63,975 bases of DNA, filler included, from Caldilineae bacterium (GCA_037446815.1; 8 parts of 8 records of this genome joined end to end with filler, not necessarily neighbours in it); one strand, 5' to 3'. Positions 1 to 63,975 are shown, counted from the first letter of the whole stretch. The notes: generated by a model not told the origin, from the letters alone. A program made the numbers and translations.

Positions 1-1062
1 GAGGCGTACGAGCGCCTGAAGCAAACCCTGGGCATGGCGGGCGAGACGCGGTACATGAAGCGCAAGTCGCGCACGGTCCTGCTGGACGAGAGGATCGCCG
101 TTCGGCTCCACTCGGACACGCGCCCACTCTTGCCGGGCAGCCCCGATGGGTGGCAGGACATCTACTATCCCGACGGCTCGTTCAAGGACGAATGGGGCGT
201 CGTGTGGGCCAAGGCGGGCGAGGGGCACTACGCCCCCGTGGGCAATCCCCTGCGCGACGCGGACCTGGACGACCTGGCGCGGTACCCGTGGCCCGACCCC
301 CTGAACCCAGGCCGCACCCGTGGCCTGCGGGATGAGGCGCGGCGGCTCCATGAAGGGACAGACTACGCCGTCGTGTTGAGCCTGCCCGTGGGGTTCGTGC
401 ACCAAAGCCAGTATCTGCGCGGATACCAGGAATTTCTCATGGACCTCATCCTCAACCCCACCTTCATTGAGGCCCTCATGGACAGGACGCTGGAATTCTG
501 GCTGGCCATGGCGTCAGCGGTGTTGGATGAGGTCGGCCCCTATGTGGACGTGATTCAGTTCGGCGATGACGTGGCCTTCCAGGACAGGCCGATGCTAGAC
601 CCGCGACGGTACCGCCGCATGATCAAGACCCGCCACAAGCAGATGGTTGACCTGCTGAAGCGCAAGTCTAGGGCCAAGGTCCTGTACCATTGCTGCGGGG
701 CCGTTAGTACGCTGATTCCCGATTTCATAGACATCGGCGTGGACGCGCTCAACCCCGTCCAGGTGTCCGCGGCGGGCATGGACACCGCGCGCCTCAAGGC
801 TGAATTCGGCGACCACATCGCCTTCTGGGGCGCCATTGACACAAGCCGCGTGCTGCCCATGGGGTCGCCCGACGACGTGCGCGACGAGGTGAAGCGGCGC
901 ATCCAAGACCTGGGCGCGGGAGGCGGCTACATCGTCGCCTCCGTGCACAACATCCAAGACGACGTGCCGCCCGAGAACATCTTGGCCATGGCCGACGCGG
1001 CCCACGACTTCGGGCGCAGCGTCGCGCCGTCCGATGCGGCAAAGCCCCCTCGCCGCGACTGA
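1..1062 (+). CDS. Uroporphyrinogen decarboxylase (URO-D)/MtaA-CmuA methyltransferase family protein, 5' truncated
   Basis: Frame open from window start; motifs DEWGV, GDDVAFQ, YHCCG, GVDALNPVQ, FWGAID, HNIQDDVPPENI. Confidence 0.85.
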   Translation, partial: EAYERLKQTLGMAGETRYMKRKSRTVLLDERIAVRLHSDTRPLLPGSPDGWQDIYYPDGSFKDEWGVVWAKAGEGHYAPVGNPLRDADLDDLARYPWPDPLNPGRTRGLRDEARRLHEGTDYAVVLSLPVGFVHQSQYLRGYQEFLMDLILNPTFIEALMDRTLEFWLAMASAVLDEVGPYVDVIQFGDDVAFQDRPMLDPRRYRRMIKTRHKQMVDLLKRKSRAKVLYHCCGAVSTLIPDFIDIGVDALNPVQVSAAGMDTARLKAEFGDHIAFWGAIDTSRVLPMGSPDDVRDEVKRRIQDLGAGGGYIVASVHNIQDDVPPENILAMADAAHDFGRSVAPSDAAKPPRRD

Positions 1063-1080
1063 ATATGAGCCGAGGAGATC

Positions 1081-2352
1081 ATGCAACAAGCCTTCGCCTA
1101 TCCGGAAGAGATTCTCAACCGCGGGTTTGTCGTCGCGGTATACTACGCCGAGGTCAATCGGCAATCCGATGCACTGGAGGTAGCCCGATCCCTGGCGGTG
1201 GGGCAGAGCGTGGGGACATGGACGCCGGTTCCCGGAATCACGCCGGAGATGCTGGACAGGCACATGGCCCGCGTTGTAGCCGTGTACGACCTGCCGCCGG
1301 CGGAACTCTCTTCGGACCTGCCCGAGGGCAAGCGGCCGGTCATCATGCACATCGCCTTCCCGGAGGTCAACTTCGGCGCGCAATTCCCCATGCTCCTGAC
1401 CACGCTCCTGGGCAACGAGGCATCCACGTCCTCCCAGGCGAAACTGATTGACCTGCACTTGTCCCAGAGTTTCGCCGCTGGCTTTCAAGGCCCCCGATTC
1501 GGGATTGAGGGCCTGCGCCAGCGCCTGGGCGTCTTCGGTCGTCCCATCCTCCTGAACATGATCAAGCCCTGCACCGGCTTCGGCCCCGACGAGGGAGCCG
1601 CGCTATTCGCCGAGGCGGCGCGGGGCGGCGTGGACATCATCAAGGACGATGAACTGCTGGGCAACCCGTCGTTCAACGCGCTCGTCCGCCGCGTAGAAGC
1701 CTATCGGCGCGCCGCCGAGCGCGTCTTTGAGGAGACGGGCCACCGCGTCGCCTACTGCGCCAACATCACCGACCGCGTGGACAGACTCGTGGAGAACGCC
1801 CGCCGCGCGCAGGAGTTAGGCGCGGCCATGGTCATGGTCAACGCCGTCGCCGTGGGCTTGGGCGCGCTGCACATGCTTGCCGAAGACCCGGCGCTGAACA
1901 TCCCCATCCTGGCCCATTCGGCGGGCGCGGCAACGCTCACCGAGAACCCGCGTTCGGGCATCGCGTCGCCGCTCCTCCTGGGCAAGTTGGTGCGGCTCGC
2001 GGGCGCCGATGCGGGCATGTTCAACTCCATTTACACGCGCTACCCCTTCCTCTGCGAGCGATACCTGCGCATTGCCCACATGCACCGCATGCCGCTGTTC
2101 CATCTGAAGCCAACGTTGCCCACCATCGGCGGCGGCATCACGCCGGGCAATGCCGTGCGCATCGTTCAGGATTTGGGGCCAGATATCATGCTGGCCGTCG
2201 GCGGCGCGATACAGGGCCACCCCGACGGAGCCGCCGCCGGAGCACGCGCCATGCGGCAAGCCATAGACGCCGCCGTGCAAGGCGTTCCCCTTGCCGACAA
2301 GGCCGCCGAGCACCCCGAACTGAAACGCGCGTTGGAAGTCTGGGGGCAGTAG
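1081..2352 (+). CDS. RuBisCO-like protein (form IV)
   Basis: GQSVGTW, GPRFGI, NMIKPCTG, GGVDIIKDDELL, GGAIQGHPDG; RBS GAGGAG; several carboxylase residues substituted. Confidence 0.9.
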   Translation: MQQAFAYPEEILNRGFVVAVYYAEVNRQSDALEVARSLAVGQSVGTWTPVPGITPEMLDRHMARVVAVYDLPPAELSSDLPEGKRPVIMHIAFPEVNFGAQFPMLLTTLLGNEASTSSQAKLIDLHLSQSFAAGFQGPRFGIEGLRQRLGVFGRPILLNMIKPCTGFGPDEGAALFAEAARGGVDIIKDDELLGNPSFNALVRRVEAYRRAAERVFEETGHRVAYCANITDRVDRLVENARRAQELGAAMVMVNAVAVGLGALHMLAEDPALNIPILAHSAGAATLTENPRSGIASPLLLGKLVRLAGADAGMFNSIYTRYPFLCERYLRIAHMHRMPLFHLKPTLPTIGGGITPGNAVRIVQDLGPDIMLAVGGAIQGHPDGAAAGARAMRQAIDAAVQGVPLADKAAEHPELKRALEVWGQ

Positions 2353-2389
2353 CCCACGCCATGGGTATCTCACACGGGAGGAGCGCATC

Positions 2390-3046
2390 GTGCTGACCGA
2401 GTTTCACCGCCAAATCACGCGGGCCGCCCTGGCCCCCTACTTCACCGAGCCGGCGGTGGAGATCGCCATCCTCGCCAACGACGCCCAGGATGGATTCAAG
2501 GGGCAGGTGGGCCACGCCGAGTACCACGTGGACAACGCCATCGCCCCCGGGTACCGCTACCTGCAGGCACAGCAGGAGCAGGCCATACTGGCCTTGCGGC
2601 GCGGCGACTGCGAGCAGGGAATGCGCTGCCTCGGACGCGCTCTGCACACCGTGCAGGACTTTTACTCGCACACCACCTATGTGCGCGCATGGCTCCGCGA
2701 GAACGGCGGCCCGAACGCGACGCCCGCCGATATCCCGCCGCTTCTGGATTGGATGTCGCGCCCTGACCTCACCACGGGCCGCGCCGTCTTCGGCGAGTTG
2801 CTGACGTTTCTCCCGGGCATCGGCCCGTTCTTCGCCCGCGTTCTGCGCCTGCCCGCCGACAGCCACTTCGCGCAGAACCTGGACGGCCCCCATCGCGGCC
2901 CCGCATTCGCGTATGTCGTCGTCGCCGCGCAGAAGCATTCGGAGTGGCTCGCGCGCCACGTCTGGACGCAGGCGCAGGGCGCCTCGCCAGCCCGCCCCTG
3001 GTGCCTGCGCCCGCGCCACGACAGCGCTCCCGATCCCCGCGCATAG
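2390..3046 (+). CDS. HET-C/VWA7-like, Zn-dependent phospholipase C-fold hypothetical protein
   Basis: LHTVQDFYSH motif, N-terminal His, YHVDN; RBS GGAGGAG. Confidence 0.6.
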   Translation: MLTEFHRQITRAALAPYFTEPAVEIAILANDAQDGFKGQVGHAEYHVDNAIAPGYRYLQAQQEQAILALRRGDCEQGMRCLGRALHTVQDFYSHTTYVRAWLRENGGPNATPADIPPLLDWMSRPDLTTGRAVFGELLTFLPGIGPFFARVLRLPADSHFAQNLDGPHRGPAFAYVVVAAQKHSEWLARHVWTQAQGASPARPWCLRPRHDSAPDPRA

Positions 3047-3094
3047 GGAAGCGCCCTGGGCTATCCACGAAGAGCATGAATCCACGCGAATCGG

Positions 3095-3549
3095 GAGTTG
3101 GTTCCAAAGCCCGTTTGTCATTGCGAGGGCGCGGAGCGCCCGAAGCAATCTCCGAGGCGTGGGGTTGCTTCGCTTCGCTCGCAACGACACACGAGGAGAG
3201 TGCGCCTGCGGTTCACCAGCACAAGATGGAACCGAGTCGGGGCTCAGTTCCAAAGTCTGTTGGCATCTACCGTCATTCTGAGCGGCGAAGCCGCGAAGAA
3301 TCTCGCTGACCGAGATGCTTCGCCTTCGGCTCAGCATGACAGAGTGGGGAGGCAGCGCGCGGGACAGACCAACACAGTTTGGAACCGAGTCCGAATCGGG
3401 AGTCGGTTCCAAAGTCTGTTGGTAGTTGTCATTGCGAGGGCGCGGAGCGCCCGAAGCAATCTCCGAGGCGTGAGGTTGCTTCGCTTCGCTCGCAACGACA
3501 CACGAGGAGAGTGTACATGCGGTTCACCAACACAAGATGAAACCGTGTC
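3095..3549 (+). mobile_element. Tandem array of three MITE copies (3095-3238, 3241-3391, 3400-3549)
   Basis: Each is bounded by GAGTYGGTTCCA...TGRAACCGWGTC-like ends; 8-bp repeat CGAATCGG at 3087-3094 and 3392-3399, CGGATCGG at 3550-3557. Confidence 0.85.
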
Positions 3550-3564
3550 CGGATCGGCCCTCAT

Positions 3565-3593
3565 TTGGAGATTTCACCAATCGCGCGTATAAT
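3565..3593 (+). promoter_or_regulatory. Sigma70-type promoter TTGGAG-17-TATAAT
   Basis: Perfect -10 with 17-bp spacing. Confidence 0.65.
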
Positions 3594-3627
3594 AGGGTTG
3601 TAACTGGGTACTGAGGTTACTGTGAAG

Positions 3628-3660
3628 AAACCGCCTCGGATAGAGCCCGAGGCGGTTTTT
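3628..3660 (+). terminator. Intrinsic terminator hairpin in the leader upstream of the PAP2-like gene
   Basis: 12-bp stem AAACCGCCTCGG/CCGAGGCGGTTT ending in a T run. Confidence 0.75.
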
Positions 3661-3763
3661 GTGCGATTACGCCGTATTCACGCCGTCTTCGCACGAGATT
3701 CACGCCCAGAAACGCCAAGAGCGCGTATTCTTGCAGCAGGAGACGTGAGAGGTAACACAACGT

Positions 3764-4399
3764 ATGCAACAGATGGATTCGGCCCGCAACATGCCAGAGC
3801 CCGCGACCTGGAGTGCGTGGCTCGCCCGCCGCATCTCGGACATCTTCAGCCCGCCGGTCTTGTCGGGCACCCTGGCCCTGCTCCTCACGAAACTCGCCAC
3901 CCCCACCTGGATGGCCGCCGTAACCTGGAGTTCGCTCTACATCTTCCTGGCCGATCTGCTGCCGTTGGCCTATCTTGTGCGGCTGGTGCGCCAGGGGAAG
4001 GTCGGAGACCTACACGTCGCGATCCGTAGCCAGAGGCTTCGCCCGCTGTTAGTCATGCTAGCGTGCATGGCCATTGCGTTCGCTGCCGCGCTCTTCATGG
4101 GAGCGCCGCGCCCCCTCACGGTGTTCGTCGGCATCGCGTTCGTCCAGGGTGTGCTACTGACGGCGGTAACCGTGTTCTGGCAAATCAGTTTCCACGCAGC
4201 GGCGGCGTCAGCCATGGTCTGCGCCTTTGCCGTGGTGTATGGCGCCTTCGCCGCGCTGTTGCTTACCCCCGTACTGTTCGCCGTCGCCTGGGCGCGACTG
4301 CACCTGAGGCGACACACGTTTCGCCAAATCGTGGCCGGCGCCGCCCTCTCCGGGGTGCTGTACGGCCCGATCCTGGCGCGCGCGCTACTCACACCGTAA
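3764..4399 (+). CDS. PAP2-superfamily-like membrane protein
   Basis: About 6 hydrophobic segments; WQISFHA and WARLHLRRHT..Q..AG motifs. Confidence 0.7.
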   Translation: MQQMDSARNMPEPATWSAWLARRISDIFSPPVLSGTLALLLTKLATPTWMAAVTWSSLYIFLADLLPLAYLVRLVRQGKVGDLHVAIRSQRLRPLLVMLACMAIAFAAALFMGAPRPLTVFVGIAFVQGVLLTAVTVFWQISFHAAAASAMVCAFAVVYGAFAALLLTPVLFAVAWARLHLRRHTFRQIVAGAALSGVLYGPILARALLTP

Positions 4400-4417
4400 A
4401 GGAGGCTCGCACCAACC

Positions 4418-5161
4418 GTGACCCCGTTCTACACCGGCAAGGCCGACATTCACATCCACAGCAACCGCAGCGACGGCGCCGCAAGCGTCCGTGAAATCCT
4501 AGAGTATGTCCGCAGGCGCACCGACCTCAACGTGATCGCCATCGCCGACCACGACACCCTGTATGGCTCCCTCAAGGCGTGCGACATCGCCCACGAGTAT
4601 GGGCTGGAGGCCATCCCCGCGATAGAGGTAACTTCCAGACACGGGCACATCCTGGCGCTCTGGGTGCAGTATCCCATTCCGCCCGGTCTCCCCGCAGACG
4701 AGACCATCGCCCGCATCCATGAGCAGGGAGGTATCGCCATCGCTGCCCACGCCGTGGAGCCGTTCTCGGCTAGCCTGCTGGCGGTGCGCCCCCGCGTGAT
4801 CGCGCCGTGGCGCATGCAAGGGCTTGGGCTTGATGGCCTGGAGGTATTCAACGCGAGCATCACCGTGCCGCCGATAGAGTGGTTGGGGCACGTTGCGGCT
4901 CGCTTCCTCGGCGCAGCGGTTACCGGCGGAAGCGACGCCCACTACCTGGGTACCATCGGACGGGGCGTTACCCTGTTCCCCGGGCACAGCGCTGAGGACC
5001 TGAGGACTGCCCTACTGGAGCGACGCACCACGGCCGGAGGGGCCCGCTACGCGCTCCGACATTACGCCGGCCACGTGTGGCATCGCCGCATCAGCCACAC
5101 CCGCCTCGGGTTGTGGGCATCCGAGCGGCTGGCTCCTGCGTATGCGCGGGTGGCCCGCTAG
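4418..5161 (+). CDS. PHP-domain metal-dependent phosphoesterase
   Basis: DIHIHS..SDG, IADHD, GHIL, AAH, GGSDAH. Confidence 0.9.
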   Translation: MTPFYTGKADIHIHSNRSDGAASVREILEYVRRRTDLNVIAIADHDTLYGSLKACDIAHEYGLEAIPAIEVTSRHGHILALWVQYPIPPGLPADETIARIHEQGGIAIAAHAVEPFSASLLAVRPRVIAPWRMQGLGLDGLEVFNASITVPPIEWLGHVAARFLGAAVTGGSDAHYLGTIGRGVTLFPGHSAEDLRTALLERRTTAGGARYALRHYAGHVWHRRISHTRLGLWASERLAPAYARVAR

Positions 5162-5215
5162 CGCCACCCGTTGGCGCGGAGCCCCGCGAGACCGCGAAGC
5201 CCCGCGCACTACGGC

Positions 5216-5737
5216 CTACCGAACGGCGACGTACGCGATTCCGAAGATCGGCGCGAGCACAGCCATTAGAACCAGATACACGAGCCACCCGATGACAACC
5301 GTGATGACGGCCTTGCCCGTGTCAAATTCCATAGCCTCGCGAACCGCGATGAAGCCAGCCACCAGCGCAAGAATCGCTCCGGCCAACGCCGCCAACCACC
5401 CCACGCAGGGAATGAAGCCGAAGAATCCCAGCAGCCGCGGCGCGCTCGCGTAGCCCAGCACGCGGAGCATCTCCTCTACCGTCGTCTTGCCGCCGAAGAG
5501 CGACGTCCCGATGAAGTAAGTAACCACCGCCCACAGGAGCCAGCCAAGCACCAGCCCCGCGATCAACTCCCAGACCAGGTGCGAGAAGAACTGGCCGCGC
5601 AGGCCGGAGCCGATGCCCGAAAGCAGGCTCACCGCCACCACGATGATGCCCGCCTGGCTGGTGGCTGCAGGATCCTTCGCGATCTCCGAGAATACCGGCG
5701 CGTCCAGCCGCAACACCCGCATGATCCGTTCAACCAT
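5216..5737 (-). CDS. YIP1-family membrane protein
   Basis: About 5 TM segments, LRVLGYASAP motif; RBS AGGAGG favours the start at 5737. Confidence 0.75.
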   Translation of the reverse strand: MVERIMRVLRLDAPVFSEIAKDPAATSQAGIIVVAVSLLSGIGSGLRGQFFSHLVWELIAGLVLGWLLWAVVTYFIGTSLFGGKTTVEEMLRVLGYASAPRLLGFFGFIPCVGWLAALAGAILALVAGFIAVREAMEFDTGKAVITVVIGWLVYLVLMAVLAPIFGIAYVAVR

Positions 5738-5830
5738 GGTCCCCATCCTCCTTCTGCGAAGAGACTCGTTGATGCGCGTAAAGAACGACCTGCACAGCCT
5801 ACAACACTGCCAGTCCCGAAACGATGCGAA

Positions 5831-6376
5831 TCATCGTCGGCGGAGGAGCCAAATCGCCGCGAAGGCTGCGCCAAACGCCGCGCCGAAGATGGCGGCTGCC
5901 CGTGTGTCCAGCAGTGCCCGCACGTTGCCGCGAATCTCCTTGGCGAGCACTACGCCCGCGCGCACCTCCGACGCCTCAACCTGGCCCGCGGCGACGACGG
6001 CGGCCCCGCTCTGCTCCATCTCTATGCGATCCTGCGCCACGATTATCCGCGCTCCGCACGAGCGAAGCGAGACCTGATGCCCCAGGACGGCATTCACATT
6101 TGCGAGACTCACCTCGGCCTTGTCCGCGTCCAACATCCCGACGCTGCAGAAGCGCAGGTTCGCCGTTGTGGCGTTCTGTTCCAGCGCCGCCGTGATGGTG
6201 CCGGTCAGATTCTCGGCGCGCACCGACTGGGCGCTGCTCTGCACCATGCGGACATCCTGCCCGTTGACGCTGCGAGCAGTGCTCTGCGTAAGGTTCACCT
6301 GCTCCGCGCCTACATCGCCGAGGTTCCCCCGCCGAATGCTGATTGTCCCTGCAACGGTGTTCTCGGTGTCATCCAT
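5831..6376 (-). CDS. Hypothetical protein, probable beta-helical repeat region plus C-terminal membrane anchor
   Basis: RBS AGGAGG; coupled to upstream GHMP gene; repetitive V-x-A-x-x-V pattern; hydrophobic C-terminus ending LLRRR. Confidence 0.6.
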   Translation of the reverse strand: MDDTENTVAGTISIRRGNLGDVGAEQVNLTQSTARSVNGQDVRMVQSSAQSVRAENLTGTITAALEQNATTANLRFCSVGMLDADKAEVSLANVNAVLGHQVSLRSCGARIIVAQDRIEMEQSGAAVVAAGQVEASEVRAGVVLAKEIRGNVRALLDTRAAAIFGAAFGAAFAAIWLLRRR

Positions 6377-7349
6377 CGCTTTCCTCCTGTCCCAGCACAA
6401 CATCAAACGTCTGCGCGCCCATCTGCGTCCACACGTTCGCCAACTCCGACGGCTCCGGGTGAAGGGCCACGAGCGTGCCGTACTCCCCCACACCCACGGG
6501 CCGCACGCCCCATGCACCCGCATCCAGAGCCGCTTCGGCCAGTTCCTCGCTATCGGGATCAAACGACGTCAGATTGCTTTGGATAATGGCGTTCTCGTTC
6601 ATCAACCGCCCCAGGCGTTCCCAGTCGCCCTCAAGAACCGCCGTCTTCCCCTCATGCACCAGTCTGTCAATGATGCGGTAGGACTCCTGAACCCGCCGCT
6701 CCCCGGCCAGCCAGCGCTCGCGCAGGCCCAGCAACGCATCCCGCGCAGGCCGCCCGGCGCCCTTGTGCGCGACCACCAGCGGCAAAGCGCGCACGGGTGG
6801 GGCCAGGCGCTCCACTGTGGCATACACGCGGGTATTGGCGTTGGAATCATCCCGATGGCGGAAGTCCAGAAGGCACAGGCCGGGGAACACCGCCATGTAC
6901 GCCACCGCCAGCCCACTCACTTCCCCTAGCACGGCGTGCGACAGCGCATAGGCGCTCTCGGCCAGGTGATACGGGAGCGCGTCCTGGCCCTTCCAGGCCA
7001 GCAGGCCGCGAAGCAGCGCCACCAGCGTCGGGACAGCATCCCCCAATCCCCAGCCCCTGGGCATCGTGGAATATGCGATGCGCACGGGTTCCAGCCCCCA
7101 TTGCAGATACTGGGCGACCGCCCGCGCCACATCCCAATCGTCTCCCTGGAACTGCAAGTCGCCCGTCCATTTCACCAGGCGCTGCTGCGAGTTCGCCCAA
7201 ATCTCAAAGGCAGGGGACGGCGAAACCTCCACGGTTGCCTTCAGAGATAGGCTGCAGGCCAGGACCGCGCCGCCGAACAGGTCTCCCGGGTCGCCCAGAA
7301 TGCACAGGCTTGCCGGAACAGAAACCGATACGGTGTCGTGCGAAGACAT
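6369..7349 (-). CDS. GHMP kinase family protein (divergent)
   Basis: PRGWGLGD motif, LGRLMNEN, ALDAGAWG C-terminal GHMP pattern; minus-strand promoter TTGCGC-17-TACAAT at 7379-7407. Confidence 0.75.
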   Translation of the reverse strand: MSSHDTVSVSVPASLCILGDPGDLFGGAVLACSLSLKATVEVSPSPAFEIWANSQQRLVKWTGDLQFQGDDWDVARAVAQYLQWGLEPVRIAYSTMPRGWGLGDAVPTLVALLRGLLAWKGQDALPYHLAESAYALSHAVLGEVSGLAVAYMAVFPGLCLLDFRHRDDSNANTRVYATVERLAPPVRALPLVVAHKGAGRPARDALLGLRERWLAGERRVQESYRIIDRLVHEGKTAVLEGDWERLGRLMNENAIIQSNLTSFDPDSEELAEAALDAGAWGVRPVGVGEYGTLVALHPEPSELANVWTQMGAQTFDVVLGQEESDG

Positions 7350-7514
7350 GCACCTCTCCCCCCAAGCATACGGCCGCTATTGTACCGCATAGTGGCCACA
7401 TGCGCAAGCGCCAAAGGGGCCTGCCCGCGCCATGCCACGCCGGACCAGCCATCCACGGATCACGCGGCGAACACGGACCGGGCAAAGCAGAGCAAATTGG
7501 CAATTCCTCTACGA

Positions 7515-7679
7515 GATTCTTCGGCGCTTCGCGCCTCAGAATGACAGTCCCATTGTGTCATGCTGAGCCGAAGGCGATACGCCCTCGCCCTTCGGGAGAG
7601 GGCTGGGGTGAGGGGCGAGATTCTTCGCTCTCCGCCGCTCAGAATGACGGTACGTGCCAACAGACTTTGCAACCGACTC
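7515..7679 (-). repeat. REP-like cruciforms with a nested CCCTCACCCC hairpin, ending in a MITE terminal repeat
   Basis: GAGATTCTTC...CTCAGAATGAC and GTCATGCTGAG units; ends ...CCAACAGACTTTGCAACCGACTC. Confidence 0.75.
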
Positions 7680-7687
7680 CCCGCCAC

Positions 7688-7837
7688 GAGGCGGTTCCAA
7701 AGTCTGTTGGTGGCTGTCATTGCGAGGGCACGCAGTGCCCGAAGCAATCTCCGGGGCGTGGGATTGCTTCGCTTCGCTCGCAATGACACACGAGGAGAGT
7801 GCGCCTACGGTTCACCAACACAAGATGAAACCGACTC
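7688..7837 (+). mobile_element. 150-bp MITE
   Basis: Ends GAGGCGGTTCCA/TGAAACCGACTC; 8-bp duplication CCCGCCAC at 7680-7687 and 7838-7845. Confidence 0.9.
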
Positions 7838-7852
7838 CCCGCCACGAGGCGT

Positions 7853-7880
7853 TTGACACACCGTCGCAGTGCACTATACT
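7853..7880 (+). promoter_or_regulatory. Sigma70-type promoter TTGACA-16-TATACT
   Basis: Near-consensus hexamers upstream of the cytochrome c gene. Confidence 0.7.
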
Positions 7881-7939
7881 ACACTGCGAATGCACCTTGA
7901 CCGGTCGGATTTCTCTTGAAAGCCCTGTCGGAGGACACC

Positions 7940-8236
7940 ATGACCCCACAAACCATGCGAATCGCCCTCGGCCTTCTCGTGCTGATCCTAGCCCTGAGCG
8001 CCGTCGCGTGTGGCAACGCCCAGCAGCCCGCGCCCACGGCAGCGCAACCCGACGGCGCGTCCCTGCTCCAGGCGCGCTGCACAGCCTGCCACACCCTAGA
8101 CCGCGTGCAGCAGACAGCGCGCACGGCCGCCGAGTGGCAGACTATCGTTGCCCGCATGCGCGGCAAAGGCGCCCGCCTCACCGACGCGGAGGCGGAAGCG
8201 CTCGTGCAGCATCTCGCCCAGACCTTCGGCAAGTAG
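7940..8236 (+). CDS. Small monoheme cytochrome c lipoprotein
   Basis: Lipobox AVAC, CTACH, distal Met in ARMRGKGA; RBS GGAGG. Confidence 0.85.
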   Translation: MTPQTMRIALGLLVLILALSAVACGNAQQPAPTAAQPDGASLLQARCTACHTLDRVQQTARTAAEWQTIVARMRGKGARLTDAEAEALVQHLAQTFGK

Positions 8237-8259
8237 CCGCGCTTTCACGGAGGTGCAAA

Positions 8260-8619
8260 ATGGCAAACTGGCAATCCCTCGGCCCGGCGGACTTGCTATC
8301 TGACGGGGAGATGAAAGAAGTCAAGGCTGGCGATGCCGTCATCCTTCTCGCGCGCGTGGACGGCACCTACTACGCCGCACAGGGCCTTTGCCCTCACATG
8401 CGGGCCCACCTGGCGCGCGGCACACTGAGCCGATTTGAGGTAACGTGTCCCGCGCACGGGTCGCGGTTTGACATCCGCGACGGGAGCGCCGTTGCGTGGG
8501 TCGCCAGCCTGCCCGGAATCGCCCAGAAGGCCGCGCGCCTCTTCGCCAAGCCTGAGGGCCTGCGCACATACCCAACCCGCATCCAGGACGGCCAGGTCTG
8601 GATCGCTATCGCCGACTAA
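8260..8619 (+). CDS. Rieske-type [2Fe-2S] ferredoxin
   Basis: CPH...CPAHGSRFD; RBS GGAGG. Confidence 0.9.
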   Translation: MANWQSLGPADLLSDGEMKEVKAGDAVILLARVDGTYYAAQGLCPHMRAHLARGTLSRFEVTCPAHGSRFDIRDGSAVAWVASLPGIAQKAARLFAKPEGLRTYPTRIQDGQVWIAIAD

Positions 8620-8695
8620 CGCGCCTGCCCTGGCGCATGGCGCCCGCCGCAATCAGCGCCCCGATGCCCAACCCGACCGCGCCGACCAGGGGAAG

Positions 8696-8795
8696 NNNNN
8701 NNNNNNNNNNNNNNNNNNNNNNNNNNNNNNNNNNNNNNNTTAATTAATTAANNNNNNNNNNNNNNNNNNNNNNNNNNNNNNNNNNNNNNNNNNNN
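8696..8795. other. Artificial contig spacer (also 17274-17373, 25469-25568, 33326-33425, 41141-41240, 48877-48976, 56599-56698; plain N gap 39252-39351)
   Basis: N runs containing TTAATTAATTAA, a six-frame stop linker. Confidence 0.98.
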
Positions 8796-8897
8796 GGGTG
8801 AGGGCGCCGCTCCCTCTCCCGCTGCGAGAGGGCCGAGGTGAGGGCGCCGCCCGCGTCCTCGCAATGACGGTTTGCCAACAGACTTCGGAACCGACCT
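8796..8897 (-). mobile_element. Partial MITE (left end, reverse orientation)
   Basis: CTCGCAATGAC...CCAACAGACTTCGGAACCGACCT. Confidence 0.75.
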
Positions 8898-8912
8898 GTA
8901 TTCGTCGCCCTT

Positions 8913-8941
8913 TTTACAACGCGCCCCTCATTTGCTACAAT
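8913..8941 (+). promoter_or_regulatory. Sigma70-type promoter TTTACA-17-TACAAT (extended TG)
   Basis: Upstream of the xdh-type operon. Confidence 0.7.
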
Positions 8942-8982
8942 AGCCACAAACGGCAGCACGTTCATGAAAGGATGGGCAAGCC

Positions 8983-9855
8983 ATGTGGGAAGAATACCTC
9001 TTTGCCAACTCCGTGGAGCACGCGCTGCAACTGCTAGCCCACTACAAGGGCCGAGCGCAAATCATCGCAGGCGGCACCGACCTGGTGCTCCAGAGCCAGC
9101 GCGGAGAATGCCCCGCAACCGTGATGGTGGACATCACCCGTATCCCCGGTCTGGGCCTTATTGATGAGCGCGACGGGTACATCTTCGCCGGCGCGCAAGT
9201 TACGCACGCACAAATCGCCGCATCCCCCCTGATACGGGCGAAAGCGCCCATTCTCGCCATGGCGTGCTCGCAGGTCGGCGGGCCACAGACCCGCAACGCG
9301 GGCACCCTCGTCGGCAATGTCGTCAACGCCCAGCCCGCGGCAGACGGCGCCACGGCCCTGTTCGCGCTGGATGCCGAACTGGAAGTCGCCACGCTACAGG
9401 GCCGACGGTGGGAGCCGATTTCGCAAATCTATCGCGGCGTCGGCGTCTGCACCATCAACGCCTGCGAGGAGATGGTAATAGCCGTCCGCTTCAAGCCTCT
9501 GCGGGGCGCCTGCGGGTGCAGTTACCAGCGACTGGCCAGACGCAAGGCTCTCACGCTTCCGACGCTGGTCATCGCTGCGGTGCTGGAGATGCAGGGGGAC
9601 AACATCAGGGCAGCGCGGCTTGCCGTCGGGCCGGTCGCGCCCACACCCTACCGGGCCACCGACGCCGAGGCCTACCTCATCGGCAAGACGCCGGATGACG
9701 CGGTTTTCGCCGAGGCTGCCCAACTGGCCGCCGCCAAGGCCCGGCCACGCGACAGCCTCATACGCGGCTCCGCCGAGTACCGCACCGCCATGGTGGCCGT
9801 ACTGGTGCACCGCGCGCTGGCCGAAGCCGCGCAACAGTGCAGCGGGAGGCAGTAG
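8983..9855 (+). CDS. Xanthine dehydrogenase family FAD-binding subunit
   Basis: IIAGGTDL, VGGPQTRNAGTLVGN, RGSAEYR. Confidence 0.92.
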   Translation: MWEEYLFANSVEHALQLLAHYKGRAQIIAGGTDLVLQSQRGECPATVMVDITRIPGLGLIDERDGYIFAGAQVTHAQIAASPLIRAKAPILAMACSQVGGPQTRNAGTLVGNVVNAQPAADGATALFALDAELEVATLQGRRWEPISQIYRGVGVCTINACEEMVIAVRFKPLRGACGCSYQRLARRKALTLPTLVIAAVLEMQGDNIRAARLAVGPVAPTPYRATDAEAYLIGKTPDDAVFAEAAQLAAAKARPRDSLIRGSAEYRTAMVAVLVHRALAEAAQQCSGRQ

Positions 9856-9856
9856 G

Positions 9857-10336
9857 ATGCAAACGCTAGAGATGAACGTCAACGGCTCGGATGTTCGCCT
9901 GGACATCCACCCCGACGAGACCCTCGCCGAAGTCCTGCGCGACCGCCTGGGCCTCATCGGGACGAAGATCGCCTGCGGCGAGGGCGAATGCGGAGCCTGC
10001 ACGGTGCTCATTGACGGCGTCGCCGTTACCTCGTGCATCACGCCGGCCATGAAGGCCCACGGGCGCCGCGTCGTTACGATTGAGGGACTCTCCGGCGACA
10101 GGGAATTGCACACCATTCAACAGGCTTTCGTGGACAGTACGGCGTCGCAATGCGGATACTGCACCCCCGGGTTCGTCATGGCGACCAAGGCCCTGCTGGA
10201 TGCCAACCCCAACCCGTCGCGTGAGGACATCATGCGTGGCATCTCGGGCAACCTGTGCCGGTGCACCGGCTACTACCAAATCGTGGATGCCGTAGCCCTG
10301 GCCGCCAAACGGTTGGCGGAGGAGGAGCAACCATGA
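9857..10336 (+). CDS. Xanthine dehydrogenase family [2Fe-2S] subunit
   Basis: CGEGECGACT, QCGYCTPG, GNLCRCTGY. Confidence 0.95.
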   Translation: MQTLEMNVNGSDVRLDIHPDETLAEVLRDRLGLIGTKIACGEGECGACTVLIDGVAVTSCITPAMKAHGRRVVTIEGLSGDRELHTIQQAFVDSTASQCGYCTPGFVMATKALLDANPNPSREDIMRGISGNLCRCTGYYQIVDAVALAAKRLAEEEQP

Positions 10337-12549
10337 GCGACACAGTGGGAGCCGCCCCGACGCGGCTGGACATCGTGGCCAAGGTTAAGGGCACGCGCAA
10401 GTATCCACAGGATTTCAACATGGACGGGCAACTCTGGGCTGCGGTAGTATGGGCAGCGCACCCGCACGCCATCGTCCGGCGCATTGACACCTCGGCTGCC
10501 GAGGCGGTGGCCGGCGTCGTCCGCATCATCACCGCCAGGGACGTGCCCGTGAACAGTTACGGCATCTCCACCCCCGACCAGCCGGTCCTCGTGGGCGAGG
10601 GCACGAAGGTCCGCTGGGTAGGCGACCGCATCGCCATCGTGGTAGCCCAGGACCGTCGCACGGCGTACCGAGCGCGGGACTTGGTGCGTGTGGACTACGA
10701 GCCGCTGCCAGTCGTCTCGGACGTGTTCACCGCCATGCGGGAGGACGCCCCGCGCATCCACGAGAACCGCCCCAACAACATCCTGCACCACATCCCTATC
10801 CGCAAAGGCAACGTGGAGGAAGGCTTTGCGGAGGCAGATGTCATCGTAGAGGGCGAGATTGCCACGCCGTTCGTGGAGCACGCCTACATGCAGCCCGAAG
10901 CGGGCATCGGCTACATAGACGAGCAGGGCCGCGTTACGGTCATCGCGGCGGCGCAATGGCCCCACGACGACCTGCACCAGATCGCACGCATGCTCAACCT
11001 GCCGGAGGACCAGGTGCGCGAAATCGTCCCCGCCGTCGGGGGCGCCTTCGGCGGGCGCGAGGATATGTACATCCAGCACCTGCTGGCCCTGTGCGCGTTC
11101 GTAATGCGCCGCCCTGTCAAGATGGTGTGGGACCGCGAGGAGTCCATCACCCGCACCGGCAAACGCCACCCGTTCTACTTCCAGTATAAGGTCGGCGCCA
11201 AGCGCGACGGGACACTGACGGCAGCGCAGATTCGCCTCATCTCCGATGCGGGCGCGTATGCATCCACTTCGGTGCCGGTTCTGAACAACGCCGCCAGTTT
11301 CGCAGCAGGCCCGTACAAGTATCCCCATGCCCACATTGACGCCTATACAGTCTTCACCAACAACGCCGTTACCATGGCAATGCGCGGGTTCGGCGCCACC
11401 CAGCCGCCGGTCCTGTACGAGACCTTCATGGACCAGTTGGCGGAGAAACTGGGAATGGATCCGGTGGAACTGCGGTTGAAGAACCTTTTGGGCGATGGCG
11501 ACATCAGCGTTACCGGCAACGCCATGTGGGGCGGCGTGGGCATCAAGGAGACGCTGCGGCAGGCGGCCCTCGCCGCGGGCTGGCGCGAGGTCGCAGGCCA
11601 CTGGGTCAAGCCCGATCTCGGGCAGCCATCCGCCCCGTACAAAAGGCGCGGCATCGGCGTCGCCTGCGCCTACAAGAACGTGGGCTACTCCTTCGGCTTT
11701 GACGACAAGTCGGAAGCCGAGGTCATCCTGCGCCTCAAGTATGATGGCAGCATCGCCAGCGCCACGGTGAAGACCGCCGCGGTGGATGTGGGCCAGGGTG
11801 TAACGACCGCGTTGGCGCAGATTGCCGCGGCGACGCTCGGCATCCCGCTCTCCAGGGTACGCGTCGCCCTCATTGACACGAGTGACGTGCCAAATGCAGG
11901 GAGTTCCTCCGCCTCGCGCCACACGTATATCACCGGCAACGCCGTGCAGGGAGCCTGCAAGGCCGCCCTTGAGAACCGCGACCGCATCCTGCGCGAGGAG
12001 ACCGGCGAGACCGTCGTCTCGGCGCGATACCTGTACCGCGGGCGGTCGCGCCGTCCAACCACGCCCTACGACCCCGTAACGGGCCAATGCAACCCGCACA
12101 TCTCGTACTCCTACGGCACCGAAATCGCGCTGGTAGAAGTGGACACGGAGACCGGCGAAACCGATGTGCTGAAGATGTGGGCCGCGCACGACGCGGGCAA
12201 GGTGGTCAACCCGGCCATGTATTTCGGCCAGGTCGCCGGCGGCGTCCACATGGGCGTGGGGTACGGCCTAACCGAGGAGTTCATCCTGCAAGAGGGCGTC
12301 CCGCGGACCCGCCGCTTCAGCGAGTACTTCATCCCCACCGTGCTGGATATGCCGAAGGAATTGGCCTCCGTGGCCGTGGAGGTGGAGGACCCCACAGGGC
12401 CGTTCGGCGCCAAGGGCCTGGGTGAGACGCCGACCCTGCCCACCGCGGCGGCCATCGCCAACGCCATCCACGACGCCACCGGGATCTGGCTCAAGCGGAT
12501 ACCGGCCACCAGCGAGGTCATTTGGCGGGCCATTCACGGCAAGACGTAG
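10333..12549 (+). CDS. Xanthine dehydrogenase family molybdopterin-binding subunit
   Basis: GGAFGGR, AMRGFG, DVGQG, SSASR, AKGLGE; ATGA overlap with previous gene. Confidence 0.95.
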   Translation: MSDTVGAAPTRLDIVAKVKGTRKYPQDFNMDGQLWAAVVWAAHPHAIVRRIDTSAAEAVAGVVRIITARDVPVNSYGISTPDQPVLVGEGTKVRWVGDRIAIVVAQDRRTAYRARDLVRVDYEPLPVVSDVFTAMREDAPRIHENRPNNILHHIPIRKGNVEEGFAEADVIVEGEIATPFVEHAYMQPEAGIGYIDEQGRVTVIAAAQWPHDDLHQIARMLNLPEDQVREIVPAVGGAFGGREDMYIQHLLALCAFVMRRPVKMVWDREESITRTGKRHPFYFQYKVGAKRDGTLTAAQIRLISDAGAYASTSVPVLNNAASFAAGPYKYPHAHIDAYTVFTNNAVTMAMRGFGATQPPVLYETFMDQLAEKLGMDPVELRLKNLLGDGDISVTGNAMWGGVGIKETLRQAALAAGWREVAGHWVKPDLGQPSAPYKRRGIGVACAYKNVGYSFGFDDKSEAEVILRLKYDGSIASATVKTAAVDVGQGVTTALAQIAAATLGIPLSRVRVALIDTSDVPNAGSSSASRHTYITGNAVQGACKAALENRDRILREETGETVVSARYLYRGRSRRPTTPYDPVTGQCNPHISYSYGTEIALVEVDTETGETDVLKMWAAHDAGKVVNPAMYFGQVAGGVHMGVGYGLTEEFILQEGVPRTRRFSEYFIPTVLDMPKELASVAVEVEDPTGPFGAKGLGETPTLPTAAAIANAIHDATGIWLKRIPATSEVIWRAIHGKT

Positions 12550-12778
12550 GGCCTGTGCGCGGCCTGGTGCAGCCGGGCGACGGTTCGCCCTTCGCCGTCC
12601 CTTGCGCCAGGCCCAGGGTGTTTGTTCTCCCGTCCGACGCGCCCCCGAAGGTGCGCCGCACGGGGATTCTCCCCGCCCGCAACGTCCAACGCCCCTCATT
12701 TGCGCCTGTCATGCGTCGTTTTCGGCATTGCATGACCGAATCCGGCGGTGCGAAAATTGCGCTCTTCCGCAGAAGTTG

Positions 12779-12805
12779 TGGTATAATAGAAACGCAAGAA
12801 ACGGA
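12779..12805 (+). promoter_or_regulatory. Extended -10 promoter (TG-n-TATAAT) followed by 9-bp direct repeats AGAAACGCA/AGAAACGGA
   Basis: Directly read upstream of the HTH_17-REC gene. Confidence 0.6.
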
Positions 12806-12867
12806 AAGCCCGCGACGCCGAGCGTGCATCGGCCAGACGTGGGCATTCATGCTTCAGGTGGGGGAAA

Positions 12868-13443
12868 TTGGCAAAGAGGGGCAATCTACTCAGTACCGGC
12901 GACGTAGCCGCAAGGGCAGGCGTAACCCGAACGACCGTGCTCCATTGGATCAAATCGGGGAAGTTGCGGCCTGCGCTCACCACGGCCGGTGGCCATTACC
13001 GCATCGCCGAGCCCGACCTCGCCCGCTTCCTGGCCGAGCGCCATGGCCCCGAAGAGCCCGGCGCCAGCAAGGTCATCCTCATCGTGGATGATGAGCCCGC
13101 GATTGTGGAAGTCGTGCTCCGTGTGCTTGAGCCGGCGTTCCCCGGGTGGCGAATAGAGACGGCGTCCGATGGCGTGGAGGCGGGCATGAAACTCCTGCGG
13201 TTCACGCCCGCCCTATTGGTGCTAGACCTCATGCTGCCCGGAATTGATGGATTTGAGGTCTGTCGGCTGGTGCGCAGCGACCCCCAACTGCGTAACACCG
13301 CCATCCTGTGCATCACCGGCTACAGGCACCCGGGCGTCTACGACCAGGCGATAGAGGCCGGCGCCGACGAGTGCCTGTTCAAGCCGTTGGATTCGAAAGC
13401 CCTCCGACAGAAGGCCCAGGAACTTGTCGCGCGCCCTCGCTAA
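12868..13443 (+). CDS. Excisionase-type HTH (HTH_17) fused to a response-regulator receiver
   Basis: LLSTGDVA..TVLHWIKSGKL..TAGGHYRI; IVDDE, LDLMLPGIDG, KP. Confidence 0.9.
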   Translation: MAKRGNLLSTGDVAARAGVTRTTVLHWIKSGKLRPALTTAGGHYRIAEPDLARFLAERHGPEEPGASKVILIVDDEPAIVEVVLRVLEPAFPGWRIETASDGVEAGMKLLRFTPALLVLDLMLPGIDGFEVCRLVRSDPQLRNTAILCITGYRHPGVYDQAIEAGADECLFKPLDSKALRQKAQELVARPR

Positions 13444-13466
13444 TCCCCGAAATCCCTGCGCCCATC

Positions 13467-13494
13467 TGTCACACTCTGGCCTCGTGCGGTGTTA
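13467..13494 (+). promoter_or_regulatory. Candidate autoregulatory ECF promoter TGTCAC-17-TGTTA
   Basis: ECF-like hexamer immediately upstream of the ECF sigma gene; inference. Confidence 0.35.
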
Positions 13495-13538
13495 GTAGAA
13501 TGAAAGCGCTGCACCCAAACCCGAAAGGTCAGGAGGCC

Positions 13539-14087
13539 ATGACAACCTCCGACGCGCTGCTCCTGGAACGTTGGCGGGGAGGCGACGAAACTGCGTTCGC
13601 CGACATCTTCTTGCAGCACTACGCTCCGCTTGTCCGTCTCCTGGCCACGCTGCTCGGGTCGGCAGCGGAGGCGGAGGACATCGCACAGGAGACGTTCTGG
13701 CGGCTGTATCGGCATCCCTTGCCCGCCGATCGGGAACACAATCTGGCCGGCTGGCTCATCCGAGTGGCAACGCGGCTCGGCTACAACGCCCTGCGAGAGC
13801 GAGCGCGGCGGGAGAAGCGCCAGGAGAAATGGATAGCGCAGGCGCCGTCGCCCGACAACCCGGAGGCAGAACTCATCGCCCAGGAAACGCGCCTGGCGGT
13901 GCAAGAGGCCCTCGCACGGTTGCCCTTCCGCCAAGCGCAAATCCTGTTTCTTCGGCACCAGGGCTATTCCTACGCCGAACTGGCGGAAATCGTGGGCGTG
14001 AAGCCATCATCGGTAGGCACCCTGCTGGCCCGAGCCGAGCGTGCCTTCGCCAAACACTACAAGGGCGACGCGCCCGGCCAGGGGTGA
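13539..14087 (+). CDS. ECF sigma-70 factor
   Basis: AEDIAQETF, GWLIRVA, YSYAELAEIVG..SVGTLLARA; RBS AGGAGG. Confidence 0.92.
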   Translation: MTTSDALLLERWRGGDETAFADIFLQHYAPLVRLLATLLGSAAEAEDIAQETFWRLYRHPLPADREHNLAGWLIRVATRLGYNALRERARREKRQEKWIAQAPSPDNPEAELIAQETRLAVQEALARLPFRQAQILFLRHQGYSYAELAEIVGVKPSSVGTLLARAERAFAKHYKGDAPGQG

Positions 14088-14109
14088 GTGTCAGGTCTGG
14101 GAGGTAGCG

Positions 14110-15249
14110 ATGCACATCCGTGAAGGGCAACTGCGCGCATATCTGGACGAGCAGATAGCGCCCGAGGCGAGGCACGCGGTGGAGGAACACCTGCGCGCGT
14201 GCTCCCGATGCCGCGAGCGCATGGAGGCGCTGGCCGCGCGCCGCGACCGTACAGCCGAGGCGCTGGCCAGCCTGCCCCCGCCGCAAGGCGCCGAGGCGAT
14301 ACATCCGCGCGCGGCCTTGGCGCGCTTCCGGCAGCAATTTGACATCCACGCACGCGAAGAAAGGAGAAAGGCTCTGATGAAGAAGCAAAGCAACCTGGGC
14401 CGATGGAGACCCGTATGGATCGGCCTTGCGGTGATGATCATCGTATCCCTGTTCATCTTCTACCCGCCCTTGCGCACCGCCGCATCCGACTTCCTCGGCG
14501 TGTTCCGCGTGCGCAAGTTCGTCGCCGTGCCTATCAACGTGTCGGCTCTGGAGAATCCAACCTTCACCAACCTCCTGGAGTCGGCGCTCTCGGAGCACGT
14601 TACGCCCGTCCGCGAACCTGGGCCCCCCGTCGCCGTGGCGTCTGTGGATGAGGCCACCGCCGCCATGGGCTTCGCCGTGCGGCTCCCCTCCGCCCTGCCC
14701 CAGGGCTATTCAGCCCAGCCCACCATGATGATTCAGGACGGGTTCGCGTTCCGCGCCCAGGTGGACATGGAATACGTGCGGGCAATCCGCGATGCCCTCG
14801 GCAGGAGCCATGTCCCCATCCCGCCGGGCCTGGACGGGGCCGTACTGGATGTACACGTACCCAAGATACTCGCCGCCGACTACCGCTCGGAGCGCAGCCC
14901 ACTCACCGTGGTGCAGGCAGTCTCGCCCGAGATTCAATTGCCGCCTAACCTGGACCTGCAGCAGATTGGCGAATTCGGGTTGCGCCTCGCCGGCATCCCC
15001 GAGGAGCAGGCCCGCGCCATGGCGGCAGCCATTGACTGGGCCAACACCCTCATCATCCCCGTGCCCCTCGGATACGCCTCTTACGAAGAGGTTTCGGTCG
15101 CGGGGACGCGAGGGGTTCTCATCGGCGAGAGCGCGCCCGATGGCGCGGGCCATCGGATGCTCGTGTTTGAGAAAGACGGCATCGTGTACGGATTGCAGGG
15201 CGTCCTGCCCGCTCACGAATTGTTGGCCGCCGCCGAGTCCATGTTCTAG
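14110..15249 (+). CDS. Zinc-finger (HxxxCxxC) membrane anti-sigma factor
   Basis: EEHLRACSRC, single TM, extracytoplasmic domain. Confidence 0.85.
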   Translation: MHIREGQLRAYLDEQIAPEARHAVEEHLRACSRCRERMEALAARRDRTAEALASLPPPQGAEAIHPRAALARFRQQFDIHAREERRKALMKKQSNLGRWRPVWIGLAVMIIVSLFIFYPPLRTAASDFLGVFRVRKFVAVPINVSALENPTFTNLLESALSEHVTPVREPGPPVAVASVDEATAAMGFAVRLPSALPQGYSAQPTMMIQDGFAFRAQVDMEYVRAIRDALGRSHVPIPPGLDGAVLDVHVPKILAADYRSERSPLTVVQAVSPEIQLPPNLDLQQIGEFGLRLAGIPEEQARAMAAAIDWANTLIIPVPLGYASYEEVSVAGTRGVLIGESAPDGAGHRMLVFEKDGIVYGLQGVLPAHELLAAAESMF

Positions 15250-15347
15250 ACCACCTGCCGAGTCGGTCGCCAGCGCGGGGCGGCGCGAGAATTCGCTGCG
15301 TCGCCCCGCGTTTTGGCAATCCAAGCCCCCTATGCTACACTGATGGC

Positions 15348-16267
<920 letters not shown>

Positions 16268-16271
<4 letters not shown>

Positions 16272-17104
16272 GCCGTATCCTGCTCATTGCACGCTTGACG
16301 TTTCACGAAGCGCGCCGCCGCAAGATCATGTGGGCGGCCATTCTCTTGGGCCTGGCATTCCTCGTCATCTACGCGCTGGGCATGTACTTCCTTCGGGGCG
16401 AAATCACCCGAGGCATGCAGCAATATCCAGAAGGGGCGATGACGGGTTTGAACATGCTGGTCCTGATGGCGCTGTATGCCGTGAATTTCCTCATCATCGT
16501 GATGACTGTCCTGACATCGGTCGACACCATCGCGGGCGAAGTCGCCTCGGGGGCTATCCACGCCATCGCCACCAAGCCCATCCGTCGCGCCGAGATCCTC
16601 CTCGGCAAGTGGCTGGGCTTCGCCGTTATGCTCGTCCTGTACGCGGCCCTGATGATTGGCGGGGTCGTCCTAATCGTCCGCCTCCTCGTCGGTTACACGC
16701 CCCCCAATATCCTACGGGGCAGCCTGTTGATGCTACTGGAAGGGTTCGTCGTGTTGCACCTGTCGCTCCTCGGCGGCACGTTCCTGTCCACGCTGGCCAA
16801 CGGCGTCTTCGTGCTGGGCCTGTTCGGCGTGGCGTTTATCGGCGGGTGGATGGAGGAATTCGGCGGCATGCTCCAGAACGAAACCGTGGTGAACATCGGC
16901 ATACTGACCAGCCTCATCATGCCGTCCGAAGCCCTCTGGCGGTGGGCGGCGTACCTGATGCAGCCCCCTCTTCTGCGCTCGTTCATGGCCAGTCCCTTCG
17001 GCAGCAACTCGCAACCCAGCGTCGTCATGATCGCTTACACCTTCGCGTACATCATCGCGGCGCTGGCCATCGCCATACGCAACTTCGCGCGCAAGGATTT
17101 GTAA
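16268..17104 (+). CDS. ABC-2 type exporter permease
   Basis: About 6 TM; KPIRRAEILLGK; C-terminal FARKDL; ATGA overlap. Confidence 0.9.
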
Positions 17105-17141
17105 CGCCTCTCGGCGTGCCCCCTGTCCTGCCGACGAGCAT

Positions 17142-17273
17142 GACACGGCTCCAAAGTCTGTTGGTATTTGTCATTGCGAGGGCGCGGAGCGCCCGAAGCA
17201 ATCTCCGGGGCGTGAGATTGCTTCGCTTCGCTCGCAATGACACACGAAGAGAGTGTACATGCGGTTCACCAAC
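17142..17273 (+). mobile_element. MITE copy truncated by contig end
   Basis: GACACGGCTCCAAAGTCTGTTGG...GTCATTGCGAG cargo. Confidence 0.85.
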
Positions 17274-17444
17274 NNNNNNNNNNNNNNNNNNNNNNNNNNN
17301 NNNNNNNNNNNNNNNNNTTAATTAATTAANNNNNNNNNNNNNNNNNNNNNNNNNNNNNNNNNNNNNNNNNNNNCGAAGGCGAAGCATCTCGGGCATGAGA
17401 TTCTTCGCGGCTTCGCCGCTCAGAATGACGGGAGCAACCGAATC

Positions 17445-17473
17445 TTGACAGGCGGCCGGCGGCGCGCGATAAT
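17445..17473 (+). promoter_or_regulatory. Sigma70-type promoter TTGACA-17-GATAAT
   Basis: Upstream of the DMT gene. Confidence 0.65.
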
Positions 17474-17502
17474 GGCAGCCACTCCGCATGGAGGGTATGC
17501 CC

Positions 17503-18417
17503 ATGACTCAGTCCCGATCGCGCATCGGGCCGCCGCTCCACATCGCACTGGCCGAGTCGCTGGTGGTGGTGTGGGTCTGGGGCTCCTCGTTCGTGCTTGT
17601 GAAGGCGGGCCTTCGGTACGCGGGGCCGCTGACGCTGGCTGCCCTTCGGTACACGGCCGCGTTTCTGATTCTACTCCCGTTCGCGCTGCGCCGCAACACG
17701 CGCCCCCGGTCGCGGGGGATTTGGGCGCGCCTGGCGCTCATCGGCCTGTGCGCCTACACCATCGGCAACGGCTGCCTGTTCTGGGGGTTGCAGTACCTGC
17801 CGTCTACAACGAGTTCGTTCTTGATGAGCCTGGTGCCGCTGCTGGTGCTGGCGATGAGCATCCCGTGGCTGCGGGAGTATCCGACCCCCGCGCAGTGGGC
17901 GGGGCTCGTCATCTGCCTGGCGGGGTGCGGCATCTTCTTCGCGCCCGGGCTGAGGGCGGGTGAGCCGCTGGGATTGGCGGTTACAGGCTTGGGACTGGTG
18001 GCGTTCGCGGCGTTCGGGATACTGGGCCGAGGGGTGGCCCGCGATGGATCCGCGGGGACACTGGCGCTGACGGCATTCCCGCTGGGGTTCGGCGGCGTGG
18101 CCCTGTTGGCGCTTGCGCTGGCCGTGGAAGGCCCCCCGCGGCTGGAGGCCCCCGGCATCGGGATCATCCTCTGGCTGGCGCTCATCAACACGGCGTTGGC
18201 GTATCTCCTGTACAATCATGCGCTGCAGACACTGACGGCGCTGGAGATGAACCTGGTGCTCAACCTGTCGCCGTTCGCCACGGCGCTCATTGCGGCGTTC
18301 GCGCTGAGCGAGGTGCTGACGCCGATCCAGTACGTCGGGATGATCGTAGCGACGTTGGGCGTGGCGCTGGCGCAGTGGCAGCGGAAGGCGGAACCCGCGC
18401 CACCCGAAGTGGCGTAG
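17503..18417 (+). CDS. DMT/EamA family transporter
   Basis: WGSSF..K.GL...GPLTLAALR, about 10 TM; start chosen by RBS (alternative 17488). Confidence 0.9.
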   Translation: MTQSRSRIGPPLHIALAESLVVVWVWGSSFVLVKAGLRYAGPLTLAALRYTAAFLILLPFALRRNTRPRSRGIWARLALIGLCAYTIGNGCLFWGLQYLPSTTSSFLMSLVPLLVLAMSIPWLREYPTPAQWAGLVICLAGCGIFFAPGLRAGEPLGLAVTGLGLVAFAAFGILGRGVARDGSAGTLALTAFPLGFGGVALLALALAVEGPPRLEAPGIGIILWLALINTALAYLLYNHALQTLTALEMNLVLNLSPFATALIAAFALSEVLTPIQYVGMIVATLGVALAQWQRKAEPAPPEVA

Positions 18418-18423
18418 TCGCGC

Positions 18424-19305
18424 TCACTTGGCCGGCGTCAGGGCGGCTCGCGCCCAAACGCCCTTGTGGTCCGAAATCTCCGCGCCGCCGAAGGTGTCCG
18501 AGTCCACGATCGCCCAATGTGTTGTGTCGCCGTCCACCAGGAAGATGTAGTCAATCCGCTTGCCCGAATCCAGGCTTGTGGCGCCCGGCGCGTCGGGGCG
18601 GGCCTCGCGGAAGGCGTCGTGCCAATGCGCGGGCAGGTCCCGAATCTGAGGCGAGTCCTCGTGGGCGTTGAAGTCGCCCGCCACGATGGCAGGCAGGCCG
18701 TGCCTTTCGCGCTCTACCACGTCCACCAGCGAGCGGATTTGCGCGGCGTTGATTGGGCCCGGCTTGTTGGTGATGTGGGTGCTGAAGATGACGATGGGCC
18801 CGGCTTCGGTGTCCAGCGTGGCCCACACGACCAGTCGGTGCTCAAAGAAGCCGGCGCGCGGGGACAGTTCGCGGCGCGTTTGGCCGCGCGGATGGCCACG
18901 AGCGAGGACGGCTTCGCCCTCCTCAAAGCGGATGAGAGCGCGGCTGCCGTTGGCGCGGGCATACACGCCGGCCATGCCGAGGGCCTGGGCGAGCACCTGC
19001 GCGGCGTGGGGGACCCGCGGCGTGCGCGACGCCTCTTGCAGGCAAACCACGTCGGGCGAGAGGCCGCGGAGCGCCGAGACCGCGGCTTGGAGGCGCTCGG
19101 GCTGGCGGGTGTAGTTCGGATAGTCATGCCAGAGGTTGAGGGTCGCGACGGTGAGGGTTGCCGGGATGACGTCATCCGCGGGCGCGCCGATGGGGGTGGG
19201 CGGCCCGGGTCGGCTGGCGTTCAGGATGAATGCGGCGGCTGCGGCCAGCGTGAGGCCCGCGGCCAGGAGGAGCCACGTGCGAGCGCGTGTCTTTCGGTGG
19301 CGCAT
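18424..19305 (-). CDS. Exported endonuclease/exonuclease/phosphatase (EEP) family protein
   Basis: TLNLW, CLQE, STH, GDFN, RIDYIF, SDH; N-terminal signal/TM. Confidence 0.9.
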   Translation of the reverse strand: MRHRKTRARTWLLLAAGLTLAAAAAFILNASRPGPPTPIGAPADDVIPATLTVATLNLWHDYPNYTRQPERLQAAVSALRGLSPDVVCLQEASRTPRVPHAAQVLAQALGMAGVYARANGSRALIRFEEGEAVLARGHPRGQTRRELSPRAGFFEHRLVVWATLDTEAGPIVIFSTHITNKPGPINAAQIRSLVDVVERERHGLPAIVAGDFNAHEDSPQIRDLPAHWHDAFREARPDAPGATSLDSGKRIDYIFLVDGDTTHWAIVDSDTFGGAEISDHKGVWARAALTPAK

Positions 19306-19332
19306 GGCTGCGTCCAGGCGACCTGTGCGCCC

Positions 19333-19608
19333 CTACGGCTGCCCGAGGAGCGAGTAGATGAGCACGGCGACAACGATTCCCATGGCAATCCCGCCCCAGC
19401 GCGTTGCCGTGATCTGGAACGCGCGGGATGGCGGGAGGAACTGCCGCAGTTTGGCGGCCCCCCATGTCTGGCTGGCGATGGTGAGGGCCAAGCCCATGAT
19501 GAGCATCAGGGTTGGCCCGGGCCACTCGCTCGGCTGGCGCAGCAGATAGACGAGCGAGCATCCGGCGATGCCCGGCCCGAGGGCGAAGATGACAAACATG
19601 AGCGACAT
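19333..19608 (-). CDS. Small hypothetical membrane protein (3 TM)
   Basis: RBS AAGGAG before MSLMFVIF; hydrophobic. Confidence 0.55.
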   Translation of the reverse strand: MSLMFVIFALGPGIAGCSLVYLLRQPSEWPGPTLMLIMGLALTIASQTWGAAKLRQFLPPSRAFQITATRWGGIAMGIVVAVLIYSLLGQP

Positions 19609-19699
19609 GACGCTGGCTCCTTGCGGCGTGTCTCTTGTGGGCCGCATTGTACCCATGCGCTCTGCCGCCGTCAACCCGGGCGAAGCGCGGCGGAGGCAT

Positions 19700-19935
19700 T
19701 GTATCCGCGAATAGCGCGAATCCGCACGAATGGTGGGGTGGAATTCTTCGCGGCTTCGCCGCTCAGGATGACGGTCTTGTTCTGTCATGCTGAGCCGAAG
19801 GCGAAGCATCTCGGGCATGAGATTCTTCGCGGCTTCGCCGCTCAGAATGACAGTTCGGCCGGGAAGGGCGTATCCACGAATGGCGCGAATGGTAAGGTGA
19901 GGTTCTTCGCGGCTTCGCCGCTCGGAATGGCCGTC
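19700..19935. repeat. Cluster of REP-like cruciform repeats and CGCGAAT-type short repeats
   Basis: Three TTCTTCGCGGCTTCGCCGCTC..ATG units. Confidence 0.8.
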
Positions 19936-19998
19936 TTTGCAACTGCGAATGCACGCGAAAGGGGAGCGTGCGTCGCACGTTGTCCGCATCGCGCCTGC

Positions 19999-20027
19999 TT
20001 GACCATGCCCGCGTCTGCGGCTACAAT
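19999..20027 (+). promoter_or_regulatory. Sigma70-type promoter TTGACC-17-TACAAT
   Basis: Upstream of ygfK. Confidence 0.7.
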
Positions 20028-20084
20028 TCCCATGCGTTACACCGCCGGCGAAGCCGGTCCATCCCGTGAGAAAGGATGTGCGAT

Positions 20085-23000
20085 ATGTCCGACATCATGA
20101 GGCCCCAACCTTTTGGCGTGCTGCTGCGCTGGATTCTCGGCGAATTGCAGCACAACGGCTCCATTTTCGGCATCCCGCAGGCGCTGTTCTACAGGCCGAG
20201 GCCCGAAGCGCCCTACGCGAGCGAGATTTTCGGCCACGCCCTGGCGACGCCCATCGGCCCGGGCGCCGGCCCGCACACGCAACTGGCCCAGAACATCGTC
20301 TGCGCGTGGCTGTCGGGCGGGCGGTTCATAGAACTGAAGACGGTCCAGATTATGGACGAGTTGAAGATAGACCGCCCGTGCATTGACATGGCCGACGAAG
20401 GGTACAACGTGGAGTGGTCGCAGGAGTTGAAACTGGAGCAGTCGGCGGGGGAGTACATCAAAGCGTGGGCGCTGCTGCATGTGCTTCGGCGCGCGCTTGG
20501 ATTTGACGATGTCCCGCTCGGCACCGTGTTCAACATGAGCGTGGGGTACAATCTTGAGGGCATCCAGAGCGGCCCCATGACGCGCTTCATGGATCGGCTG
20601 ACGGATGCGTCGCAGGAGATCGCCGAGATTCGCGGCGTGTTGGAGGCGGATTTCCCGGAGTTCGCCGATGTGGACATCCCGACGCGCCTGACCGACAACG
20701 TAACGTTGTCCACCATGCACGGGTGCCCGCCCGATGAGATTGAGCGCATTGCCCGCTACTTGATGGAGGAGCGCGGCCTGCACACCCTGGTGAAGTTGAA
20801 TCCCACGTTGCTGGGCAAAGACGCGGTGATGCGCATCCTGCACGACGACCTGGGCTTCACCGAGATTGACATTCCCGACGCCGTGTTTGAGCACGACCTG
20901 CAATATCCGCGGGCGGTGCAACTCATCCGGGCGCTGAAGGAGACCGCGCGCGTATGCGGGCTGACCTTCGGCGTGAAATTGAGCAATACGCTGGCGATGT
21001 CTAACCACAAGGGGTATCTGCCCGGCGGCGAAATGTACATGTCGGGCCGCGCGCTGTACCCCATCACCATGAACCTGTTCCGCAAATTGGTGCGCGAATT
21101 TGACGGCGACCTGACGGTATCCTATTCCGCCGGCGCAGACGCGCTGAACGTCGCCACGGTCCTGTCCTGTGGGGCGCTGCCGGTTACGGCGGTGTCGGAT
21201 ATCCTCAAGCCGGGCGGCTACTCGCGGTTCCTGCAGTACCTGGAGAACCTGGAGGGCGAGATGCGCGCGCGGTCGGCGCAGAGCCTGGCCGACCTGGCGA
21301 AGGATCGCATGGCGAATCTGGACCGCGCCGCCGAGGAGGCGCTCGCCCACCCGCGCTACAAGAAGGCGTATCATCCCTACGGCCTGCCCAAGGTGGAGTC
21401 GGCGTTGGGGCGGTTTGACTGCATCGCAGCGCCGTGCGTGGAGCAGTGCGCGGTGCGCCAAGATGTGCCCGAATATGCGCGCATGATTGTGCAGGGCGAC
21501 TATGACCGCGCGTTGGAGGTGATCGTCGCGCGCAACCCGCTCCCCGGCGTAACGGGGTACGTCTGCACGCACCTGTGCCAAACGCGCTGCACCCGTAACA
21601 ACTACGACGAGCCGGTGGCCATCCGCGCCCTGAAGCGGTTTGCGACGGAGAACGGGGAGGTTACGGTGGACATGCCCGAGCCGACCGATTACGAGGTCGC
21701 CATCGTGGGCAGCGGCCCGTCGGGGCTGGCGGCGGCGTACTTCCTGGCCCTCAGCGGCGTGCAGGCTACCATCTTTGAGGCGAAGGACGTGCCGGGCGGG
21801 ATGCTGGCCCTGGCGCCGGAGTTTCGCCTGCCGCGGGAGATCGTGCAGGAGGACATTGAGTTCATCAGGGCGCTGGGCGTGGAGATCGTGCTGTCGCACC
21901 CCATCACCGAGCCGCCGGAGCAGTTGCTGCAAGACGGGTACGATGCCGTGTACGTGGCCTGCGGATGGCAGCGGGATGCGCGACTGGGCATAGAGGGCGA
22001 GGACGGCGAAGGCGTGTTCGCGGCGCTGGATTTCCTGGCGCGGGCGGCGCGGGGCAAGGCTCCCGAATTAGGCGAGCGCGTGCTGGTCATCGGCGGGGGC
22101 AACACGGCCATGGATGCGGCGCGCACCGCTCATCGGCTCACGGGGCGGCCGGTTACGGTCGTGTACCGGCGCACACGGCAGGAGATGCCCGCCGAGCCGG
22201 AGGAGGTGCAGGACTTGCTGGATGAGGGCAACACGGTGCTGGAACTGGCGTCACCGGTGCGCATCGTGCTGGAGGAAGGCCGCGTCGTTGCCCTGGAGTG
22301 CGTGCGCAACCGCCTTGGCGAGCCCGACGCCGACGGCCGCCGCAAGCCCGTGCCCATCCCGGGCAGCGAGTTCCGGCTGGAGGCCGACGCCATCATCGTG
22401 GCCATCGGCCAGAAGCCGGATATCGCCTTCTTGAACGGGAGCGCGGTCTCGCTGCGCGGGGATGGCTCCATCGGCGTGGACGCGCAGACGGGCTGCGCCG
22501 GCCCGAGTCGCGTGTATGCAGGGGGCGACGCGGCGCGCGGCCCGGCCATCATCATCCAGGCGTGCGCCGACGGACGCCGCGCCGCGGAGGCCATCTGCGC
22601 CGAGTTGGGCGTGCCGTTCCGCGACTTGCTGCCGCGCCTGCCCGAACTGACCGGCGACGAGATTCTCGCCGTGAAACGCGCCCGCGCCCGCAAGGAGTCT
22701 CAGCGCGAGCCGGAGATGCTGCCGGTTGACCAGCGGGCGGGGTTTGACCTGGTGGAGCAGACGCTGACGGAAGAGGCCGCCCGCGCCGAGGCCGCCCGTT
22801 GCGTGCAGTGCTCGGCGCTCTGCGACAAATGCGTGGAGGTGTGCCCGAACCGCGCGAACTATGCCTATGCGGTCGCGCCGCGACGTTGGACAGTGCCGGT
22901 GCTGGCGTGCCACGATGGGAAGTTGACGGCGGTGCGCGAGGATGTGCTTGAAATCGCGCAGGTGCGCCAAATCGTGCATGTGGACGATTTCTGCAACGAA

Positions 23001-23360
23001 TGCGGCAACTGCGCCACCTTCTGCGTGCATCAGGGCAAGCCTTACCTGGACAAGCCGCGCTTGTTCTTGAGCGAGGCCGATTTCCGGCGGGAGGCCGACA
23101 ACGCCTTCTACGTGGCGGGCAACGTCATCCGCCGCCGCGAGGGTGGGCAGGAATGCGCGCTGACCGTTGAGGACGGGGGCACGGTGTACGAGGACGCGCA
23201 TGTGCGGGTGCGCCTGTCGCCCGATATGCGCGTGGAGCAGATGACGCTGAAGCAGGCTTTTGAGGGGGAATTGTCGCTTGCCGCGGCGGCGGAGATGGCC
23301 GTCGTGTACGAGGGCGTGCAGAAATCGCTGCCGTTTGTGCTGGCAGGGGTTTCGGCGTAG
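20085..23360 (+). CDS. ygfK: YgfK-type Fe-S flavoprotein oxidoreductase (putative selenate reductase subunit)
   Basis: GPGAGPHTQLAQNI, ELKTVQ, EGYNVEWS, STMHGCPPDEIE, KLSNTL, YMSGRAL; GltD-like GSGPSG/GGGNTAMD; C-terminal CNECGNC. Confidence 0.9.
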   Translation: MSDIMRPQPFGVLLRWILGELQHNGSIFGIPQALFYRPRPEAPYASEIFGHALATPIGPGAGPHTQLAQNIVCAWLSGGRFIELKTVQIMDELKIDRPCIDMADEGYNVEWSQELKLEQSAGEYIKAWALLHVLRRALGFDDVPLGTVFNMSVGYNLEGIQSGPMTRFMDRLTDASQEIAEIRGVLEADFPEFADVDIPTRLTDNVTLSTMHGCPPDEIERIARYLMEERGLHTLVKLNPTLLGKDAVMRILHDDLGFTEIDIPDAVFEHDLQYPRAVQLIRALKETARVCGLTFGVKLSNTLAMSNHKGYLPGGEMYMSGRALYPITMNLFRKLVREFDGDLTVSYSAGADALNVATVLSCGALPVTAVSDILKPGGYSRFLQYLENLEGEMRARSAQSLADLAKDRMANLDRAAEEALAHPRYKKAYHPYGLPKVESALGRFDCIAAPCVEQCAVRQDVPEYARMIVQGDYDRALEVIVARNPLPGVTGYVCTHLCQTRCTRNNYDEPVAIRALKRFATENGEVTVDMPEPTDYEVAIVGSGPSGLAAAYFLALSGVQATIFEAKDVPGGMLALAPEFRLPREIVQEDIEFIRALGVEIVLSHPITEPPEQLLQDGYDAVYVACGWQRDARLGIEGEDGEGVFAALDFLARAARGKAPELGERVLVIGGGNTAMDAARTAHRLTGRPVTVVYRRTRQEMPAEPEEVQDLLDEGNTVLELASPVRIVLEEGRVVALECVRNRLGEPDADGRRKPVPIPGSEFRLEADAIIVAIGQKPDIAFLNGSAVSLRGDGSIGVDAQTGCAGPSRVYAGGDAARGPAIIIQACADGRRAAEAICAELGVPFRDLLPRLPELTGDEILAVKRARARKESQREPEMLPVDQRAGFDLVEQTLTEEAARAEAARCVQCSALCDKCVEVCPNRANYAYAVAPRRWTVPVLACHDGKLTAVREDVLEIAQVRQIVHVDDFCNECGNCATFCVHQGKPYLDKPRLFLSEADFRREADNAFYVAGNVIRRREGGQECALTVEDGGTVYEDAHVRVRLSPDMRVEQMTLKQAFEGELSLAAAAEMAVVYEGVQKSLPFVLAGVSA

Positions 23361-23406
23361 CGGGTCTTGAAGCATCGTCATAACGCCTTGTAGAGGAGGG
23401 CATACC

Positions 23407-24441
23407 ATGCAGCGAGAACTGACCCAGACCGGCTCGCTTCTGACGCCATCCGGAGAGTTGGCGCAGGTGGGATGGTCGCGCCAGCCGCTTCTGGACTGCA
23501 ACCTGGAGGATGCGCGGTTCTATGCCCAGCGCCCGCTCCAGCGCTTCCGCATCAAGCGGTGGGACTACTACGCCGTATTCACGCCCCGCCGCTTCTTCTC
23601 GGCGACGATCGCAGACCTGGGGTACGCGGGCAACATCTTTGTGTACACGATAGACTTCCAGACCCGCGAGTTGCACGAGGAGGGGCTGGTGATTCCGCTC
23701 GGCAAGGGGATTGCGCTGCCGCGCAACAGCACCGAGGGCACCAGTCTCTATGAGGGCAAGGGCGTGCGGCTGGAGTTCAGGGCGGGGGAGAGCGAGCGTC
23801 GCGTGATGGTCTCGTGGCCGGCGTTCCACGATGGGCGCGGCGTGGAGGCCGACATCGCCCTCGCCACGCCCGCGGGGTACGAGTCCATGACCATCGTGAT
23901 TCCCATCGGGAGGCGACGATTCTACTACAACCGCAAGATCAACTGCCTGCCCGCTTCCGGTAGCCTGCGCTACGGCGATGTACACGAGACGCTGGACCCG
24001 ACGACCTGCGCGGGGTCGCTGGACTGGGGGCGCGGCGTGTGGGAGTACCGCTCGTTCTGGAACTGGGCCAGCGCGTCGGGGTTCCTGCCCGATGGGCGCA
24101 CGGTGGGCCTGAACCTGGGCCAGGGCTTCGGCGATCTGTCGGCTGCGACGGAAAACGCCCTCATCCTCGCCAACCGCATCCACAAACTGGATCGGGTGCA
24201 GTTTGACTACGTCTCCGGCGACTACATGAGGCCGTGGCGATTCACCGACAACGAAGGGAGGCTGGACCTGACGTTCACGCCGTTCTTGGACCGCACGGCG
24301 CGCACGAATCTCGGCGTCATCTTCAGCGAGGTGCATCAGATGTTCGGGCGGTACGACGGGAGAGCCGTGGCTGACGATGGCGAGGAGATTGCCATCGTGG
24401 ACTTGGTCGGGTTCGCCGAGGAGCATCACGCCCGATGGTAG
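23407..24441 (+). CDS. DUF2804 family protein
   Basis: RIKRWDYY, FYYNRKINC, LDWGRGVW, WNWASA, ENA, HQMFG, E.H.ARW. Confidence 0.8.
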   Translation: MQRELTQTGSLLTPSGELAQVGWSRQPLLDCNLEDARFYAQRPLQRFRIKRWDYYAVFTPRRFFSATIADLGYAGNIFVYTIDFQTRELHEEGLVIPLGKGIALPRNSTEGTSLYEGKGVRLEFRAGESERRVMVSWPAFHDGRGVEADIALATPAGYESMTIVIPIGRRRFYYNRKINCLPASGSLRYGDVHETLDPTTCAGSLDWGRGVWEYRSFWNWASASGFLPDGRTVGLNLGQGFGDLSAATENALILANRIHKLDRVQFDYVSGDYMRPWRFTDNEGRLDLTFTPFLDRTARTNLGVIFSEVHQMFGRYDGRAVADDGEEIAIVDLVGFAEEHHARW

Positions 24442-24470
24442 CCTTGTCGTGAGGCGGAGGAGGCGTGGGT

Positions 24471-25358
24471 ATGCGTAGGCCGTTGGCATTTGTTCTGAGC
24501 GGGGGCGGGGCGCGCGGCGCATTGCAGGTGGGGGCGCTGCGGGCGCTCTTGGAGGCCGGGTTCCAGCCGGACCTGCTGGTGGGGACTTCCATCGGCGCGG
24601 CAAACGCGGCGTACCTGGCCGTGAACGGCGTGAGCCTTCGGACCGTGGAGGCGCTAGCCGATACCTGGCGCGATGCTGCTACCGCGGATCTGATGCCGGC
24701 CAACTACCTGTGGCTGACCCTGCGGGTGCTGTTCAATCGCACGGGATGGCGGCCGTATCACCGCATGCGCGACTTCTTCATCGCCCACGGCCTGTCGCCG
24801 GACCTGCGCTTCTCCGACATTCGGGGCGTGCGCCTCATCCTTGTCGCCGCGGACTTGAACTCGGGCCGCCCGGTGCTGTACGGTGCAGACCCCGCGGATT
24901 CGGTGCTAGAGGGACTTCTGGCGAGCACGGCGCTCCCCCCGTGGGTGCGCCCGATGGAGAAGGACGACATGTTGCTCATGGATGGCGGCGTGGTGAGCAA
25001 CCTGCCGGTGGAGCCGGCTGTGGCCCAGGGCGCGCGCTCCGTGATCGCGCTGGACCTGGCCGACCCTCGTTGCATCCCCATCGGCGATGCGCAATTCGGC
25101 CCGTTCCTGGCCAAACTCATGCGGACCGTGGAGCAGCGGCAGACCGACCTGGAGATGGCGCTGGCGGCCGAGCGGGGAGTGGAAGTGTGGCGCATCGGGC
25201 TGATGGGCCCGGAGCCGATGCAGGGCTGGGATTTCAGCCACACCGAGGAGTTGATGGCCTGCGGGTACGCGATCACGCGCGAGGAACTGGCGCGACGCTC
25301 CGCCGCTCGCCCGTCCTGGTGGCGCCGCTGGCTGGGCGCGCTCAGGCCGTCGGCATAG
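24471..25358 (+). CDS. Patatin-like phospholipase
   Basis: LSGGGARG, GTSIG, DGG. Confidence 0.92.
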   Translation: MRRPLAFVLSGGGARGALQVGALRALLEAGFQPDLLVGTSIGAANAAYLAVNGVSLRTVEALADTWRDAATADLMPANYLWLTLRVLFNRTGWRPYHRMRDFFIAHGLSPDLRFSDIRGVRLILVAADLNSGRPVLYGADPADSVLEGLLASTALPPWVRPMEKDDMLLMDGGVVSNLPVEPAVAQGARSVIALDLADPRCIPIGDAQFGPFLAKLMRTVEQRQTDLEMALAAERGVEVWRIGLMGPEPMQGWDFSHTEELMACGYAITREELARRSAARPSWWRRWLGALRPSA

Positions 25359-25375
25359 GCAGGGCGCGGGAACGC

Positions 25376-25468
25376 GAGTCAGTTTCATCTTGTGTTGGTG
25401 AACCATAGGCGCACTCTCCTCGTGTGTCATTGCGAGCGAAGCGAATCAATCCCACGCCCCGGAGATTG
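25376..25468 (-). mobile_element. MITE copy (reverse), truncated by contig end
   Basis: GAGTCAGTTTCATCTTGTGTTGGTGAACC. Confidence 0.85.
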
Positions 25469-25568
25469 NNNNNNNNNNNNNNNNNNNNNNNNNNNNNNNN
25501 NNNNNNNNNNNNTTAATTAATTAANNNNNNNNNNNNNNNNNNNNNNNNNNNNNNNNNNNNNNNNNNNN

Positions 25569-25697
25569 CCGCTCTGTCATGCTGAGCCGAAGGCGATACG
25601 CCCTCGCCCTTCGGGAGGGGGCTAGGGTGAGGGGCGAGATTCTTCGCTCTCCGCCGCTCAGATTGCGGTAGATGCCAACAGACTTCGGAACCGACCC
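25569..25697 (-). mobile_element. MITE copy (reverse, type-2 cargo with nested hairpin), truncated
   Basis: GTCATGCTGAG...CCAACAGACTTCGGAACCGACCC. Confidence 0.8.
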
Positions 25698-25712
25698 TAT
25701 CCCCCGCCGCGC

Positions 25713-25741
25713 TTGCCGAATCGCTGTCCTTATTGCATAAT
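25713..25741 (+). promoter_or_regulatory. Sigma70-type promoter TTGCCG-17-CATAAT
   Basis: Upstream of the LuxR-Kelch gene. Confidence 0.6.
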
Positions 25742-25770
25742 TGCGCCAGTGCATTGGACGGAGCCGCCGA

Positions 25771-27108
25771 ATGGCATCGCAAAGCAACGAGGAACTCAGC
25801 GAGCGCGAACTGGAACTGTTGCGACTGGTCGCCAAAGGCGCGACGAACCAGCAAATCGCGCGCGAACTGACCATTAGCGTCAACACCGTCAAAGTCCACC
25901 TGCGCAACATCTTCGCCAAACTGGGCGTGGAGTCGCGCACCGAGGCCACCATGGTCGCCGTGCAGCGAGGGCTGATTCAGGTGGAAGTGCCCCCTGCCCA
26001 GGCTGCCCAGGAGGCCGCGCCGGCGCCTTCCGCCTTCGCGTGGCCGCCCCCTGTGCGCCCGTTCGCTTGGCAGCGCGTGTATCTTGTGGTGGCCGCCGCC
26101 GTCGCCATCGCCCTCGCCGTCGTGAGCATGGCGGGCCCGCGCCCCCAGGCGCGTAATGCTGCCGACCCCTTCCTGGACAGCAGCGCAGTCGCCCCCACGA
26201 TGCCACAGCAGCTCCCGCCCCGCTGGGCCATGCGCGCCCCCTTGCCAGCCGCGCGGGCCCGTCTGGCCGTAGTGTCCACGCCGGCCGGAGTATTCGCCAT
26301 CGGCGGCGTGGCCAATGGCCAGGTTACCGGCGCGGTGGAGCAGTACGTGCCCGCGGAAGACCGATGGATCGCCCATCCGCCCAAACCCACACCCGCGGCC
26401 AACATCGGCGCGGTGCTGGTGGATGGTCGCATCTACGTCCCGGGGGGACACGACGCCCAGGGCCGCGTCCTGAACGTCTTGGAAATCTATGACCCGGACA
26501 CCCGCGAGTGGACGCAGGGCCCACCCCTTCCCGCGCCGCGCGCGGCCTACGCCATCGCCGAAGAAGCGGGCCGCATCTACGTGTTCGGCGGCTGGGACGG
26601 ATACCGGTACGTGGACACAGTCCTCCAGTTCTCACCCGATACAGGAGCCTGGATCGCCCTGACCCCGATGCCGAAAGCCCTCGGATTCCAGGCAGCCGCA
26701 TCGCTCGGCGGCAAGATCTTCCTCATCGGTGGCTACGACGGCAGCAAGGAGTACGCGTCGTGCTACGAATATGCACCGTCTCTGGATGGGAGCGGCCCAT
26801 CGCCCTGGCGGCAATGCGCGCCGTTGTCGGTTCCCCGCGGCGGCGCATCGGCGACAGCCGTCGGCAACAGCGTGTACGTAGTCGGGGGCGGGTGGCAGGG
26901 ATTCGTCGCGTACAACGAACGCTACGAACCCCAGAATGACACATGGGTGCGGTTTCCGACGCCGATTGTCGGCCAATGGAGAAACCTCGGCGTCGCGGCC
27001 CTCGGGACGCAACTATATGCCATCGGCGGGTGGAGCGGCGAAGCGCTGGCCATCAACGCCGAATATCAGGCCATCTTCCGTGTGGTCATGCCGCGCACCG
27101 TTCGCTAA
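25771..27108 (+). CDS. LuxR HTH - TM - Kelch beta-propeller one-component regulator
   Basis: LSERELE..GATNQQIA..TVKVHLRNIF.KL; TM segment; six Kelch repeats (IYV.GG...YDP...W). Confidence 0.88.
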   Translation: MASQSNEELSERELELLRLVAKGATNQQIARELTISVNTVKVHLRNIFAKLGVESRTEATMVAVQRGLIQVEVPPAQAAQEAAPAPSAFAWPPPVRPFAWQRVYLVVAAAVAIALAVVSMAGPRPQARNAADPFLDSSAVAPTMPQQLPPRWAMRAPLPAARARLAVVSTPAGVFAIGGVANGQVTGAVEQYVPAEDRWIAHPPKPTPAANIGAVLVDGRIYVPGGHDAQGRVLNVLEIYDPDTREWTQGPPLPAPRAAYAIAEEAGRIYVFGGWDGYRYVDTVLQFSPDTGAWIALTPMPKALGFQAAASLGGKIFLIGGYDGSKEYASCYEYAPSLDGSGPSPWRQCAPLSVPRGGASATAVGNSVYVVGGGWQGFVAYNERYEPQNDTWVRFPTPIVGQWRNLGVAALGTQLYAIGGWSGEALAINAEYQAIFRVVMPRTVR

Positions 27109-27109
27109 C

Positions 27110-28012
27110 TCACAGCGGCGATTCGGCCAACTGCTTGAGTTTGGGCAGAGTCCCCTCCCAACTCATCTTGGACAAGCCCAATTTCAGCCGCAGGTGCTCG
27201 GGGTCCATGCCCGCGCGGAAATCGTGCAGCGCCGAAGTCATCCGCAGCATCTCAAAGGAGAGAGCGTCTACTCCGGCCAACTTCGCCAAGTCGGTGAGCA
27301 CGTATTCCAAGTTGCGCGCGGTGCAGGGGAACAGCACGTCCTTTGGCTGGTATTGCTGGCGGTACTCGCGGAGCGCCGCCACCGTTTCCGGCTTCAGCGC
27401 GAGCCGGCGCTCTTTGTACCGCGCGTACCTGGGATCGGTCGCGCGCACGCGCAGCGTCGCATGGGACGGGTCGGCGACCGACAAATCCTCCAGGCGTATG
27501 CCCATGCACTCGCTCTTCTTGATGCCAGTATCCAGCAGAAGCCGCACCAGAAGATATGGGCGCGCGTCGGGCTTCTCCGCCGTCCGAAGCGATTGCGCGG
27601 CCGCAAGCACGCTCTCCACCTGCGCGTCCGACAGCACCAGGGGCAGCGGCGTCGCAACGGGGCGATGGGCAATCGTCGCCGCGGGATCTACCGGGATAAC
27701 GCCGCTCTCCGCGAGCCATTTGAAGAAGACCTTCAACGTCGTTAGGCGGCGCGCGAACGACTTGGGCGTGCACGGCTTTCCCCGCTCGCGCTGCAAGTAC
27801 GTCAAGAAGCGGTTCAGATCGGCAGTGGAAATCTCCGAAACCCGAACTCCCGCGCCCAGGTAGTTGGCAAAGATGCGCAGGTCTCCCAAGAACGACTTGA
27901 TGGTATTCTCCGCGAACCCCTTGCGCTCCATGTGGCGGCGGAACGGCTCAAACGACTCACCCAGCGTGGGCGCCGCCCCGCTCCCCCACAAAGGCAACTG
28001 CTGCTCGTACAT
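27110..28012 (-). CDS. XerC/D-like tyrosine recombinase homolog with degenerate active site
   Basis: SAM-like N-domain (NTIKSFLGDL, ARRLTTLKVFF); box I DTGIKKSE; box II SFEMLR, LGLS. Confidence 0.8.
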   Translation of the reverse strand: MYEQQLPLWGSGAAPTLGESFEPFRRHMERKGFAENTIKSFLGDLRIFANYLGAGVRVSEISTADLNRFLTYLQRERGKPCTPKSFARRLTTLKVFFKWLAESGVIPVDPAATIAHRPVATPLPLVLSDAQVESVLAAAQSLRTAEKPDARPYLLVRLLLDTGIKKSECMGIRLEDLSVADPSHATLRVRATDPRYARYKERRLALKPETVAALREYRQQYQPKDVLFPCTARNLEYVLTDLAKLAGVDALSFEMLRMTSALHDFRAGMDPEHLRLKLGLSKMSWEGTLPKLKQLAESPL

Positions 28013-28110
28013 GGGTCTCCTCCTCGGATGTAGCGCCGCTATTCCTGACTGGACAAATCATAGCATTCTTGGCCGCATCCGTCCATTCGCTCCCCTCGCC
28101 GTCGGCAGCA

Positions 28111-29058
28111 TTACTGCACCGCCACAGCGGGCAGCCACACCCTGCGCACGACGGGCGGCGGCTGAATCGGCGGGGGCATCGCCGTCGGCGTGCGTGTGGC
28201 CGTGGGCGTCGGCGTCCACGTGGGCGCGAAAGTCGGCGTTCGCGTCGCCGTGGGCGTCGCCGTCCATGTGGGCGTGGCGCTCGGCGTGCGCGTGGGCGTC
28301 GCCGTCCATGTCGGCGTTGCGCTCGGCGTGCGCGTGGGCGTCGGCGTCCATGTCGGCGTTGCGCTCGGCGTGCGCGTGGGCGTCGGCGTCCATGTCGGCG
28401 TTGCGCTCGGCGTCCGCGTCGCCGTGGGTGTTGGCGTGGGCGTCTGCCACGAGTGGCTAGCGAAATCCTGCGTCCAATAGTGATAGTATGGCCCGTAGGT
28501 GTCGTCGGCATCGTACACGTACCCGACGCCGATGTGGTGGTATGAGGGATTCAGAATGTTCGCGCGATGTCCAGGGCTGTTCATCCAAGCCGCCACAACC
28601 TGTTCAGGCGTCGTGTAGCCAGCCGCGATGTTCTCCCCGCATGTCCAGATGGGCGAGTATCCGGCGGCCGCCATGCGACCACACGCCGACGAGCCATCGG
28701 AGCCCGTGTGGTCAAAGAAGTTGTGGTCGGCCATATCCCGACTGTGGCCCAGCGCGGCCGCGTTCAGCGAGGCGTCGCTGATGAGCGGCGGCAGCCCCGC
28801 CCTGGCGCGCTCCTGGTTTGTCAGTTCAATCACCCGCTCCGCAAAGGTGGCCAGCGCCGCGGCGTCGGGGGCTGTGCCATCGTCTTCACCATGCGCCACC
28901 AACAGGAAATCCGCGCCGCCCGCCTCCGCGGGGTTAGCCCAGCCCGTCGGAGCATCTGCCGATGCGACGACCGTGGCAACGGCCACCATGAGGGCGAAGA
29001 TTCCTGCCACCCACACGCCCCGGCGCGGCCCGCGAATCCGTAACGTGCCCAATGTCAT
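28111..29058 (-). CDS. Exported CAP/SCP domain protein with Pro/Thr repeats (start approximate)
   Basis: [35 protein letters not shown]. Confidence 0.9.
28190..28445 (-). repeat. Intragenic 42-bp tandem repeat ([14 protein letters not shown], about 4 copies plus degenerate ones)
   Basis: Visible in DNA and translation. Confidence 0.85.
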
Positions 29059-29396
29059 CACCGTTGATCCAGATAGAGTCCGCCGACCCGCGAGCCGCAA
29101 CCCCAAGTCGGCGGTCAGAGTATGCCATGCGTTGGGTGTTCCGCCAAATTGCGCGTGCCCACGAGGAGCAGTCCGCGAGAACTGTCATTGCAGGGTGCAG
29201 AGGATGCGCAGTTAGATTATTCTCAGCGTTCTCTGGGTCTCTGCTGTGAGCCACGCAGCCGCAAGATCGGCCAAAACGCAAGAGTGCGAACATAGTACGA
29301 GATGAAACCGAGGGGTGCAGTCGGCGGAGTTGACATCCGGCCCAAACTCAGGTACCCTACACACCAGCAGCACAAGGCGCTTTCGGGGGGAAAGCC

Positions 29397-30380
29397 ATGG
29401 TGCAGTCGGTCTCATCTGGAACCGTGCTCGGCAATCGCTACAAAGTTCTGGGCCTCATCGCGCAGGGCGGGATGGGCGCGGTGTACAAGTGCAGCGACAC
29501 CCGCCTGGCCGGTCGCCTGTGCGCGGTCAAAGAAACGTGGATTGACCCCAAACTGTCCCCTGAGCAACTGAAACAGATGCAGGAGCAGTTCAAGCGCGAG
29601 GCGACCACCCTAGCCACCCTGGATCACCCCAACCTACCCAAGGTATCCGACTACTTCTCCAGTAGCGGGCGCCACTACCTCGTCATGGACTACGTGGCCG
29701 GTCAGGACCTGCTGACCCTCCTCAAGAGCCGTCCAGCGGAGAAGCCAGGTCTCCCCTGGCAGCAGGTGTTGGAATGGGCCAATCAACTGTGCTCCGCCCT
29801 GGACTACTTGCATACCCAGGACCCGCCCATCTTGCATCGCGACATCAAGCCCGCGAACATCAAACTGGCGGACTCCGGCCTCATCAAGTTGGTGGACTTC
29901 GGGCTGGTCAAGTGGATGGCCCCGGACGACAATTCCACCATCACGGTCATCCAGGGGCTGGGTACACTAGCATACACTCCCCTGGAGCAGTACGGCGGAG
30001 ATACCGGTCACACCGACCCGCGCACGGACATCTACGCCCTGGGCGCAACGTTGTACCATCTGCTCACCGGACAGGCGCCGGCCTCGGCGAAAGAGCGCTT
30101 CCTCAGGCCTAGCAGCCTGATCCCGCCGCAGCAACTTGCGCCCGACCTCCCGCCACACATCGCCGAGGCGATCCTGCGGGCGATGGCCATGCACCCGCAG
30201 GACAGACCGTCAACCGTCAGGGAGTTCCGTGCCCTGCTGAACGGGGAAAGGAGCCTGCTATCCCCGAGCATATCTGCACACCGGCCCACGTGGACCGCCA
30301 TCCTGCGCCGCGACCTGGCCCTCATCGTCCTAGCGGGGTTGCTCTTGCTGGCCTCGCTGCTGGTCTCTCTCGGATTCTAG
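29397..30380 (+). CDS. Hanks-type Ser/Thr protein kinase with C-terminal TM
   Basis: GGMGAVY, AVKE, HRDIKPAN, DFG, TPLEQ, DIYALG. Confidence 0.95.
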   Translation: MVQSVSSGTVLGNRYKVLGLIAQGGMGAVYKCSDTRLAGRLCAVKETWIDPKLSPEQLKQMQEQFKREATTLATLDHPNLPKVSDYFSSSGRHYLVMDYVAGQDLLTLLKSRPAEKPGLPWQQVLEWANQLCSALDYLHTQDPPILHRDIKPANIKLADSGLIKLVDFGLVKWMAPDDNSTITVIQGLGTLAYTPLEQYGGDTGHTDPRTDIYALGATLYHLLTGQAPASAKERFLRPSSLIPPQQLAPDLPPHIAEAILRAMAMHPQDRPSTVREFRALLNGERSLLSPSISAHRPTWTAILRRDLALIVLAGLLLLASLLVSLGF

Positions 30381-33230
30381 CCCTCCGCGATCCCCCACGG
30401 CGCGGCGAAGCGCATGCGCAACCCGGGCCATCGCGTTTGGCCTCGCCCAGCCCACCAACCCGGTAGCCACGCACAGTAGCCACGACACCACCGCCGGCTG
30501 CCAGCGCCAGGGAATCGCAGGGGGCGTGCCCTCCACGAGGACCGCCCGCCCCAGAATCAGCCCCGCCAGGCCGTAGGCCAGGTACCCCGCCAATCCGGCA
30601 CAGAACGCAACCAGCGCTGTCTCCACCGCAACTATCCTGCCCGCTCGCGGGTATACCAGCGCCCCCAGCGCCGTGGACAGCCCAAGCACCCCGGCCACAC
30701 TCAGCAGGAATGCGTAGATGTCCAGCGGGCGCGAAGGCGCTGGAGATGGCGACGCCTCTCCCGGGAAGACCGCAACCGGCGTCGGCTGCGGCGTTGCGGT
30801 TGCCGTCGGCGTCGGCACCAGTGTGGAGATCACCGCCGGCTGATCGCCGCGCACCGAGACCAACAACTTCGCCGACTGCGTCGCCTGCCCTGCCGTAACG
30901 CTCACCTCAATAGTGCCCGGCTGCTCCAACTTCAGGCGCACGCGCGCCTTGCCGTCCGTCGTCTTCGCCGTCTCCTGCCGCGACAGCCGCGACTCGGCGT
31001 CCGAGAACAGGAACGTTACGGCCGTCCCATCGGGCACGGGCTTCCCATTGCGGTCCACAATCACGCCGGTTGTGAGGACAAGTTCATCCCCAAGCCCCAG
31101 ACTCACCTGCCCCCCGTTGGTTCCCGAACCTTCGCCCCCGACCGGCTCCACGTATAGCATCTGGTCGGGCGCCGGTTGCAGTCGCTCGGGCAAGCGATAC
31201 CCCACAGCGGCCACAGACACCGGCGACTTGCCCACAGGCGCGATTTCGCCGAACAGCGCCCGCAGGCCGGCTTCTATGGCCCATTCGGTCGCGCTATACA
31301 ACCCGTAGTACACGCTCACCTTTGCAACATCTGTGGAATCCAGGCAATAGGGTGCTCCCAAAGCGAACACCACGACGCGCTTGTCGCGCAACAGCGCCGC
31401 CTCCTGGCGGAGGAACGCGGCAAGCGGATTCGTGGCCGCGCCCACGGGCGGCCCGCAGCCCTGCGCCACAAACAGCACCCACCCGGCCTGAGCGATCGCC
31501 TCCTGCAGGCGCGCCGGGCCTTCGTCCGCGCTGCCCGCCAGCATCCCGGCCAAATCGTCAAACGTAAACGAGAGGACGCGGGTCATATCCAAATGCCCAC
31601 TGCCCTCTTGCCCGTACAGGCGCTGGAGGACGCGAAGCGTGGTGCCCGATGGCGGCTGTTCCGTCGGCTCGCACCCCTCGCAGGCGGCCTGCGCCACGAC
31701 CTCCTCCACGATCACGACGCGGTCGCCGACTCCCGGGGGCGTGGGCATCTTTGCCGCCAACTCCTCGGGCCGCGGATAGATGACGGTTACCGCCTGCGCG
31801 GCGATGGCCGACATATCCTGCGCGCCCTGGCCCGCCGTCGGGGGCAAATCCCCGCTAGGGACGACCGCTTCCGCGGTGAAACGCGGATACAGGCGCAACT
31901 TCGCCGCCAGGATGCGCCGAACGCTATCGTCCACCCGCCCGCGGAACGCCGCATCCGACTGATACTTCGCCTGGAAGAATTCCAATGTCTCGCGCACGCT
32001 GGCGAAATGCTCGTCCCAATCCCCCATTGTCGGGCCGACCATGTCCAGCATCAGAATATCGTTGCCTGCCAGGAACGCATCGTAGGCCGCCCGCTTGGCC
32101 TGGAATCCTTCCCCCTTCGGATCGTAATACAGGCGCACCGAACGCGCGCCCAGAGAATCGCTCACCAGCAACCCACCGTTGCTGCGCCACTCGTCAACGG
32201 GGGACTGCGACAGGAAGAAATACAAAGCCTGCGAGTCCAGGCTCGCCGGCCTTGCCATCTGCGTGCTGGCATTGATGCTGTGGAACTGGACGTGCGTCGT
32301 GAGCATGCCATCCAGGACGTCATCCGCCTCGGGCGACGCCGGGCGGGTCAGCGCCACGAACGGAAGAGCATCCGTCGCCAGTCGGTTCTCCAGCGAGTCC
32401 TGAATCACCGGTATCTCTGTGTACACATCCCTGTCCGCAACGCCCAGGCCCGGGAAATGCGTGCCGACGCTCAAGACGCGGCCCCCAGACCCCGCATGCA
32501 CCCCCCGCACATACGCCCTGCCCATCACCGAGACCCAGTAGGGCGATTCGCCGAAGGTGTCCGTTCCCAAATCTCCGAGCAGCCCACCCCGCGTCGGGTT
32601 GGCCACATCCAGCGGGGGGCCGAGTAGCACGTTCACGCCGATGGCGCGGAGCAAATCCCCCGCCTGGCGGCCCGCTCGCTCGGACGCGCTCGGATTCCAT
32701 GTTGCGCCCAGCGTCATCATGCTCACTTGCTGATACGCGCTCGTCCCATCGTGCAACAGCGCCATGTCCGAGGAACTCATCGCGACGAACAGCGGCAAAG
32801 CCACCGATTCTGCAACGACAGAGGGCGTGGGCGCTGCTCCCTCCGCAGTAACCGCTGGAGTCGCCGTTGGCGTCGCCGTCCCCAACGGGCCCGCGGAACC
32901 TCCCAGCGCGACGCTCTGGAGAGAGGCGACAAGGTCGCGGAGCGCCTGCGCGTTCCCCGCCACGGGCGACAGATTCCCATTCCGCGCAGCCACCATCACC
33001 CCGCCGATGCGATACGTCTGCACCAGGCCCACCACCTCCGCCAGGCGGTCGGGCGGGAACCCAACCAGGAACAATTGCCCGACCCGCTCCGCTGGCGTCA
33101 TGCGCGCCAGCAGCGAATCCACATCCCCGGCAGTCGCCTGGCCGCCGACGGGCGCAGGCCACGCCGCGCCGGCCACCATCAGCCACAGTAGGGCTATGAG
33201 CACACAACTGCGCGTTCTACGACGCATCAT
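30330..33230 (-). CDS. Membrane-anchored glycoside hydrolase family 3 (NagZ-like) protein
   Basis: Signal peptide, MTPAERVGQLF, LGATW, GPPLDV, HFPG, SDSL, AGND; C-terminal TMs; 3' end overlaps the convergent kinase. Confidence 0.85.
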   Translation of the reverse strand: MMRRRTRSCVLIALLWLMVAGAAWPAPVGGQATAGDVDSLLARMTPAERVGQLFLVGFPPDRLAEVVGLVQTYRIGGVMVAARNGNLSPVAGNAQALRDLVASLQSVALGGSAGPLGTATPTATPAVTAEGAAPTPSVVAESVALPLFVAMSSSDMALLHDGTSAYQQVSMMTLGATWNPSASERAGRQAGDLLRAIGVNVLLGPPLDVANPTRGGLLGDLGTDTFGESPYWVSVMGRAYVRGVHAGSGGRVLSVGTHFPGLGVADRDVYTEIPVIQDSLENRLATDALPFVALTRPASPEADDVLDGMLTTHVQFHSINASTQMARPASLDSQALYFFLSQSPVDEWRSNGGLLVSDSLGARSVRLYYDPKGEGFQAKRAAYDAFLAGNDILMLDMVGPTMGDWDEHFASVRETLEFFQAKYQSDAAFRGRVDDSVRRILAAKLRLYPRFTAEAVVPSGDLPPTAGQGAQDMSAIAAQAVTVIYPRPEELAAKMPTPPGVGDRVVIVEEVVAQAACEGCEPTEQPPSGTTLRVLQRLYGQEGSGHLDMTRVLSFTFDDLAGMLAGSADEGPARLQEAIAQAGWVLFVAQGCGPPVGAATNPLAAFLRQEAALLRDKRVVVFALGAPYCLDSTDVAKVSVYYGLYSATEWAIEAGLRALFGEIAPVGKSPVSVAAVGYRLPERLQPAPDQMLYVEPVGGEGSGTNGGQVSLGLGDELVLTTGVIVDRNGKPVPDGTAVTFLFSDAESRLSRQETAKTTDGKARVRLKLEQPGTIEVSVTAGQATQSAKLLVSVRGDQPAVISTLVPTPTATATPQPTPVAVFPGEASPSPAPSRPLDIYAFLLSVAGVLGLSTALGALVYPRAGRIVAVETALVAFCAGLAGYLAYGLAGLILGRAVLVEGTPPAIPWRWQPAVVSWLLCVATGLVGWARPNAMARVAHALRRAVGDRGGLESERDQQRGQQEQPR

Positions 33231-33253
33231 GCATGCACCATCCTTCGGCCGAG

Positions 33254-33282
33254 AGTATACCCCAGCGCACTCAGTCGGTCAA
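33254..33282 (-). promoter_or_regulatory. Sigma70-type promoter TTGACC-17-TATACT
   Basis: Upstream of the GH3 gene. Confidence 0.75.
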
Positions 33283-33297
33283 CCGCCGCGACGCAAC

Positions 33298-33325
33298 GAC
33301 TCGGCTTCAACTGTGTTGGTCAAGT
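33298..33325 (-). mobile_element. MITE terminal repeat at contig end
   Basis: GACTCGGCTTCAACTGTGTTGGTC resembles the reverse complement of the 3241-3391 right end. Confidence 0.65.
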
Positions 33326-33425
33326 NNNNNNNNNNNNNNNNNNNNNNNNNNNNNNNNNNNNNNNNNNNNTTAATTAATTAANNNNNNNNNNNNNNNNNNN
33401 NNNNNNNNNNNNNNNNNNNNNNNNN

Positions 33426-33690
33426 CCCTGAGCGAAGCGAAGGGTCTCGGGTTGCGAGATTCCTCGCGGCTGCGCCGCTCGGAATGACAGTTGTGGGGGC
33501 GGGGTCGCGCGGGGCTGGCGGCTAAAGGCTAATGGCCAGCCTGTCACCCTGAGCGAAGCGAAGGGTCTCGGGTTGCGAGATTCCTCGGCGCTTCGCGCCT
33601 CGGAATGACGGTTGGGGTGGCCGCGCGGGGCTGGCGGCTAAAGGCTAATGGCTAGCGGCTAACGGCTATCGGCTGACGGCTATCTGCTAC
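33426..33690. repeat. Two tandem ~120-bp REP-like units followed by GGCT(A/G)NN heptamer repeats
   Basis: CCCTGAGCGAAGCGAAGGGTCTC...CTCGGAATGAC twice; GGCTAAA GGCTAAT GGCTAGC GGCTAAC GGCTATC GGCTGAC. Confidence 0.85.
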
Positions 33691-33704
33691 TCGGAGGAGG
33701 AAAC

Positions 33705-34340
33705 ATGGCAGTGTTCCTGGATTCGGCGATGGTGGACGAGGCGCAACGGGCCTGGGATTGGCGGCTCGTGGACGGCGTAACGACCAACCCGGCGCTGGTG
33801 GCGAAGGCGGGGCGCGCGGCGCTGGACATCGTCCGCGACATCACCCGCATCGGCGACTGGGACGTGTTCTACCAACTCACCGGCCGCACGGCCGAGGCGC
33901 TCCTGGAGGAGGCCATGCGGGCCACCGACGTGGCCCCCGGCCAGATTGTGCTCAAGATCATGGTCTCCTTGCCCAACCTGGAACTCGTGTTGGGGCACGA
34001 CGAGTTCCGCTGGGCCGTTACGGGCATCGGCAGCACGGCGCAGGGGCTGCTGGCGCTGGAAACCGGGGCCGAGTATGTCATCCCCTACGTGAACCGCATC
34101 ACGCGCGCGGGCGGCGACGGCATCGGCGTGGTGGCCGAGATCGCCACCCTCGCACGGAGGGTGGAGTACCGGGGCGAAATCCTGGCCGCAAGCCTGAAGT
34201 CGCCGCAGGAGGTGGCCGACGTGCTCATCGCCGGCGCGGATCACGTAACGGTTCCGTGGGCGCTGCTGGAGGAGATGGCGCGGCATCCGGTTACCGACGC
34301 GGCGGACGAGGATTTTCGGCGCGCGCTGGGGCAGGCGTAG
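33705..34340 (+). CDS. Transaldolase family protein, fructose-6-phosphate aldolase type
   Basis: FLDSA, GVTTNP, Schiff-base Lys in VLKI, ASLK; Gln (FYQ) and Tyr (PYVNR) indicate FSA type. Confidence 0.85.
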   Translation: MAVFLDSAMVDEAQRAWDWRLVDGVTTNPALVAKAGRAALDIVRDITRIGDWDVFYQLTGRTAEALLEEAMRATDVAPGQIVLKIMVSLPNLELVLGHDEFRWAVTGIGSTAQGLLALETGAEYVIPYVNRITRAGGDGIGVVAEIATLARRVEYRGEILAASLKSPQEVADVLIAGADHVTVPWALLEEMARHPVTDAADEDFRRALGQA

Positions 34341-34343
34341 CAC

Positions 34344-34493
34344 GATTCGGTTCCAAAGTCTGTTGGCGTTTGTCATTGCGAGGGCGCGGAGCGCCCGAAG
34401 CAATCTCTGGGGCGTGAGGTTGCTTCGCTTCGCTCGCAACGACACATGGGAAGAGTGCGCCTGCGGTTCACCAACACAAGACGGAACCGAGTC
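34344..34493 (+). mobile_element. 150-bp MITE
   Basis: Ends GATTCGGTTCCA/CGGAACCGAGTC; 8-bp duplication CGTAGCAC at 34336-34343 and 34494-34501. Confidence 0.92.
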
Positions 34494-34583
34494 CGTAGCA
34501 CAAGCCCCGCTGTCCATGGCCGGCGCCTGACGGCTGATGGCTGATGGCTGACGGCTGATCGCTGACCGCTCAAGAGGTCTCTG

Positions 34584-35111
34584 ATGGGAAAAGCGAAGGA
34601 ACCCAAACCGGTGAAACTCATCGCCAGCATCTTCGGCGCGGATGCGGGGCAGATTGACCGCGCCCAGGCCGCACTGGAGGTTCGGTTCGGGCCGGTGGAC
34701 TTCCGCTCGGACCTGCTGCCCTTTGACCACACGGAGTTCTACGCGCCCGAGTTTGGGGCGGGCTTGGTGCGGCGCATCGTGGCCTTTGAGCGGCTGGTGG
34801 ACCCCGCGGCGTTGCCCGACATCAAGTTGGCGACCAACGCGCTGGAGGCCGAGATGGCCGTCAGGGGGAAGCGCACGGTGAACATAGACCCGGGCTACGT
34901 GAGCGAGGGGAAACTGGTGCTCGCCAGCACCAAGGACCACCGGCACCGCATCTACCTGGGCAAGGGCATCTACGGGGAGATCACGCTTCACTACCATCGG
35001 GGCGAGTTCCGCGCGTGGGAATGGACGTACCCAGACTACGCCAGCCCGCGCTACCGCGAGATCTTCGCCCGCATCCGCGCGCGGTACCGGGAGCAGTTGA
35101 GGGGGCTGTAG
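34584..35111 (+). CDS. DUF4416 family protein
   Basis: FY..EFG..L.R, IK..TN.LE, RTVNIDPGY, LASTK...HRIYL..GIY.E, WTYPDY. Confidence 0.85.
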   Translation: MGKAKEPKPVKLIASIFGADAGQIDRAQAALEVRFGPVDFRSDLLPFDHTEFYAPEFGAGLVRRIVAFERLVDPAALPDIKLATNALEAEMAVRGKRTVNIDPGYVSEGKLVLASTKDHRHRIYLGKGIYGEITLHYHRGEFRAWEWTYPDYASPRYREIFARIRARYREQLRGL

Positions 35112-35115
35112 CGTC

Positions 35116-36333
35116 CTACTCCGCCACCAGGCCCACCTCGGCCACCATGCTCTGATAGTTCCACCCCGAAGCGTACACCCGCAGCGATGTGATCCACGCG
35201 GGCTTGGCGTTGGCCAGTTCCTCCATGAGGTTGGCGGACTCAAAGGGGTACCACGTGTCGTGCGGAACCTGGATGCCGTAGTACAGGATGGGGAGATTGT
35301 CGGGGTTGCGGTAGTAGAAGCCGCGCACCCAGTGCTGGGGATTCCCGTACACGTCCACGTAGTCCAGCCGCACCATGACCGGGAACTCGCTGCTTTGCAA
35401 CCCGCCGCCCGATAGGCTCTGGTACAGGATGCGCACGTCCATGCGCAGTTTCAGGGAGACGAAGTCGCGGGCGTCCTTGTCAATCTTCTGGACGAGGAAG
35501 ACGGCGTTGTGCTCGCCCTCGCGGCCCATGCGGCTGAACTGGGCCGCCAGGCGCCCGCCTGCCTGGACGATCTCCACCTTGCCCGCCTGGACATCCTCCG
35601 ACAGGCGCTCGGTGTCCACCTGCCACCCGACGGACAGGGGCTGCGAGAAGTCGCCGTTGATGACCAGGTCGCGGATGGCGGCCACGGGCGGGGTTGGGGG
35701 TTGGCCGAGGCGCAACGTGGTGCGCTGCCGAGGCTGCACCTGGGTGTCCACGCCGCCGCCGCGCACCGTCGCCGAGCCGTAGCGCACGGAAACGTCGGTC
35801 TGCTCGTTGCCCACCTCTACCAGGATGCTGGCGTCGCTGAAGACGATGGCGCCCTGCGGCGTGCGCACCTCCACGTAGAGGGGGAAGTGCCCCGACGGCG
35901 CGGCGGCGATGCGCGCCCGGCCCGACTTCACGGCCAGCACGATGCGGTCCGAAGCCCTACTGGACGCGAATCGGGGCGAGCGAATCTCCACCACCTCCAC
36001 GCGGGTGTTGGCGAACAACTGCACGGTGCTAAGGACGAGGCGCTCCTGCGGGTTCTCGTAGAAGGTGAGGATGCCCTGCGAGGTGCGGTCGGTCTGAATC
36101 TGCGCGCCCTCGGCGATATCGTCGCGGCGGTCGGTAACGGCCAGGTTGGTGCTGAGGCCCGGGTACTCCACGACGATGGTGGGGACGATGGCCTCCAGCG
36201 AGGCGAGGCGAGGCACCAGCGCGCGGTTTACGTAGGCCTTGACGCCCAGCGGCACGCCCACGACCAGCGCCAGGAACGTGAGGAACGCGCAGATGAGCAC
36301 GAACCAAGCCAGCCGCTCGGGGTTTTTTCTCAT
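35116..36333 (-). CDS. Membrane-anchored FecR-like/carbohydrate-binding-like hypothetical protein
   Basis: N-terminal TM; FecR-like VRTPQG..VSVRYGSA; INGDF CBM-like start. Confidence 0.6.
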   Translation of the reverse strand: MRKNPERLAWFVLICAFLTFLALVVGVPLGVKAYVNRALVPRLASLEAIVPTIVVEYPGLSTNLAVTDRRDDIAEGAQIQTDRTSQGILTFYENPQERLVLSTVQLFANTRVEVVEIRSPRFASSRASDRIVLAVKSGRARIAAAPSGHFPLYVEVRTPQGAIVFSDASILVEVGNEQTDVSVRYGSATVRGGGVDTQVQPRQRTTLRLGQPPTPPVAAIRDLVINGDFSQPLSVGWQVDTERLSEDVQAGKVEIVQAGGRLAAQFSRMGREGEHNAVFLVQKIDKDARDFVSLKLRMDVRILYQSLSGGGLQSSEFPVMVRLDYVDVYGNPQHWVRGFYYRNPDNLPILYYGIQVPHDTWYPFESANLMEELANAKPAWITSLRVYASGWNYQSMVAEVGLVAE

Positions 36334-36612
36334 CTAGAATCGCACTCCGAATCCCTGGAATTCGCCGGTGGCATTGCCCCACTGGACTTCTACCTGGCTG
36401 ACGCGGGCGCTGCGCGGCCCTTCGCGCAAGATGTCCAGAAACGTCTCCAGCGCAAGCCGGTCGCCCTCTGCCAGCACTTCCACCGTCCCATCCCAGGCGT
36501 TGCGAACGTAGCCGCGCACGCCGAGGCGCTGCGCCTGCGCTCGTGCGAAGGCACGGAACCCGACGCCCTGCACGTCGCCGTAGATTTTCACGAACATACG
36601 CACCGGGGTCAT
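36334..36612 (-). CDS. acyP: Acylphosphatase
   Basis: GDVQGVGFR, GYVRN..DGTVE, GP. Confidence 0.95.
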   Translation of the reverse strand: MTPVRMFVKIYGDVQGVGFRAFARAQAQRLGVRGYVRNAWDGTVEVLAEGDRLALETFLDILREGPRSARVSQVEVQWGNATGEFQGFGVRF

Positions 36613-36737
36613 GCGTGCACCTCACGGGCGAAGCCTGGCCCCTATTATACCCGTCTGGGCAAGAGAAGCAAACTTGCATTCGGCCATCAGCCATCAGCGG
36701 GTAGCCGTCAGCCTTTGGCTGTTAGCCTTTGGGTGGC

Positions 36738-37256
36738 CTACACGGGCCAGTCCTCTATCTCGGCCAGGCGGAGTACGAACCCCGCGCCGCCGCACCCGTG
36801 CACCGGCGTGGACGGCCCACGGGCGATGAGGGTGCGGCGGGAGCGCGCCTCGCGGATGAGGACCTCGCGCGGGGCGTCGGCGTAGCGCCAGTGGCACACG
36901 TACACGTCCGAGGCCAGGTCTAGCCCCACCAGGCGGCGGAGGTTCGCGCAGTTCCAGCAGGTGCGGGCAAGAGGGCGGCCCTGGTGGCTCAGCCCGGCGC
37001 GGCGACAGGCGGCGCGGAAGCCGGCGTTGTTCATGGCGCGACCCGGGCCGGGCGCGCGGCGCGGGATGCGGCGGTTGAGGATGCACCGCTCGGCGGTGCA
37101 GCGCGCGCAGTACAGTTGCGCACGGGTCTGGCCGGGCGGGACGGGGCGCAGGGCAGCCGTCGCCGTGTCGCGGCACGGGTATTCCAGGGGGCGGTAGTTG
37201 GAGCCGAATTTCCAGTAGATGCCGGCGCGTTGCCGGGCGGAGTGAGACCGTGTCAC
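36738..37256 (-). CDS. Cys/Arg-rich hypothetical protein, probable Zn-binding
   Basis: RBS GGAGG 5 nt before GTG; dedicated promoter; CxxC motifs CARC, CWNC. Confidence 0.6.
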   Translation of the reverse strand: MTRSHSARQRAGIYWKFGSNYRPLEYPCRDTATAALRPVPPGQTRAQLYCARCTAERCILNRRIPRRAPGPGRAMNNAGFRAACRRAGLSHQGRPLARTCWNCANLRRLVGLDLASDVYVCHWRYADAPREVLIREARSRRTLIARGPSTPVHGCGGAGFVLRLAEIEDWPV

Positions 37257-37299
37257 GAGAGCCTCCCGATGTAGGACGCGGGGGCTGTCGCGCCGATTG

Positions 37300-37342
37300 G
37301 AACGTTTGTTCTATCCTATTGGAGAACGACGGCGTTGACAAG
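37300..37342 (-). promoter_or_regulatory. Promoter TTGTCA-17-TAGGAT with LexA box GAAC-N4-GTTC (37300-37311)
   Basis: GAACGTTTGTTC lies immediately downstream of the -10. Confidence 0.75.
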
Positions 37343-37391
37343 GGCGAAACGGGCGGGGAAGTTTAAAATTCTGCTTGCGCATGGGGCGCGG

Positions 37392-39182
37392 CTACTCGCG
37401 AATCTGCGACAGCCAGGCGGTCGCGAAGACGAGGGTCCAGGTGAACTTGCGCGCCTCCGAGGCCACGCGCTCGCCGCGCAGGAGTCGCTCCAGCATGGCG
37501 CGCACTGTCTCAGCCCGGCACAGGGGCATGAGGGGATTATTGGGCTGCAAGACCATGTCGCCGACGAAGGCGCGCATGGCGGGGTGCGCGTAGATCTCCC
37601 CTTGCGGCGCGAGGAACGATCCACCGGCGGCCCGGGCCAGTTCGGGGGGCACGCTCTCGGCCAGCAGATTGCGGAGGAGGCCCTTGGGCACCCCCTTGGG
37701 GCGCTTCTCGTCCCAACTGAGGGCGAAGGCTCGCCGCATCATCAGCGGCTCCATGAACGGCGCGACCGAATCCACCCCTGCGGCCATCTGCGGCCCCAGA
37801 ACCACCGCCGAGAACTCCCGAGAGGTGAAGTACATCTGGTGCAGGACGCTGGTCAGCAGGTCGTAGTCGCGCGCGGCGGAAAGGGGTTCCACATAGTCGC
37901 GGACGGCGTCGTCCAGGGTCTGCCCGACAGCGCGCGGTATGGCGTAAGCGATGCCCTCCATCGGGTGCTCGCACATCATGGTGTGGGTGATGGGGACAGC
38001 GATACTGCGCCGCACCGCCGACAGCAGGCGCGCCATTGGCGAGTCCCACCGCCACAATCCCAGCCCGGCGTAGGGCCACGCGAGGGCCCTCCGCGCGAAC
38101 TTTGGAACCCATCCCAGGGGCCGCCACAGCCGCCGAATGTGGAGCCGCTGGCCGAAGGGTGCGCCCGCGCCCACGCCGTGCAGGGTGGTGCGCGACGGCT
38201 GGGCCAGCGGCAGGGCGGCATGGGCCAGCAGGTTGCCTGGAACCAGGGACGTGTCGCAGAAGGGGAACGGATAGTCGCGGCCGATGCGCTCCAGCACCGT
38301 CGGGATGTCGGCGGGGTTCCAGGCGACCTGACAGAATTGCAGCCCCAGGTGTTGGGCGATGCGGCGAGCGCGCTCGGCCTTGTCGTCGCCCGGGCCGAAG
38401 GCGTAGTTGACGAGGATCGTATCGGCGCGGCCCAGAGCCGCCAGTCGCGCCGCGATGAGTGACGAATCCACCCCGCCGCTGAAGTACACGACCGGCGAAC
38501 GGGGCACCCGCTCCAGGATCGCGTCCAGCGTGTCGCGGATGAGGGTCTGCGCGTCCACACTCGGGTCGCGATCGGCGGGGTCGCCCAGCACGGCGAACCG
38601 CTCCAGCGCGGGCTCCGCAGCGGGGGCGATGCGCAGGAGGTGGCCCACGGGCACGCGGCGCGTGTCGCGGAACAAGGTGAGGGGCGCGGGGGTCAGGCCG
38701 TAGCGGAACAGGCCCAGGACGCTTGCCTCGTCCAGGTGGCCTCCGGTCAGCTGCGCCATAAGCCGCAGATCGTTGCTCAATGCCCACCCGTCGTCTGCGG
38801 GCGCGAAGTACAGTTGCTCCACCGCGGCGGGGGGCACGGCTGCCAGGATTTCGCCGGTGGCGAGCAGAATCCCGATGCGGATGGCGGCGGGATGATGGCT
38901 GTCGCCCAGCAGGCGGCGTATGGCGTCAGCGCTGCGGAGGCCGGGCGCGGGGACCTCGTCGCCCGCCGTCGTGAGCACGAGCACGCCATCGGCAGGCGGG
39001 GACACACGCGGGCCCGCGCCGACGACGGAAGCCGGGCCAAGCCACGCGCAGCGGACAGTGCGCCCGTTTGGCAGCGGGATGGCGAGGGCGCGGACGGCCA
39101 GGCCCAACCACGTAGCGTGGCGAGCCACCGCATCATGCCAGGCGGTCGCGTCGTCGGCGGTGAGGTATGCGGTGAAGATCAT
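37392..39182 (-). CDS. Asparagine synthetase-like amidotransferase/ATP pyrophosphatase
   Basis: PAPLTLF....RVP.GH, FSGGVDSS, PFCD.S, APFM, K.LLR; RBS GGAGG. Confidence 0.85.
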   Translation of the reverse strand: MIFTAYLTADDATAWHDAVARHATWLGLAVRALAIPLPNGRTVRCAWLGPASVVGAGPRVSPPADGVLVLTTAGDEVPAPGLRSADAIRRLLGDSHHPAAIRIGILLATGEILAAVPPAAVEQLYFAPADDGWALSNDLRLMAQLTGGHLDEASVLGLFRYGLTPAPLTLFRDTRRVPVGHLLRIAPAAEPALERFAVLGDPADRDPSVDAQTLIRDTLDAILERVPRSPVVYFSGGVDSSLIAARLAALGRADTILVNYAFGPGDDKAERARRIAQHLGLQFCQVAWNPADIPTVLERIGRDYPFPFCDTSLVPGNLLAHAALPLAQPSRTTLHGVGAGAPFGQRLHIRRLWRPLGWVPKFARRALAWPYAGLGLWRWDSPMARLLSAVRRSIAVPITHTMMCEHPMEGIAYAIPRAVGQTLDDAVRDYVEPLSAARDYDLLTSVLHQMYFTSREFSAVVLGPQMAAGVDSVAPFMEPLMMRRAFALSWDEKRPKGVPKGLLRNLLAESVPPELARAAGGSFLAPQGEIYAHPAMRAFVGDMVLQPNNPLMPLCRAETVRAMLERLLRGERVASEARKFTWTLVFATAWLSQIRE

Positions 39183-39412
39183 AGGGCGTTGCGAGCCTCC
39201 TCCGCCATTATAGGACGGTGGTGGGGATGGGGCAACTCGGCGCGGTGGGCGNNNNNNNNNNNNNNNNNNNNNNNNNNNNNNNNNNNNNNNNNNNNNNNNN
39301 NNNNNNNNNNNNNNNNNNNNNNNNNNNNNNNNNNNNNNNNNNNNNNNNNNNGCGGGGCGGCGCAGGGCCAAAGCCAGGCCGCATCGCGGCCATGGTTCCA
39401 TTTCCACGAGTC

Positions 39413-39441
39413 TTGACATCTTTGATGCATGCATATATACT
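39413..39441 (+). promoter_or_regulatory. Sigma70-type promoter TTGACA-17-TATACT with ATGCATGCAT palindrome in the spacer
   Basis: Upstream of the multiheme cytochrome gene. Confidence 0.7.
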
Positions 39442-39477
39442 GCAGCCACTTATGGGGGAGTCGCAAAGGAGGTTCCG

Positions 39478-41140
39478 ATGAGTTGGCTTGGCAAGATGCT
39501 GGCACCCTTTGACCCGCGCGTGCCCGAAGGCAGGAGACGCCTCGCTCTCATTGTAGGCGGGTTTGTCGTCCTCATCGGCATTGGCGTGGGCCTCATTCTG
39601 TTGTGGGACTACACCAACAGCCCAGAATTCTGCGGCACACGCTGCCACACCATGCCGCCTGAGTGGGTGGCCTACAACAACTCCTACCACGCCCGTGTGT
39701 CCTGCGTGGATTGCCATATCGGGCGCGTGGGCACGTTGAGGGCCATCCAACTCAAGTCCACCCACGGCGGGCATCTGACCAGCCTCATCTTCAACAGTTA
39801 TGAGCGCCCCATCTACGTGAAATCGCTGCGTCCGGCGCGGGAGACCTGCGAGCGATGCCACTGGCCCGACGCCGTGTTTGACGATTCCGTCCGCCGCATC
39901 GTGCACTACGAGTCCGACGAGACCAACACGCTGCACACCACCTTCCTCATCTTCAAGACCGGTGGCGGAACCGAACGCTTCGGCACCGGTCGGGGCATTC
40001 ACTGGCACATCATCAACAAGGTCTACTACATTGCCACCGACGATCTCAAGCAGAACATCCCGTGGGTGCAGGTGGTGGACGAGGCGGGGAACACAACCGA
40101 GTACATGGACGTGGAATCGCCCCTGACTCCCGAGCAGATCGCGTCGGCCGAGAAGCACCTCATGGACTGCGTGGACTGCCACAACCGCAGCGTCCACGAT
40201 TTCAAATCGCCGGACGCCTCGCTGGATCGGGCCATTGAACTGGGCCGCATTAGCAAGGCCATTCCGTTCATCAAGGAGAAGGCCCTGGAACTCCTTGATG
40301 CGCACTACGCCACCTTTGATGAGGCGATCCAGGCGATAGAGCAACTTCCGGCCTTCTACCAGGCCAACTATCCGGATTTCTATGCCCAGAACGCCAAGGC
40401 CGTCCAGGAAGCCACAGATCTCATCAAGGAGATTTTCCAGGACACATACTTCCCGGACCTGTCCGTCGGATGGAAGACCCACCCGAACAACATCGGCCAC
40501 AAGGACTTCCCCGGCTGCTTCCGCTGCCACAACGGGAAGCACAAGGACGGGGATGGTCAGTCCATCCGCCTGCACTGCAACATCTGCCACACGGTTCCGA
40601 TTGTCTCCAGGGAAGGCACAGAGCCCAAGATTGCGGAACTCGGCAACCTGCTACAGTCGGCCCAGGAGCCCGCATCCCACCTGGCCGCCAACTTCATCGC
40701 CGATCATCGCTTCCAGGCCGATGACTCCTGCGCGGCCTGCCATGGGCCTATCAAGTTCGGCGCGGATGACACGAGTTTCTGCAGCAACTCGGCTTGCCAT
40801 GGCACGAAATGGCCGGTGGTGAATCTGGACGCCGGTTTCACGCACCCCATCGCCCTGGAGGGCAAGCACGCCGAGGTCTGGTGCCACGAGTGCCACAGCG
40901 GGGTGAAGGAGCCGCAGTACGTGTGCGCCAACTGCCACCAGCCGCCGCGCGGGCATTTCACAGGGGACTGCGCCCAGTGCCACACGCCCGCCGGGTTCAA
41001 GGAGTCGGCGGCGGGCCTGCTCGCCAACGCTAAGGGGATACCACACGCGGTGGCGGGGCGGGAGGCGTGCCTGACGTGCCACGCATCGGCGGTGAAGCCT
41101 GTGCCGGCGTCGCATGCGGGGCGCACGGACGAGAGTTGCA
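39478..41140 (+). CDS. Membrane-anchored multiheme cytochrome c (NapC/NirT N-terminus), 3' truncated
   Basis: N-terminal TM; 10 CxxCH plus CGTRCH and CSNSACH. Confidence 0.92.
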
Positions 41141-41408
41141 NNNNNNNNNNNNNNNNNNNNNNNNNNNNNNNNNNNNNNNNNNNNTTAATTAATTAANNNN
41201 NNNNNNNNNNNNNNNNNNNNNNNNNNNNNNNNNNNNNNNNCCTCGCCCCTCCCCTCACCCCAGCCCTCTCCCGAAGGGCGAGGGCGTATCGCCTTGGGCT
41301 TCGCATCGGGAGCGGAAGTGCGACGCACCTCGGAGGTGCGTCGCACGTTCCCCATTCGCGTGGGTTCGTGCCCATTCGCGCTATTCGTGGATGACTTCTC
41401 GCAGGCTA

Positions 41409-41470
41409 TTGACAAAACGCGAAAACCATGCTATAATGTTGCAAACATTACAATGCTTACATTCCTTTCA
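41409..41470 (+). promoter_or_regulatory. Consensus promoter TTGACA-17-TATAAT followed by 9-bp periodic repeats
   Basis: ATGTTGCAA ACATTACAA TGCTTACAT TCCTTTCAC. Confidence 0.8.
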
Positions 41471-41488
41471 CTGCACAGGCGGGACGCA

Positions 41489-42097
41489 ATGGATCGGTTT
41501 CTGACAACGGGAGAGGTGGCACAATACTGCCAGGTCTCGCCGGTAACCATCTTCCGCTGGATCCGGGAAGGCAAGTTGCCGGCACACAGCACACCCGGCG
41601 GCCATTATCGGGTGCGCGCCACAGACCTGCTCGCCTTCCTCGCCAAGCACTCCATTCCGGTGGACACGGAACTGCGGCGCGCCGTGGCCGGCGAGAAGCG
41701 CATCCTCGTCGTGGATGACGAGCAGGCCATCGTGGAGACCGTGGTTCGCAATCTCCAGCGCCTCGGGCCGCAATTCCGCTTTGCCACGGCCTTCAACGGG
41801 TTTGAGGCCGGTAGGCAATTGGCGCTCTTCTCGCCGGACCTCATCGTGCTGGACCTGATGATGCCCGGCGTGGACGGGCTGGACGTATGCCGCCAGGTGA
41901 GGGGCGACCCATCCACCAGGCACATCAAGATCCTCGTCGTAACCGGCTACAGCAGCGCGGAGTACTTGGAAGCCGCCCGCGAGGCCGGCGCTGATGACTG
42001 CCTCCCCAAGCCCTTCTCGGGCGAAGAACTTCGCGACCGCGTCCGCAGGCTTCTGGGGATTCCGGCGATAGCGGACCAGCCCCCCATTCCATCGTGA
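41489..42097 (+). CDS. Excisionase-type HTH (HTH_17) fused to a response-regulator receiver
   Basis: FLTTGEVA..TIFRWIREGKL..TPGGHYR; VVDDE, LDLMMPG, KP. Confidence 0.92.
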   Translation: MDRFLTTGEVAQYCQVSPVTIFRWIREGKLPAHSTPGGHYRVRATDLLAFLAKHSIPVDTELRRAVAGEKRILVVDDEQAIVETVVRNLQRLGPQFRFATAFNGFEAGRQLALFSPDLIVLDLMMPGVDGLDVCRQVRGDPSTRHIKILVVTGYSSAEYLEAAREAGADDCLPKPFSGEELRDRVRRLLGIPAIADQPPIPS

Positions 42098-42106
42098 GGC
42101 GCGATC

Positions 42107-43918
42107 GTGGCTGGGCATACGGCTGTGGATGGGCGACAGGCTCGCCGACTGCTAGATCGGCTGGACAGCGACCTCACGCGGGCACATGGCTCGGCCTACG
42201 TGCTTGAGGTGGGGTTGGGAGCCCTCATGCAGTTGGCCGGAGCCGAGGCAGGCTTCGCGGCCGTCGCGGCCTCGGAGCAAAGCGGCGGCCTGCTCCACAC
42301 CGCCGAGGGCCTCACCGACGCCCAAGCCGATGCCTGGGTGCAGGTCGTTCGGCACTCCCTGGAGACGGAACCCGAGTCCACCGCTTTATCCGAATGCGTG
42401 ACCCTGGCTCAAGCCCAAGGCTACACCTCTTGCCTCCCGGTAACGTTCATAGCAGCGGGGTGGGCCATGGGCGTTGCCATCCTCCTGAGCCAGCGGCTGC
42501 TTGAACTGTCGGCGCACGACATGCGGCGCATCGCCAGGGCGCGCGATAAGATCGCCCCCGCGCTGGAACGGACCCGCATGTTGGAGGAACTCCAGGCTCG
42601 CGTCCTGGAATGGAGCCTCCTGATGCGGCTTGGGCAGGACATCGTCTACAAGCCCGACAGCGGCCTCCTGCCGCGCGCGGCGTCGCTTGTCTCCAGCACA
42701 TTCGGCTACGAACAAGTTGCGTTCCTGCGCGATGAGGGCGGCCTATGGGTGGAAGCCCTCGCGGGCAAATCGCTGGACGGTTGGAAGCCAGGCCAACCCC
42801 TTGCCCGGCCCGATGGCCTGCTGGCAGGCGGCCAGCCGCCCGACGACCTGGCATGGAGCAATGACCTGTCGGGGCGGCCGCATGCCCCCCGGCGCTCCCG
42901 CGCCGAGATCGTCGTGCCCGTGCGCTTGGGCTCCGAACTGCTCGGCCTGCTGGACGTGCGCTCTTCGGTCGCGGGGGCCTTCACCCAACGCGACCCGGGC
43001 GTGCTCAAGTCCGTCGCCGACCAACTCGCCGTCGCCCTCCAGAATCAGCGGCTGCTCATGGAGGCCGAAAAGCGCGCTGCCTACCTGGAAGCCGTCGCCC
43101 GCATCGGGCAAGAGGTGGCAGGCTCCCTGCGAACTCCCGACCTGTTGCGCCAGGCGGTGGAATCGGTGGGGCGCAGGCTGAACTACGAGCACGTGGCCAT
43201 CTACCTGCTGGACGAGAATGCCACGCTTGCCACCCAGGTAGCCGAGTACGCCCATGGCGACGTGCGCATCCACGACTCCCCGGCGGCCTCGGTGAGGCTG
43301 GACGAGGAGCACCTGGTATCCCGCGCGGCGCGATCGAGCCAGGCCCAGCGGCGCGAGGGCGACCCGTCCGGCAGCGGCTTGCGTGAGGATGGAAGTCTCC
43401 CCACCCGCGCGGAACTTTGCATCCCCATCCGCCTGCGGGGTCGCGTCATCGGCATTCTGGACATGGGCACGGACCGCCAGGGCGTCTTCGGCCCGGATGA
43501 AATCGGCGCGCTGTCGCTCCTCGCCAACCTCATCGCCGCCACCCTTGAGAACGCGCGCCTCTACGAGCGCGAGCGGGCCACAGCATCAGAACTGGCCGAG
43601 CGCAACCTCGTGCTCGTCCGCACACAGGCGAGGCTCATCCGCGCCGAGCGTCTCGCCGCCATCGGCCAGTTGGGCTTGGCCGTCAAGCACGAAATCAACA
43701 ACCCCATGACGGCGATTCTGGGCAACGCCGAGTGGCTGTTGGAGCAGGAGGCCAGCCTCTCGGAGGAGGGCCGGCGCGCACTGAAACTCGTGTACGACAT
43801 GGCCATTCGCGTGCGCGACATCGTGGCCCGCCTGGAAAACGTGGAAGACGTCCGCCGCCCCTACCTGGGCGAAGAGATGATTGACCTGCGCGGCGACCAG
43901 GCTAAGCGCGAGGAATAA
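42107..43918 (+). CDS. Multi-GAF sensor with HisKA (DHp) domain and no HATPase domain
   Basis: Three GAF-like repeats; KHEINNP H-box about 75 aa from the C-terminus. Confidence 0.85.
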   Translation: MAGHTAVDGRQARRLLDRLDSDLTRAHGSAYVLEVGLGALMQLAGAEAGFAAVAASEQSGGLLHTAEGLTDAQADAWVQVVRHSLETEPESTALSECVTLAQAQGYTSCLPVTFIAAGWAMGVAILLSQRLLELSAHDMRRIARARDKIAPALERTRMLEELQARVLEWSLLMRLGQDIVYKPDSGLLPRAASLVSSTFGYEQVAFLRDEGGLWVEALAGKSLDGWKPGQPLARPDGLLAGGQPPDDLAWSNDLSGRPHAPRRSRAEIVVPVRLGSELLGLLDVRSSVAGAFTQRDPGVLKSVADQLAVALQNQRLLMEAEKRAAYLEAVARIGQEVAGSLRTPDLLRQAVESVGRRLNYEHVAIYLLDENATLATQVAEYAHGDVRIHDSPAASVRLDEEHLVSRAARSSQAQRREGDPSGSGLREDGSLPTRAELCIPIRLRGRVIGILDMGTDRQGVFGPDEIGALSLLANLIAATLENARLYERERATASELAERNLVLVRTQARLIRAERLAAIGQLGLAVKHEINNPMTAILGNAEWLLEQEASLSEEGRRALKLVYDMAIRVRDIVARLENVEDVRRPYLGEEMIDLRGDQAKREE

Positions 43919-43942
43919 CGCACTCCACCCTCCGTTGCAAAC

Positions 43943-44172
43943 AACGTGCGACGCACCTCCGAAGTGCGTCGCACGTTCACCATTCGCGGAGATTCGCGCT
44001 TATTCGCGGTTGCGAAAAGTGTCATTCTGAGGCGCGAAGCGCCGAAGAATCTCCCGCCCCCTATCCGTTCAATCCGCGTTATCCGTGGATACCGTCTCTC
44101 TATTCGCGCAGATTCGCGCTATTCGCGGTTGCGAAAAGTGTCATTCTGAGGCGCGAAGCGCCGAAGAATCTC
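43943..44172. repeat. GTGCGACGCAC palindrome plus duplicated ATTCGCG and REP units
   Basis: AACGTGCGACGCAC-CTCCGAA-GTGCGTCGCACGTT; ATTCGCGGTTGCGAAAAGTGTCATTCTGAGGCGCGAAGCGCCGAAGAATCTCC twice. Confidence 0.85.
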
Positions 44173-44178
44173 CCGTCC

Positions 44179-44841
44179 CTACTCGGTAAAGCGAAACTTC
44201 ACGAGTGCCCACAGCGCGGGCAGACCGTCGCGCCACGGCGACAGTTTCTTCTCCTTGCGTGGCGTGTACGAAATCGGCACCTCGTAGATGTGGTGCCCGC
44301 GCTTCAGAATCTTCGCCGTTACCTCCGCCTCCAGGTCAAACCGATTGCACGTAATCCGAAAACTCTGCATCAGTTCCCTGTCCACCAGTTTGTAGCACGT
44401 CTCCATGTCGTGAATGCGGGAGCCGTAGATAAGGTTCGTGGCCCATGTCAGGAACTGATTGCCCAGGCGGATGAACGTCTTCTGGCCCTTGAGCGACCGC
44501 ACGCCGTACACCACCTTGGCCTTTTCCGCCACCATCTTATCCACCAGTTTGTGGTAGTCGTTCGGGTCGTACTCCAGGTCGGCGTCCTGGATGATAATCG
44601 CGTCGCCCTGGGCGGCGGCGATGGCGGTGCGGATGGCCGCGCCCTTCCCCTGATTCTTGGGGTGGTGAATCACGCGCAGACCTGGGATGTCCAGCCTGTC
44701 CAGGATTTCGCCGGTGCCGTCGGTGGAGCCATCGTTCACGATGATGATCTCCTTTTCCACGTCCACTTCTGCCACGCGGCGGATGAGCGACTCAACGGTG
44801 GGGGCCTCGTTGTAGGCCGGAATCAACACGGAAAGTTTCAC
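44179..44841 (-). CDS. Glycosyltransferase family 2 (polyprenol-phosphate glycosyltransferase-like)
   Basis: IPAYNE, NDGSTDGT, NQGKGAA, QDADLEYDP, DMETCYK. Confidence 0.95.
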   Translation of the reverse strand: MKLSVLIPAYNEAPTVESLIRRVAEVDVEKEIIIVNDGSTDGTGEILDRLDIPGLRVIHHPKNQGKGAAIRTAIAAAQGDAIIIQDADLEYDPNDYHKLVDKMVAEKAKVVYGVRSLKGQKTFIRLGNQFLTWATNLIYGSRIHDMETCYKLVDRELMQSFRITCNRFDLEAEVTAKILKRGHHIYEVPISYTPRKEKKLSPWRDGLPALWALVKFRFTE

Positions 44842-44844
44842 AGG

Positions 44845-46689
44845 CTACCTCCAGAGTTCGTTGGCCGGCCCATTTAGCCCCAACTCCACCAATTTGTCAA
44901 GAAGCGGCTTGCCGGTTTGCCAATCCCAGCCCCGCTGGCGGTAGAATTCGGGCAACAGGGCGTCCATGTCCGGCACATTGCCCTCGGTGCCTCCTTCGGC
45001 CAGCGGCCTCAGCAGCGGCGCGGGCAGCCGATCGTCCTCGCGGCGCGCACCCAGGCGGTTGCTGATGGCCCGCTTCAGGTTGAAGATGCGGTCGCCGATG
45101 GCGAGCAAATCGGCAGGCGACACCTCTCGGCCCGTAACCGCTGCGAACAGCGCCCGCCAGCGGTGCGATCCGTAGAAGGCATTGGAGCACGCGATGAGGG
45201 AATTCGTGAACGCATGGTAGTTCTGCAAGCGGATGACGACGCCGACCTTCTCGGGGCTTTGGTCAAAGCGGTCGCCGGCGGGAATGTCCAGTTCCGCCTG
45301 CTCCTGCCCCAGGTCCACCATGTACACATCCGCGTCCATGTGCGACGCGCCGCGTGCGCCGGTCGCATACACCAGCGCCATGCCGATATTGGCGCGCGGG
45401 TCGTGCATCGGCACCTCCAGCCCCTTCACATGCACCGCCCAATCCTCCACGCCGAAGCGGCGGGCCAGCGCCAGCGCGCCATCGGCCAGCAGCGCGCCGA
45501 ATCCCTCCCGCCGCGCGATCTTCGGGATGAGGGCGATGGCCGGTTCCAGGTCACCCCACACCAGGCGCAGGCCATCGGTATCGGCCTCGCGCAGCACGCC
45601 TGCCTCAAACATCTGGTACGCCAGCGCCAGCGTAACCCCGCAGGAGATGGTGTCCAGGCCGTGCACGTTGCATAGGTGGTTCGCCCGCGCCACCGCCTCC
45701 AAGTCGGCGCAATCCAGGAGCGAGCCGAAACTGGCGATGGTCTCGTACTCCGGCCCATCCACCGCCGGCGTGGCGAAGGGGTCGCGCGTCGCGGCGGTAT
45801 ACCGTCCGCAGCCGATGGGGCACCGGAAGCACGACGCGCGCCGACGGAGAATCGTCTCGCTCATCATCGGCCCGCTGATATTCAGCGCGTCGGGAAAGAC
45901 GCCGCCCGCGAAATGATGCGCGGGCATATCGCCGATGTCGGCTTGCAGCACCACGCCGTTGGATGTTCCCATGAGGCGAAAGACCTGGCTCGCGGGGTCG
46001 TCCTGGGTGAATCGCAGGATGTCCTCCACGGCGGCGCGCAGGGCGTCGGGGTTGGCCACGGGCACTTTCGCGTGGCCCAGCACCGCCACCGCCTTCAGGT
46101 TCTTGGCGCCCATGACGGCCCCCATGCCCGTGCGGCCCGCGGCGCGCCCATGGTCGTTCATGATGGCGGCGTACTTCACCAGCGACTCCCCCGCCGCGCC
46201 GATGCACGCGACGCGCGTTCGGCGGTCGCCCATCTCCCCTTTGATGGCGCGCTGCGCCGCGTATGTGTCCAGCCCCCACAGATGCCCCGCCGGCCGCAGC
46301 GCCGCCTTGCCGTCGGCCACCGCCAGATACATCGGCTCGGGCGCGCGCCCCGTGATGACGATGCCGTCGTACCCCGCGAACTTCAACTCCGGCCCCCAGA
46401 ACCCGCCCGAGTTGGACTCGCCCCACAGGCCGGTGAGCGGCGAACGGGCGCACACCACAAATCGCCCGCACGATGGGGCCGCCGTGCCCGTCAGCGGGCC
46501 GGTCATGAAAATCAGCGGATTCTCCGGCCCAAGCGGGTCGGCGTCGGGGGACAAGTGTTCCCACAGATAGCGCGCGGCCAGCCCCGCCCCGCCCACGAAC
46601 TGCTCCGCCCACTCGGCGCTCGTCGCCTCCTCGCGGATGTCGCCCGTGGTCAAGTTCACGCGCAGCATCTTGCCCATGTAGCCACCCAT
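44845..46689 (-). CDS. aor: Aldehyde:ferredoxin oxidoreductase (W/Mo)
   Basis: SPLTG..GESNSGG, AAGRTGMGAVMGAKNLKA, CFRCPIGC, GPEYET, GLDTIS, DPR. Confidence 0.93.
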   Translation of the reverse strand: MGGYMGKMLRVNLTTGDIREEATSAEWAEQFVGGAGLAARYLWEHLSPDADPLGPENPLIFMTGPLTGTAAPSCGRFVVCARSPLTGLWGESNSGGFWGPELKFAGYDGIVITGRAPEPMYLAVADGKAALRPAGHLWGLDTYAAQRAIKGEMGDRRTRVACIGAAGESLVKYAAIMNDHGRAAGRTGMGAVMGAKNLKAVAVLGHAKVPVANPDALRAAVEDILRFTQDDPASQVFRLMGTSNGVVLQADIGDMPAHHFAGGVFPDALNISGPMMSETILRRRASCFRCPIGCGRYTAATRDPFATPAVDGPEYETIASFGSLLDCADLEAVARANHLCNVHGLDTISCGVTLALAYQMFEAGVLREADTDGLRLVWGDLEPAIALIPKIARREGFGALLADGALALARRFGVEDWAVHVKGLEVPMHDPRANIGMALVYATGARGASHMDADVYMVDLGQEQAELDIPAGDRFDQSPEKVGVVIRLQNYHAFTNSLIACSNAFYGSHRWRALFAAVTGREVSPADLLAIGDRIFNLKRAISNRLGARREDDRLPAPLLRPLAEGGTEGNVPDMDALLPEFYRQRGWDWQTGKPLLDKLVELGLNGPANELWR

Positions 46690-46720
46690 CGCCAACGACC
46701 TCCTCGCCGCGAATTCCCCG

Positions 46721-47884
46721 TCAGAACGTTACCTGCTTGCCGTGGTACACGCACCAGAACAACTCGTTGAACTCCTCAGCCTCGGGCACGCGCGGGCTGG
46801 TAATCGTGCACGGGTCCTGCGAAGCATTGTCCAGCAGCACCGGCAGGCTTTCGGCGAATTCGCGCTCGCCGATGCCGATCCCTTTGAGCGAGCGCGGATG
46901 GCCCGTCTCCCCCACCAGTTGCCACACTGCCCCCACCAGCGCGTCGGCCCCCTCCTTGCCCGTGGCCGTGGTCAGGCCCAGGTAGCGGGCCAGCGCCGCC
47001 AGGTTATCCGGCATGCCGTTGGCGGCGAACTCCAGCGTGTAGGGCAGGCAAATGCCGATGAGCCGTCCGTGCGGCGCGTGGAACATCCCTCCCAGGGCGT
47101 GGGCCATGCTGTGGCAGATGCCGATTTGCGCGTTGCCCAGCCCCAGGCCCGCGATGGTCGCCGCGTTGTGCATGTGCTCGCGCGCCTCCTCGTCCTGCGG
47201 ATTCTTGCACACACGGGGCAGGTACGTCAGCACCAGTTCCGTGGACTTGATCATAAGGCCGTCGGTGAAATCGTTGCGCCACGCGCCGATGAAACACTCT
47301 ATGGAGTGGGCCAGCACGTCCATGCCCGTGTCTCGCGTGATGGACACGGGGAGGTTGCGCGTGAAGATCGGGTCCACGATGGCGAAATCCGCTAGCCCCT
47401 CGGGCGACCCCAGCACCAACTTGCGATGGCTCGCCTCGTCGGTCAGGACGACGCCCCAGCCCACGTCTGCGCCGGTGCCGCTCGTGGTGGGAATGGTAAC
47501 CAGCCGTATCTCCTTGCTCAGATTCAAAGGCTCCAGCGGGCTGATGCCGTCCACGGGCAAGTCCGGCCGCTCGTACAGGATGCGCACGGTCTTGGCCGTG
47601 TCCATGGCGGACCCGCCGCCCAGCCCGATGATGAGGTCCGGCTTGACCTCGCGGGCCACCTGCGCGCCGCGCAGCGCCAGGTCCAACGTCGGTTCGGCGC
47701 ACACTTCGGCGAAGACGGTGTAGGCCACGCCCGCCTCATCCAACTTGCGCGTTACCAAATCCACGAGGCCCAACCGCACCAGGGCGGCGTCGGTGATGAT
47801 GAGCGCCTGCCGCGCGGGAATCTCCACAAGGTAATCCAGCGACTCAGGTCCGAAGATGATCTGAGGACTGCGAAAGAACCACAT
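46721..47884 (-). CDS. Iron-containing alcohol dehydrogenase
   Basis: GGGSAMD, PTTSGTG, GMDVLAHSIE, HSMAH, PHG; RBS GGAGG. Confidence 0.93.
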   Translation of the reverse strand: MWFFRSPQIIFGPESLDYLVEIPARQALIITDAALVRLGLVDLVTRKLDEAGVAYTVFAEVCAEPTLDLALRGAQVAREVKPDLIIGLGGGSAMDTAKTVRILYERPDLPVDGISPLEPLNLSKEIRLVTIPTTSGTGADVGWGVVLTDEASHRKLVLGSPEGLADFAIVDPIFTRNLPVSITRDTGMDVLAHSIECFIGAWRNDFTDGLMIKSTELVLTYLPRVCKNPQDEEAREHMHNAATIAGLGLGNAQIGICHSMAHALGGMFHAPHGRLIGICLPYTLEFAANGMPDNLAALARYLGLTTATGKEGADALVGAVWQLVGETGHPRSLKGIGIGEREFAESLPVLLDNASQDPCTITSPRVPEAEEFNELFWCVYHGKQVTF

Positions 47885-48035
47885 GCCACACCTCCATGCA
47901 GCGCAAAACTCTCCGAAGAGCGCAGGCGGACGCGCCACGCGAACCACCCAGCGCGCCGGCATCCGCGGGCAGCAGCGCTCGGATTTCACTCAGCGGGCAA
48001 CAGCCCAGCGGTCCCGCGACAGGGGCCACTTCCCC

Positions 48036-48440
48036 CTATGCCCACTCGGTGGGCACAAGGGCGCAGCACTTGACCAACTCTTGGGCCGCCTTGACGTTCT
48101 TCATAATCATGGTCATGTTGCCCTTGAGTTTCAGTTTCCGCGTCATCAGGCCCTGAATGGGGTCCAACTGCGCCTTGATGACCCGCACCCACGTGTCGTA
48201 GGCGGCGCTCATGACAAACGCGGGGTTCTTCTCGCTGGGGTCGGTGATCCCCTTCGCCTCGCGGCACTTGCCGTGCCACAGGTCCATGTACAGGATGGCC
48301 TGTTCAGTCAGGGGGCCGCCCGGCTCCACGATGAAGTAGAAATCGCCCTCCCAATTCTTGGCGGCCTCGGCGTAGGCTTCGCTGCTGTTCAGCGCCTCGC
48401 ACAGGGCAACCACCCACTCATGAGACGGAAACTTCGGCAT
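48036..48440 (-). CDS. SCP2 sterol/lipid-binding domain protein
   Basis: [30 protein letters not shown]. Confidence 0.88.
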
Positions 48441-48610
48441 GGCTAACCTCCTTGCGCGAACGAAATGTGGGACAGACCATCAACGGCAAGGGGCCGAAGA
48501 ACCCTGGCCCCGCAAAGAAGCGGAACGGTGGGAACCGAATTCAGCAGGCACGTCGCCGGGCTCGGGAGCATCATCAGCGAACTTCCTCTGCGTGATTGAG
48601 TACGTGAAAC

Positions 48611-48640
48611 ATTATACAAGGGGAGGCGTAGAGGTGTCAA
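48611..48640 (-). promoter_or_regulatory. Sigma70-type promoter TTGACA-18-TATAAT
   Basis: Upstream of SCP2-ADH-AOR. Confidence 0.8.
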
Positions 48641-48655
48641 CCGCCCCAAAACGAG

Positions 48656-48876
48656 GAGTCGGTTCCAAAGTCTGTTGGTGGCTGTCATTGCGAGGGCACG
48701 CAGTGCCCGAAGCAATCTCCGGGGCGTGGGATTGCTTCGCTTCGCTCGCAATGACACACGAGGAGAGTGCGCCTGCGGTTCACCAACACAAGATGAAACC
48801 GACTCAAAACGAGGAGTCGGTTTCATCTTGTGTTGGTCTGTGCGGCGCACCGCCTCCCCGCCCTGTCATGCTGAGC
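48656..48876 (+). mobile_element. 150-bp MITE (48656-48805) plus adjacent inverted truncated copy (48814-48876)
   Basis: Ends GAGTCGGTTCCA/TGAAACCGACTC; 8-bp duplication AAAACGAG at 48648-48655 and 48806-48813. Confidence 0.92.
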
Positions 48877-49138
48877 NNNNNNNNNNNNNNNNNNNNNNNN
48901 NNNNNNNNNNNNNNNNNNNNTTAATTAATTAANNNNNNNNNNNNNNNNNNNNNNNNNNNNNNNNNNNNNNNNNNNNTGACAGATGGGGGCCAACGTGCGA
49001 CGCACCTCGCAGGTGCATCGCACGTAACCGCCTTCGCGTGGATTCGCGTTATCGCGGTTTTGTATCCGAGCGCAAACCGTGCTACAATGCAGGCTAACGT
49101 TGGGCCAAGCCATTGTCCCACAAAGGGGGAGGAGAAAG

Positions 49139-49642
49139 GTGCATACCCCCGTCCTGGTACTCAATCACAACTTCCAGCCGCTGCATGTGTGCAGCACCCG
49201 CAGGGCCATGACCCTCCTGTACCTGGGCAAGGCCGAGGTCGTGGAGAATGGCCGCGGGTACGTGCGCACGCCCTCGTGCCTGCTGCCTCGCCCATCGGTG
49301 ATCCGCCTGCACCGAAGTGTGGTGCGGCCCTATCCGCGCGTGCGGCTCAGCAAGAAGGAGATCTTCCGCCGCGACAACTACACGTGCCAGTACTGCGGGC
49401 AACCGTCCAGGCATCTCACCGTGGACCACGTGATTCCGCGCCATCGCGGTGGCACGCCCACGTGGGACAACCTGGTGTCGGCGTGCCCTGCGTGCAACCG
49501 GCGCAAGGGCGGGCGCACGCCGCAAGAGGCCCAGATGCGCCTGCTGCGGCCCGCCTTTGAGCCGCGCGCCAACAGCCTGTACCTCTTCCGCCACTATCTG
49601 GACGAATACAAGGAGTGGCGCAAGTTCATTGAGGGCTGGTGA
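49139..49642 (+). CDS. HNH endonuclease (McrA-like)
   Basis: VLVLN, PSVIRL, RD..TCQYCG, TVDHVIP, W.NLV.AC..CN.RKG. Confidence 0.92.
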   Translation: MHTPVLVLNHNFQPLHVCSTRRAMTLLYLGKAEVVENGRGYVRTPSCLLPRPSVIRLHRSVVRPYPRVRLSKKEIFRRDNYTCQYCGQPSRHLTVDHVIPRHRGGTPTWDNLVSACPACNRRKGGRTPQEAQMRLLRPAFEPRANSLYLFRHYLDEYKEWRKFIEGW

Positions 49643-49694
49643 GCCTTTGGTACGACCGTGGGATTCCGCCTACCCGCCCACAGGGGCGGGTAGT

Positions 49695-50813
49695 TCATTT
49701 CTGGGCGTCGGCGCTCGTGGCGATGTCCACCAGCGCGTACAGCCCGCCGGAGACCAGCGAATGCCCGCCGAGGAGCACGGGAATCGGCGCTTCGGCGGCG
49801 GCCTCGGTCAGGGCCTTCAGGACGGGGTCGGCGATGTCGCCCGCTCGGAGCAGGTCGGACCGGTAACGGTCGGTGTTCGTGGGCCACTTGCCGAAGTGAG
49901 AGAGCAACACGCGGCTGTCCAGTAGCACCAGGTCGGCCACCTCCGCCAGGGTTCGGAACAACTCCCTGGGGCCGCGCTCGCCCATGAAGTGGCCGAGGAT
50001 CGTGCGCACTTCGCCCCTGTCCATGCGCCCGCTGGCCCGCATCCCGCGCTCCTCGGCCAGCACGAGCACCGTGCAAGGCGTGCGTTTCTCCGCGTAGGCC
50101 CGCGCCGCCGCTCCGACCCTGCCCGCGAGTAAGACGCGCGCGCCCGGTCGGCGCAGCACGTCTAGCGCACGCATGACCGGCGTCAAATCCAGGCCCAGGC
50201 CGTCCAGGTAGGCGCGCAGGCGCGGCGGGCTGGCGGGATGCGCCAGGCAGATCATCAGGTCCACGGGCGTGTCCAGGTCAAACAGGCCCGCGGTGCCGGG
50301 CGGGAGGGCCAATGCCTCCAGCCCGGCCTGCCGCGCCAGTCGCCAGGCCAGGTCGTTGTCCGTGTCGGGCGGCTCTACGCGGCAGATGGCTTCTGCGGGC
50401 GTGAAGGCGACAAGGTCTGAGGAATAGAAGTTGTTGGCCACGAGGCGGTTCTCGCCCTCCGCCACCGTCCGCGCAATCCAGCGGATGTCGTCATCGGCGA
50501 GGAAGATGCCGCTGCCGCCGCCGGCGTAGAAGGGCCGCGCCAGGCCGTATGCGGTTACCAATTCCCGAAGCCGCCGCCCGAAGTGGAACGCCCCGCGATC
50601 TAGCGCGATTTCCACATCAGGATGAGAAGCGCGAACTCGCGCGGCGAACCGCTCCGAGTTGGTCGCCACCAGCGCGCGGCCGATGCCGTCCACGCGGGCG
50701 GCCCGGTCCAGCCAATCCAGCGTGGCGGCGCGCCAAGCCTCGGTCATCATCGTTTCTTCGGGAGTGGACTCATCCCCGCCCGTCATGAGGACGAGTTCCA
50801 GGCGCTTCGGCAT
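49695..50813 (-). CDS. Hypothetical protein with CofC/MobA-like nucleotidyltransferase signature
   Basis: FDLDTPVDL motif; long ORF with native codon usage. Confidence 0.55.
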   Translation of the reverse strand: MPKRLELVLMTGGDESTPEETMMTEAWRAATLDWLDRAARVDGIGRALVATNSERFAARVRASHPDVEIALDRGAFHFGRRLRELVTAYGLARPFYAGGGSGIFLADDDIRWIARTVAEGENRLVANNFYSSDLVAFTPAEAICRVEPPDTDNDLAWRLARQAGLEALALPPGTAGLFDLDTPVDLMICLAHPASPPRLRAYLDGLGLDLTPVMRALDVLRRPGARVLLAGRVGAAARAYAEKRTPCTVLVLAEERGMRASGRMDRGEVRTILGHFMGERGPRELFRTLAEVADLVLLDSRVLLSHFGKWPTNTDRYRSDLLRAGDIADPVLKALTEAAAEAPIPVLLGGHSLVSGGLYALVDIATSADAQK

Positions 50814-50919
50814 TCGGCCCTCCGAAATTGGGAGGGGCTAGAGCGTCTGCCCTAGCCCCTTCGCGCGTCATGGGGTGTGAGATTGCGAGCGTTGCGCAAG
50901 CGCCGGCGGCAGCACGGGC

Positions 50920-51462
50920 TCACGCAATCTCCGGCTCCAGCAGGCCGTAGTCGCCGTCGTGTCGGCGGTAGACCACGCTGAGGCGGTCGGTGTTGACGTT
51001 CAGAAAGATGAAGAAGTCGTGGCCCAGCAGTTCCATCTGCTCAATGGCCTCGGTCTCCTCCATGCGGTCCACGCGGAACCGCTTGGTGCGGACGATGCGC
51101 GGCTCTTCCTCCTCCGCTTCGCTCACGGGGACCGGGGGCATCTCGCCTGGGCTTGGGCGGCCTCGGCGGCGCTGCTTGCCTTTGAACCGCGCGATCTGGC
51201 GGTGCATCTTATCCACGGCGGCGTCAATGGAGGCGAACATGTCGGCCGATTTCTCCTCCACGCGGAGAATCGTGCCGCTGCTGCGTACCGTTACCTGCAC
51301 AACCTGGCGGTCTTGGGCGCTCTTGGTCTTCTCCACGGCCAACTCCACCCGCGCCTCGTCAATGTTGGGAAGATACCGATCCAGTTTGCCGATTTTCTTC
51401 TCTACATACGACCGCAGCCAGTCCGTAACTTCCACATTCTTGCCGGTGATAATCAGTTGCAT
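50920..51462 (-). CDS. hpf: Long ribosome hibernation promoting factor
   Basis: GKNVEVT, DMFASID, EA.EQMELLGHDFF.F, VVYRR.DG.YGL. Confidence 0.95.
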   Translation of the reverse strand: MQLIITGKNVEVTDWLRSYVEKKIGKLDRYLPNIDEARVELAVEKTKSAQDRQVVQVTVRSSGTILRVEEKSADMFASIDAAVDKMHRQIARFKGKQRRRGRPSPGEMPPVPVSEAEEEEPRIVRTKRFRVDRMEETEAIEQMELLGHDFFIFLNVNTDRLSVVYRRHDGDYGLLEPEIA

Positions 51463-51527
51463 CTCCCTGCTCCTTACGATTGGTATGTCCTGCCGAGAAA
51501 CTTGGAATGAATCCACGGCTACATGAC

Positions 51528-51564
51528 AAAAGCCGACCTACAGCATGTGCCCATGGAGGTCGGC
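51528..51564 (-). terminator. Terminator-like hairpin in the hpf leader
   Basis: GCCGACCT...AGGTCGGC followed by TTTT on the minus strand. Confidence 0.55.
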
Positions 51565-51645
51565 CTTGCCCATTCCCCCGAAGCGCTCATGTACACCGCC
51601 TGTCCCTGTTCGCAATAGGAGAAGACGGGTTCCGATTGCAAGTAC

Positions 51646-51674
51646 ATTATACCCCAACGGGGGCGATTTTGCAA
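51646..51674 (-). promoter_or_regulatory. Sigma70-type promoter TTGCAA-17-TATAAT for hpf
   Basis: Near consensus; divergent TATAAT at 51706-51711. Confidence 0.75.
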
Positions 51675-51719
51675 TATGCAAATTCGGAATTTGGCGCGTC
51701 CGATATATAATCGGCTCTG

Positions 51720-52736
51720 ATGAACACGCGCGCGGGAACGACAAACACACTCGGCGGGAAGCCGAGGCCCTACCGATGGCTGGGCGCTGCCATCATGGCG
51801 CTGGCGGCCGCACTCTTTGCCGCCTGCGGCCACGTGTGGACGCTCCCGACGGACACGCCGGTGGTGGCGTCGGCCACGAGCGCGCCGACCGCGACGGTGG
51901 CGGAGCCGACGAGCACGCCCCGCCCGCCGCAGCCCGTCTGGCTGCCGACGCGGACGCCCGCGCCCACCCCGACGCCCATCATTTACGTTGTCCAAAAGGG
52001 CGACACGCTCATCGGCATCGCCAAGCAGTTCGGCATCTCGGCGACCGTGCTACAAACGGCCAACGGCATCGTGGATCCGCGGCGGCTGCAAATCGGGCAG
52101 GAGTTGCTCATCCCGCCGGCGGACGAAGGCGCGCGGCATGTGCTGCCCACGCCCACGCCCGTGGCGGTGCGCGTGGAAAACGTGAGCGTGCACGCGCTGC
52201 CGACGGGCGGGTACTGCGTCCTGGGCGAGGTCGTGAACCCGCTGGCCGATTCGGTGGAGCGCGTGGCCGTGGAGGTGGCGCTGTTGGACGCGGGCGAGGG
52301 CGTCGTCGCGGAGGCGCAGGTGGCCACGCTCCTGGAGGTGATTCCTCCGGGCGAGTCGGCGGCCTTCGCGGCCCTGTTCCCCGACGCGCCGCCTTTCGCG
52401 AACTACCGCGTCGCCGTGATGAGCGCGGATGTGCTCCAGCATCTGGGGCACCTGTATCTGGACTTCGCCGTGCTCACGCACGAGGTGCGCACGGGGCGCA
52501 ACGGCTCGGCGGACGTAGCGGGCGAGATCGCCAACGACGGCAACGCCATCGCGCGCCCGTTTGTCGTCGTAACGTGCTACGGCGCGGACGGGCGGCTCGT
52601 CGCGGCGCGAGAGGTGCCCGCCGACCCGCCGGTGCTTGGCCCGGGCGAGCGGGGCGCGTTCACCGCCACGCTGACGCCGCTGGGCGCCGTTGACCGCTGT
52701 CGCGTGCAGGTGCAGGGCGAACGGCTTGGCGAGTAG
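51720..52736 (+). CDS. LysM-domain lipoprotein with two FxLYD-like domains
   Basis: Lipobox FAAC; YVVQKGDTL..IA..FG; G.V.N...V.L.D pattern twice. Confidence 0.85.
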   Translation: MNTRAGTTNTLGGKPRPYRWLGAAIMALAAALFAACGHVWTLPTDTPVVASATSAPTATVAEPTSTPRPPQPVWLPTRTPAPTPTPIIYVVQKGDTLIGIAKQFGISATVLQTANGIVDPRRLQIGQELLIPPADEGARHVLPTPTPVAVRVENVSVHALPTGGYCVLGEVVNPLADSVERVAVEVALLDAGEGVVAEAQVATLLEVIPPGESAAFAALFPDAPPFANYRVAVMSADVLQHLGHLYLDFAVLTHEVRTGRNGSADVAGEIANDGNAIARPFVVVTCYGADGRLVAAREVPADPPVLGPGERGAFTATLTPLGAVDRCRVQVQGERLGE

Positions 52737-52793
52737 GCCGTGGGGCCGTGCCGCGTTGGCGCGGACGCAATACCATTTGTCAGGGGAACTCAC

Positions 52794-53615
52794 GTGTTGA
52801 CACCATCCGAGACGTCGGAAACCGAAAAGGCGGCGACTACCGGGGCGCACGGAGAGACCGTCGCGGGTTATGGGAGTCTCGCGCGCCGCCTTCGGCTGCC
52901 CGAGGCGCTGATGGCGCTGGGCGCTGTTCTCATCATCGCGTTCGCGGTCCTATGGGCGCGGCAGGGGAACGAAAGCCCCGGCGTGCCCTCGGTGGTGCAG
53001 CCCACGCCCTTCCCCACCGTGCCCGCGCCGACGGCCACGCCCTCCCCGTCGCCGACGGCCACGCCGCTCCCGGGCGCGCCCACTGCCATCGTCCTGCCGA
53101 CGATTCCCAGCGCCCCGCCCGCGCCCGCGACGCCGGTGCCCGCCCGCTCATCCCCGACGCGCATCGTCATCCCCGCCATCAACCTGGACGCACCGGTGGT
53201 GGAAGTGGGCTGGAAGGCGGTGGAGCGTAACGGGGAAACCGTAACCGAGTGGGATGTGGCCGACTACGCGGTTGGATTCCATCTTGGGTCAGCCTATCCG
53301 GGCAACATCGGGAATACCGTATTGTCGGGCCACCACAACGTGCGCGGCAAGGTGTTCCGGTACCTGGTGAACGTGAACCCGGGCGATGTGATCATCCTGT
53401 ACGCGGAGGGCCGGCCGTACTACTATCGGGTGGAGAGCAAGCAGATCCTGCCCGAGAAGTACGCATCGGACGAGCAGCGGCAGAAGAACGCCGAACTCAT
53501 CGGCTACTTTCCCGACGAGCGGCTAACGCTGGTAACCTGCTGGCCCTATACGAGCAACACCCATCGCGTGGTGGTCATCGCGCGGCCGGTGCCGCCGCCC
53601 GCCGACGCGAAGTAG
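52794..53615 (+). CDS. Sortase
   Basis: N-terminal TM; GNTVLSGH, LTLVTCWP, catalytic Arg in HRVVV. Confidence 0.92.
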   Translation: MLTPSETSETEKAATTGAHGETVAGYGSLARRLRLPEALMALGAVLIIAFAVLWARQGNESPGVPSVVQPTPFPTVPAPTATPSPSPTATPLPGAPTAIVLPTIPSAPPAPATPVPARSSPTRIVIPAINLDAPVVEVGWKAVERNGETVTEWDVADYAVGFHLGSAYPGNIGNTVLSGHHNVRGKVFRYLVNVNPGDVIILYAEGRPYYYRVESKQILPEKYASDEQRQKNAELIGYFPDERLTLVTCWPYTSNTHRVVVIARPVPPPADAK

Positions 53616-53629
53616 CCGCGGGTTCGTCC

Positions 53630-54475
53630 TCACGGCGCGCCGGCGTCGGCGAACGCATTGGCCAGCGCGGCCCACTCCTCCAGCCGCAGCGTCTCGGCCC
53701 GCCGCTTCGGATCCACGCCACACGCAATGAGCGCGGCTTCGGCCTGCTCCGGCGGAATGCCCAGCCCGGCGCTCAAGGCGTTGCGCAACTGCTTGCGCCG
53801 CTGCCCGAAGCCTGCCCGTGCGACGCGGAACAGCCATGCCTCGTCGCGCACCGCCGCCACCGGCGCGGGCCGCATCTCCAGGCGCAGCACGGCGGAATCC
53901 ACCTTCGGCGCGGGGGTGAACGCGCCCGCCGGGACGCGGGTAACGATGCGGGGCGCGGCGTACCACTGCACCGCCACCGCCAGCAGGCTCATGGCCCCCG
54001 GGCGCGCGCAAATCCGCTGCGCCACTTCCCACTGCACCGTGAGGACGGCCAGCGCGGGGCGAACGTCGGCTTCCAGCAGAAGCCGCAGAACCGCCGAGGT
54101 TACGTAGTAGGGCAGGTTCGCAACGACCTTGTACGTGTAGGAATCTGCGAGGTAGGGGCGGAGAAGTTGCCCGATGTCCGTCGTCAGGATGTCGGCGTGC
54201 ACCAGCGTCAGGCGCGGGTCGCCCGCAAATCGCCCTTCCAGCAGGCGCACCATGCGGGAATCCAGTTCCACGGCGACGACGTGCCCCGCGCGGGCCAGCA
54301 GGTGCTCGGTCAGGTTGCCCGTCCCCGGCCCGATTTCCAGCACCACATCGTGCGGGGACAGTTCCGCCGCGTCTGCGATCTTGCGGAGATACACCGGGTC
54401 GGCGAGAAAGTTCTGCCCGAGGCTCTTCTTCGGGCGCACAGGGCCTTCGTCCAGGATGCCCTGCAGGCGGGACAT
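53630..54475 (-). CDS. rsmA: 16S rRNA adenine dimethyltransferase
   Basis: KSLGQNFL, VLEIGPG.G, ANLPYY, P.PKVDS, QRRK.LRN, RAETL. Confidence 0.97.
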   Translation of the reverse strand: MSRLQGILDEGPVRPKKSLGQNFLADPVYLRKIADAAELSPHDVVLEIGPGTGNLTEHLLARAGHVVAVELDSRMVRLLEGRFAGDPRLTLVHADILTTDIGQLLRPYLADSYTYKVVANLPYYVTSAVLRLLLEADVRPALAVLTVQWEVAQRICARPGAMSLLAVAVQWYAAPRIVTRVPAGAFTPAPKVDSAVLRLEMRPAPVAAVRDEAWLFRVARAGFGQRRKQLRNALSAGLGIPPEQAEAALIACGVDPKRRAETLRLEEWAALANAFADAGAP

Positions 54476-54482
54476 GGCGCGC

Positions 54483-56021
54483 CTACCTGGATTCTACCGG
54501 CCAGTCGGGCAGGACGTACCGAATCTGGTCGGGCGGGGGTGGCGGGGCCAAGAGATACACGTCCACCCACTTCTTCCACAGCACCAGGTTGTCCTCGTCG
54601 TAGCACAGGTCAATGCGCAGGCCCTTGATGGCGCCCCCGGTGTCGCCCACGTCGGCGATTCCGTAGCCGGGCACGTACATCTTGGTCTTCAGGTTGACGA
54701 CCGTGGGGTCCACGGCGACGATGCCCTTGCGGGCGCGCCAGCCCACCCGCGTGATGCCGTACTCCGGATGATCGCGCGTCTTGCCCGACGTGGCCGCGGT
54801 GTACGACGTGGCCAGCACGCGCAACTTGCGCCAGTACTGAATCGTGCCGTAGGGCGTCTCCAACTCGCGGATGACGATCTTCGTCCCGTAGGCGAAGACC
54901 TGGTCCTTCGGCTCCATCGCGACCCATTCGTCCATGACGCTGCGCTCCACTTCTACGCCGTCGCGGATGACGGTGCGGATGCGGCGCTTGCGCAACCCCT
55001 CCTCGCCGGGCCGGAGCAGCCGCCGCTGGTCAATCTCCAGCGATGGGTCGGGCTGCCACACCACCGAGTAGGCGATGGGTTCCTGCTCAACGGTGAACGC
55101 CTGCCGCAGCCGCACCACCTGGATGCGCATGCCGGAGCGCAGGGGGGTATCGGCGGGCGGGTCGGTGTAGTCCATGCCCACGAGGACGACCCCGGCCTCG
55201 GCCAGCGCGTCGCCCACGGTCGCCCCCTGAACGCGCGTGGAGATGAGGCGGGAGTCCACTTCTATGTCCACCGGCGTGGCGCGGCGGATGTACACGGTCA
55301 TGCCAGGGACGATGGGCGCGCCGATTTCCGGGAAAGCCGCGTCGCCATCAAGGAGGCTCACGCCAGCGGCGGCCAGCGCCTCGCCCACGGTGGGCGCCGT
55401 CGTCTGGATTTGCGCGATGACGTTGCCATCGCTCACCTTCACGGCGACGGCGCGGCGAACTTCCAGCGTGAGCGTGTCCCTGCGCCCGATGGCGCGCGCG
55501 TCCCCACGGCTGGACACCGTGCGGGGGTTCGGCGCGGAGGCGGGCGAGGCCGGGCCAACCACCTGCCCGTCCGCCAAGATCACGTCCGCGTCGCCGATGC
55601 GGATTCCCGCCTCGGCGAGGATCTGCGCTGGCGTGGTGGCGCGCGTGTGGATGGTGAAGGTTCGCCCGTCGGCGGAGATGGTAACGGCGCGCGCCCGCTC
55701 CACGGTGATGGGCATCTGGGGCGTCAGCGGCGTCTCGGGGCTTGGCCAGACGGCGTCGGCGGGGGACAGGCGAAACCCCTGCTGCTCCAAGAGGGCGCCC
55801 ACGGTGGGCGCATGCGTGGTGATGAAGCGGGCCTCCCCGTCCACCCGGAGGGTTATCGGCACGGCCGTCTGGGCGTAGGCGCGCCAGCCGAGAGCGGCCA
55901 GCAGCGCCACAGCCACGGCGAGCGCCGTCGTTCGCGCCGCCGCTGCCAGGCCGCGCGGTGGGTTTATGGCATCCTGCGCCGGTGCGTCGGTGCAGGACGA
56001 TGGATAGGTTGTACTGCTCAA
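54483..56021 (-). CDS. YabE/RpfB-like cell-wall protein (DUF348 repeats, G5, 3D domain); start inferred
   Basis: TVG..L repeats, G5 region, ATSY, VAVDP, YVPGYG, DTGGAIKG.RID; TTG start after GAGG. Confidence 0.85.
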   Translation of the reverse strand: MSSTTYPSSCTDAPAQDAINPPRGLAAAARTTALAVAVALLAALGWRAYAQTAVPITLRVDGEARFITTHAPTVGALLEQQGFRLSPADAVWPSPETPLTPQMPITVERARAVTISADGRTFTIHTRATTPAQILAEAGIRIGDADVILADGQVVGPASPASAPNPRTVSSRGDARAIGRRDTLTLEVRRAVAVKVSDGNVIAQIQTTAPTVGEALAAAGVSLLDGDAAFPEIGAPIVPGMTVYIRRATPVDIEVDSRLISTRVQGATVGDALAEAGVVLVGMDYTDPPADTPLRSGMRIQVVRLRQAFTVEQEPIAYSVVWQPDPSLEIDQRRLLRPGEEGLRKRRIRTVIRDGVEVERSVMDEWVAMEPKDQVFAYGTKIVIRELETPYGTIQYWRKLRVLATSYTAATSGKTRDHPEYGITRVGWRARKGIVAVDPTVVNLKTKMYVPGYGIADVGDTGGAIKGLRIDLCYDEDNLVLWKKWVDVYLLAPPPPPDQIRYVLPDWPVESR

Positions 56022-56065
56022 GATGACCTCACAATGAAACTCGTCTGATCTCGGGCAAAGACAAA

Positions 56066-56335
56066 GGGTCGTGCACCCTTCCTTGACCTGCATCCCCTGG
56101 CTTGCCCGACCAGCCAACTCCGGTCAGGCGACCCTGCGTCACCCAGAAAGCACTCCTTACCGTTGCTTCCTCCCGGACCTGGCGGGGTTCGGAGGTTTCT
56201 GCCGCGCAGGACCCAACCTTCACCGCCGCTTGATCGGAGCAGTCCCAAGGAATCACAGGCCTCAAAAGGGCATTCAACCCCGCTATAGCGGATTGCGGGT
56301 ACAGGGCACCGCTAGCTCCCCGTTTAGCACGACCC
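56066..56335 (-). ncRNA. ffs: Large (Alu-domain) bacterial SRP RNA
   Basis: 5' GGTCGTGCTAAACGGGGAGCTAGCGGTGCCCTGTACCCGCAATCCGCTATAGC; domain IV GCCAGGTCCGGGAGGAAGCAAC; paired 5'/3' ends. Confidence 0.93.
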
Positions 56336-56376
56336 AAGATGATGTTACCCGATGGCGCCGAGAATGTCAAATGAAA

Positions 56377-56464
56377 TGGCGGAGAGGGTGGGATTCGAAC
56401 CCACGGAGGATTGCTCCTCACGCGATTTCCAATCGCGCCGATTCGTCCGCTCTCGCACCTCTCC
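56377..56464 (-). tRNA. tRNA-Ser (GGA)
   Basis: Cloverleaf with CGCGA-TTGGAAA-TCGCG anticodon arm, long variable arm, GTTCGAATC, encoded CCA. Confidence 0.97.
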
Positions 56465-56480
56465 GCGCACGAGCGATGGA

Positions 56481-56509
56481 ATTATACGTGCGCGGCGCGG
56501 AATTGGCAA
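56481..56509 (-). promoter_or_regulatory. Sigma70-type promoter TTGCCA-17-TATAAT for tRNA-Ser
   Basis: Near consensus. Confidence 0.8.
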
Positions 56510-56525
56510 TTTGACGGCCACCGTG

Positions 56526-56598
56526 GAGTCGGTTTCATCTTGTGTTGGTGAAACGCATGGGCACTCTCTTCTTGTGTCGTTGCGAGCGAAGCGAAGCA
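56526..56598 (-). mobile_element. MITE copy (reverse), truncated by contig end
   Basis: GAGTCGGTTTCATCTTGTGTTGGTG. Confidence 0.85.
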
Positions 56599-56698
56599 NN
56601 NNNNNNNNNNNNNNNNNNNNNNNNNNNNNNNNNNNNNNNNNNTTAATTAATTAANNNNNNNNNNNNNNNNNNNNNNNNNNNNNNNNNNNNNNNNNNNN

Positions 56699-57298
56699 GT
56701 GCATGTGCTGGCGGAGCGGGCCGTGGTCCTCGCGCACGCCGAACACGAGCAGGAACCGCGCTGGGCGGTCGGTGGGGTTGCGCCAGCGGTGGGGCAACTC
56801 GGCCCGAAACAGCAGCGCGTCGCGGACGCCCAAGCGGTACGTGGCCCCTGCGACCTCGTACTCCACCTCGCCCTCCAAGCCGTAGACGAATTCAAATCCG
56901 TCGTGGCCCATGGTGTCAGGGCCGCTGCCCGAGCCTGGCGCCAACGTAACCTCAAACGGTTCCAGGATGGATCCTCGGAGTCCGGCCCCCAGCGTCTCCA
57001 GAATGACGTTGACATCGCCCATCTGCGGGCGCTGGCCCGCGCGCGATACCACGACCTCGGCTCGGGGGCTTGCGTCCTCAAAGAAGGCTGCGATGGGGAC
57101 TTGGAGGGCCATCGCCAACTCGTGGAGCGTGGCGATGCTGGGCGAGGTCTTGCCGCGTTCAATCAGGCTGATGGCGTTGGCCGACAGGTTGCATCGGCCG
57201 GCCAGGGCGCGCAGCGAAAGCCCGCGCTTCCGCCGCAGGGCATGGATGCGTTCGCCGACGTTGGGTGGCTGGGGATTGGGTGCCACAATCACCTCCAC
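56699..57298 (-). CDS. XRE-family HTH plus cupin regulator, 3' truncated
   Basis: VGERI..LR...GLSLR.LA, ISLIERG..SPS, HDGFE..Y.LEG, PHRWRN; promoter TTGCGC-16-TATAAT at 57323-57350. Confidence 0.92.
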
Positions 57299-57366
57299 AG
57301 GCGCAATCGGTTGATGGTGCGCATTATAGCGTGCTTTTCACAGCGCGCAACAATGGCTGCGGGTCG

Positions 57367-57517
57367 CCCTCGGTCCCAGTGTCTGGTTGGTGGCTATCAT
57401 TGCGAGGGCGCGGAGCGGCCGAAGTAATCGCCGGGGCGTGCGATTGCTTCGCTTCGCTCCCAATGAAACACGATGAGAGTGCGCCTACGGGTCACCAGCG
57501 CAAGATGAGGCCGACTC
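57367..57517 (+). mobile_element. Diverged 151-bp MITE
   Basis: Same internal sequence with many substitutions; 8-bp duplication GCGGGTCG at 57359-57366 and 57518-57525. Confidence 0.85.
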
Positions 57518-57583
57518 GCGGGTCGCCCTTATCAATGCGGCGGCTTCGGGGTATGCTCCGAAAAACGCATGTGGAGGTGGGCC

Positions 57584-57877
57584 ATGAATGCGCTTCTGAC
57601 GCCGGAAGGATTCCTGGACCCGCGAGCGGCGGGGCTTGCTGCCATCTTCCTGACGCAGTGGCTGAAGATGTACCTGCCCGACAAGCACTGGTCGCAGTTG
57701 CTGGTGCTGGGCATCACGGCGGCGCTGGAGATCGTGGCGGCGACGCTGACCGGCGCGGACTACTGGGGCGCGCTGGCGGCTGCCTTCTGGGGCGCTACGC
57801 TGGCGACATTCGGCTACGAGGCGGTGAAGAACGCTGCCGAACTGCTGGGGCTGAACGGCACGGAGGACGAGGAATGA
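57584..57877 (+). CDS. Small 3-TM membrane protein, holin-like
   Basis: RBS GGAGG; LTQWLK and ATFGYEAVKN resemble phage holin patterns. Confidence 0.5.
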   Translation: MNALLTPEGFLDPRAAGLAAIFLTQWLKMYLPDKHWSQLLVLGITAALEIVAATLTGADYWGALAAAFWGATLATFGYEAVKNAAELLGLNGTEDEE

Positions 57878-57955
57878 TGCGCCGATTGTACGTGCTGCTG
57901 GTGCGCGCCGCCATCTGGGCGGCTGGCCGCTAGGCGATGCGGGCGGGAGGCGGCG

Positions 57956-58399
57956 ATGGCGCGCAATCCGAACAAGCGCCCGTGCGCGGTGGCAGGGTGC
58001 CGCGCGTGGGCGGTGCGGGGCGAGGCGATGTGCGCGGCGCATCGCAAGGCCGCCTCGGCGCGCGGCGAGGCCGAAGGCGTGGTGCAGGCCAGGCCGCTGA
58101 CGGCCGACTACACGCTGGACGACCTGGCCGCCCACGCCGCGCTCGCACTGAATCGGCTGCAGGCTTGGTACGAGGCCCACGCGACCGACGATGAGCCCCG
58201 CTGGATGCTGGCCTACATCCGCCAGTTGTATGGCTGCCTGGCTCGGCTGACGGAACTGTGGAAGGAGCGGGCGGCGCTGGGCGACGGAGAACTGGAGGCG
58301 GCGCTGAACGGCGCGCTGGCCGAGTTACAGCGGGAACTCGCGGCGGAGTCGCCGTCTGGGGCGGGCGGCCCCGCGGCGGACGGGCCCTGCCCGCCATGA
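57956..58399 (+). CDS. Hypothetical protein with N-terminal C-x4-C-x10-C-x2-H zinc finger
   Basis: RBS GGAGG; CAVAGC...MCAAH; helical C-terminus. Confidence 0.6.
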   Translation: MARNPNKRPCAVAGCRAWAVRGEAMCAAHRKAASARGEAEGVVQARPLTADYTLDDLAAHAALALNRLQAWYEAHATDDEPRWMLAYIRQLYGCLARLTELWKERAALGDGELEAALNGALAELQRELAAESPSGAGGPAADGPCPP

Positions 58400-58412
58400 C
58401 CGAGGGGAGGAC

Positions 58413-58575
58413 AACGTGCGGCGCACCTCCGAGGTGCATCGCACGTTCCATATTCGCGGGTACGCTTCTGCCATTCCCACGAAGCGGCGCAGAATCTCAC
58501 GCCCATATCCGCCCAATCCGTGTTATCCGTGGATGCTTCCCCCGAGGCGCGTTGCACGTTGCGTATTCGCGGTCA
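58413..58575. repeat. GTGCGRCGCAC palindrome plus ATTCGCG/ATCCG short repeats
   Basis: Same units as 43943-44172. Confidence 0.75.
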
Positions 58576-58609
58576 CAACTCCGCACGGGCAGGCGACTTC
58601 GTCGGGCCG

Positions 58610-61600
58610 CTACGCGCTCTTCAGCAGGCCCAGCACGCGGGCCAGGGCGCGATGCAAATCGGTGGACTGCACGGGCTTGGTCAGGATGTCGTCCACATCC
58701 TGTGGCGCGATCAGTTCCTGGCCCGTCTTCCCGCCCCAGCCGGTGAGCAGGATGACGGGCGTCTGGGGCGTGTGAGACTTGGAGGCGCGGGCGACCTCGC
58801 GGCCCGTAACCTGGGGCATTCCCAGGTCGGTAATCACCACGCTTATCTCCCCCGGATGGCGCTTCTGGATTTCTCGGATGGCCTCTTCTCCCCCGCCCGC
58901 CATGATGACCTTGTGGCCGGCGCGGGTCAGCATGCGGCCGATGACCGCCCGCACCGCGTCCTCATCGTCCACGAGGAGAATCGTGAGCGGCGGCAGCGCG
59001 GGCAGGGTCTCGTCCTGGCCGAGGGGAAGCGCCTCGGCGCTGATGGGCAGGCGGATGAGGACGGTGGTCCCCTTGCCGGGCTCGCTCTGGAGGTCAATGG
59101 TGCCCCCGTGCCGCTGGACGATGCCGTAGCAGATGGAGAGGCCCAGGCCGGTGCCCTGGCTGCCCTTGGTGCTGAAGAACGGCTCAAAGGCGCGGCGACG
59201 GACCTCTTCGGTCATGCCCACACCCGTGTCGGTTACCGAGAGCAGGACGCGATCGCCATCGGTTTGGGTGTGGATGGTGATGGTGCCGCCGTTGGGCATG
59301 GCGTCCACGGCGTTGGCGATGAGGTTGGTGAGCAGGTCGCGCAGGGCGGCGGCGTCTCCTTGAACGCGGGGCGACGGCCCCAGTTCCAGGCGCGTGTCAA
59401 TGACAAGGCCCTGCTCCTGGGGGATGTCGCGCCAGCGGGGGCGCGTGAGGTCCACCGCCTCGCGGATTACGCGGTTCAGGTCCACGGGCGCGAAGGGTTC
59501 GGCGGCGTCGCGCGGGCGGTAGAACTCGCGCAGGCGGGCAACGATGCTACTAGCGGCCAGCGCCCCACGCCGCGCCCGTTCCACGTCGCTGCGGACCTCG
59601 TCGGGCATAGTCGGGTTCTCCAGCGCCAGTTCCAGGTAGCCCAGGACAGGTGTCAGGACGTTGTTGAAGTCGTGGGCGATGCCCGATGCCATCTGGCCCA
59701 GAGCGCGGAGCCGCTCGGCGCGCATGGCCTCATCCTGGCTCAACTTCAGTTGTTCGTAGGCGCGCTGCAAGTCCTCGTACAGCCGCGCATTGTGGATGGC
59801 CACGGCCAACTGCGCGGCGACGGTTTCCAGAACGCGCTGGTCCGACTCCGAGTAGGCCGCGAGTCGCACTGATTCCACATTGACGACGCCGATGACGCGG
59901 TCGCCAACCTTCATCGGGACGCAGAGTTCGGACCGCATCTCGTCGCGAACGGCGATGTAACGAGGGTCTTCGCGCACGTCGTCCACGCGCAGGGATTCGC
60001 CGTGCTCGGCCACCCAGCCGGTGATCCCGTGTCCCAGGCGAATGCCGAAGGCCCGAACGCGCTCCATCTCGGCGGCGAGGCTCGGCGCATCCATGTCCTT
60101 CTCAATCAGCGCGACAGTCTCCAGGTCGCCGGTCTGCTCGTGTAACAGCATCACACCGCCGTGCTCGTAGCCGATAACATCCGCCAGCGCGCGGATGGCC
60201 TCCTGGGCCAGGGCGATGGGGGGCTGCAACTGCTGCAACCGCTGGCCCACCCGATAGATGGCGGCCAGTTGCTGCAGTTGGTGCTGCGATTGCTCGTAGA
60301 GCATCGCGTTGCGGAGCGCGCCAGCGGCCTGGCGGGCGAAGGCTTCCAGGATGCGGGTGTGGCGCGGGCCGTACTTGCCGGGCTCTGCGCCGTCCACGTT
60401 GATGAACCCTACTACCTCATCCTGCACAATGATGGGAGCGGCGGCCCATGAGCGAATCCACTCCAGGCCGGGCGATTTGACCCACTGCGGGTCGGCCCAT
60501 GTATCCGGAATCACATGCGGCTTGCCGGTCTGCAGCATCGTGCGTAGATTCGGCACTTCCCGCGCAAAGAAGAAAGCTTCGCGGGCGGCGCGTTCGGCGT
60601 CGGGGCCAATGCGCTCGTAGCCGCGCAGGCGCGACAGAATCACGCGCCCGTCCCGAATGGTCTGGATGTTGGCGGCATCGTAGGGGATGACGCGCTCTAA
60701 CAGCACCAGAATCTGGTCCAGAACCTCCTCGGGGTTGAGGCTGCTGCTCAGGGCTACGGCGGCTTGGCGCAACGCCTCGGCAATGCTGTGCTGTTCCTGG
60801 GCCTCGGCGTATAGGCGCGCGTTCTCCAGGGCGACGCCTGCTTGCGCGGCAAACAGCGCCAGCGTGTCGGCATCTTGCTCGGAGTAGGCATTCGGGGCGA
60901 TGCTGTCGGCGTTGATGAAGCCGATGACCTCATCGCGGATGACGATGGGCGCGCCCATCCAGGATCGGCAGAACGGCGCGCGCCCCTGCCACGCCTCCGG
61001 CGCGTACCAGCGCGGCTCGGCGAGAACATCGCGCACGATGGCCGGGCGGCGCGTTTCCACCATTTGCGTGAGCAGGGGCGCCTTCTCCAGCGGCAGCGAG
61101 AGGGTGTACATGTCGGGCGCGACGCCGAACTGCTCATAGCCCCGTCCCCGAATGATGCGCGCTTCGCCGCCCTGGATGAGCTGGATGTTGGCCGCGTCGC
61201 ACCGCACCACCCGCGCCAGGCCGTCCAGGATGCGGTCCAGAATCTCGTCGTAGTCCAGCGTGCTGCTGAGGGCCATCCCGACCTCGCGCAGGGTCTCGGC
61301 CAGGCGTTGTCGTCCCACGGTCTCGGCGTACAAGTTGGCGGTTTCCAGAGCCAACGCCCCATAGTGGGCAATGGATGCCAGCAGGTCCATCTCGGCATCG
61401 GTCAATGAGGGGCGCCCCGTGCCGTCCAATGCCAAGAGACCGTACATCCGTCCGTGCGCTTCCATGGGGGCCAGGATGAGAGTCTCCATGCCAAAGCGGC
61501 GCATCAAATCCTGCAACGGCGCGAGCCGCGCGTCGTCTTGCGCGTTCGGGATGAGGATAGGCCTGCGCTCCCACCCCAGGTCACGGATGCGCGGGAGTTG

Positions 61601-63496
61601 CGCGGTGGGGATGCTCATGCCCATCACGTCCGCCATGGCGGCGGGGACCTGCCCTGCGGCCAGGGTGAGGGTTCCGCGTTCGGCATCGTGCTCCCACGCC
61701 GTACCCTCGCGCACGCCCAGCGCGGCGACAGCCTCGTCGGCCAGGATTTGGAGAATCTGGCGGCTGTCCAAGGTCAGGGCCGCCCTCTCGGCCAGGCGGT
61801 TGAGCACAAGCGCGTGGTTCAGGCGCTCTTGGGTCTGCCCCAGCAGGCGCAAGCGGCCGATGGAAAGGGCGACGAGATTGGCCATGCGCTCCACGGCGTT
61901 CATCTCGTCGGGCGCGAAGGCATGGTGCTGGAAGTAGCCGATGGTGAGGGCGCCCAGTTTGCGGCCCTCGGCGATGAGGGGGAAGGCCGCCGCCGACTGA
62001 ATCGGCTCGCCCACGACCAGGTCGGGCTTGTAGTAGGGTGAATGGTTGAAGTCGTGCACGACGATGGGATGGGCCGCGTCAAGCACCTTGCGCGTCAGGG
62101 TGGGGCGATCCGCCTCGGCTACCGGCGCGAACGTGCGTATGGTGTCGTGGCTGGCCCCGCTGGACGCGGCCAGGCGCATCTCTTCGCGCTTCTCATCCCA
62201 CAGTGTAACGTAGCACACGTCGGCCCCGATGAGGTCCGCCACGCGATCGGCGGTGATCTTGAGGAGCGCGGGCAGGTCCTGGGCCGACGAGGCGATGTGG
62301 GCGATTTCGGCCAGGGTGTTGAGTTCGGTTACCTGGCCTTCCAGGCGCGCCCGATCGCGGTGCTGCCGGGTGAGGTCGTGCGCCACGGCCAGGAACCCGG
62401 GCTCGGGCCCCGATACGCGGGCTACATTGACGCCCACGGGAAACGTCGTTCCGTCGCTACGGCGGGCGACGCCTTCAAACTGGGCGGGGCCATCCGCCGG
62501 GACGCCCCGGAGCCACTCGCGGATTCGCTTGCCGGCCTCGGCGTCGGCGAAGTCCTGCGCCCACAAATACCACATGGGCATCCCGATGAGTTGCTCCCGA
62601 GTGTAGAGGAGTTGTCTCTCGGCCTCTCGGTTGCAGTCGCGGATGACCCCGCGCTGGTCGCAGAGGGCAACGATATCCGGCGCTGCGGCGAAGAGGGCTT
62701 GATAGCGCGCCTCTGCTCCCTCCAGGCTGCGGCGGGTGGCGGTCAACTGGGCCAGGATGTCCAACGCGCCCGACTGGGGCTCGGCAGAGGCGTGGCGGCG
62801 GCGCAGGAAGATGATGAGCCCGGGCATGATGTACAGCCCCACGAGGATGCGCGCCACGAGCGCGGCGCCGAGCATGCCATAGTACGGTACCGGTTCGGGG
62901 TAGAACAGGCTGCCGACAATGAGCACGGCGGCGGCGATGGACGGGATGAGAATAAGCGAGAGGGCGATGGCGGCCCACCGCGGCAGGCGCAGCCGGTGGC
63001 TCAACAGCGCATACACGGGGATGACCGCGAGAAGGCCCGCGGATTCGGCTACGACGGCCGAGATGCCCAGCAGCCAGACTGCGCCCAATGGGATGGACTC
63101 CAGGGGGTGGAGGCCGAAAGCCGGGGCCAGCGTCAGCCCCAGCATCCACGTGATTGTGAAGCCCGCCAGCGCGGTGAGCAGTCCTGCGAGCATAGAGCGC
63201 GCGCTGCGGATTCCCTCCAGGATGTAGGCGATGAGCAGGGCGGGGGGTAGCAAGGTGAGGAGAATGCCCGCGATGAGAAATCGCCTTTCGGGCGAGGCGC
63301 CCAGCACGCCGCCGAAGTAGGCAATGGATAGCGCCAGGAGCTGGATGAAGGTGATTGCCGAAGCCGAGGCCGTCCTTCCGAGGCGATAGGCGAACATCGC
63401 CAGCGCCTCAAGGGCGGCTATGGCGAGAAGCAAGGTAACGATGAGTCCCAGACCAAAACCGGCCACGAACGCCCCCCAAAGCGATGTGAATCGCAT
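58610..63496 (-). CDS. Hybrid sensor histidine kinase (multi-TM, PAS, 5 GAF, HisKA, HATPase, REC)
   Basis: AHDFNN, NLIANAVDA, DTGVG, PFFSTK, GTGLGL, VDDE, TDLGMP, KP; promoter TTGCCA-17-TATACT at 63513-63541. Confidence 0.95.
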   Translation of the reverse strand: MRFTSLWGAFVAGFGLGLIVTLLLAIAALEALAMFAYRLGRTASASAITFIQLLALSIAYFGGVLGASPERRFLIAGILLTLLPPALLIAYILEGIRSARSMLAGLLTALAGFTITWMLGLTLAPAFGLHPLESIPLGAVWLLGISAVVAESAGLLAVIPVYALLSHRLRLPRWAAIALSLILIPSIAAAVLIVGSLFYPEPVPYYGMLGAALVARILVGLYIMPGLIIFLRRRHASAEPQSGALDILAQLTATRRSLEGAEARYQALFAAAPDIVALCDQRGVIRDCNREAERQLLYTREQLIGMPMWYLWAQDFADAEAGKRIREWLRGVPADGPAQFEGVARRSDGTTFPVGVNVARVSGPEPGFLAVAHDLTRQHRDRARLEGQVTELNTLAEIAHIASSAQDLPALLKITADRVADLIGADVCYVTLWDEKREEMRLAASSGASHDTIRTFAPVAEADRPTLTRKVLDAAHPIVVHDFNHSPYYKPDLVVGEPIQSAAAFPLIAEGRKLGALTIGYFQHHAFAPDEMNAVERMANLVALSIGRLRLLGQTQERLNHALVLNRLAERAALTLDSRQILQILADEAVAALGVREGTAWEHDAERGTLTLAAGQVPAAMADVMGMSIPTAQLPRIRDLGWERRPILIPNAQDDARLAPLQDLMRRFGMETLILAPMEAHGRMYGLLALDGTGRPSLTDAEMDLLASIAHYGALALETANLYAETVGRQRLAETLREVGMALSSTLDYDEILDRILDGLARVVRCDAANIQLIQGGEARIIRGRGYEQFGVAPDMYTLSLPLEKAPLLTQMVETRRPAIVRDVLAEPRWYAPEAWQGRAPFCRSWMGAPIVIRDEVIGFINADSIAPNAYSEQDADTLALFAAQAGVALENARLYAEAQEQHSIAEALRQAAVALSSSLNPEEVLDQILVLLERVIPYDAANIQTIRDGRVILSRLRGYERIGPDAERAAREAFFFAREVPNLRTMLQTGKPHVIPDTWADPQWVKSPGLEWIRSWAAAPIIVQDEVVGFINVDGAEPGKYGPRHTRILEAFARQAAGALRNAMLYEQSQHQLQQLAAIYRVGQRLQQLQPPIALAQEAIRALADVIGYEHGGVMLLHEQTGDLETVALIEKDMDAPSLAAEMERVRAFGIRLGHGITGWVAEHGESLRVDDVREDPRYIAVRDEMRSELCVPMKVGDRVIGVVNVESVRLAAYSESDQRVLETVAAQLAVAIHNARLYEDLQRAYEQLKLSQDEAMRAERLRALGQMASGIAHDFNNVLTPVLGYLELALENPTMPDEVRSDVERARRGALAASSIVARLREFYRPRDAAEPFAPVDLNRVIREAVDLTRPRWRDIPQEQGLVIDTRLELGPSPRVQGDAAALRDLLTNLIANAVDAMPNGGTITIHTQTDGDRVLLSVTDTGVGMTEEVRRRAFEPFFSTKGSQGTGLGLSICYGIVQRHGGTIDLQSEPGKGTTVLIRLPISAEALPLGQDETLPALPPLTILLVDDEDAVRAVIGRMLTRAGHKVIMAGGGEEAIREIQKRHPGEISVVITDLGMPQVTGREVARASKSHTPQTPVILLTGWGGKTGQELIAPQDVDDILTKPVQSTDLHRALARVLGLLKSA

Positions 63497-63560
63497 CGTT
63501 CGCTAGAGTACAAGTATATGCACAATTGCGCGGGTTGGCAAGTGGCGCATGCGCGCGCGG

Positions 63561-63975
63561 GAGTCGGCTCCAAAGCCTGTTGGTATTTGTCTTTGCGAGG
63601 GGCGGGGCGCCGAAGCAATCGCCGGGCCGTGGGATTGGGGGGCCAACGTGCGACGCACCTCCGAGGTGCGTCGCACGTGCCCCTCACCCCAGCCCTCTCC
63701 CAGCGGGCGAGGGAGCACGACCGCGCGGGGCTAAACCCCCGCGCTGAGGGGAGGAAGCCCCTTCGGGGCTGCCCCCTCTTCGCGTGGATTCGCGTTATTC
63801 GGGGTTGCCAGAACTGTCATTCCGAGGCGCGAAGCGCCGAGGAATCTCGCCTTCCCCCTGTCCGCCCAATCCGCGCCACCCGCGGATGACCCGTGCACAG
63901 CGCGGGGCTAAACCCCCGCACTGAGGGGAGGAAGCCCCTTCGGGGCTGCCCCCTCTTCGCGTGGATTCGCGTTAT
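63561..63975. repeat. MITE left end followed by a mosaic of several REP-like families with a tandem duplication
   Basis: GAGTCGGCTCCAAAGCCTGTTGG; GTGCGACGCAC palindrome; CCCTCACCCCAGCC hairpin; GCGCGGGGCTAAACCCCCGC...TTCGCGTGGATTCGCGTTAT twice. Confidence 0.8.

Follow-up and report, generated by a model that had tools for sequence, protein, structure and literature searches.

The sequence analysed here is a 64 kb stretch of Caldilineae bacterium GCA_037446815.1 (the window), composed of concatenated draft contigs of approximately 8 kb. The contigs are sorted by decreasing length and joined by N44-TTAATTAATTAA-N44 linkers (8696-8795, 17274-17373, 25469-25568, 33326-33425, 41141-41240, 48877-48976 and 56599-56698). 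Since these N runs are artificial, the genes on either side of a run are not contiguous in the genome. Contig ends interrupt seven of the element copies described below. The intergenic DNA of the window is crowded with several repeat families.

An nhmmer profile built from four full copies of a 150-bp element located approximately 18 full or fragmentary copies in the 64 kb window. Copies measure 144-151 bp, lack an open reading frame and contain a long palindromic core; their imperfect terminal inverted repeats of approximately 25 bp both start with GAGTCGGTTYCA and include TGTTGG, and the element ends read 5'-G...C-3'. The inverted-repeat 12-mer matched the window 22 times at two or fewer mismatches against 7.0 expected, a count reached in none of 100 shuffles. 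The copy at 48656-48805 is predicted to form a long hairpin (-43.3 kcal/mol, z=-6.2). Each of the five complete copies with both flanks visible (starting at 3400, 7688, 34344, 48656 and 57367) is bordered by an 8-bp duplication; these duplications are GC-rich and their sequence is not conserved between sites. With inverted repeats, a duplication of fixed length and small, non-coding units in many copies, the repeats qualify as miniature non-autonomous transposons (MITEs) of one family, as the sequence-only reading had proposed. Classical bacterial MITEs (Correia, RUP, ERIC and Nezha) are short, non-coding elements with inverted repeats, target duplications, many intergenic copies and hairpin potential, and thus have the same general build.

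Promoters were predicted from the consensus, and the number of base pairs between an element end and the -35 hexamer is given as d. Three within-contig arrays were found. The first lies on the plus strand and holds three copies: a promoter-distal copy of 144 bp (3095-3238, nhmmer score 149.8 bits) with the 8-bp target CGAATCGG on its left flank, a middle variant (3241-3391) whose palindromic core, GTCATTCTGAG...CTCAGCATGAC, is enclosed by the same inverted repeats, and a promoter-proximal canonical 150-bp copy (3400-3549, 173.6 bits) with its duplication at 3392-3399 (CGAATCGG) and 3550-3557 (CGGATCGG). The promoter TTGGAG-17-TATAAT (3565-3593, plus strand) stands at d=15 from 3549 and is directed into an ORF starting at 3622/3764; an alternative reading as TGGAGA-16 gives d=16. 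In the second array, a one-ended variant (7551-7679, minus strand) made of palindromic units and an inverted repeat (7649-7679) lies distal to a canonical MITE (7688-7837, plus strand, 175.5 bits) with the duplication CCCGCCAC at 7680-7687 and 7838-7845, and TTGACA-16-TATACT (7853-7880, plus strand) stands at d=15 from 7837, upstream of a cytochrome c gene (7916-8236). The third array contains a canonical MITE (48656-48805, plus strand, 177.7 bits) with the duplication AAAACGAG at 48648-48655 and 48806-48813, followed by a second, variant copy (48814-48876, plus strand) that has the AAAACGAG spacer in common with it and is interrupted by the contig end; the promoter TTGACA-18-TATAAT (48611-48640, minus strand), a 12/12 match, stands at d=15 from 48656, upstream of an SCP2 gene (48036-48440). 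In all three arrays the copies are spaced by exactly the flanking 8-mer, the best-conserved member is the promoter-proximal one, and the members come from different subfamilies. Each array shows repeated insertion into a single 8-bp target.

The remaining copies are distributed along the window. Two of those interrupted by a contig start, a MITE at 8796-8897 and a variant element at 25569-25697 (both minus strand), have their inverted-repeat ends at 8897 and 25697; the first is followed at d=15 by TTTACA-17-TACAAT (8913-8941, plus strand), upstream of a CoxM-like gene (8983-9855), and the second at d=15 by TTGCCG-17-CATAAT (25713-25741, plus strand), upstream of a LuxR-Kelch gene. A degenerate old copy (29160-29314, plus strand), recognisable only by its right-type end (…GATGAAACCGAGGG) and a GTCATTGC motif and missed by the nhmmer search of the window, adjoins TTGACA-17-TACCCT (29330-29358, plus strand) at d=15 from 29314, upstream of a Ser/Thr kinase gene (29397-30380). 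A MITE end interrupted by a contig end (33298-33325, plus strand) stands at d=15 from TTGACC-17-TATACT (33254-33282, minus strand), upstream of a GH3 gene (30330-33230). Distances of 16 bp occur at the right-type end 56526 of a copy interrupted by a contig end (56526-56598, minus strand), next to TTGCCA-17-TATAAT (56481-56509, minus strand) with a predicted start approximately 10 nt before tRNA-Ser (56377-56464), and at end 57367 of a diverged 151-bp MITE (57367-57517, plus strand, 119.1 bits) with its duplication GCGGGTCG at 57359-57366 and 57518-57525. The latter copy sits between divergent promoters, TTGCGC-16-TATAAT (57323-57350, minus strand) upstream of an XRE/cupin gene ending at 57298 and, beyond end 57517, a weaker promoter at d=11.

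Further exceptions to the common distance were observed. The left half of a MITE (63561-63637, plus strand, 47.3 bits) stands at d=19 from TTGCCA-17-TATACT (63513-63541, minus strand), upstream of the gene of a 1628-aa sensor kinase. A variant element interrupted by a contig start (17374-17444, minus strand) retains a shortened inverted-repeat remnant (17430-17444) that TTGACA-17-GATAAT (17445-17473) adjoins at d=0; this case is ambiguous, as d=15 is obtained from the palindromic unit ending at 17429. The canonical MITE at 34344-34493 (plus strand, 170.5 bits) has a promoter on neither side, an exception already recognised by the sequence-only reading, and its duplication (CGTAGCAC at 34336-34343 and 34494-34501) contains the stop codon of a transaldolase gene. 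Two other interrupted copies have an end toward the 3' end of a gene: at 17142-17273 (plus strand) the left end faces an ABC-2 permease gene and no promoter was found, and at 25376-25468 (minus strand) the right-type end 25376 faces a patatin gene.

To score promoters, matches were counted among the 12 positions of TTGACA-16..18-TATAAT. Scores of at least 9/12 were reached at just 37 of 125,858 window positions, which represent 31 distinct sites, and an element ends 15-19 bp upstream of ten of these 31. Among 16 outward-facing ends, the best promoter of at least 8/12 was located at d=15-16 for nine, at d=11 for one and at d=19 for one, and five had none. In 2000 control sets of 16 random intergenic positions, the fullest 2-bp bin never exceeded three and equalled three in 12. 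Target choice is non-random. The sequence-only reading had given 15 bp at 3549, 7837, 8897, 25697, 33298 and 48656, 16 bp at 56526 and 57367, and 19 bp at 63561; all coordinates and hexamers were reproduced, and the degenerate copy end at 29314, the weaker promoter beyond 57517 and the ambiguous remnant at 17430-17444 are additions to that list. Either MITE end may face the promoter (six left-type, four right-type), and the predicted promoters at d=15-16 aim away from the element into a gene or tRNA, again in agreement with the earlier description. A -10 of at least 4/6 accompanies six of seven MITE-adjacent TTG-type -35 hexamers compared with 10 of 131 among the other -35-like hexamers of intergenic DNA, which points to the whole promoter and not the -35 alone. 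The same consensus at 56370 predicts a start no more than approximately 2 nt from the 5' end of an SRP RNA identified by Rfam.

A search of the 64-kb window found no transposase, as the sequence-only reading had stated. A single genome scan for the inverted repeats returned at least 62 loci among the matches listed, many of them in Chloroflexota MAGs, in keeping with the Chloroflexota-like host that had been predicted. In these MAGs the same inverted repeats bound autonomous elements of approximately 1.5 kb that encode a transposase of 427-459 aa; among the matches listed, repeat pairs 1.3-1.5 kb apart surround one ORF at L002, L008, L017, L024 and L053. The transposases pass Pfam Transposase_mut (PF00872) with 25-35 bits against a cut-off of 21. 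No PDB relative was detectable by sequence, and the best PDB match of an AlphaFold model (pLDDT 87) was the IS256-family ISCth4 transposase (E=9e-9, 369 columns, TM 0.49-0.52). D171, D234 and E354 are invariant and form a putative catalytic triad, and a C..H motif follows the second D. Scores remained below the NCBIfam cut-offs for IS256 (NF033543, 26-63 bits, cut-off 150) and ISH6 (NF041731, 24-50 bits, cut-off 240). The ISKra4 model (NF033572, cut-off 205) gave no match at E<=1 for any of three locus transposases and 15.4 and 22.4 bits for two of 13 representatives, and the ISLre2 model (NF033529, cut-off 200) gave nothing for the locus transposases and 16.1 and 22.4 bits for two of 13 representatives. 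On these scores the transposases constitute an unclassified clade of the Mutator superfamily. The mover had been expected in the Mutator/IS256 superfamily and, within it, among ISLre2/ISKra4-type enzymes; the superfamily holds for the repeat-flanked transposases of other genomes, but the narrower assignment does not by the NCBIfam cut-offs. No cognate pair of MITE and transposase was found among the matches listed or in the window, and the two are linked across genomes by inverted-repeat similarity at approximately 18 of 23 positions.

Promoter adjacency, and with it the genome-wide promoter map proposed by the sequence-only reading, was examined in the 64-kb window and in at least 34 loci of other genomes. 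Among the matches listed, an outward promoter of at least 9/12 lies within 40 bp of 19 of 47 non-redundant ends, compared with 75 of 7667 random windows (approximately 1%), one of 47 for inward-pointing promoters and none of 28 chance pattern matches in other phyla. Both the autonomous copies and their MITEs adjoin promoters in the Chloroflexota MAGs listed. Duplications of 8 bp were also found at L010, L015, L024, L027, L043, L053, L057, L058 and L060; L027 holds a full MITE 82-84% identical to that of the window and standing at d=15. Distances among the matches listed are sharp but varied (4-5, 7-8 or 15-16 bp), and promoter distance appears to be lineage-specific.

We interpret the repeats, with a probability of roughly 85%, as a promoter-targeting MITE family moved in trans by a Mutator/IS256-superfamily transposase. 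The mover would most likely be a DDE transposase of about 430 aa encoded by the 1.5-kb insertion sequences with the same inverted repeats, which are common in Chloroflexota among the matches listed and absent from the window. IS256-type enzymes suggest the probable mechanism: a circular copy of the element would be produced and then inserted through an 8-bp staggered cut. In this genome the 8-bp target lies 8-15 bp upstream of the -35 of a predicted sigma70/sigmaA-type promoter (about -50 to -43). Whichever way the element is turned, its end comes to stand 15-16 bp from the -35, and insertion leaves the promoter and its proximal upstream region intact. Later insertions would strike the same 8 bp, since the site is set by the promoter, and the resulting arrays would read target-MITE-target-MITE-target-7 bp-(-35), the copy closest to the promoter being the youngest. 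We infer that the predicted promoters fire and that the whole promoter is sensed, most likely as an RNA polymerase-sigma complex, by analogy with TnGBS, for which interaction with the transcription machinery has been proposed (PMC3942029).

Several other explanations were weighed against promoter targeting. Outward promoters exist in some insertion sequences and MITEs, and the promoter might accordingly belong to a longer repeat. That explanation is contradicted, and its probability is negligible: the inverted repeat and the -35 are separated by the 8-bp duplication, mean identity among the seven d=15 flanks is 29% outside the hexamers, and spacer length and hexamer sequence vary at every site. 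Given the intervening duplication, the dissimilar flanks and the direction of each promoter into a gene or tRNA, these promoters are host sequences. Random or weakly biased insertion followed by purifying selection, which would leave harmless copies just upstream of promoters, is very unlikely. Insertions within coding DNA or promoters would indeed be lost, the crowding of intergenic DNA with repeats fits such a process, and copy 34344 lies at a gene stop codon with no promoter nearby; however, selection would give a minimum distance and not a spike, while nine of the 11 promoters within 60 bp stand at exactly 15-16 bp, each of three arrays re-used an identical 8-bp target, and other genomes among the matches listed are equally sharp at different distances. 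The arrays could also stem from attraction to the ends of a resident copy or from dimers of one copy, with no promoter re-targeting. IS256-type circles and dimers do carry abutted inverted repeats 6-10 bp apart at their junctions (PMC3942029), and the ends are 8 bp apart in all three arrays. We consider this improbable, since array members of different subfamilies are not dimers of one copy, the spacer is identical to the outer duplication, and single copies (8897, 25697, 29314, 33298, 56526 and 57367) keep the 15-16 bp register without a neighbour; moreover, it covers the arrays only and not the register.

A possible, if somewhat doubtful, explanation is that the transposase reads -35 DNA (TTGAC-like) directly at a fixed distance, with no RNA polymerase, and that the -10 is incidental to the surviving sites being promoters. 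TTG is the sole invariant flank feature in the window, and the registers are approximately 10 bp apart, one helical turn. The 8-bp duplication ends in the TTG or TTGA of the -35 at L024, L043 and L060 and adjoins the -35 at L053 and L058, positions that sigma region 4, if bound, should occlude. The 4-5 and 7-8 bp registers are thus hard to square with sigma bound during insertion, and they may reflect direct DNA reading instead of polymerase tethering. Against direct reading, the intergenic -35-like hexamers of the window comprise 122 without a -10 and 16 full promoters, yet nearly all MITE-adjacent ones have a -10, and several used -35 boxes are poor (TTGGAG, TTGCGC, TTGCCG and TTTACA).

To our knowledge, no classical bacterial MITE keeps a constant spacing from a host -35, and a literature search for MITEs so placed found no report. 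For TnGBS/ISLre2 and ISKra4-group elements, insertion targeted to promoters, at 13-17 bp upstream of the -35, has been published (PMC3942029); the Firmicutes precedent cited by the sequence-only reading is therefore genuine but too narrow, as the ISKra4-group members with promoter targeting include some from a Chloroflexi species. TnGBS/ISLre2 elements resemble the present family in inserting 15-17 bp upstream of a sigmaA -35, in 8-9 bp duplications and in a Mutator-type DDE enzyme (PMC3942029). They differ in that asymmetric inverted repeats restrict them to a single orientation of insertion, whereas either end of the window MITEs faces the promoter; the ISLre2 model gives at most 22 bits against 200, the phylum is another, and conjugation genes are absent here. 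The ISKra4 group (p-MULT 4; ISKra2/4/5/6 of Ktedonobacter and others) is described as having predicted sigmaA promoters on either element side, at 13-17 bp from the point where repeat and genome meet (Guerillot et al. 2014, PMC3942029), an arrangement also seen in the window MITEs. It shares with them a Mutator-superfamily DDE enzyme, 8-9 bp duplications and near-symmetric inverted repeats with terminal C. However, the transposases here reach at most 22.4 bits against 205, the IS256 and ISH6 models score higher, PMC3942029 mentions no MITE form, and its passages on promoter targeting do not give the 4-5 and 7-8 bp registers. The p-MULT transposons as a whole are characterised by inverted repeats of 18-39 bp that end in C and by duplications of 8-9 bp (PMC3942029), and the present elements likewise combine a Mutator-superfamily DDE enzyme, repeats of approximately 25 bp reading 5'-G...C-3' and 8-bp duplications. 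The IS256 family (ISCth4, IS256) provides the best structural match, the best NCBIfam and Pfam scores, the expected copy-out/paste-in chemistry and 8-9 bp duplications, but IS256 itself is reported to insert at random (PMC3942029), in contrast to the promoter register here, and the scores reach at most 63 bits against a family cut-off of 150. ISH6 has an AT-rich AANATNTT target, whereas the duplications here are GC-rich and non-conserved. Within the scope of these sources, promoter-adjacent placement has apparently been described so far for just two other branches of the transposase superfamily. Since the targeting itself is already published, the novelty of the present family lies in its MITE form, in its apparently unclassified transposase clade and in its several registers.

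The element, a 150-bp non-coding MITE with imperfect inverted repeats of about 25 bp, is repeated throughout the window. Its inverted-repeat 12-mer, with up to two mismatches, matches 22 times against 7.0 expected. Four full copies align over 150 bp (3400-3549, 7688-7837, 34344-34493 and 48656-48805), and the other copies were recovered by an nhmmer profile made from these four. The ends are alike yet distinguishable, with a left type GAGTCGGTTCCAAAGTCTGTTGG and a right type GAGTCGGTTTCATCTTGTGTTGGTGAACC. The core is a long palindrome, and folding of the complete element gives -43.3 kcal/mol (z=-6.2). An Rfam search of the window at the gathering threshold returned no match to the MITE, its sole hit being the SRP RNA. 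In variant copies the MITE ends surround another palindromic unit, bounded by GTCATKCYGAG. An 8-bp duplication is present at all five complete copies with both flanks visible: CGAATCGG/CGGATCGG at 3400-3549, CCCGCCAC at 7688-7837, CGTAGCAC at 34344-34493 (left copy at 34336-34343), AAAACGAG at 48656-48805 and GCGGGTCG at 57367-57517. The target of the 34344 copy, which has no promoter, contains the stop codon of a transaldolase-like gene, and the left copy of the duplication keeps that stop.

Every position of the window was scored against TTGACA-(16-18)-TATAAT as matches out of 12. Just 37 of 125,858 positions reached at least 9/12 and 173 reached at least 8/12. The 37 positions represent 31 distinct sites, and at ten of these the -35 box is preceded at 15-19 bp by an element end. 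Among the 24 element ends, eight are internal array junctions and 16 face unique DNA. When the best outward predicted promoter of at least 8/12 was taken at each of these 16 outer ends, the distance from the element end to the -35 box (d) was 15 bp at six, 16 bp at three, 11 bp at one and 19 bp at one, with no such promoter at the remaining five. As a random control, 16 intergenic positions were drawn 2000 times; the maximum count per 2-bp bin was 0-2 in 1988 draws and three in the other 12. The sequence-only reading had proposed that the MITE sits at a fixed distance upstream of predicted promoters; this is borne out, with 9 of 16 outer ends at d=15-16, and every hexamer and distance that it gave was reproduced. 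A decayed copy ending at 29314 also lies at d=15 and extends its list, and the element end and predicted promoter at 17430-17445 form a further, ambiguous case. The promoter beside the decayed copy is bracketed by two occurrences of the 10-mer GTGCAGTCGG (29315-29324 and 29400-29409, 85 bp apart), a pair that overlaps the start of the kinase gene and may have arisen by chance or be left from an old rearrangement.

These predicted promoters belong to the host and, judged by their sequence and setting, look real. Each has a gene or tRNA 10-170 nt downstream, and all point away from the element. The SRP RNA (56069-56332, minus strand; Rfam) serves well to calibrate the organism's sigma70 consensus, as the predicted start of its promoter, TTGACA-17-TAACAT at 56334-56370 (minus strand), falls about 2 nt or less from the RNA 5' end. 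Directly upstream of the SRP RNA lies a tRNA-Ser (56377-56464, minus strand; ARAGORN), and the promoter adjoining the 56526 copy has its predicted start about 10 nt before this tRNA. A -10 box of at least 4/6 stands behind only 16 of the 138 intergenic TTG-type -35-like hexamers, divided as 6/7 of those adjacent to a MITE and 10/131 of the others, so the association of the element is with complete promoters and not with the -35 box alone. The possibility that the element itself carries the promoter is excluded, because the 8-bp duplications are located between the inverted repeat and the -35 box and the flanks are unrelated (29% identity outside the hexamers over seven d=15 flanks). Random insertion followed by survivorship fares worse than targeting, since it can yield neither the distance spike nor re-insertion at the same site. 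In the seven d=15 copies, the 5 bp after the duplication (approximately -42 to -38; flank positions 8-12) are G/C in 33 of 35 cells against a 66% background, which could come from a preference in target choice or be characteristic of local promoters.

Re-insertion is recorded in three arrays, each within one contig: three copies at 3095-3549, two at 7551-7837 and two at 48656-48876. In all three, the spacer between neighbouring copies is exactly the 8-mer that flanks the array, with one spacer of the first array shrunk to 2 bp. The members of an array belong to different subfamilies and therefore represent separate insertions into the same 8 bp. In both arrays in which all members were scored, the promoter-adjacent copy has the top nhmmer profile score (173.6 bits vs 149.8 and 35.3 at 3095-3549; 175.5 vs 20.7 bits at 7551-7837). 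A target defined by the promoter predicts this pattern.

The window (66.2% G+C) contains eight N blocks. Seven of these (8696-8795, 17274-17373, 25469-25568, 33326-33425, 41141-41240, 48877-48976 and 56599-56698) are N44-TTAATTAATTAA-N44 linkers between contigs, and the block at 39252-39351 is a plain 100-N gap with no linker. Stretches between linkers decrease in length (8695, 8478, 8095, 7757, 7715, 7636 and 7622 bp). As the N runs are linkers, their interpretation as masked repeats was rejected; tandem arrays across the joins were likewise rejected as genuine, the joined contigs not being continuous chromosome, and seven element copies are cut short. Of the 14 contig ends at linker joins, at least nine lie in MITE or palindromic repeats, an indication that the repeats fragment the draft assembly and explain the roughly 8-kb pieces of such MAGs. 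By Pfam, the 52 ORFs of the window are ordinary housekeeping and regulatory genes; no transposase was found among them, and the sole recombinase gene is of the phage-integrase family (27110-28012). A RuBisCO large-subunit-like protein (1081-2352) adjoins a URO-D-like gene at the window start.

Other repeats accompany the MITE. A second family consists of 60-95-bp palindromic units bounded by GTCATKCYGAG...CTCRGMATGAC (16 motif matches vs 0.3 expected), located at 3272-3340, 7490-7648, 17374-17429, 19717-19931, 33426-33634, 43981-44179 and 63776-63855. These units occur as standalone clusters and also as the core of variant MITEs, and the canonical MITE core (GTCATTGCGAGG...) appears to be related. 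In a third family, short repeats of the CATTCGCG type come after a GTGCGACGCACCTC-N-GAGGTGCGTCGCAC hairpin; this family has five copies (41318-41380, 43946-44008, 48995-49057, 58416-58478 and 63648-63710), several of them near contig starts. Short runs of the heptamer GGCTGAT/GGCTGAC lie at 34530-34575 and 36640-36670, upstream of genes at 34584 and 36612. Next to a CAP-domain gene, a region with open frames on both strands contains a long imperfect tandem repeat (28164-28451; period 18/24 bp, GCGTSGGCGTC-type).

A scan of genome contigs with a 23-nt inverted-repeat pattern returned at least 62 loci, of which 34 listed loci were taken as element-bearing and the other 28, lone pattern matches inside unrelated sequence of other phyla, were kept as control. 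The 34 element loci are labelled Anaerolineae, Caldilineales, Chloroflexia or Chloroflexota in 33 cases and Planctomycetota in one. One of the matched loci, L027, carries a complete MITE with 82-84% identity to that of the window; a unit similar to the second-family palindrome is also present there. At five loci (L002, L008, L017, L024 and L053) inverted-repeat pairs 1.3-1.5 kb apart surround a single ORF of 427-459 aa, and four others (L023, L032, L035 and L056) hold fragments. No homologue of the transposase was found in the apparent 1322-bp element of L036. Among the matches listed, 19 of 47 non-redundant ends have an outward promoter of at least 9/12 within 40 bp, as against 75 of 7667 random windows of the same loci, 1/47 for inward-pointing promoters and 0/28 for the chance pattern matches in other phyla. 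An ORF of at least 80 aa starts within 300 nt in the same direction at 15 of the 19 promoter-bearing ends, and 11 of these ORFs have a clear coding G+C pattern; a tRNA search downstream of the predicted promoters at L002, L010, L015, L017 and L052 found none.

Distances across the 19 ends are bimodal, with 12 at 2-8 bp, six at 13-15 bp and one at 24 bp. They group by genome or lineage, and the pattern is consistent, if drawn from small numbers: one Chloroflexota MAG has d = 4, 4, 5, 5, 5 and 5 at six loci (L017, L032, L034, L043, L059 and L060), an Anaerolinea MAG (L015, L037, L049) has 15, 15 and 15/16 in three of four loci, and a Chloroflexia MAG (L053, L058) has 7 and 8 in two of three. Where the distance is short, the duplicated 8 bp have the TTG/TTGA of the -35 box as their final bases at L024, L043 and L060 and touch the -35 box at L053 and L058. 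About one helical turn separates the two main registers.

The encoded transposase passes Pfam Transposase_mut (25-35 bits, cut-off 21). It combines a four-cysteine ribbon at its N terminus with invariant acidic residues and is one of a large family, with at least 1615 proteins at E<=0.001 among 8000 scored, mostly on contigs of about 1.5 kb, and 555 representatives at 50% identity. Its AlphaFold model (pLDDT 87.1, pTM 0.85) best matches the IS256-family ISCth4 transposase (E=9e-9, 369 columns, TM 0.49-0.52). Scores fall below every NCBIfam cut-off, reaching at most 63 of 150 bits for IS256, 50 of 240 for ISH6 and 22 for both ISKra4 (cut-off 205) and ISLre2 (cut-off 200). ESM Atlas matches were to unnamed or generic 'Transposase_mut' clusters only, tblastn against plasmids gave no match, and the sole hit of a profile search of PDB sequences, melanophilin (E=0.02), was dismissed as chance.

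The best reading is that the MITE would be moved in trans by a Mutator/IS256-type transposase, and that in this genome the insertion, an 8-bp staggered one, is probably directed to sigma70-type promoters at about -50 to -43. The promoter-guided mobilisation in trans by a Mutator-type enzyme put forward in the sequence-only reading is supported in its essentials by the 1.3-1.5-kb elements with the same repeats, by Pfam and by the fold. The fold match, together with accounts of prokaryotic Mutator-like transposons (p-MULT) in PMC3942029, suggests that the element is copied out as a circle and then pasted in. Direct reading of -35 DNA by the transposase would agree with the register of sister lineages, which overlaps the -35 box, and is the less likely of two possibilities. 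The other, recognition of the polymerase-bound promoter, is favoured by the apparent requirement for a -10 box and by the use of poor -35 boxes.

Promoter-targeted Mutator-like transposition is a kind of behaviour already known. As described by Guerillot et al. 2014 (PMC3942029), TnGBS/ISLre2 (p-MULT 3) and 13 ISKra4-group elements (p-MULT 4), four of them from Ktedonobacter, make 8-9-bp duplications and lie with their repeat-genome junction 13-17 bp from predicted sigmaA promoters; symmetric inverted repeats allow both insertion orientations, IS256 insertion is random and that of ISH6 favours an AT-rich 8-mer. The element described here behaves like those of the ISKra4 group but differs in its MITE form and in having relatives at other registers, and its transposase fails both the ISKra4 and ISLre2 NCBIfam models and scores nearer to IS256 and ISH6. 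The word 'MITE' is absent from that article, and a limited search of open-access literature (listings and abstracts) came upon neither a promoter-register MITE nor this transposase clade. The MITE form, a clade unclassified by NCBIfam scores and lineage-specific registers are apparently new. With a probability that we place near 40%, these transposons may form a third Mutator-superfamily lineage, apart from ISLre2/TnGBS and ISKra4 and widespread in Chloroflexota, that reads whole promoters in a lineage-specific register, the 8-bp target overlapping the -35 box (d=4-5), abutting it (d=7-8) or lying upstream by one helical turn (d=15-16). A large share of promoters would then be occupied by the MITE offspring of the lineage; the ends of these MITEs would map the promoters of uncultured bacteria with base precision, and their arrays would record insertion order.

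How the DDE transposases of TnGBS, ISLre2 and ISKra4 find a target upstream of promoters is still unexplained. An abundant further clade with register variants (4-5, 7-8 and 15-16 bp) provides matched enzymes for locating the sensing domain, and the same variants make it possible to test sensing of polymerase against sensing of the DNA itself. For organisms that resist cultivation, the element ends locate predicted promoters with single-base precision. Each insertion swaps the distal upstream region of a promoter for a common inverted-repeat/hairpin sequence, and many genes may be insulated or retuned at once by such insertions.
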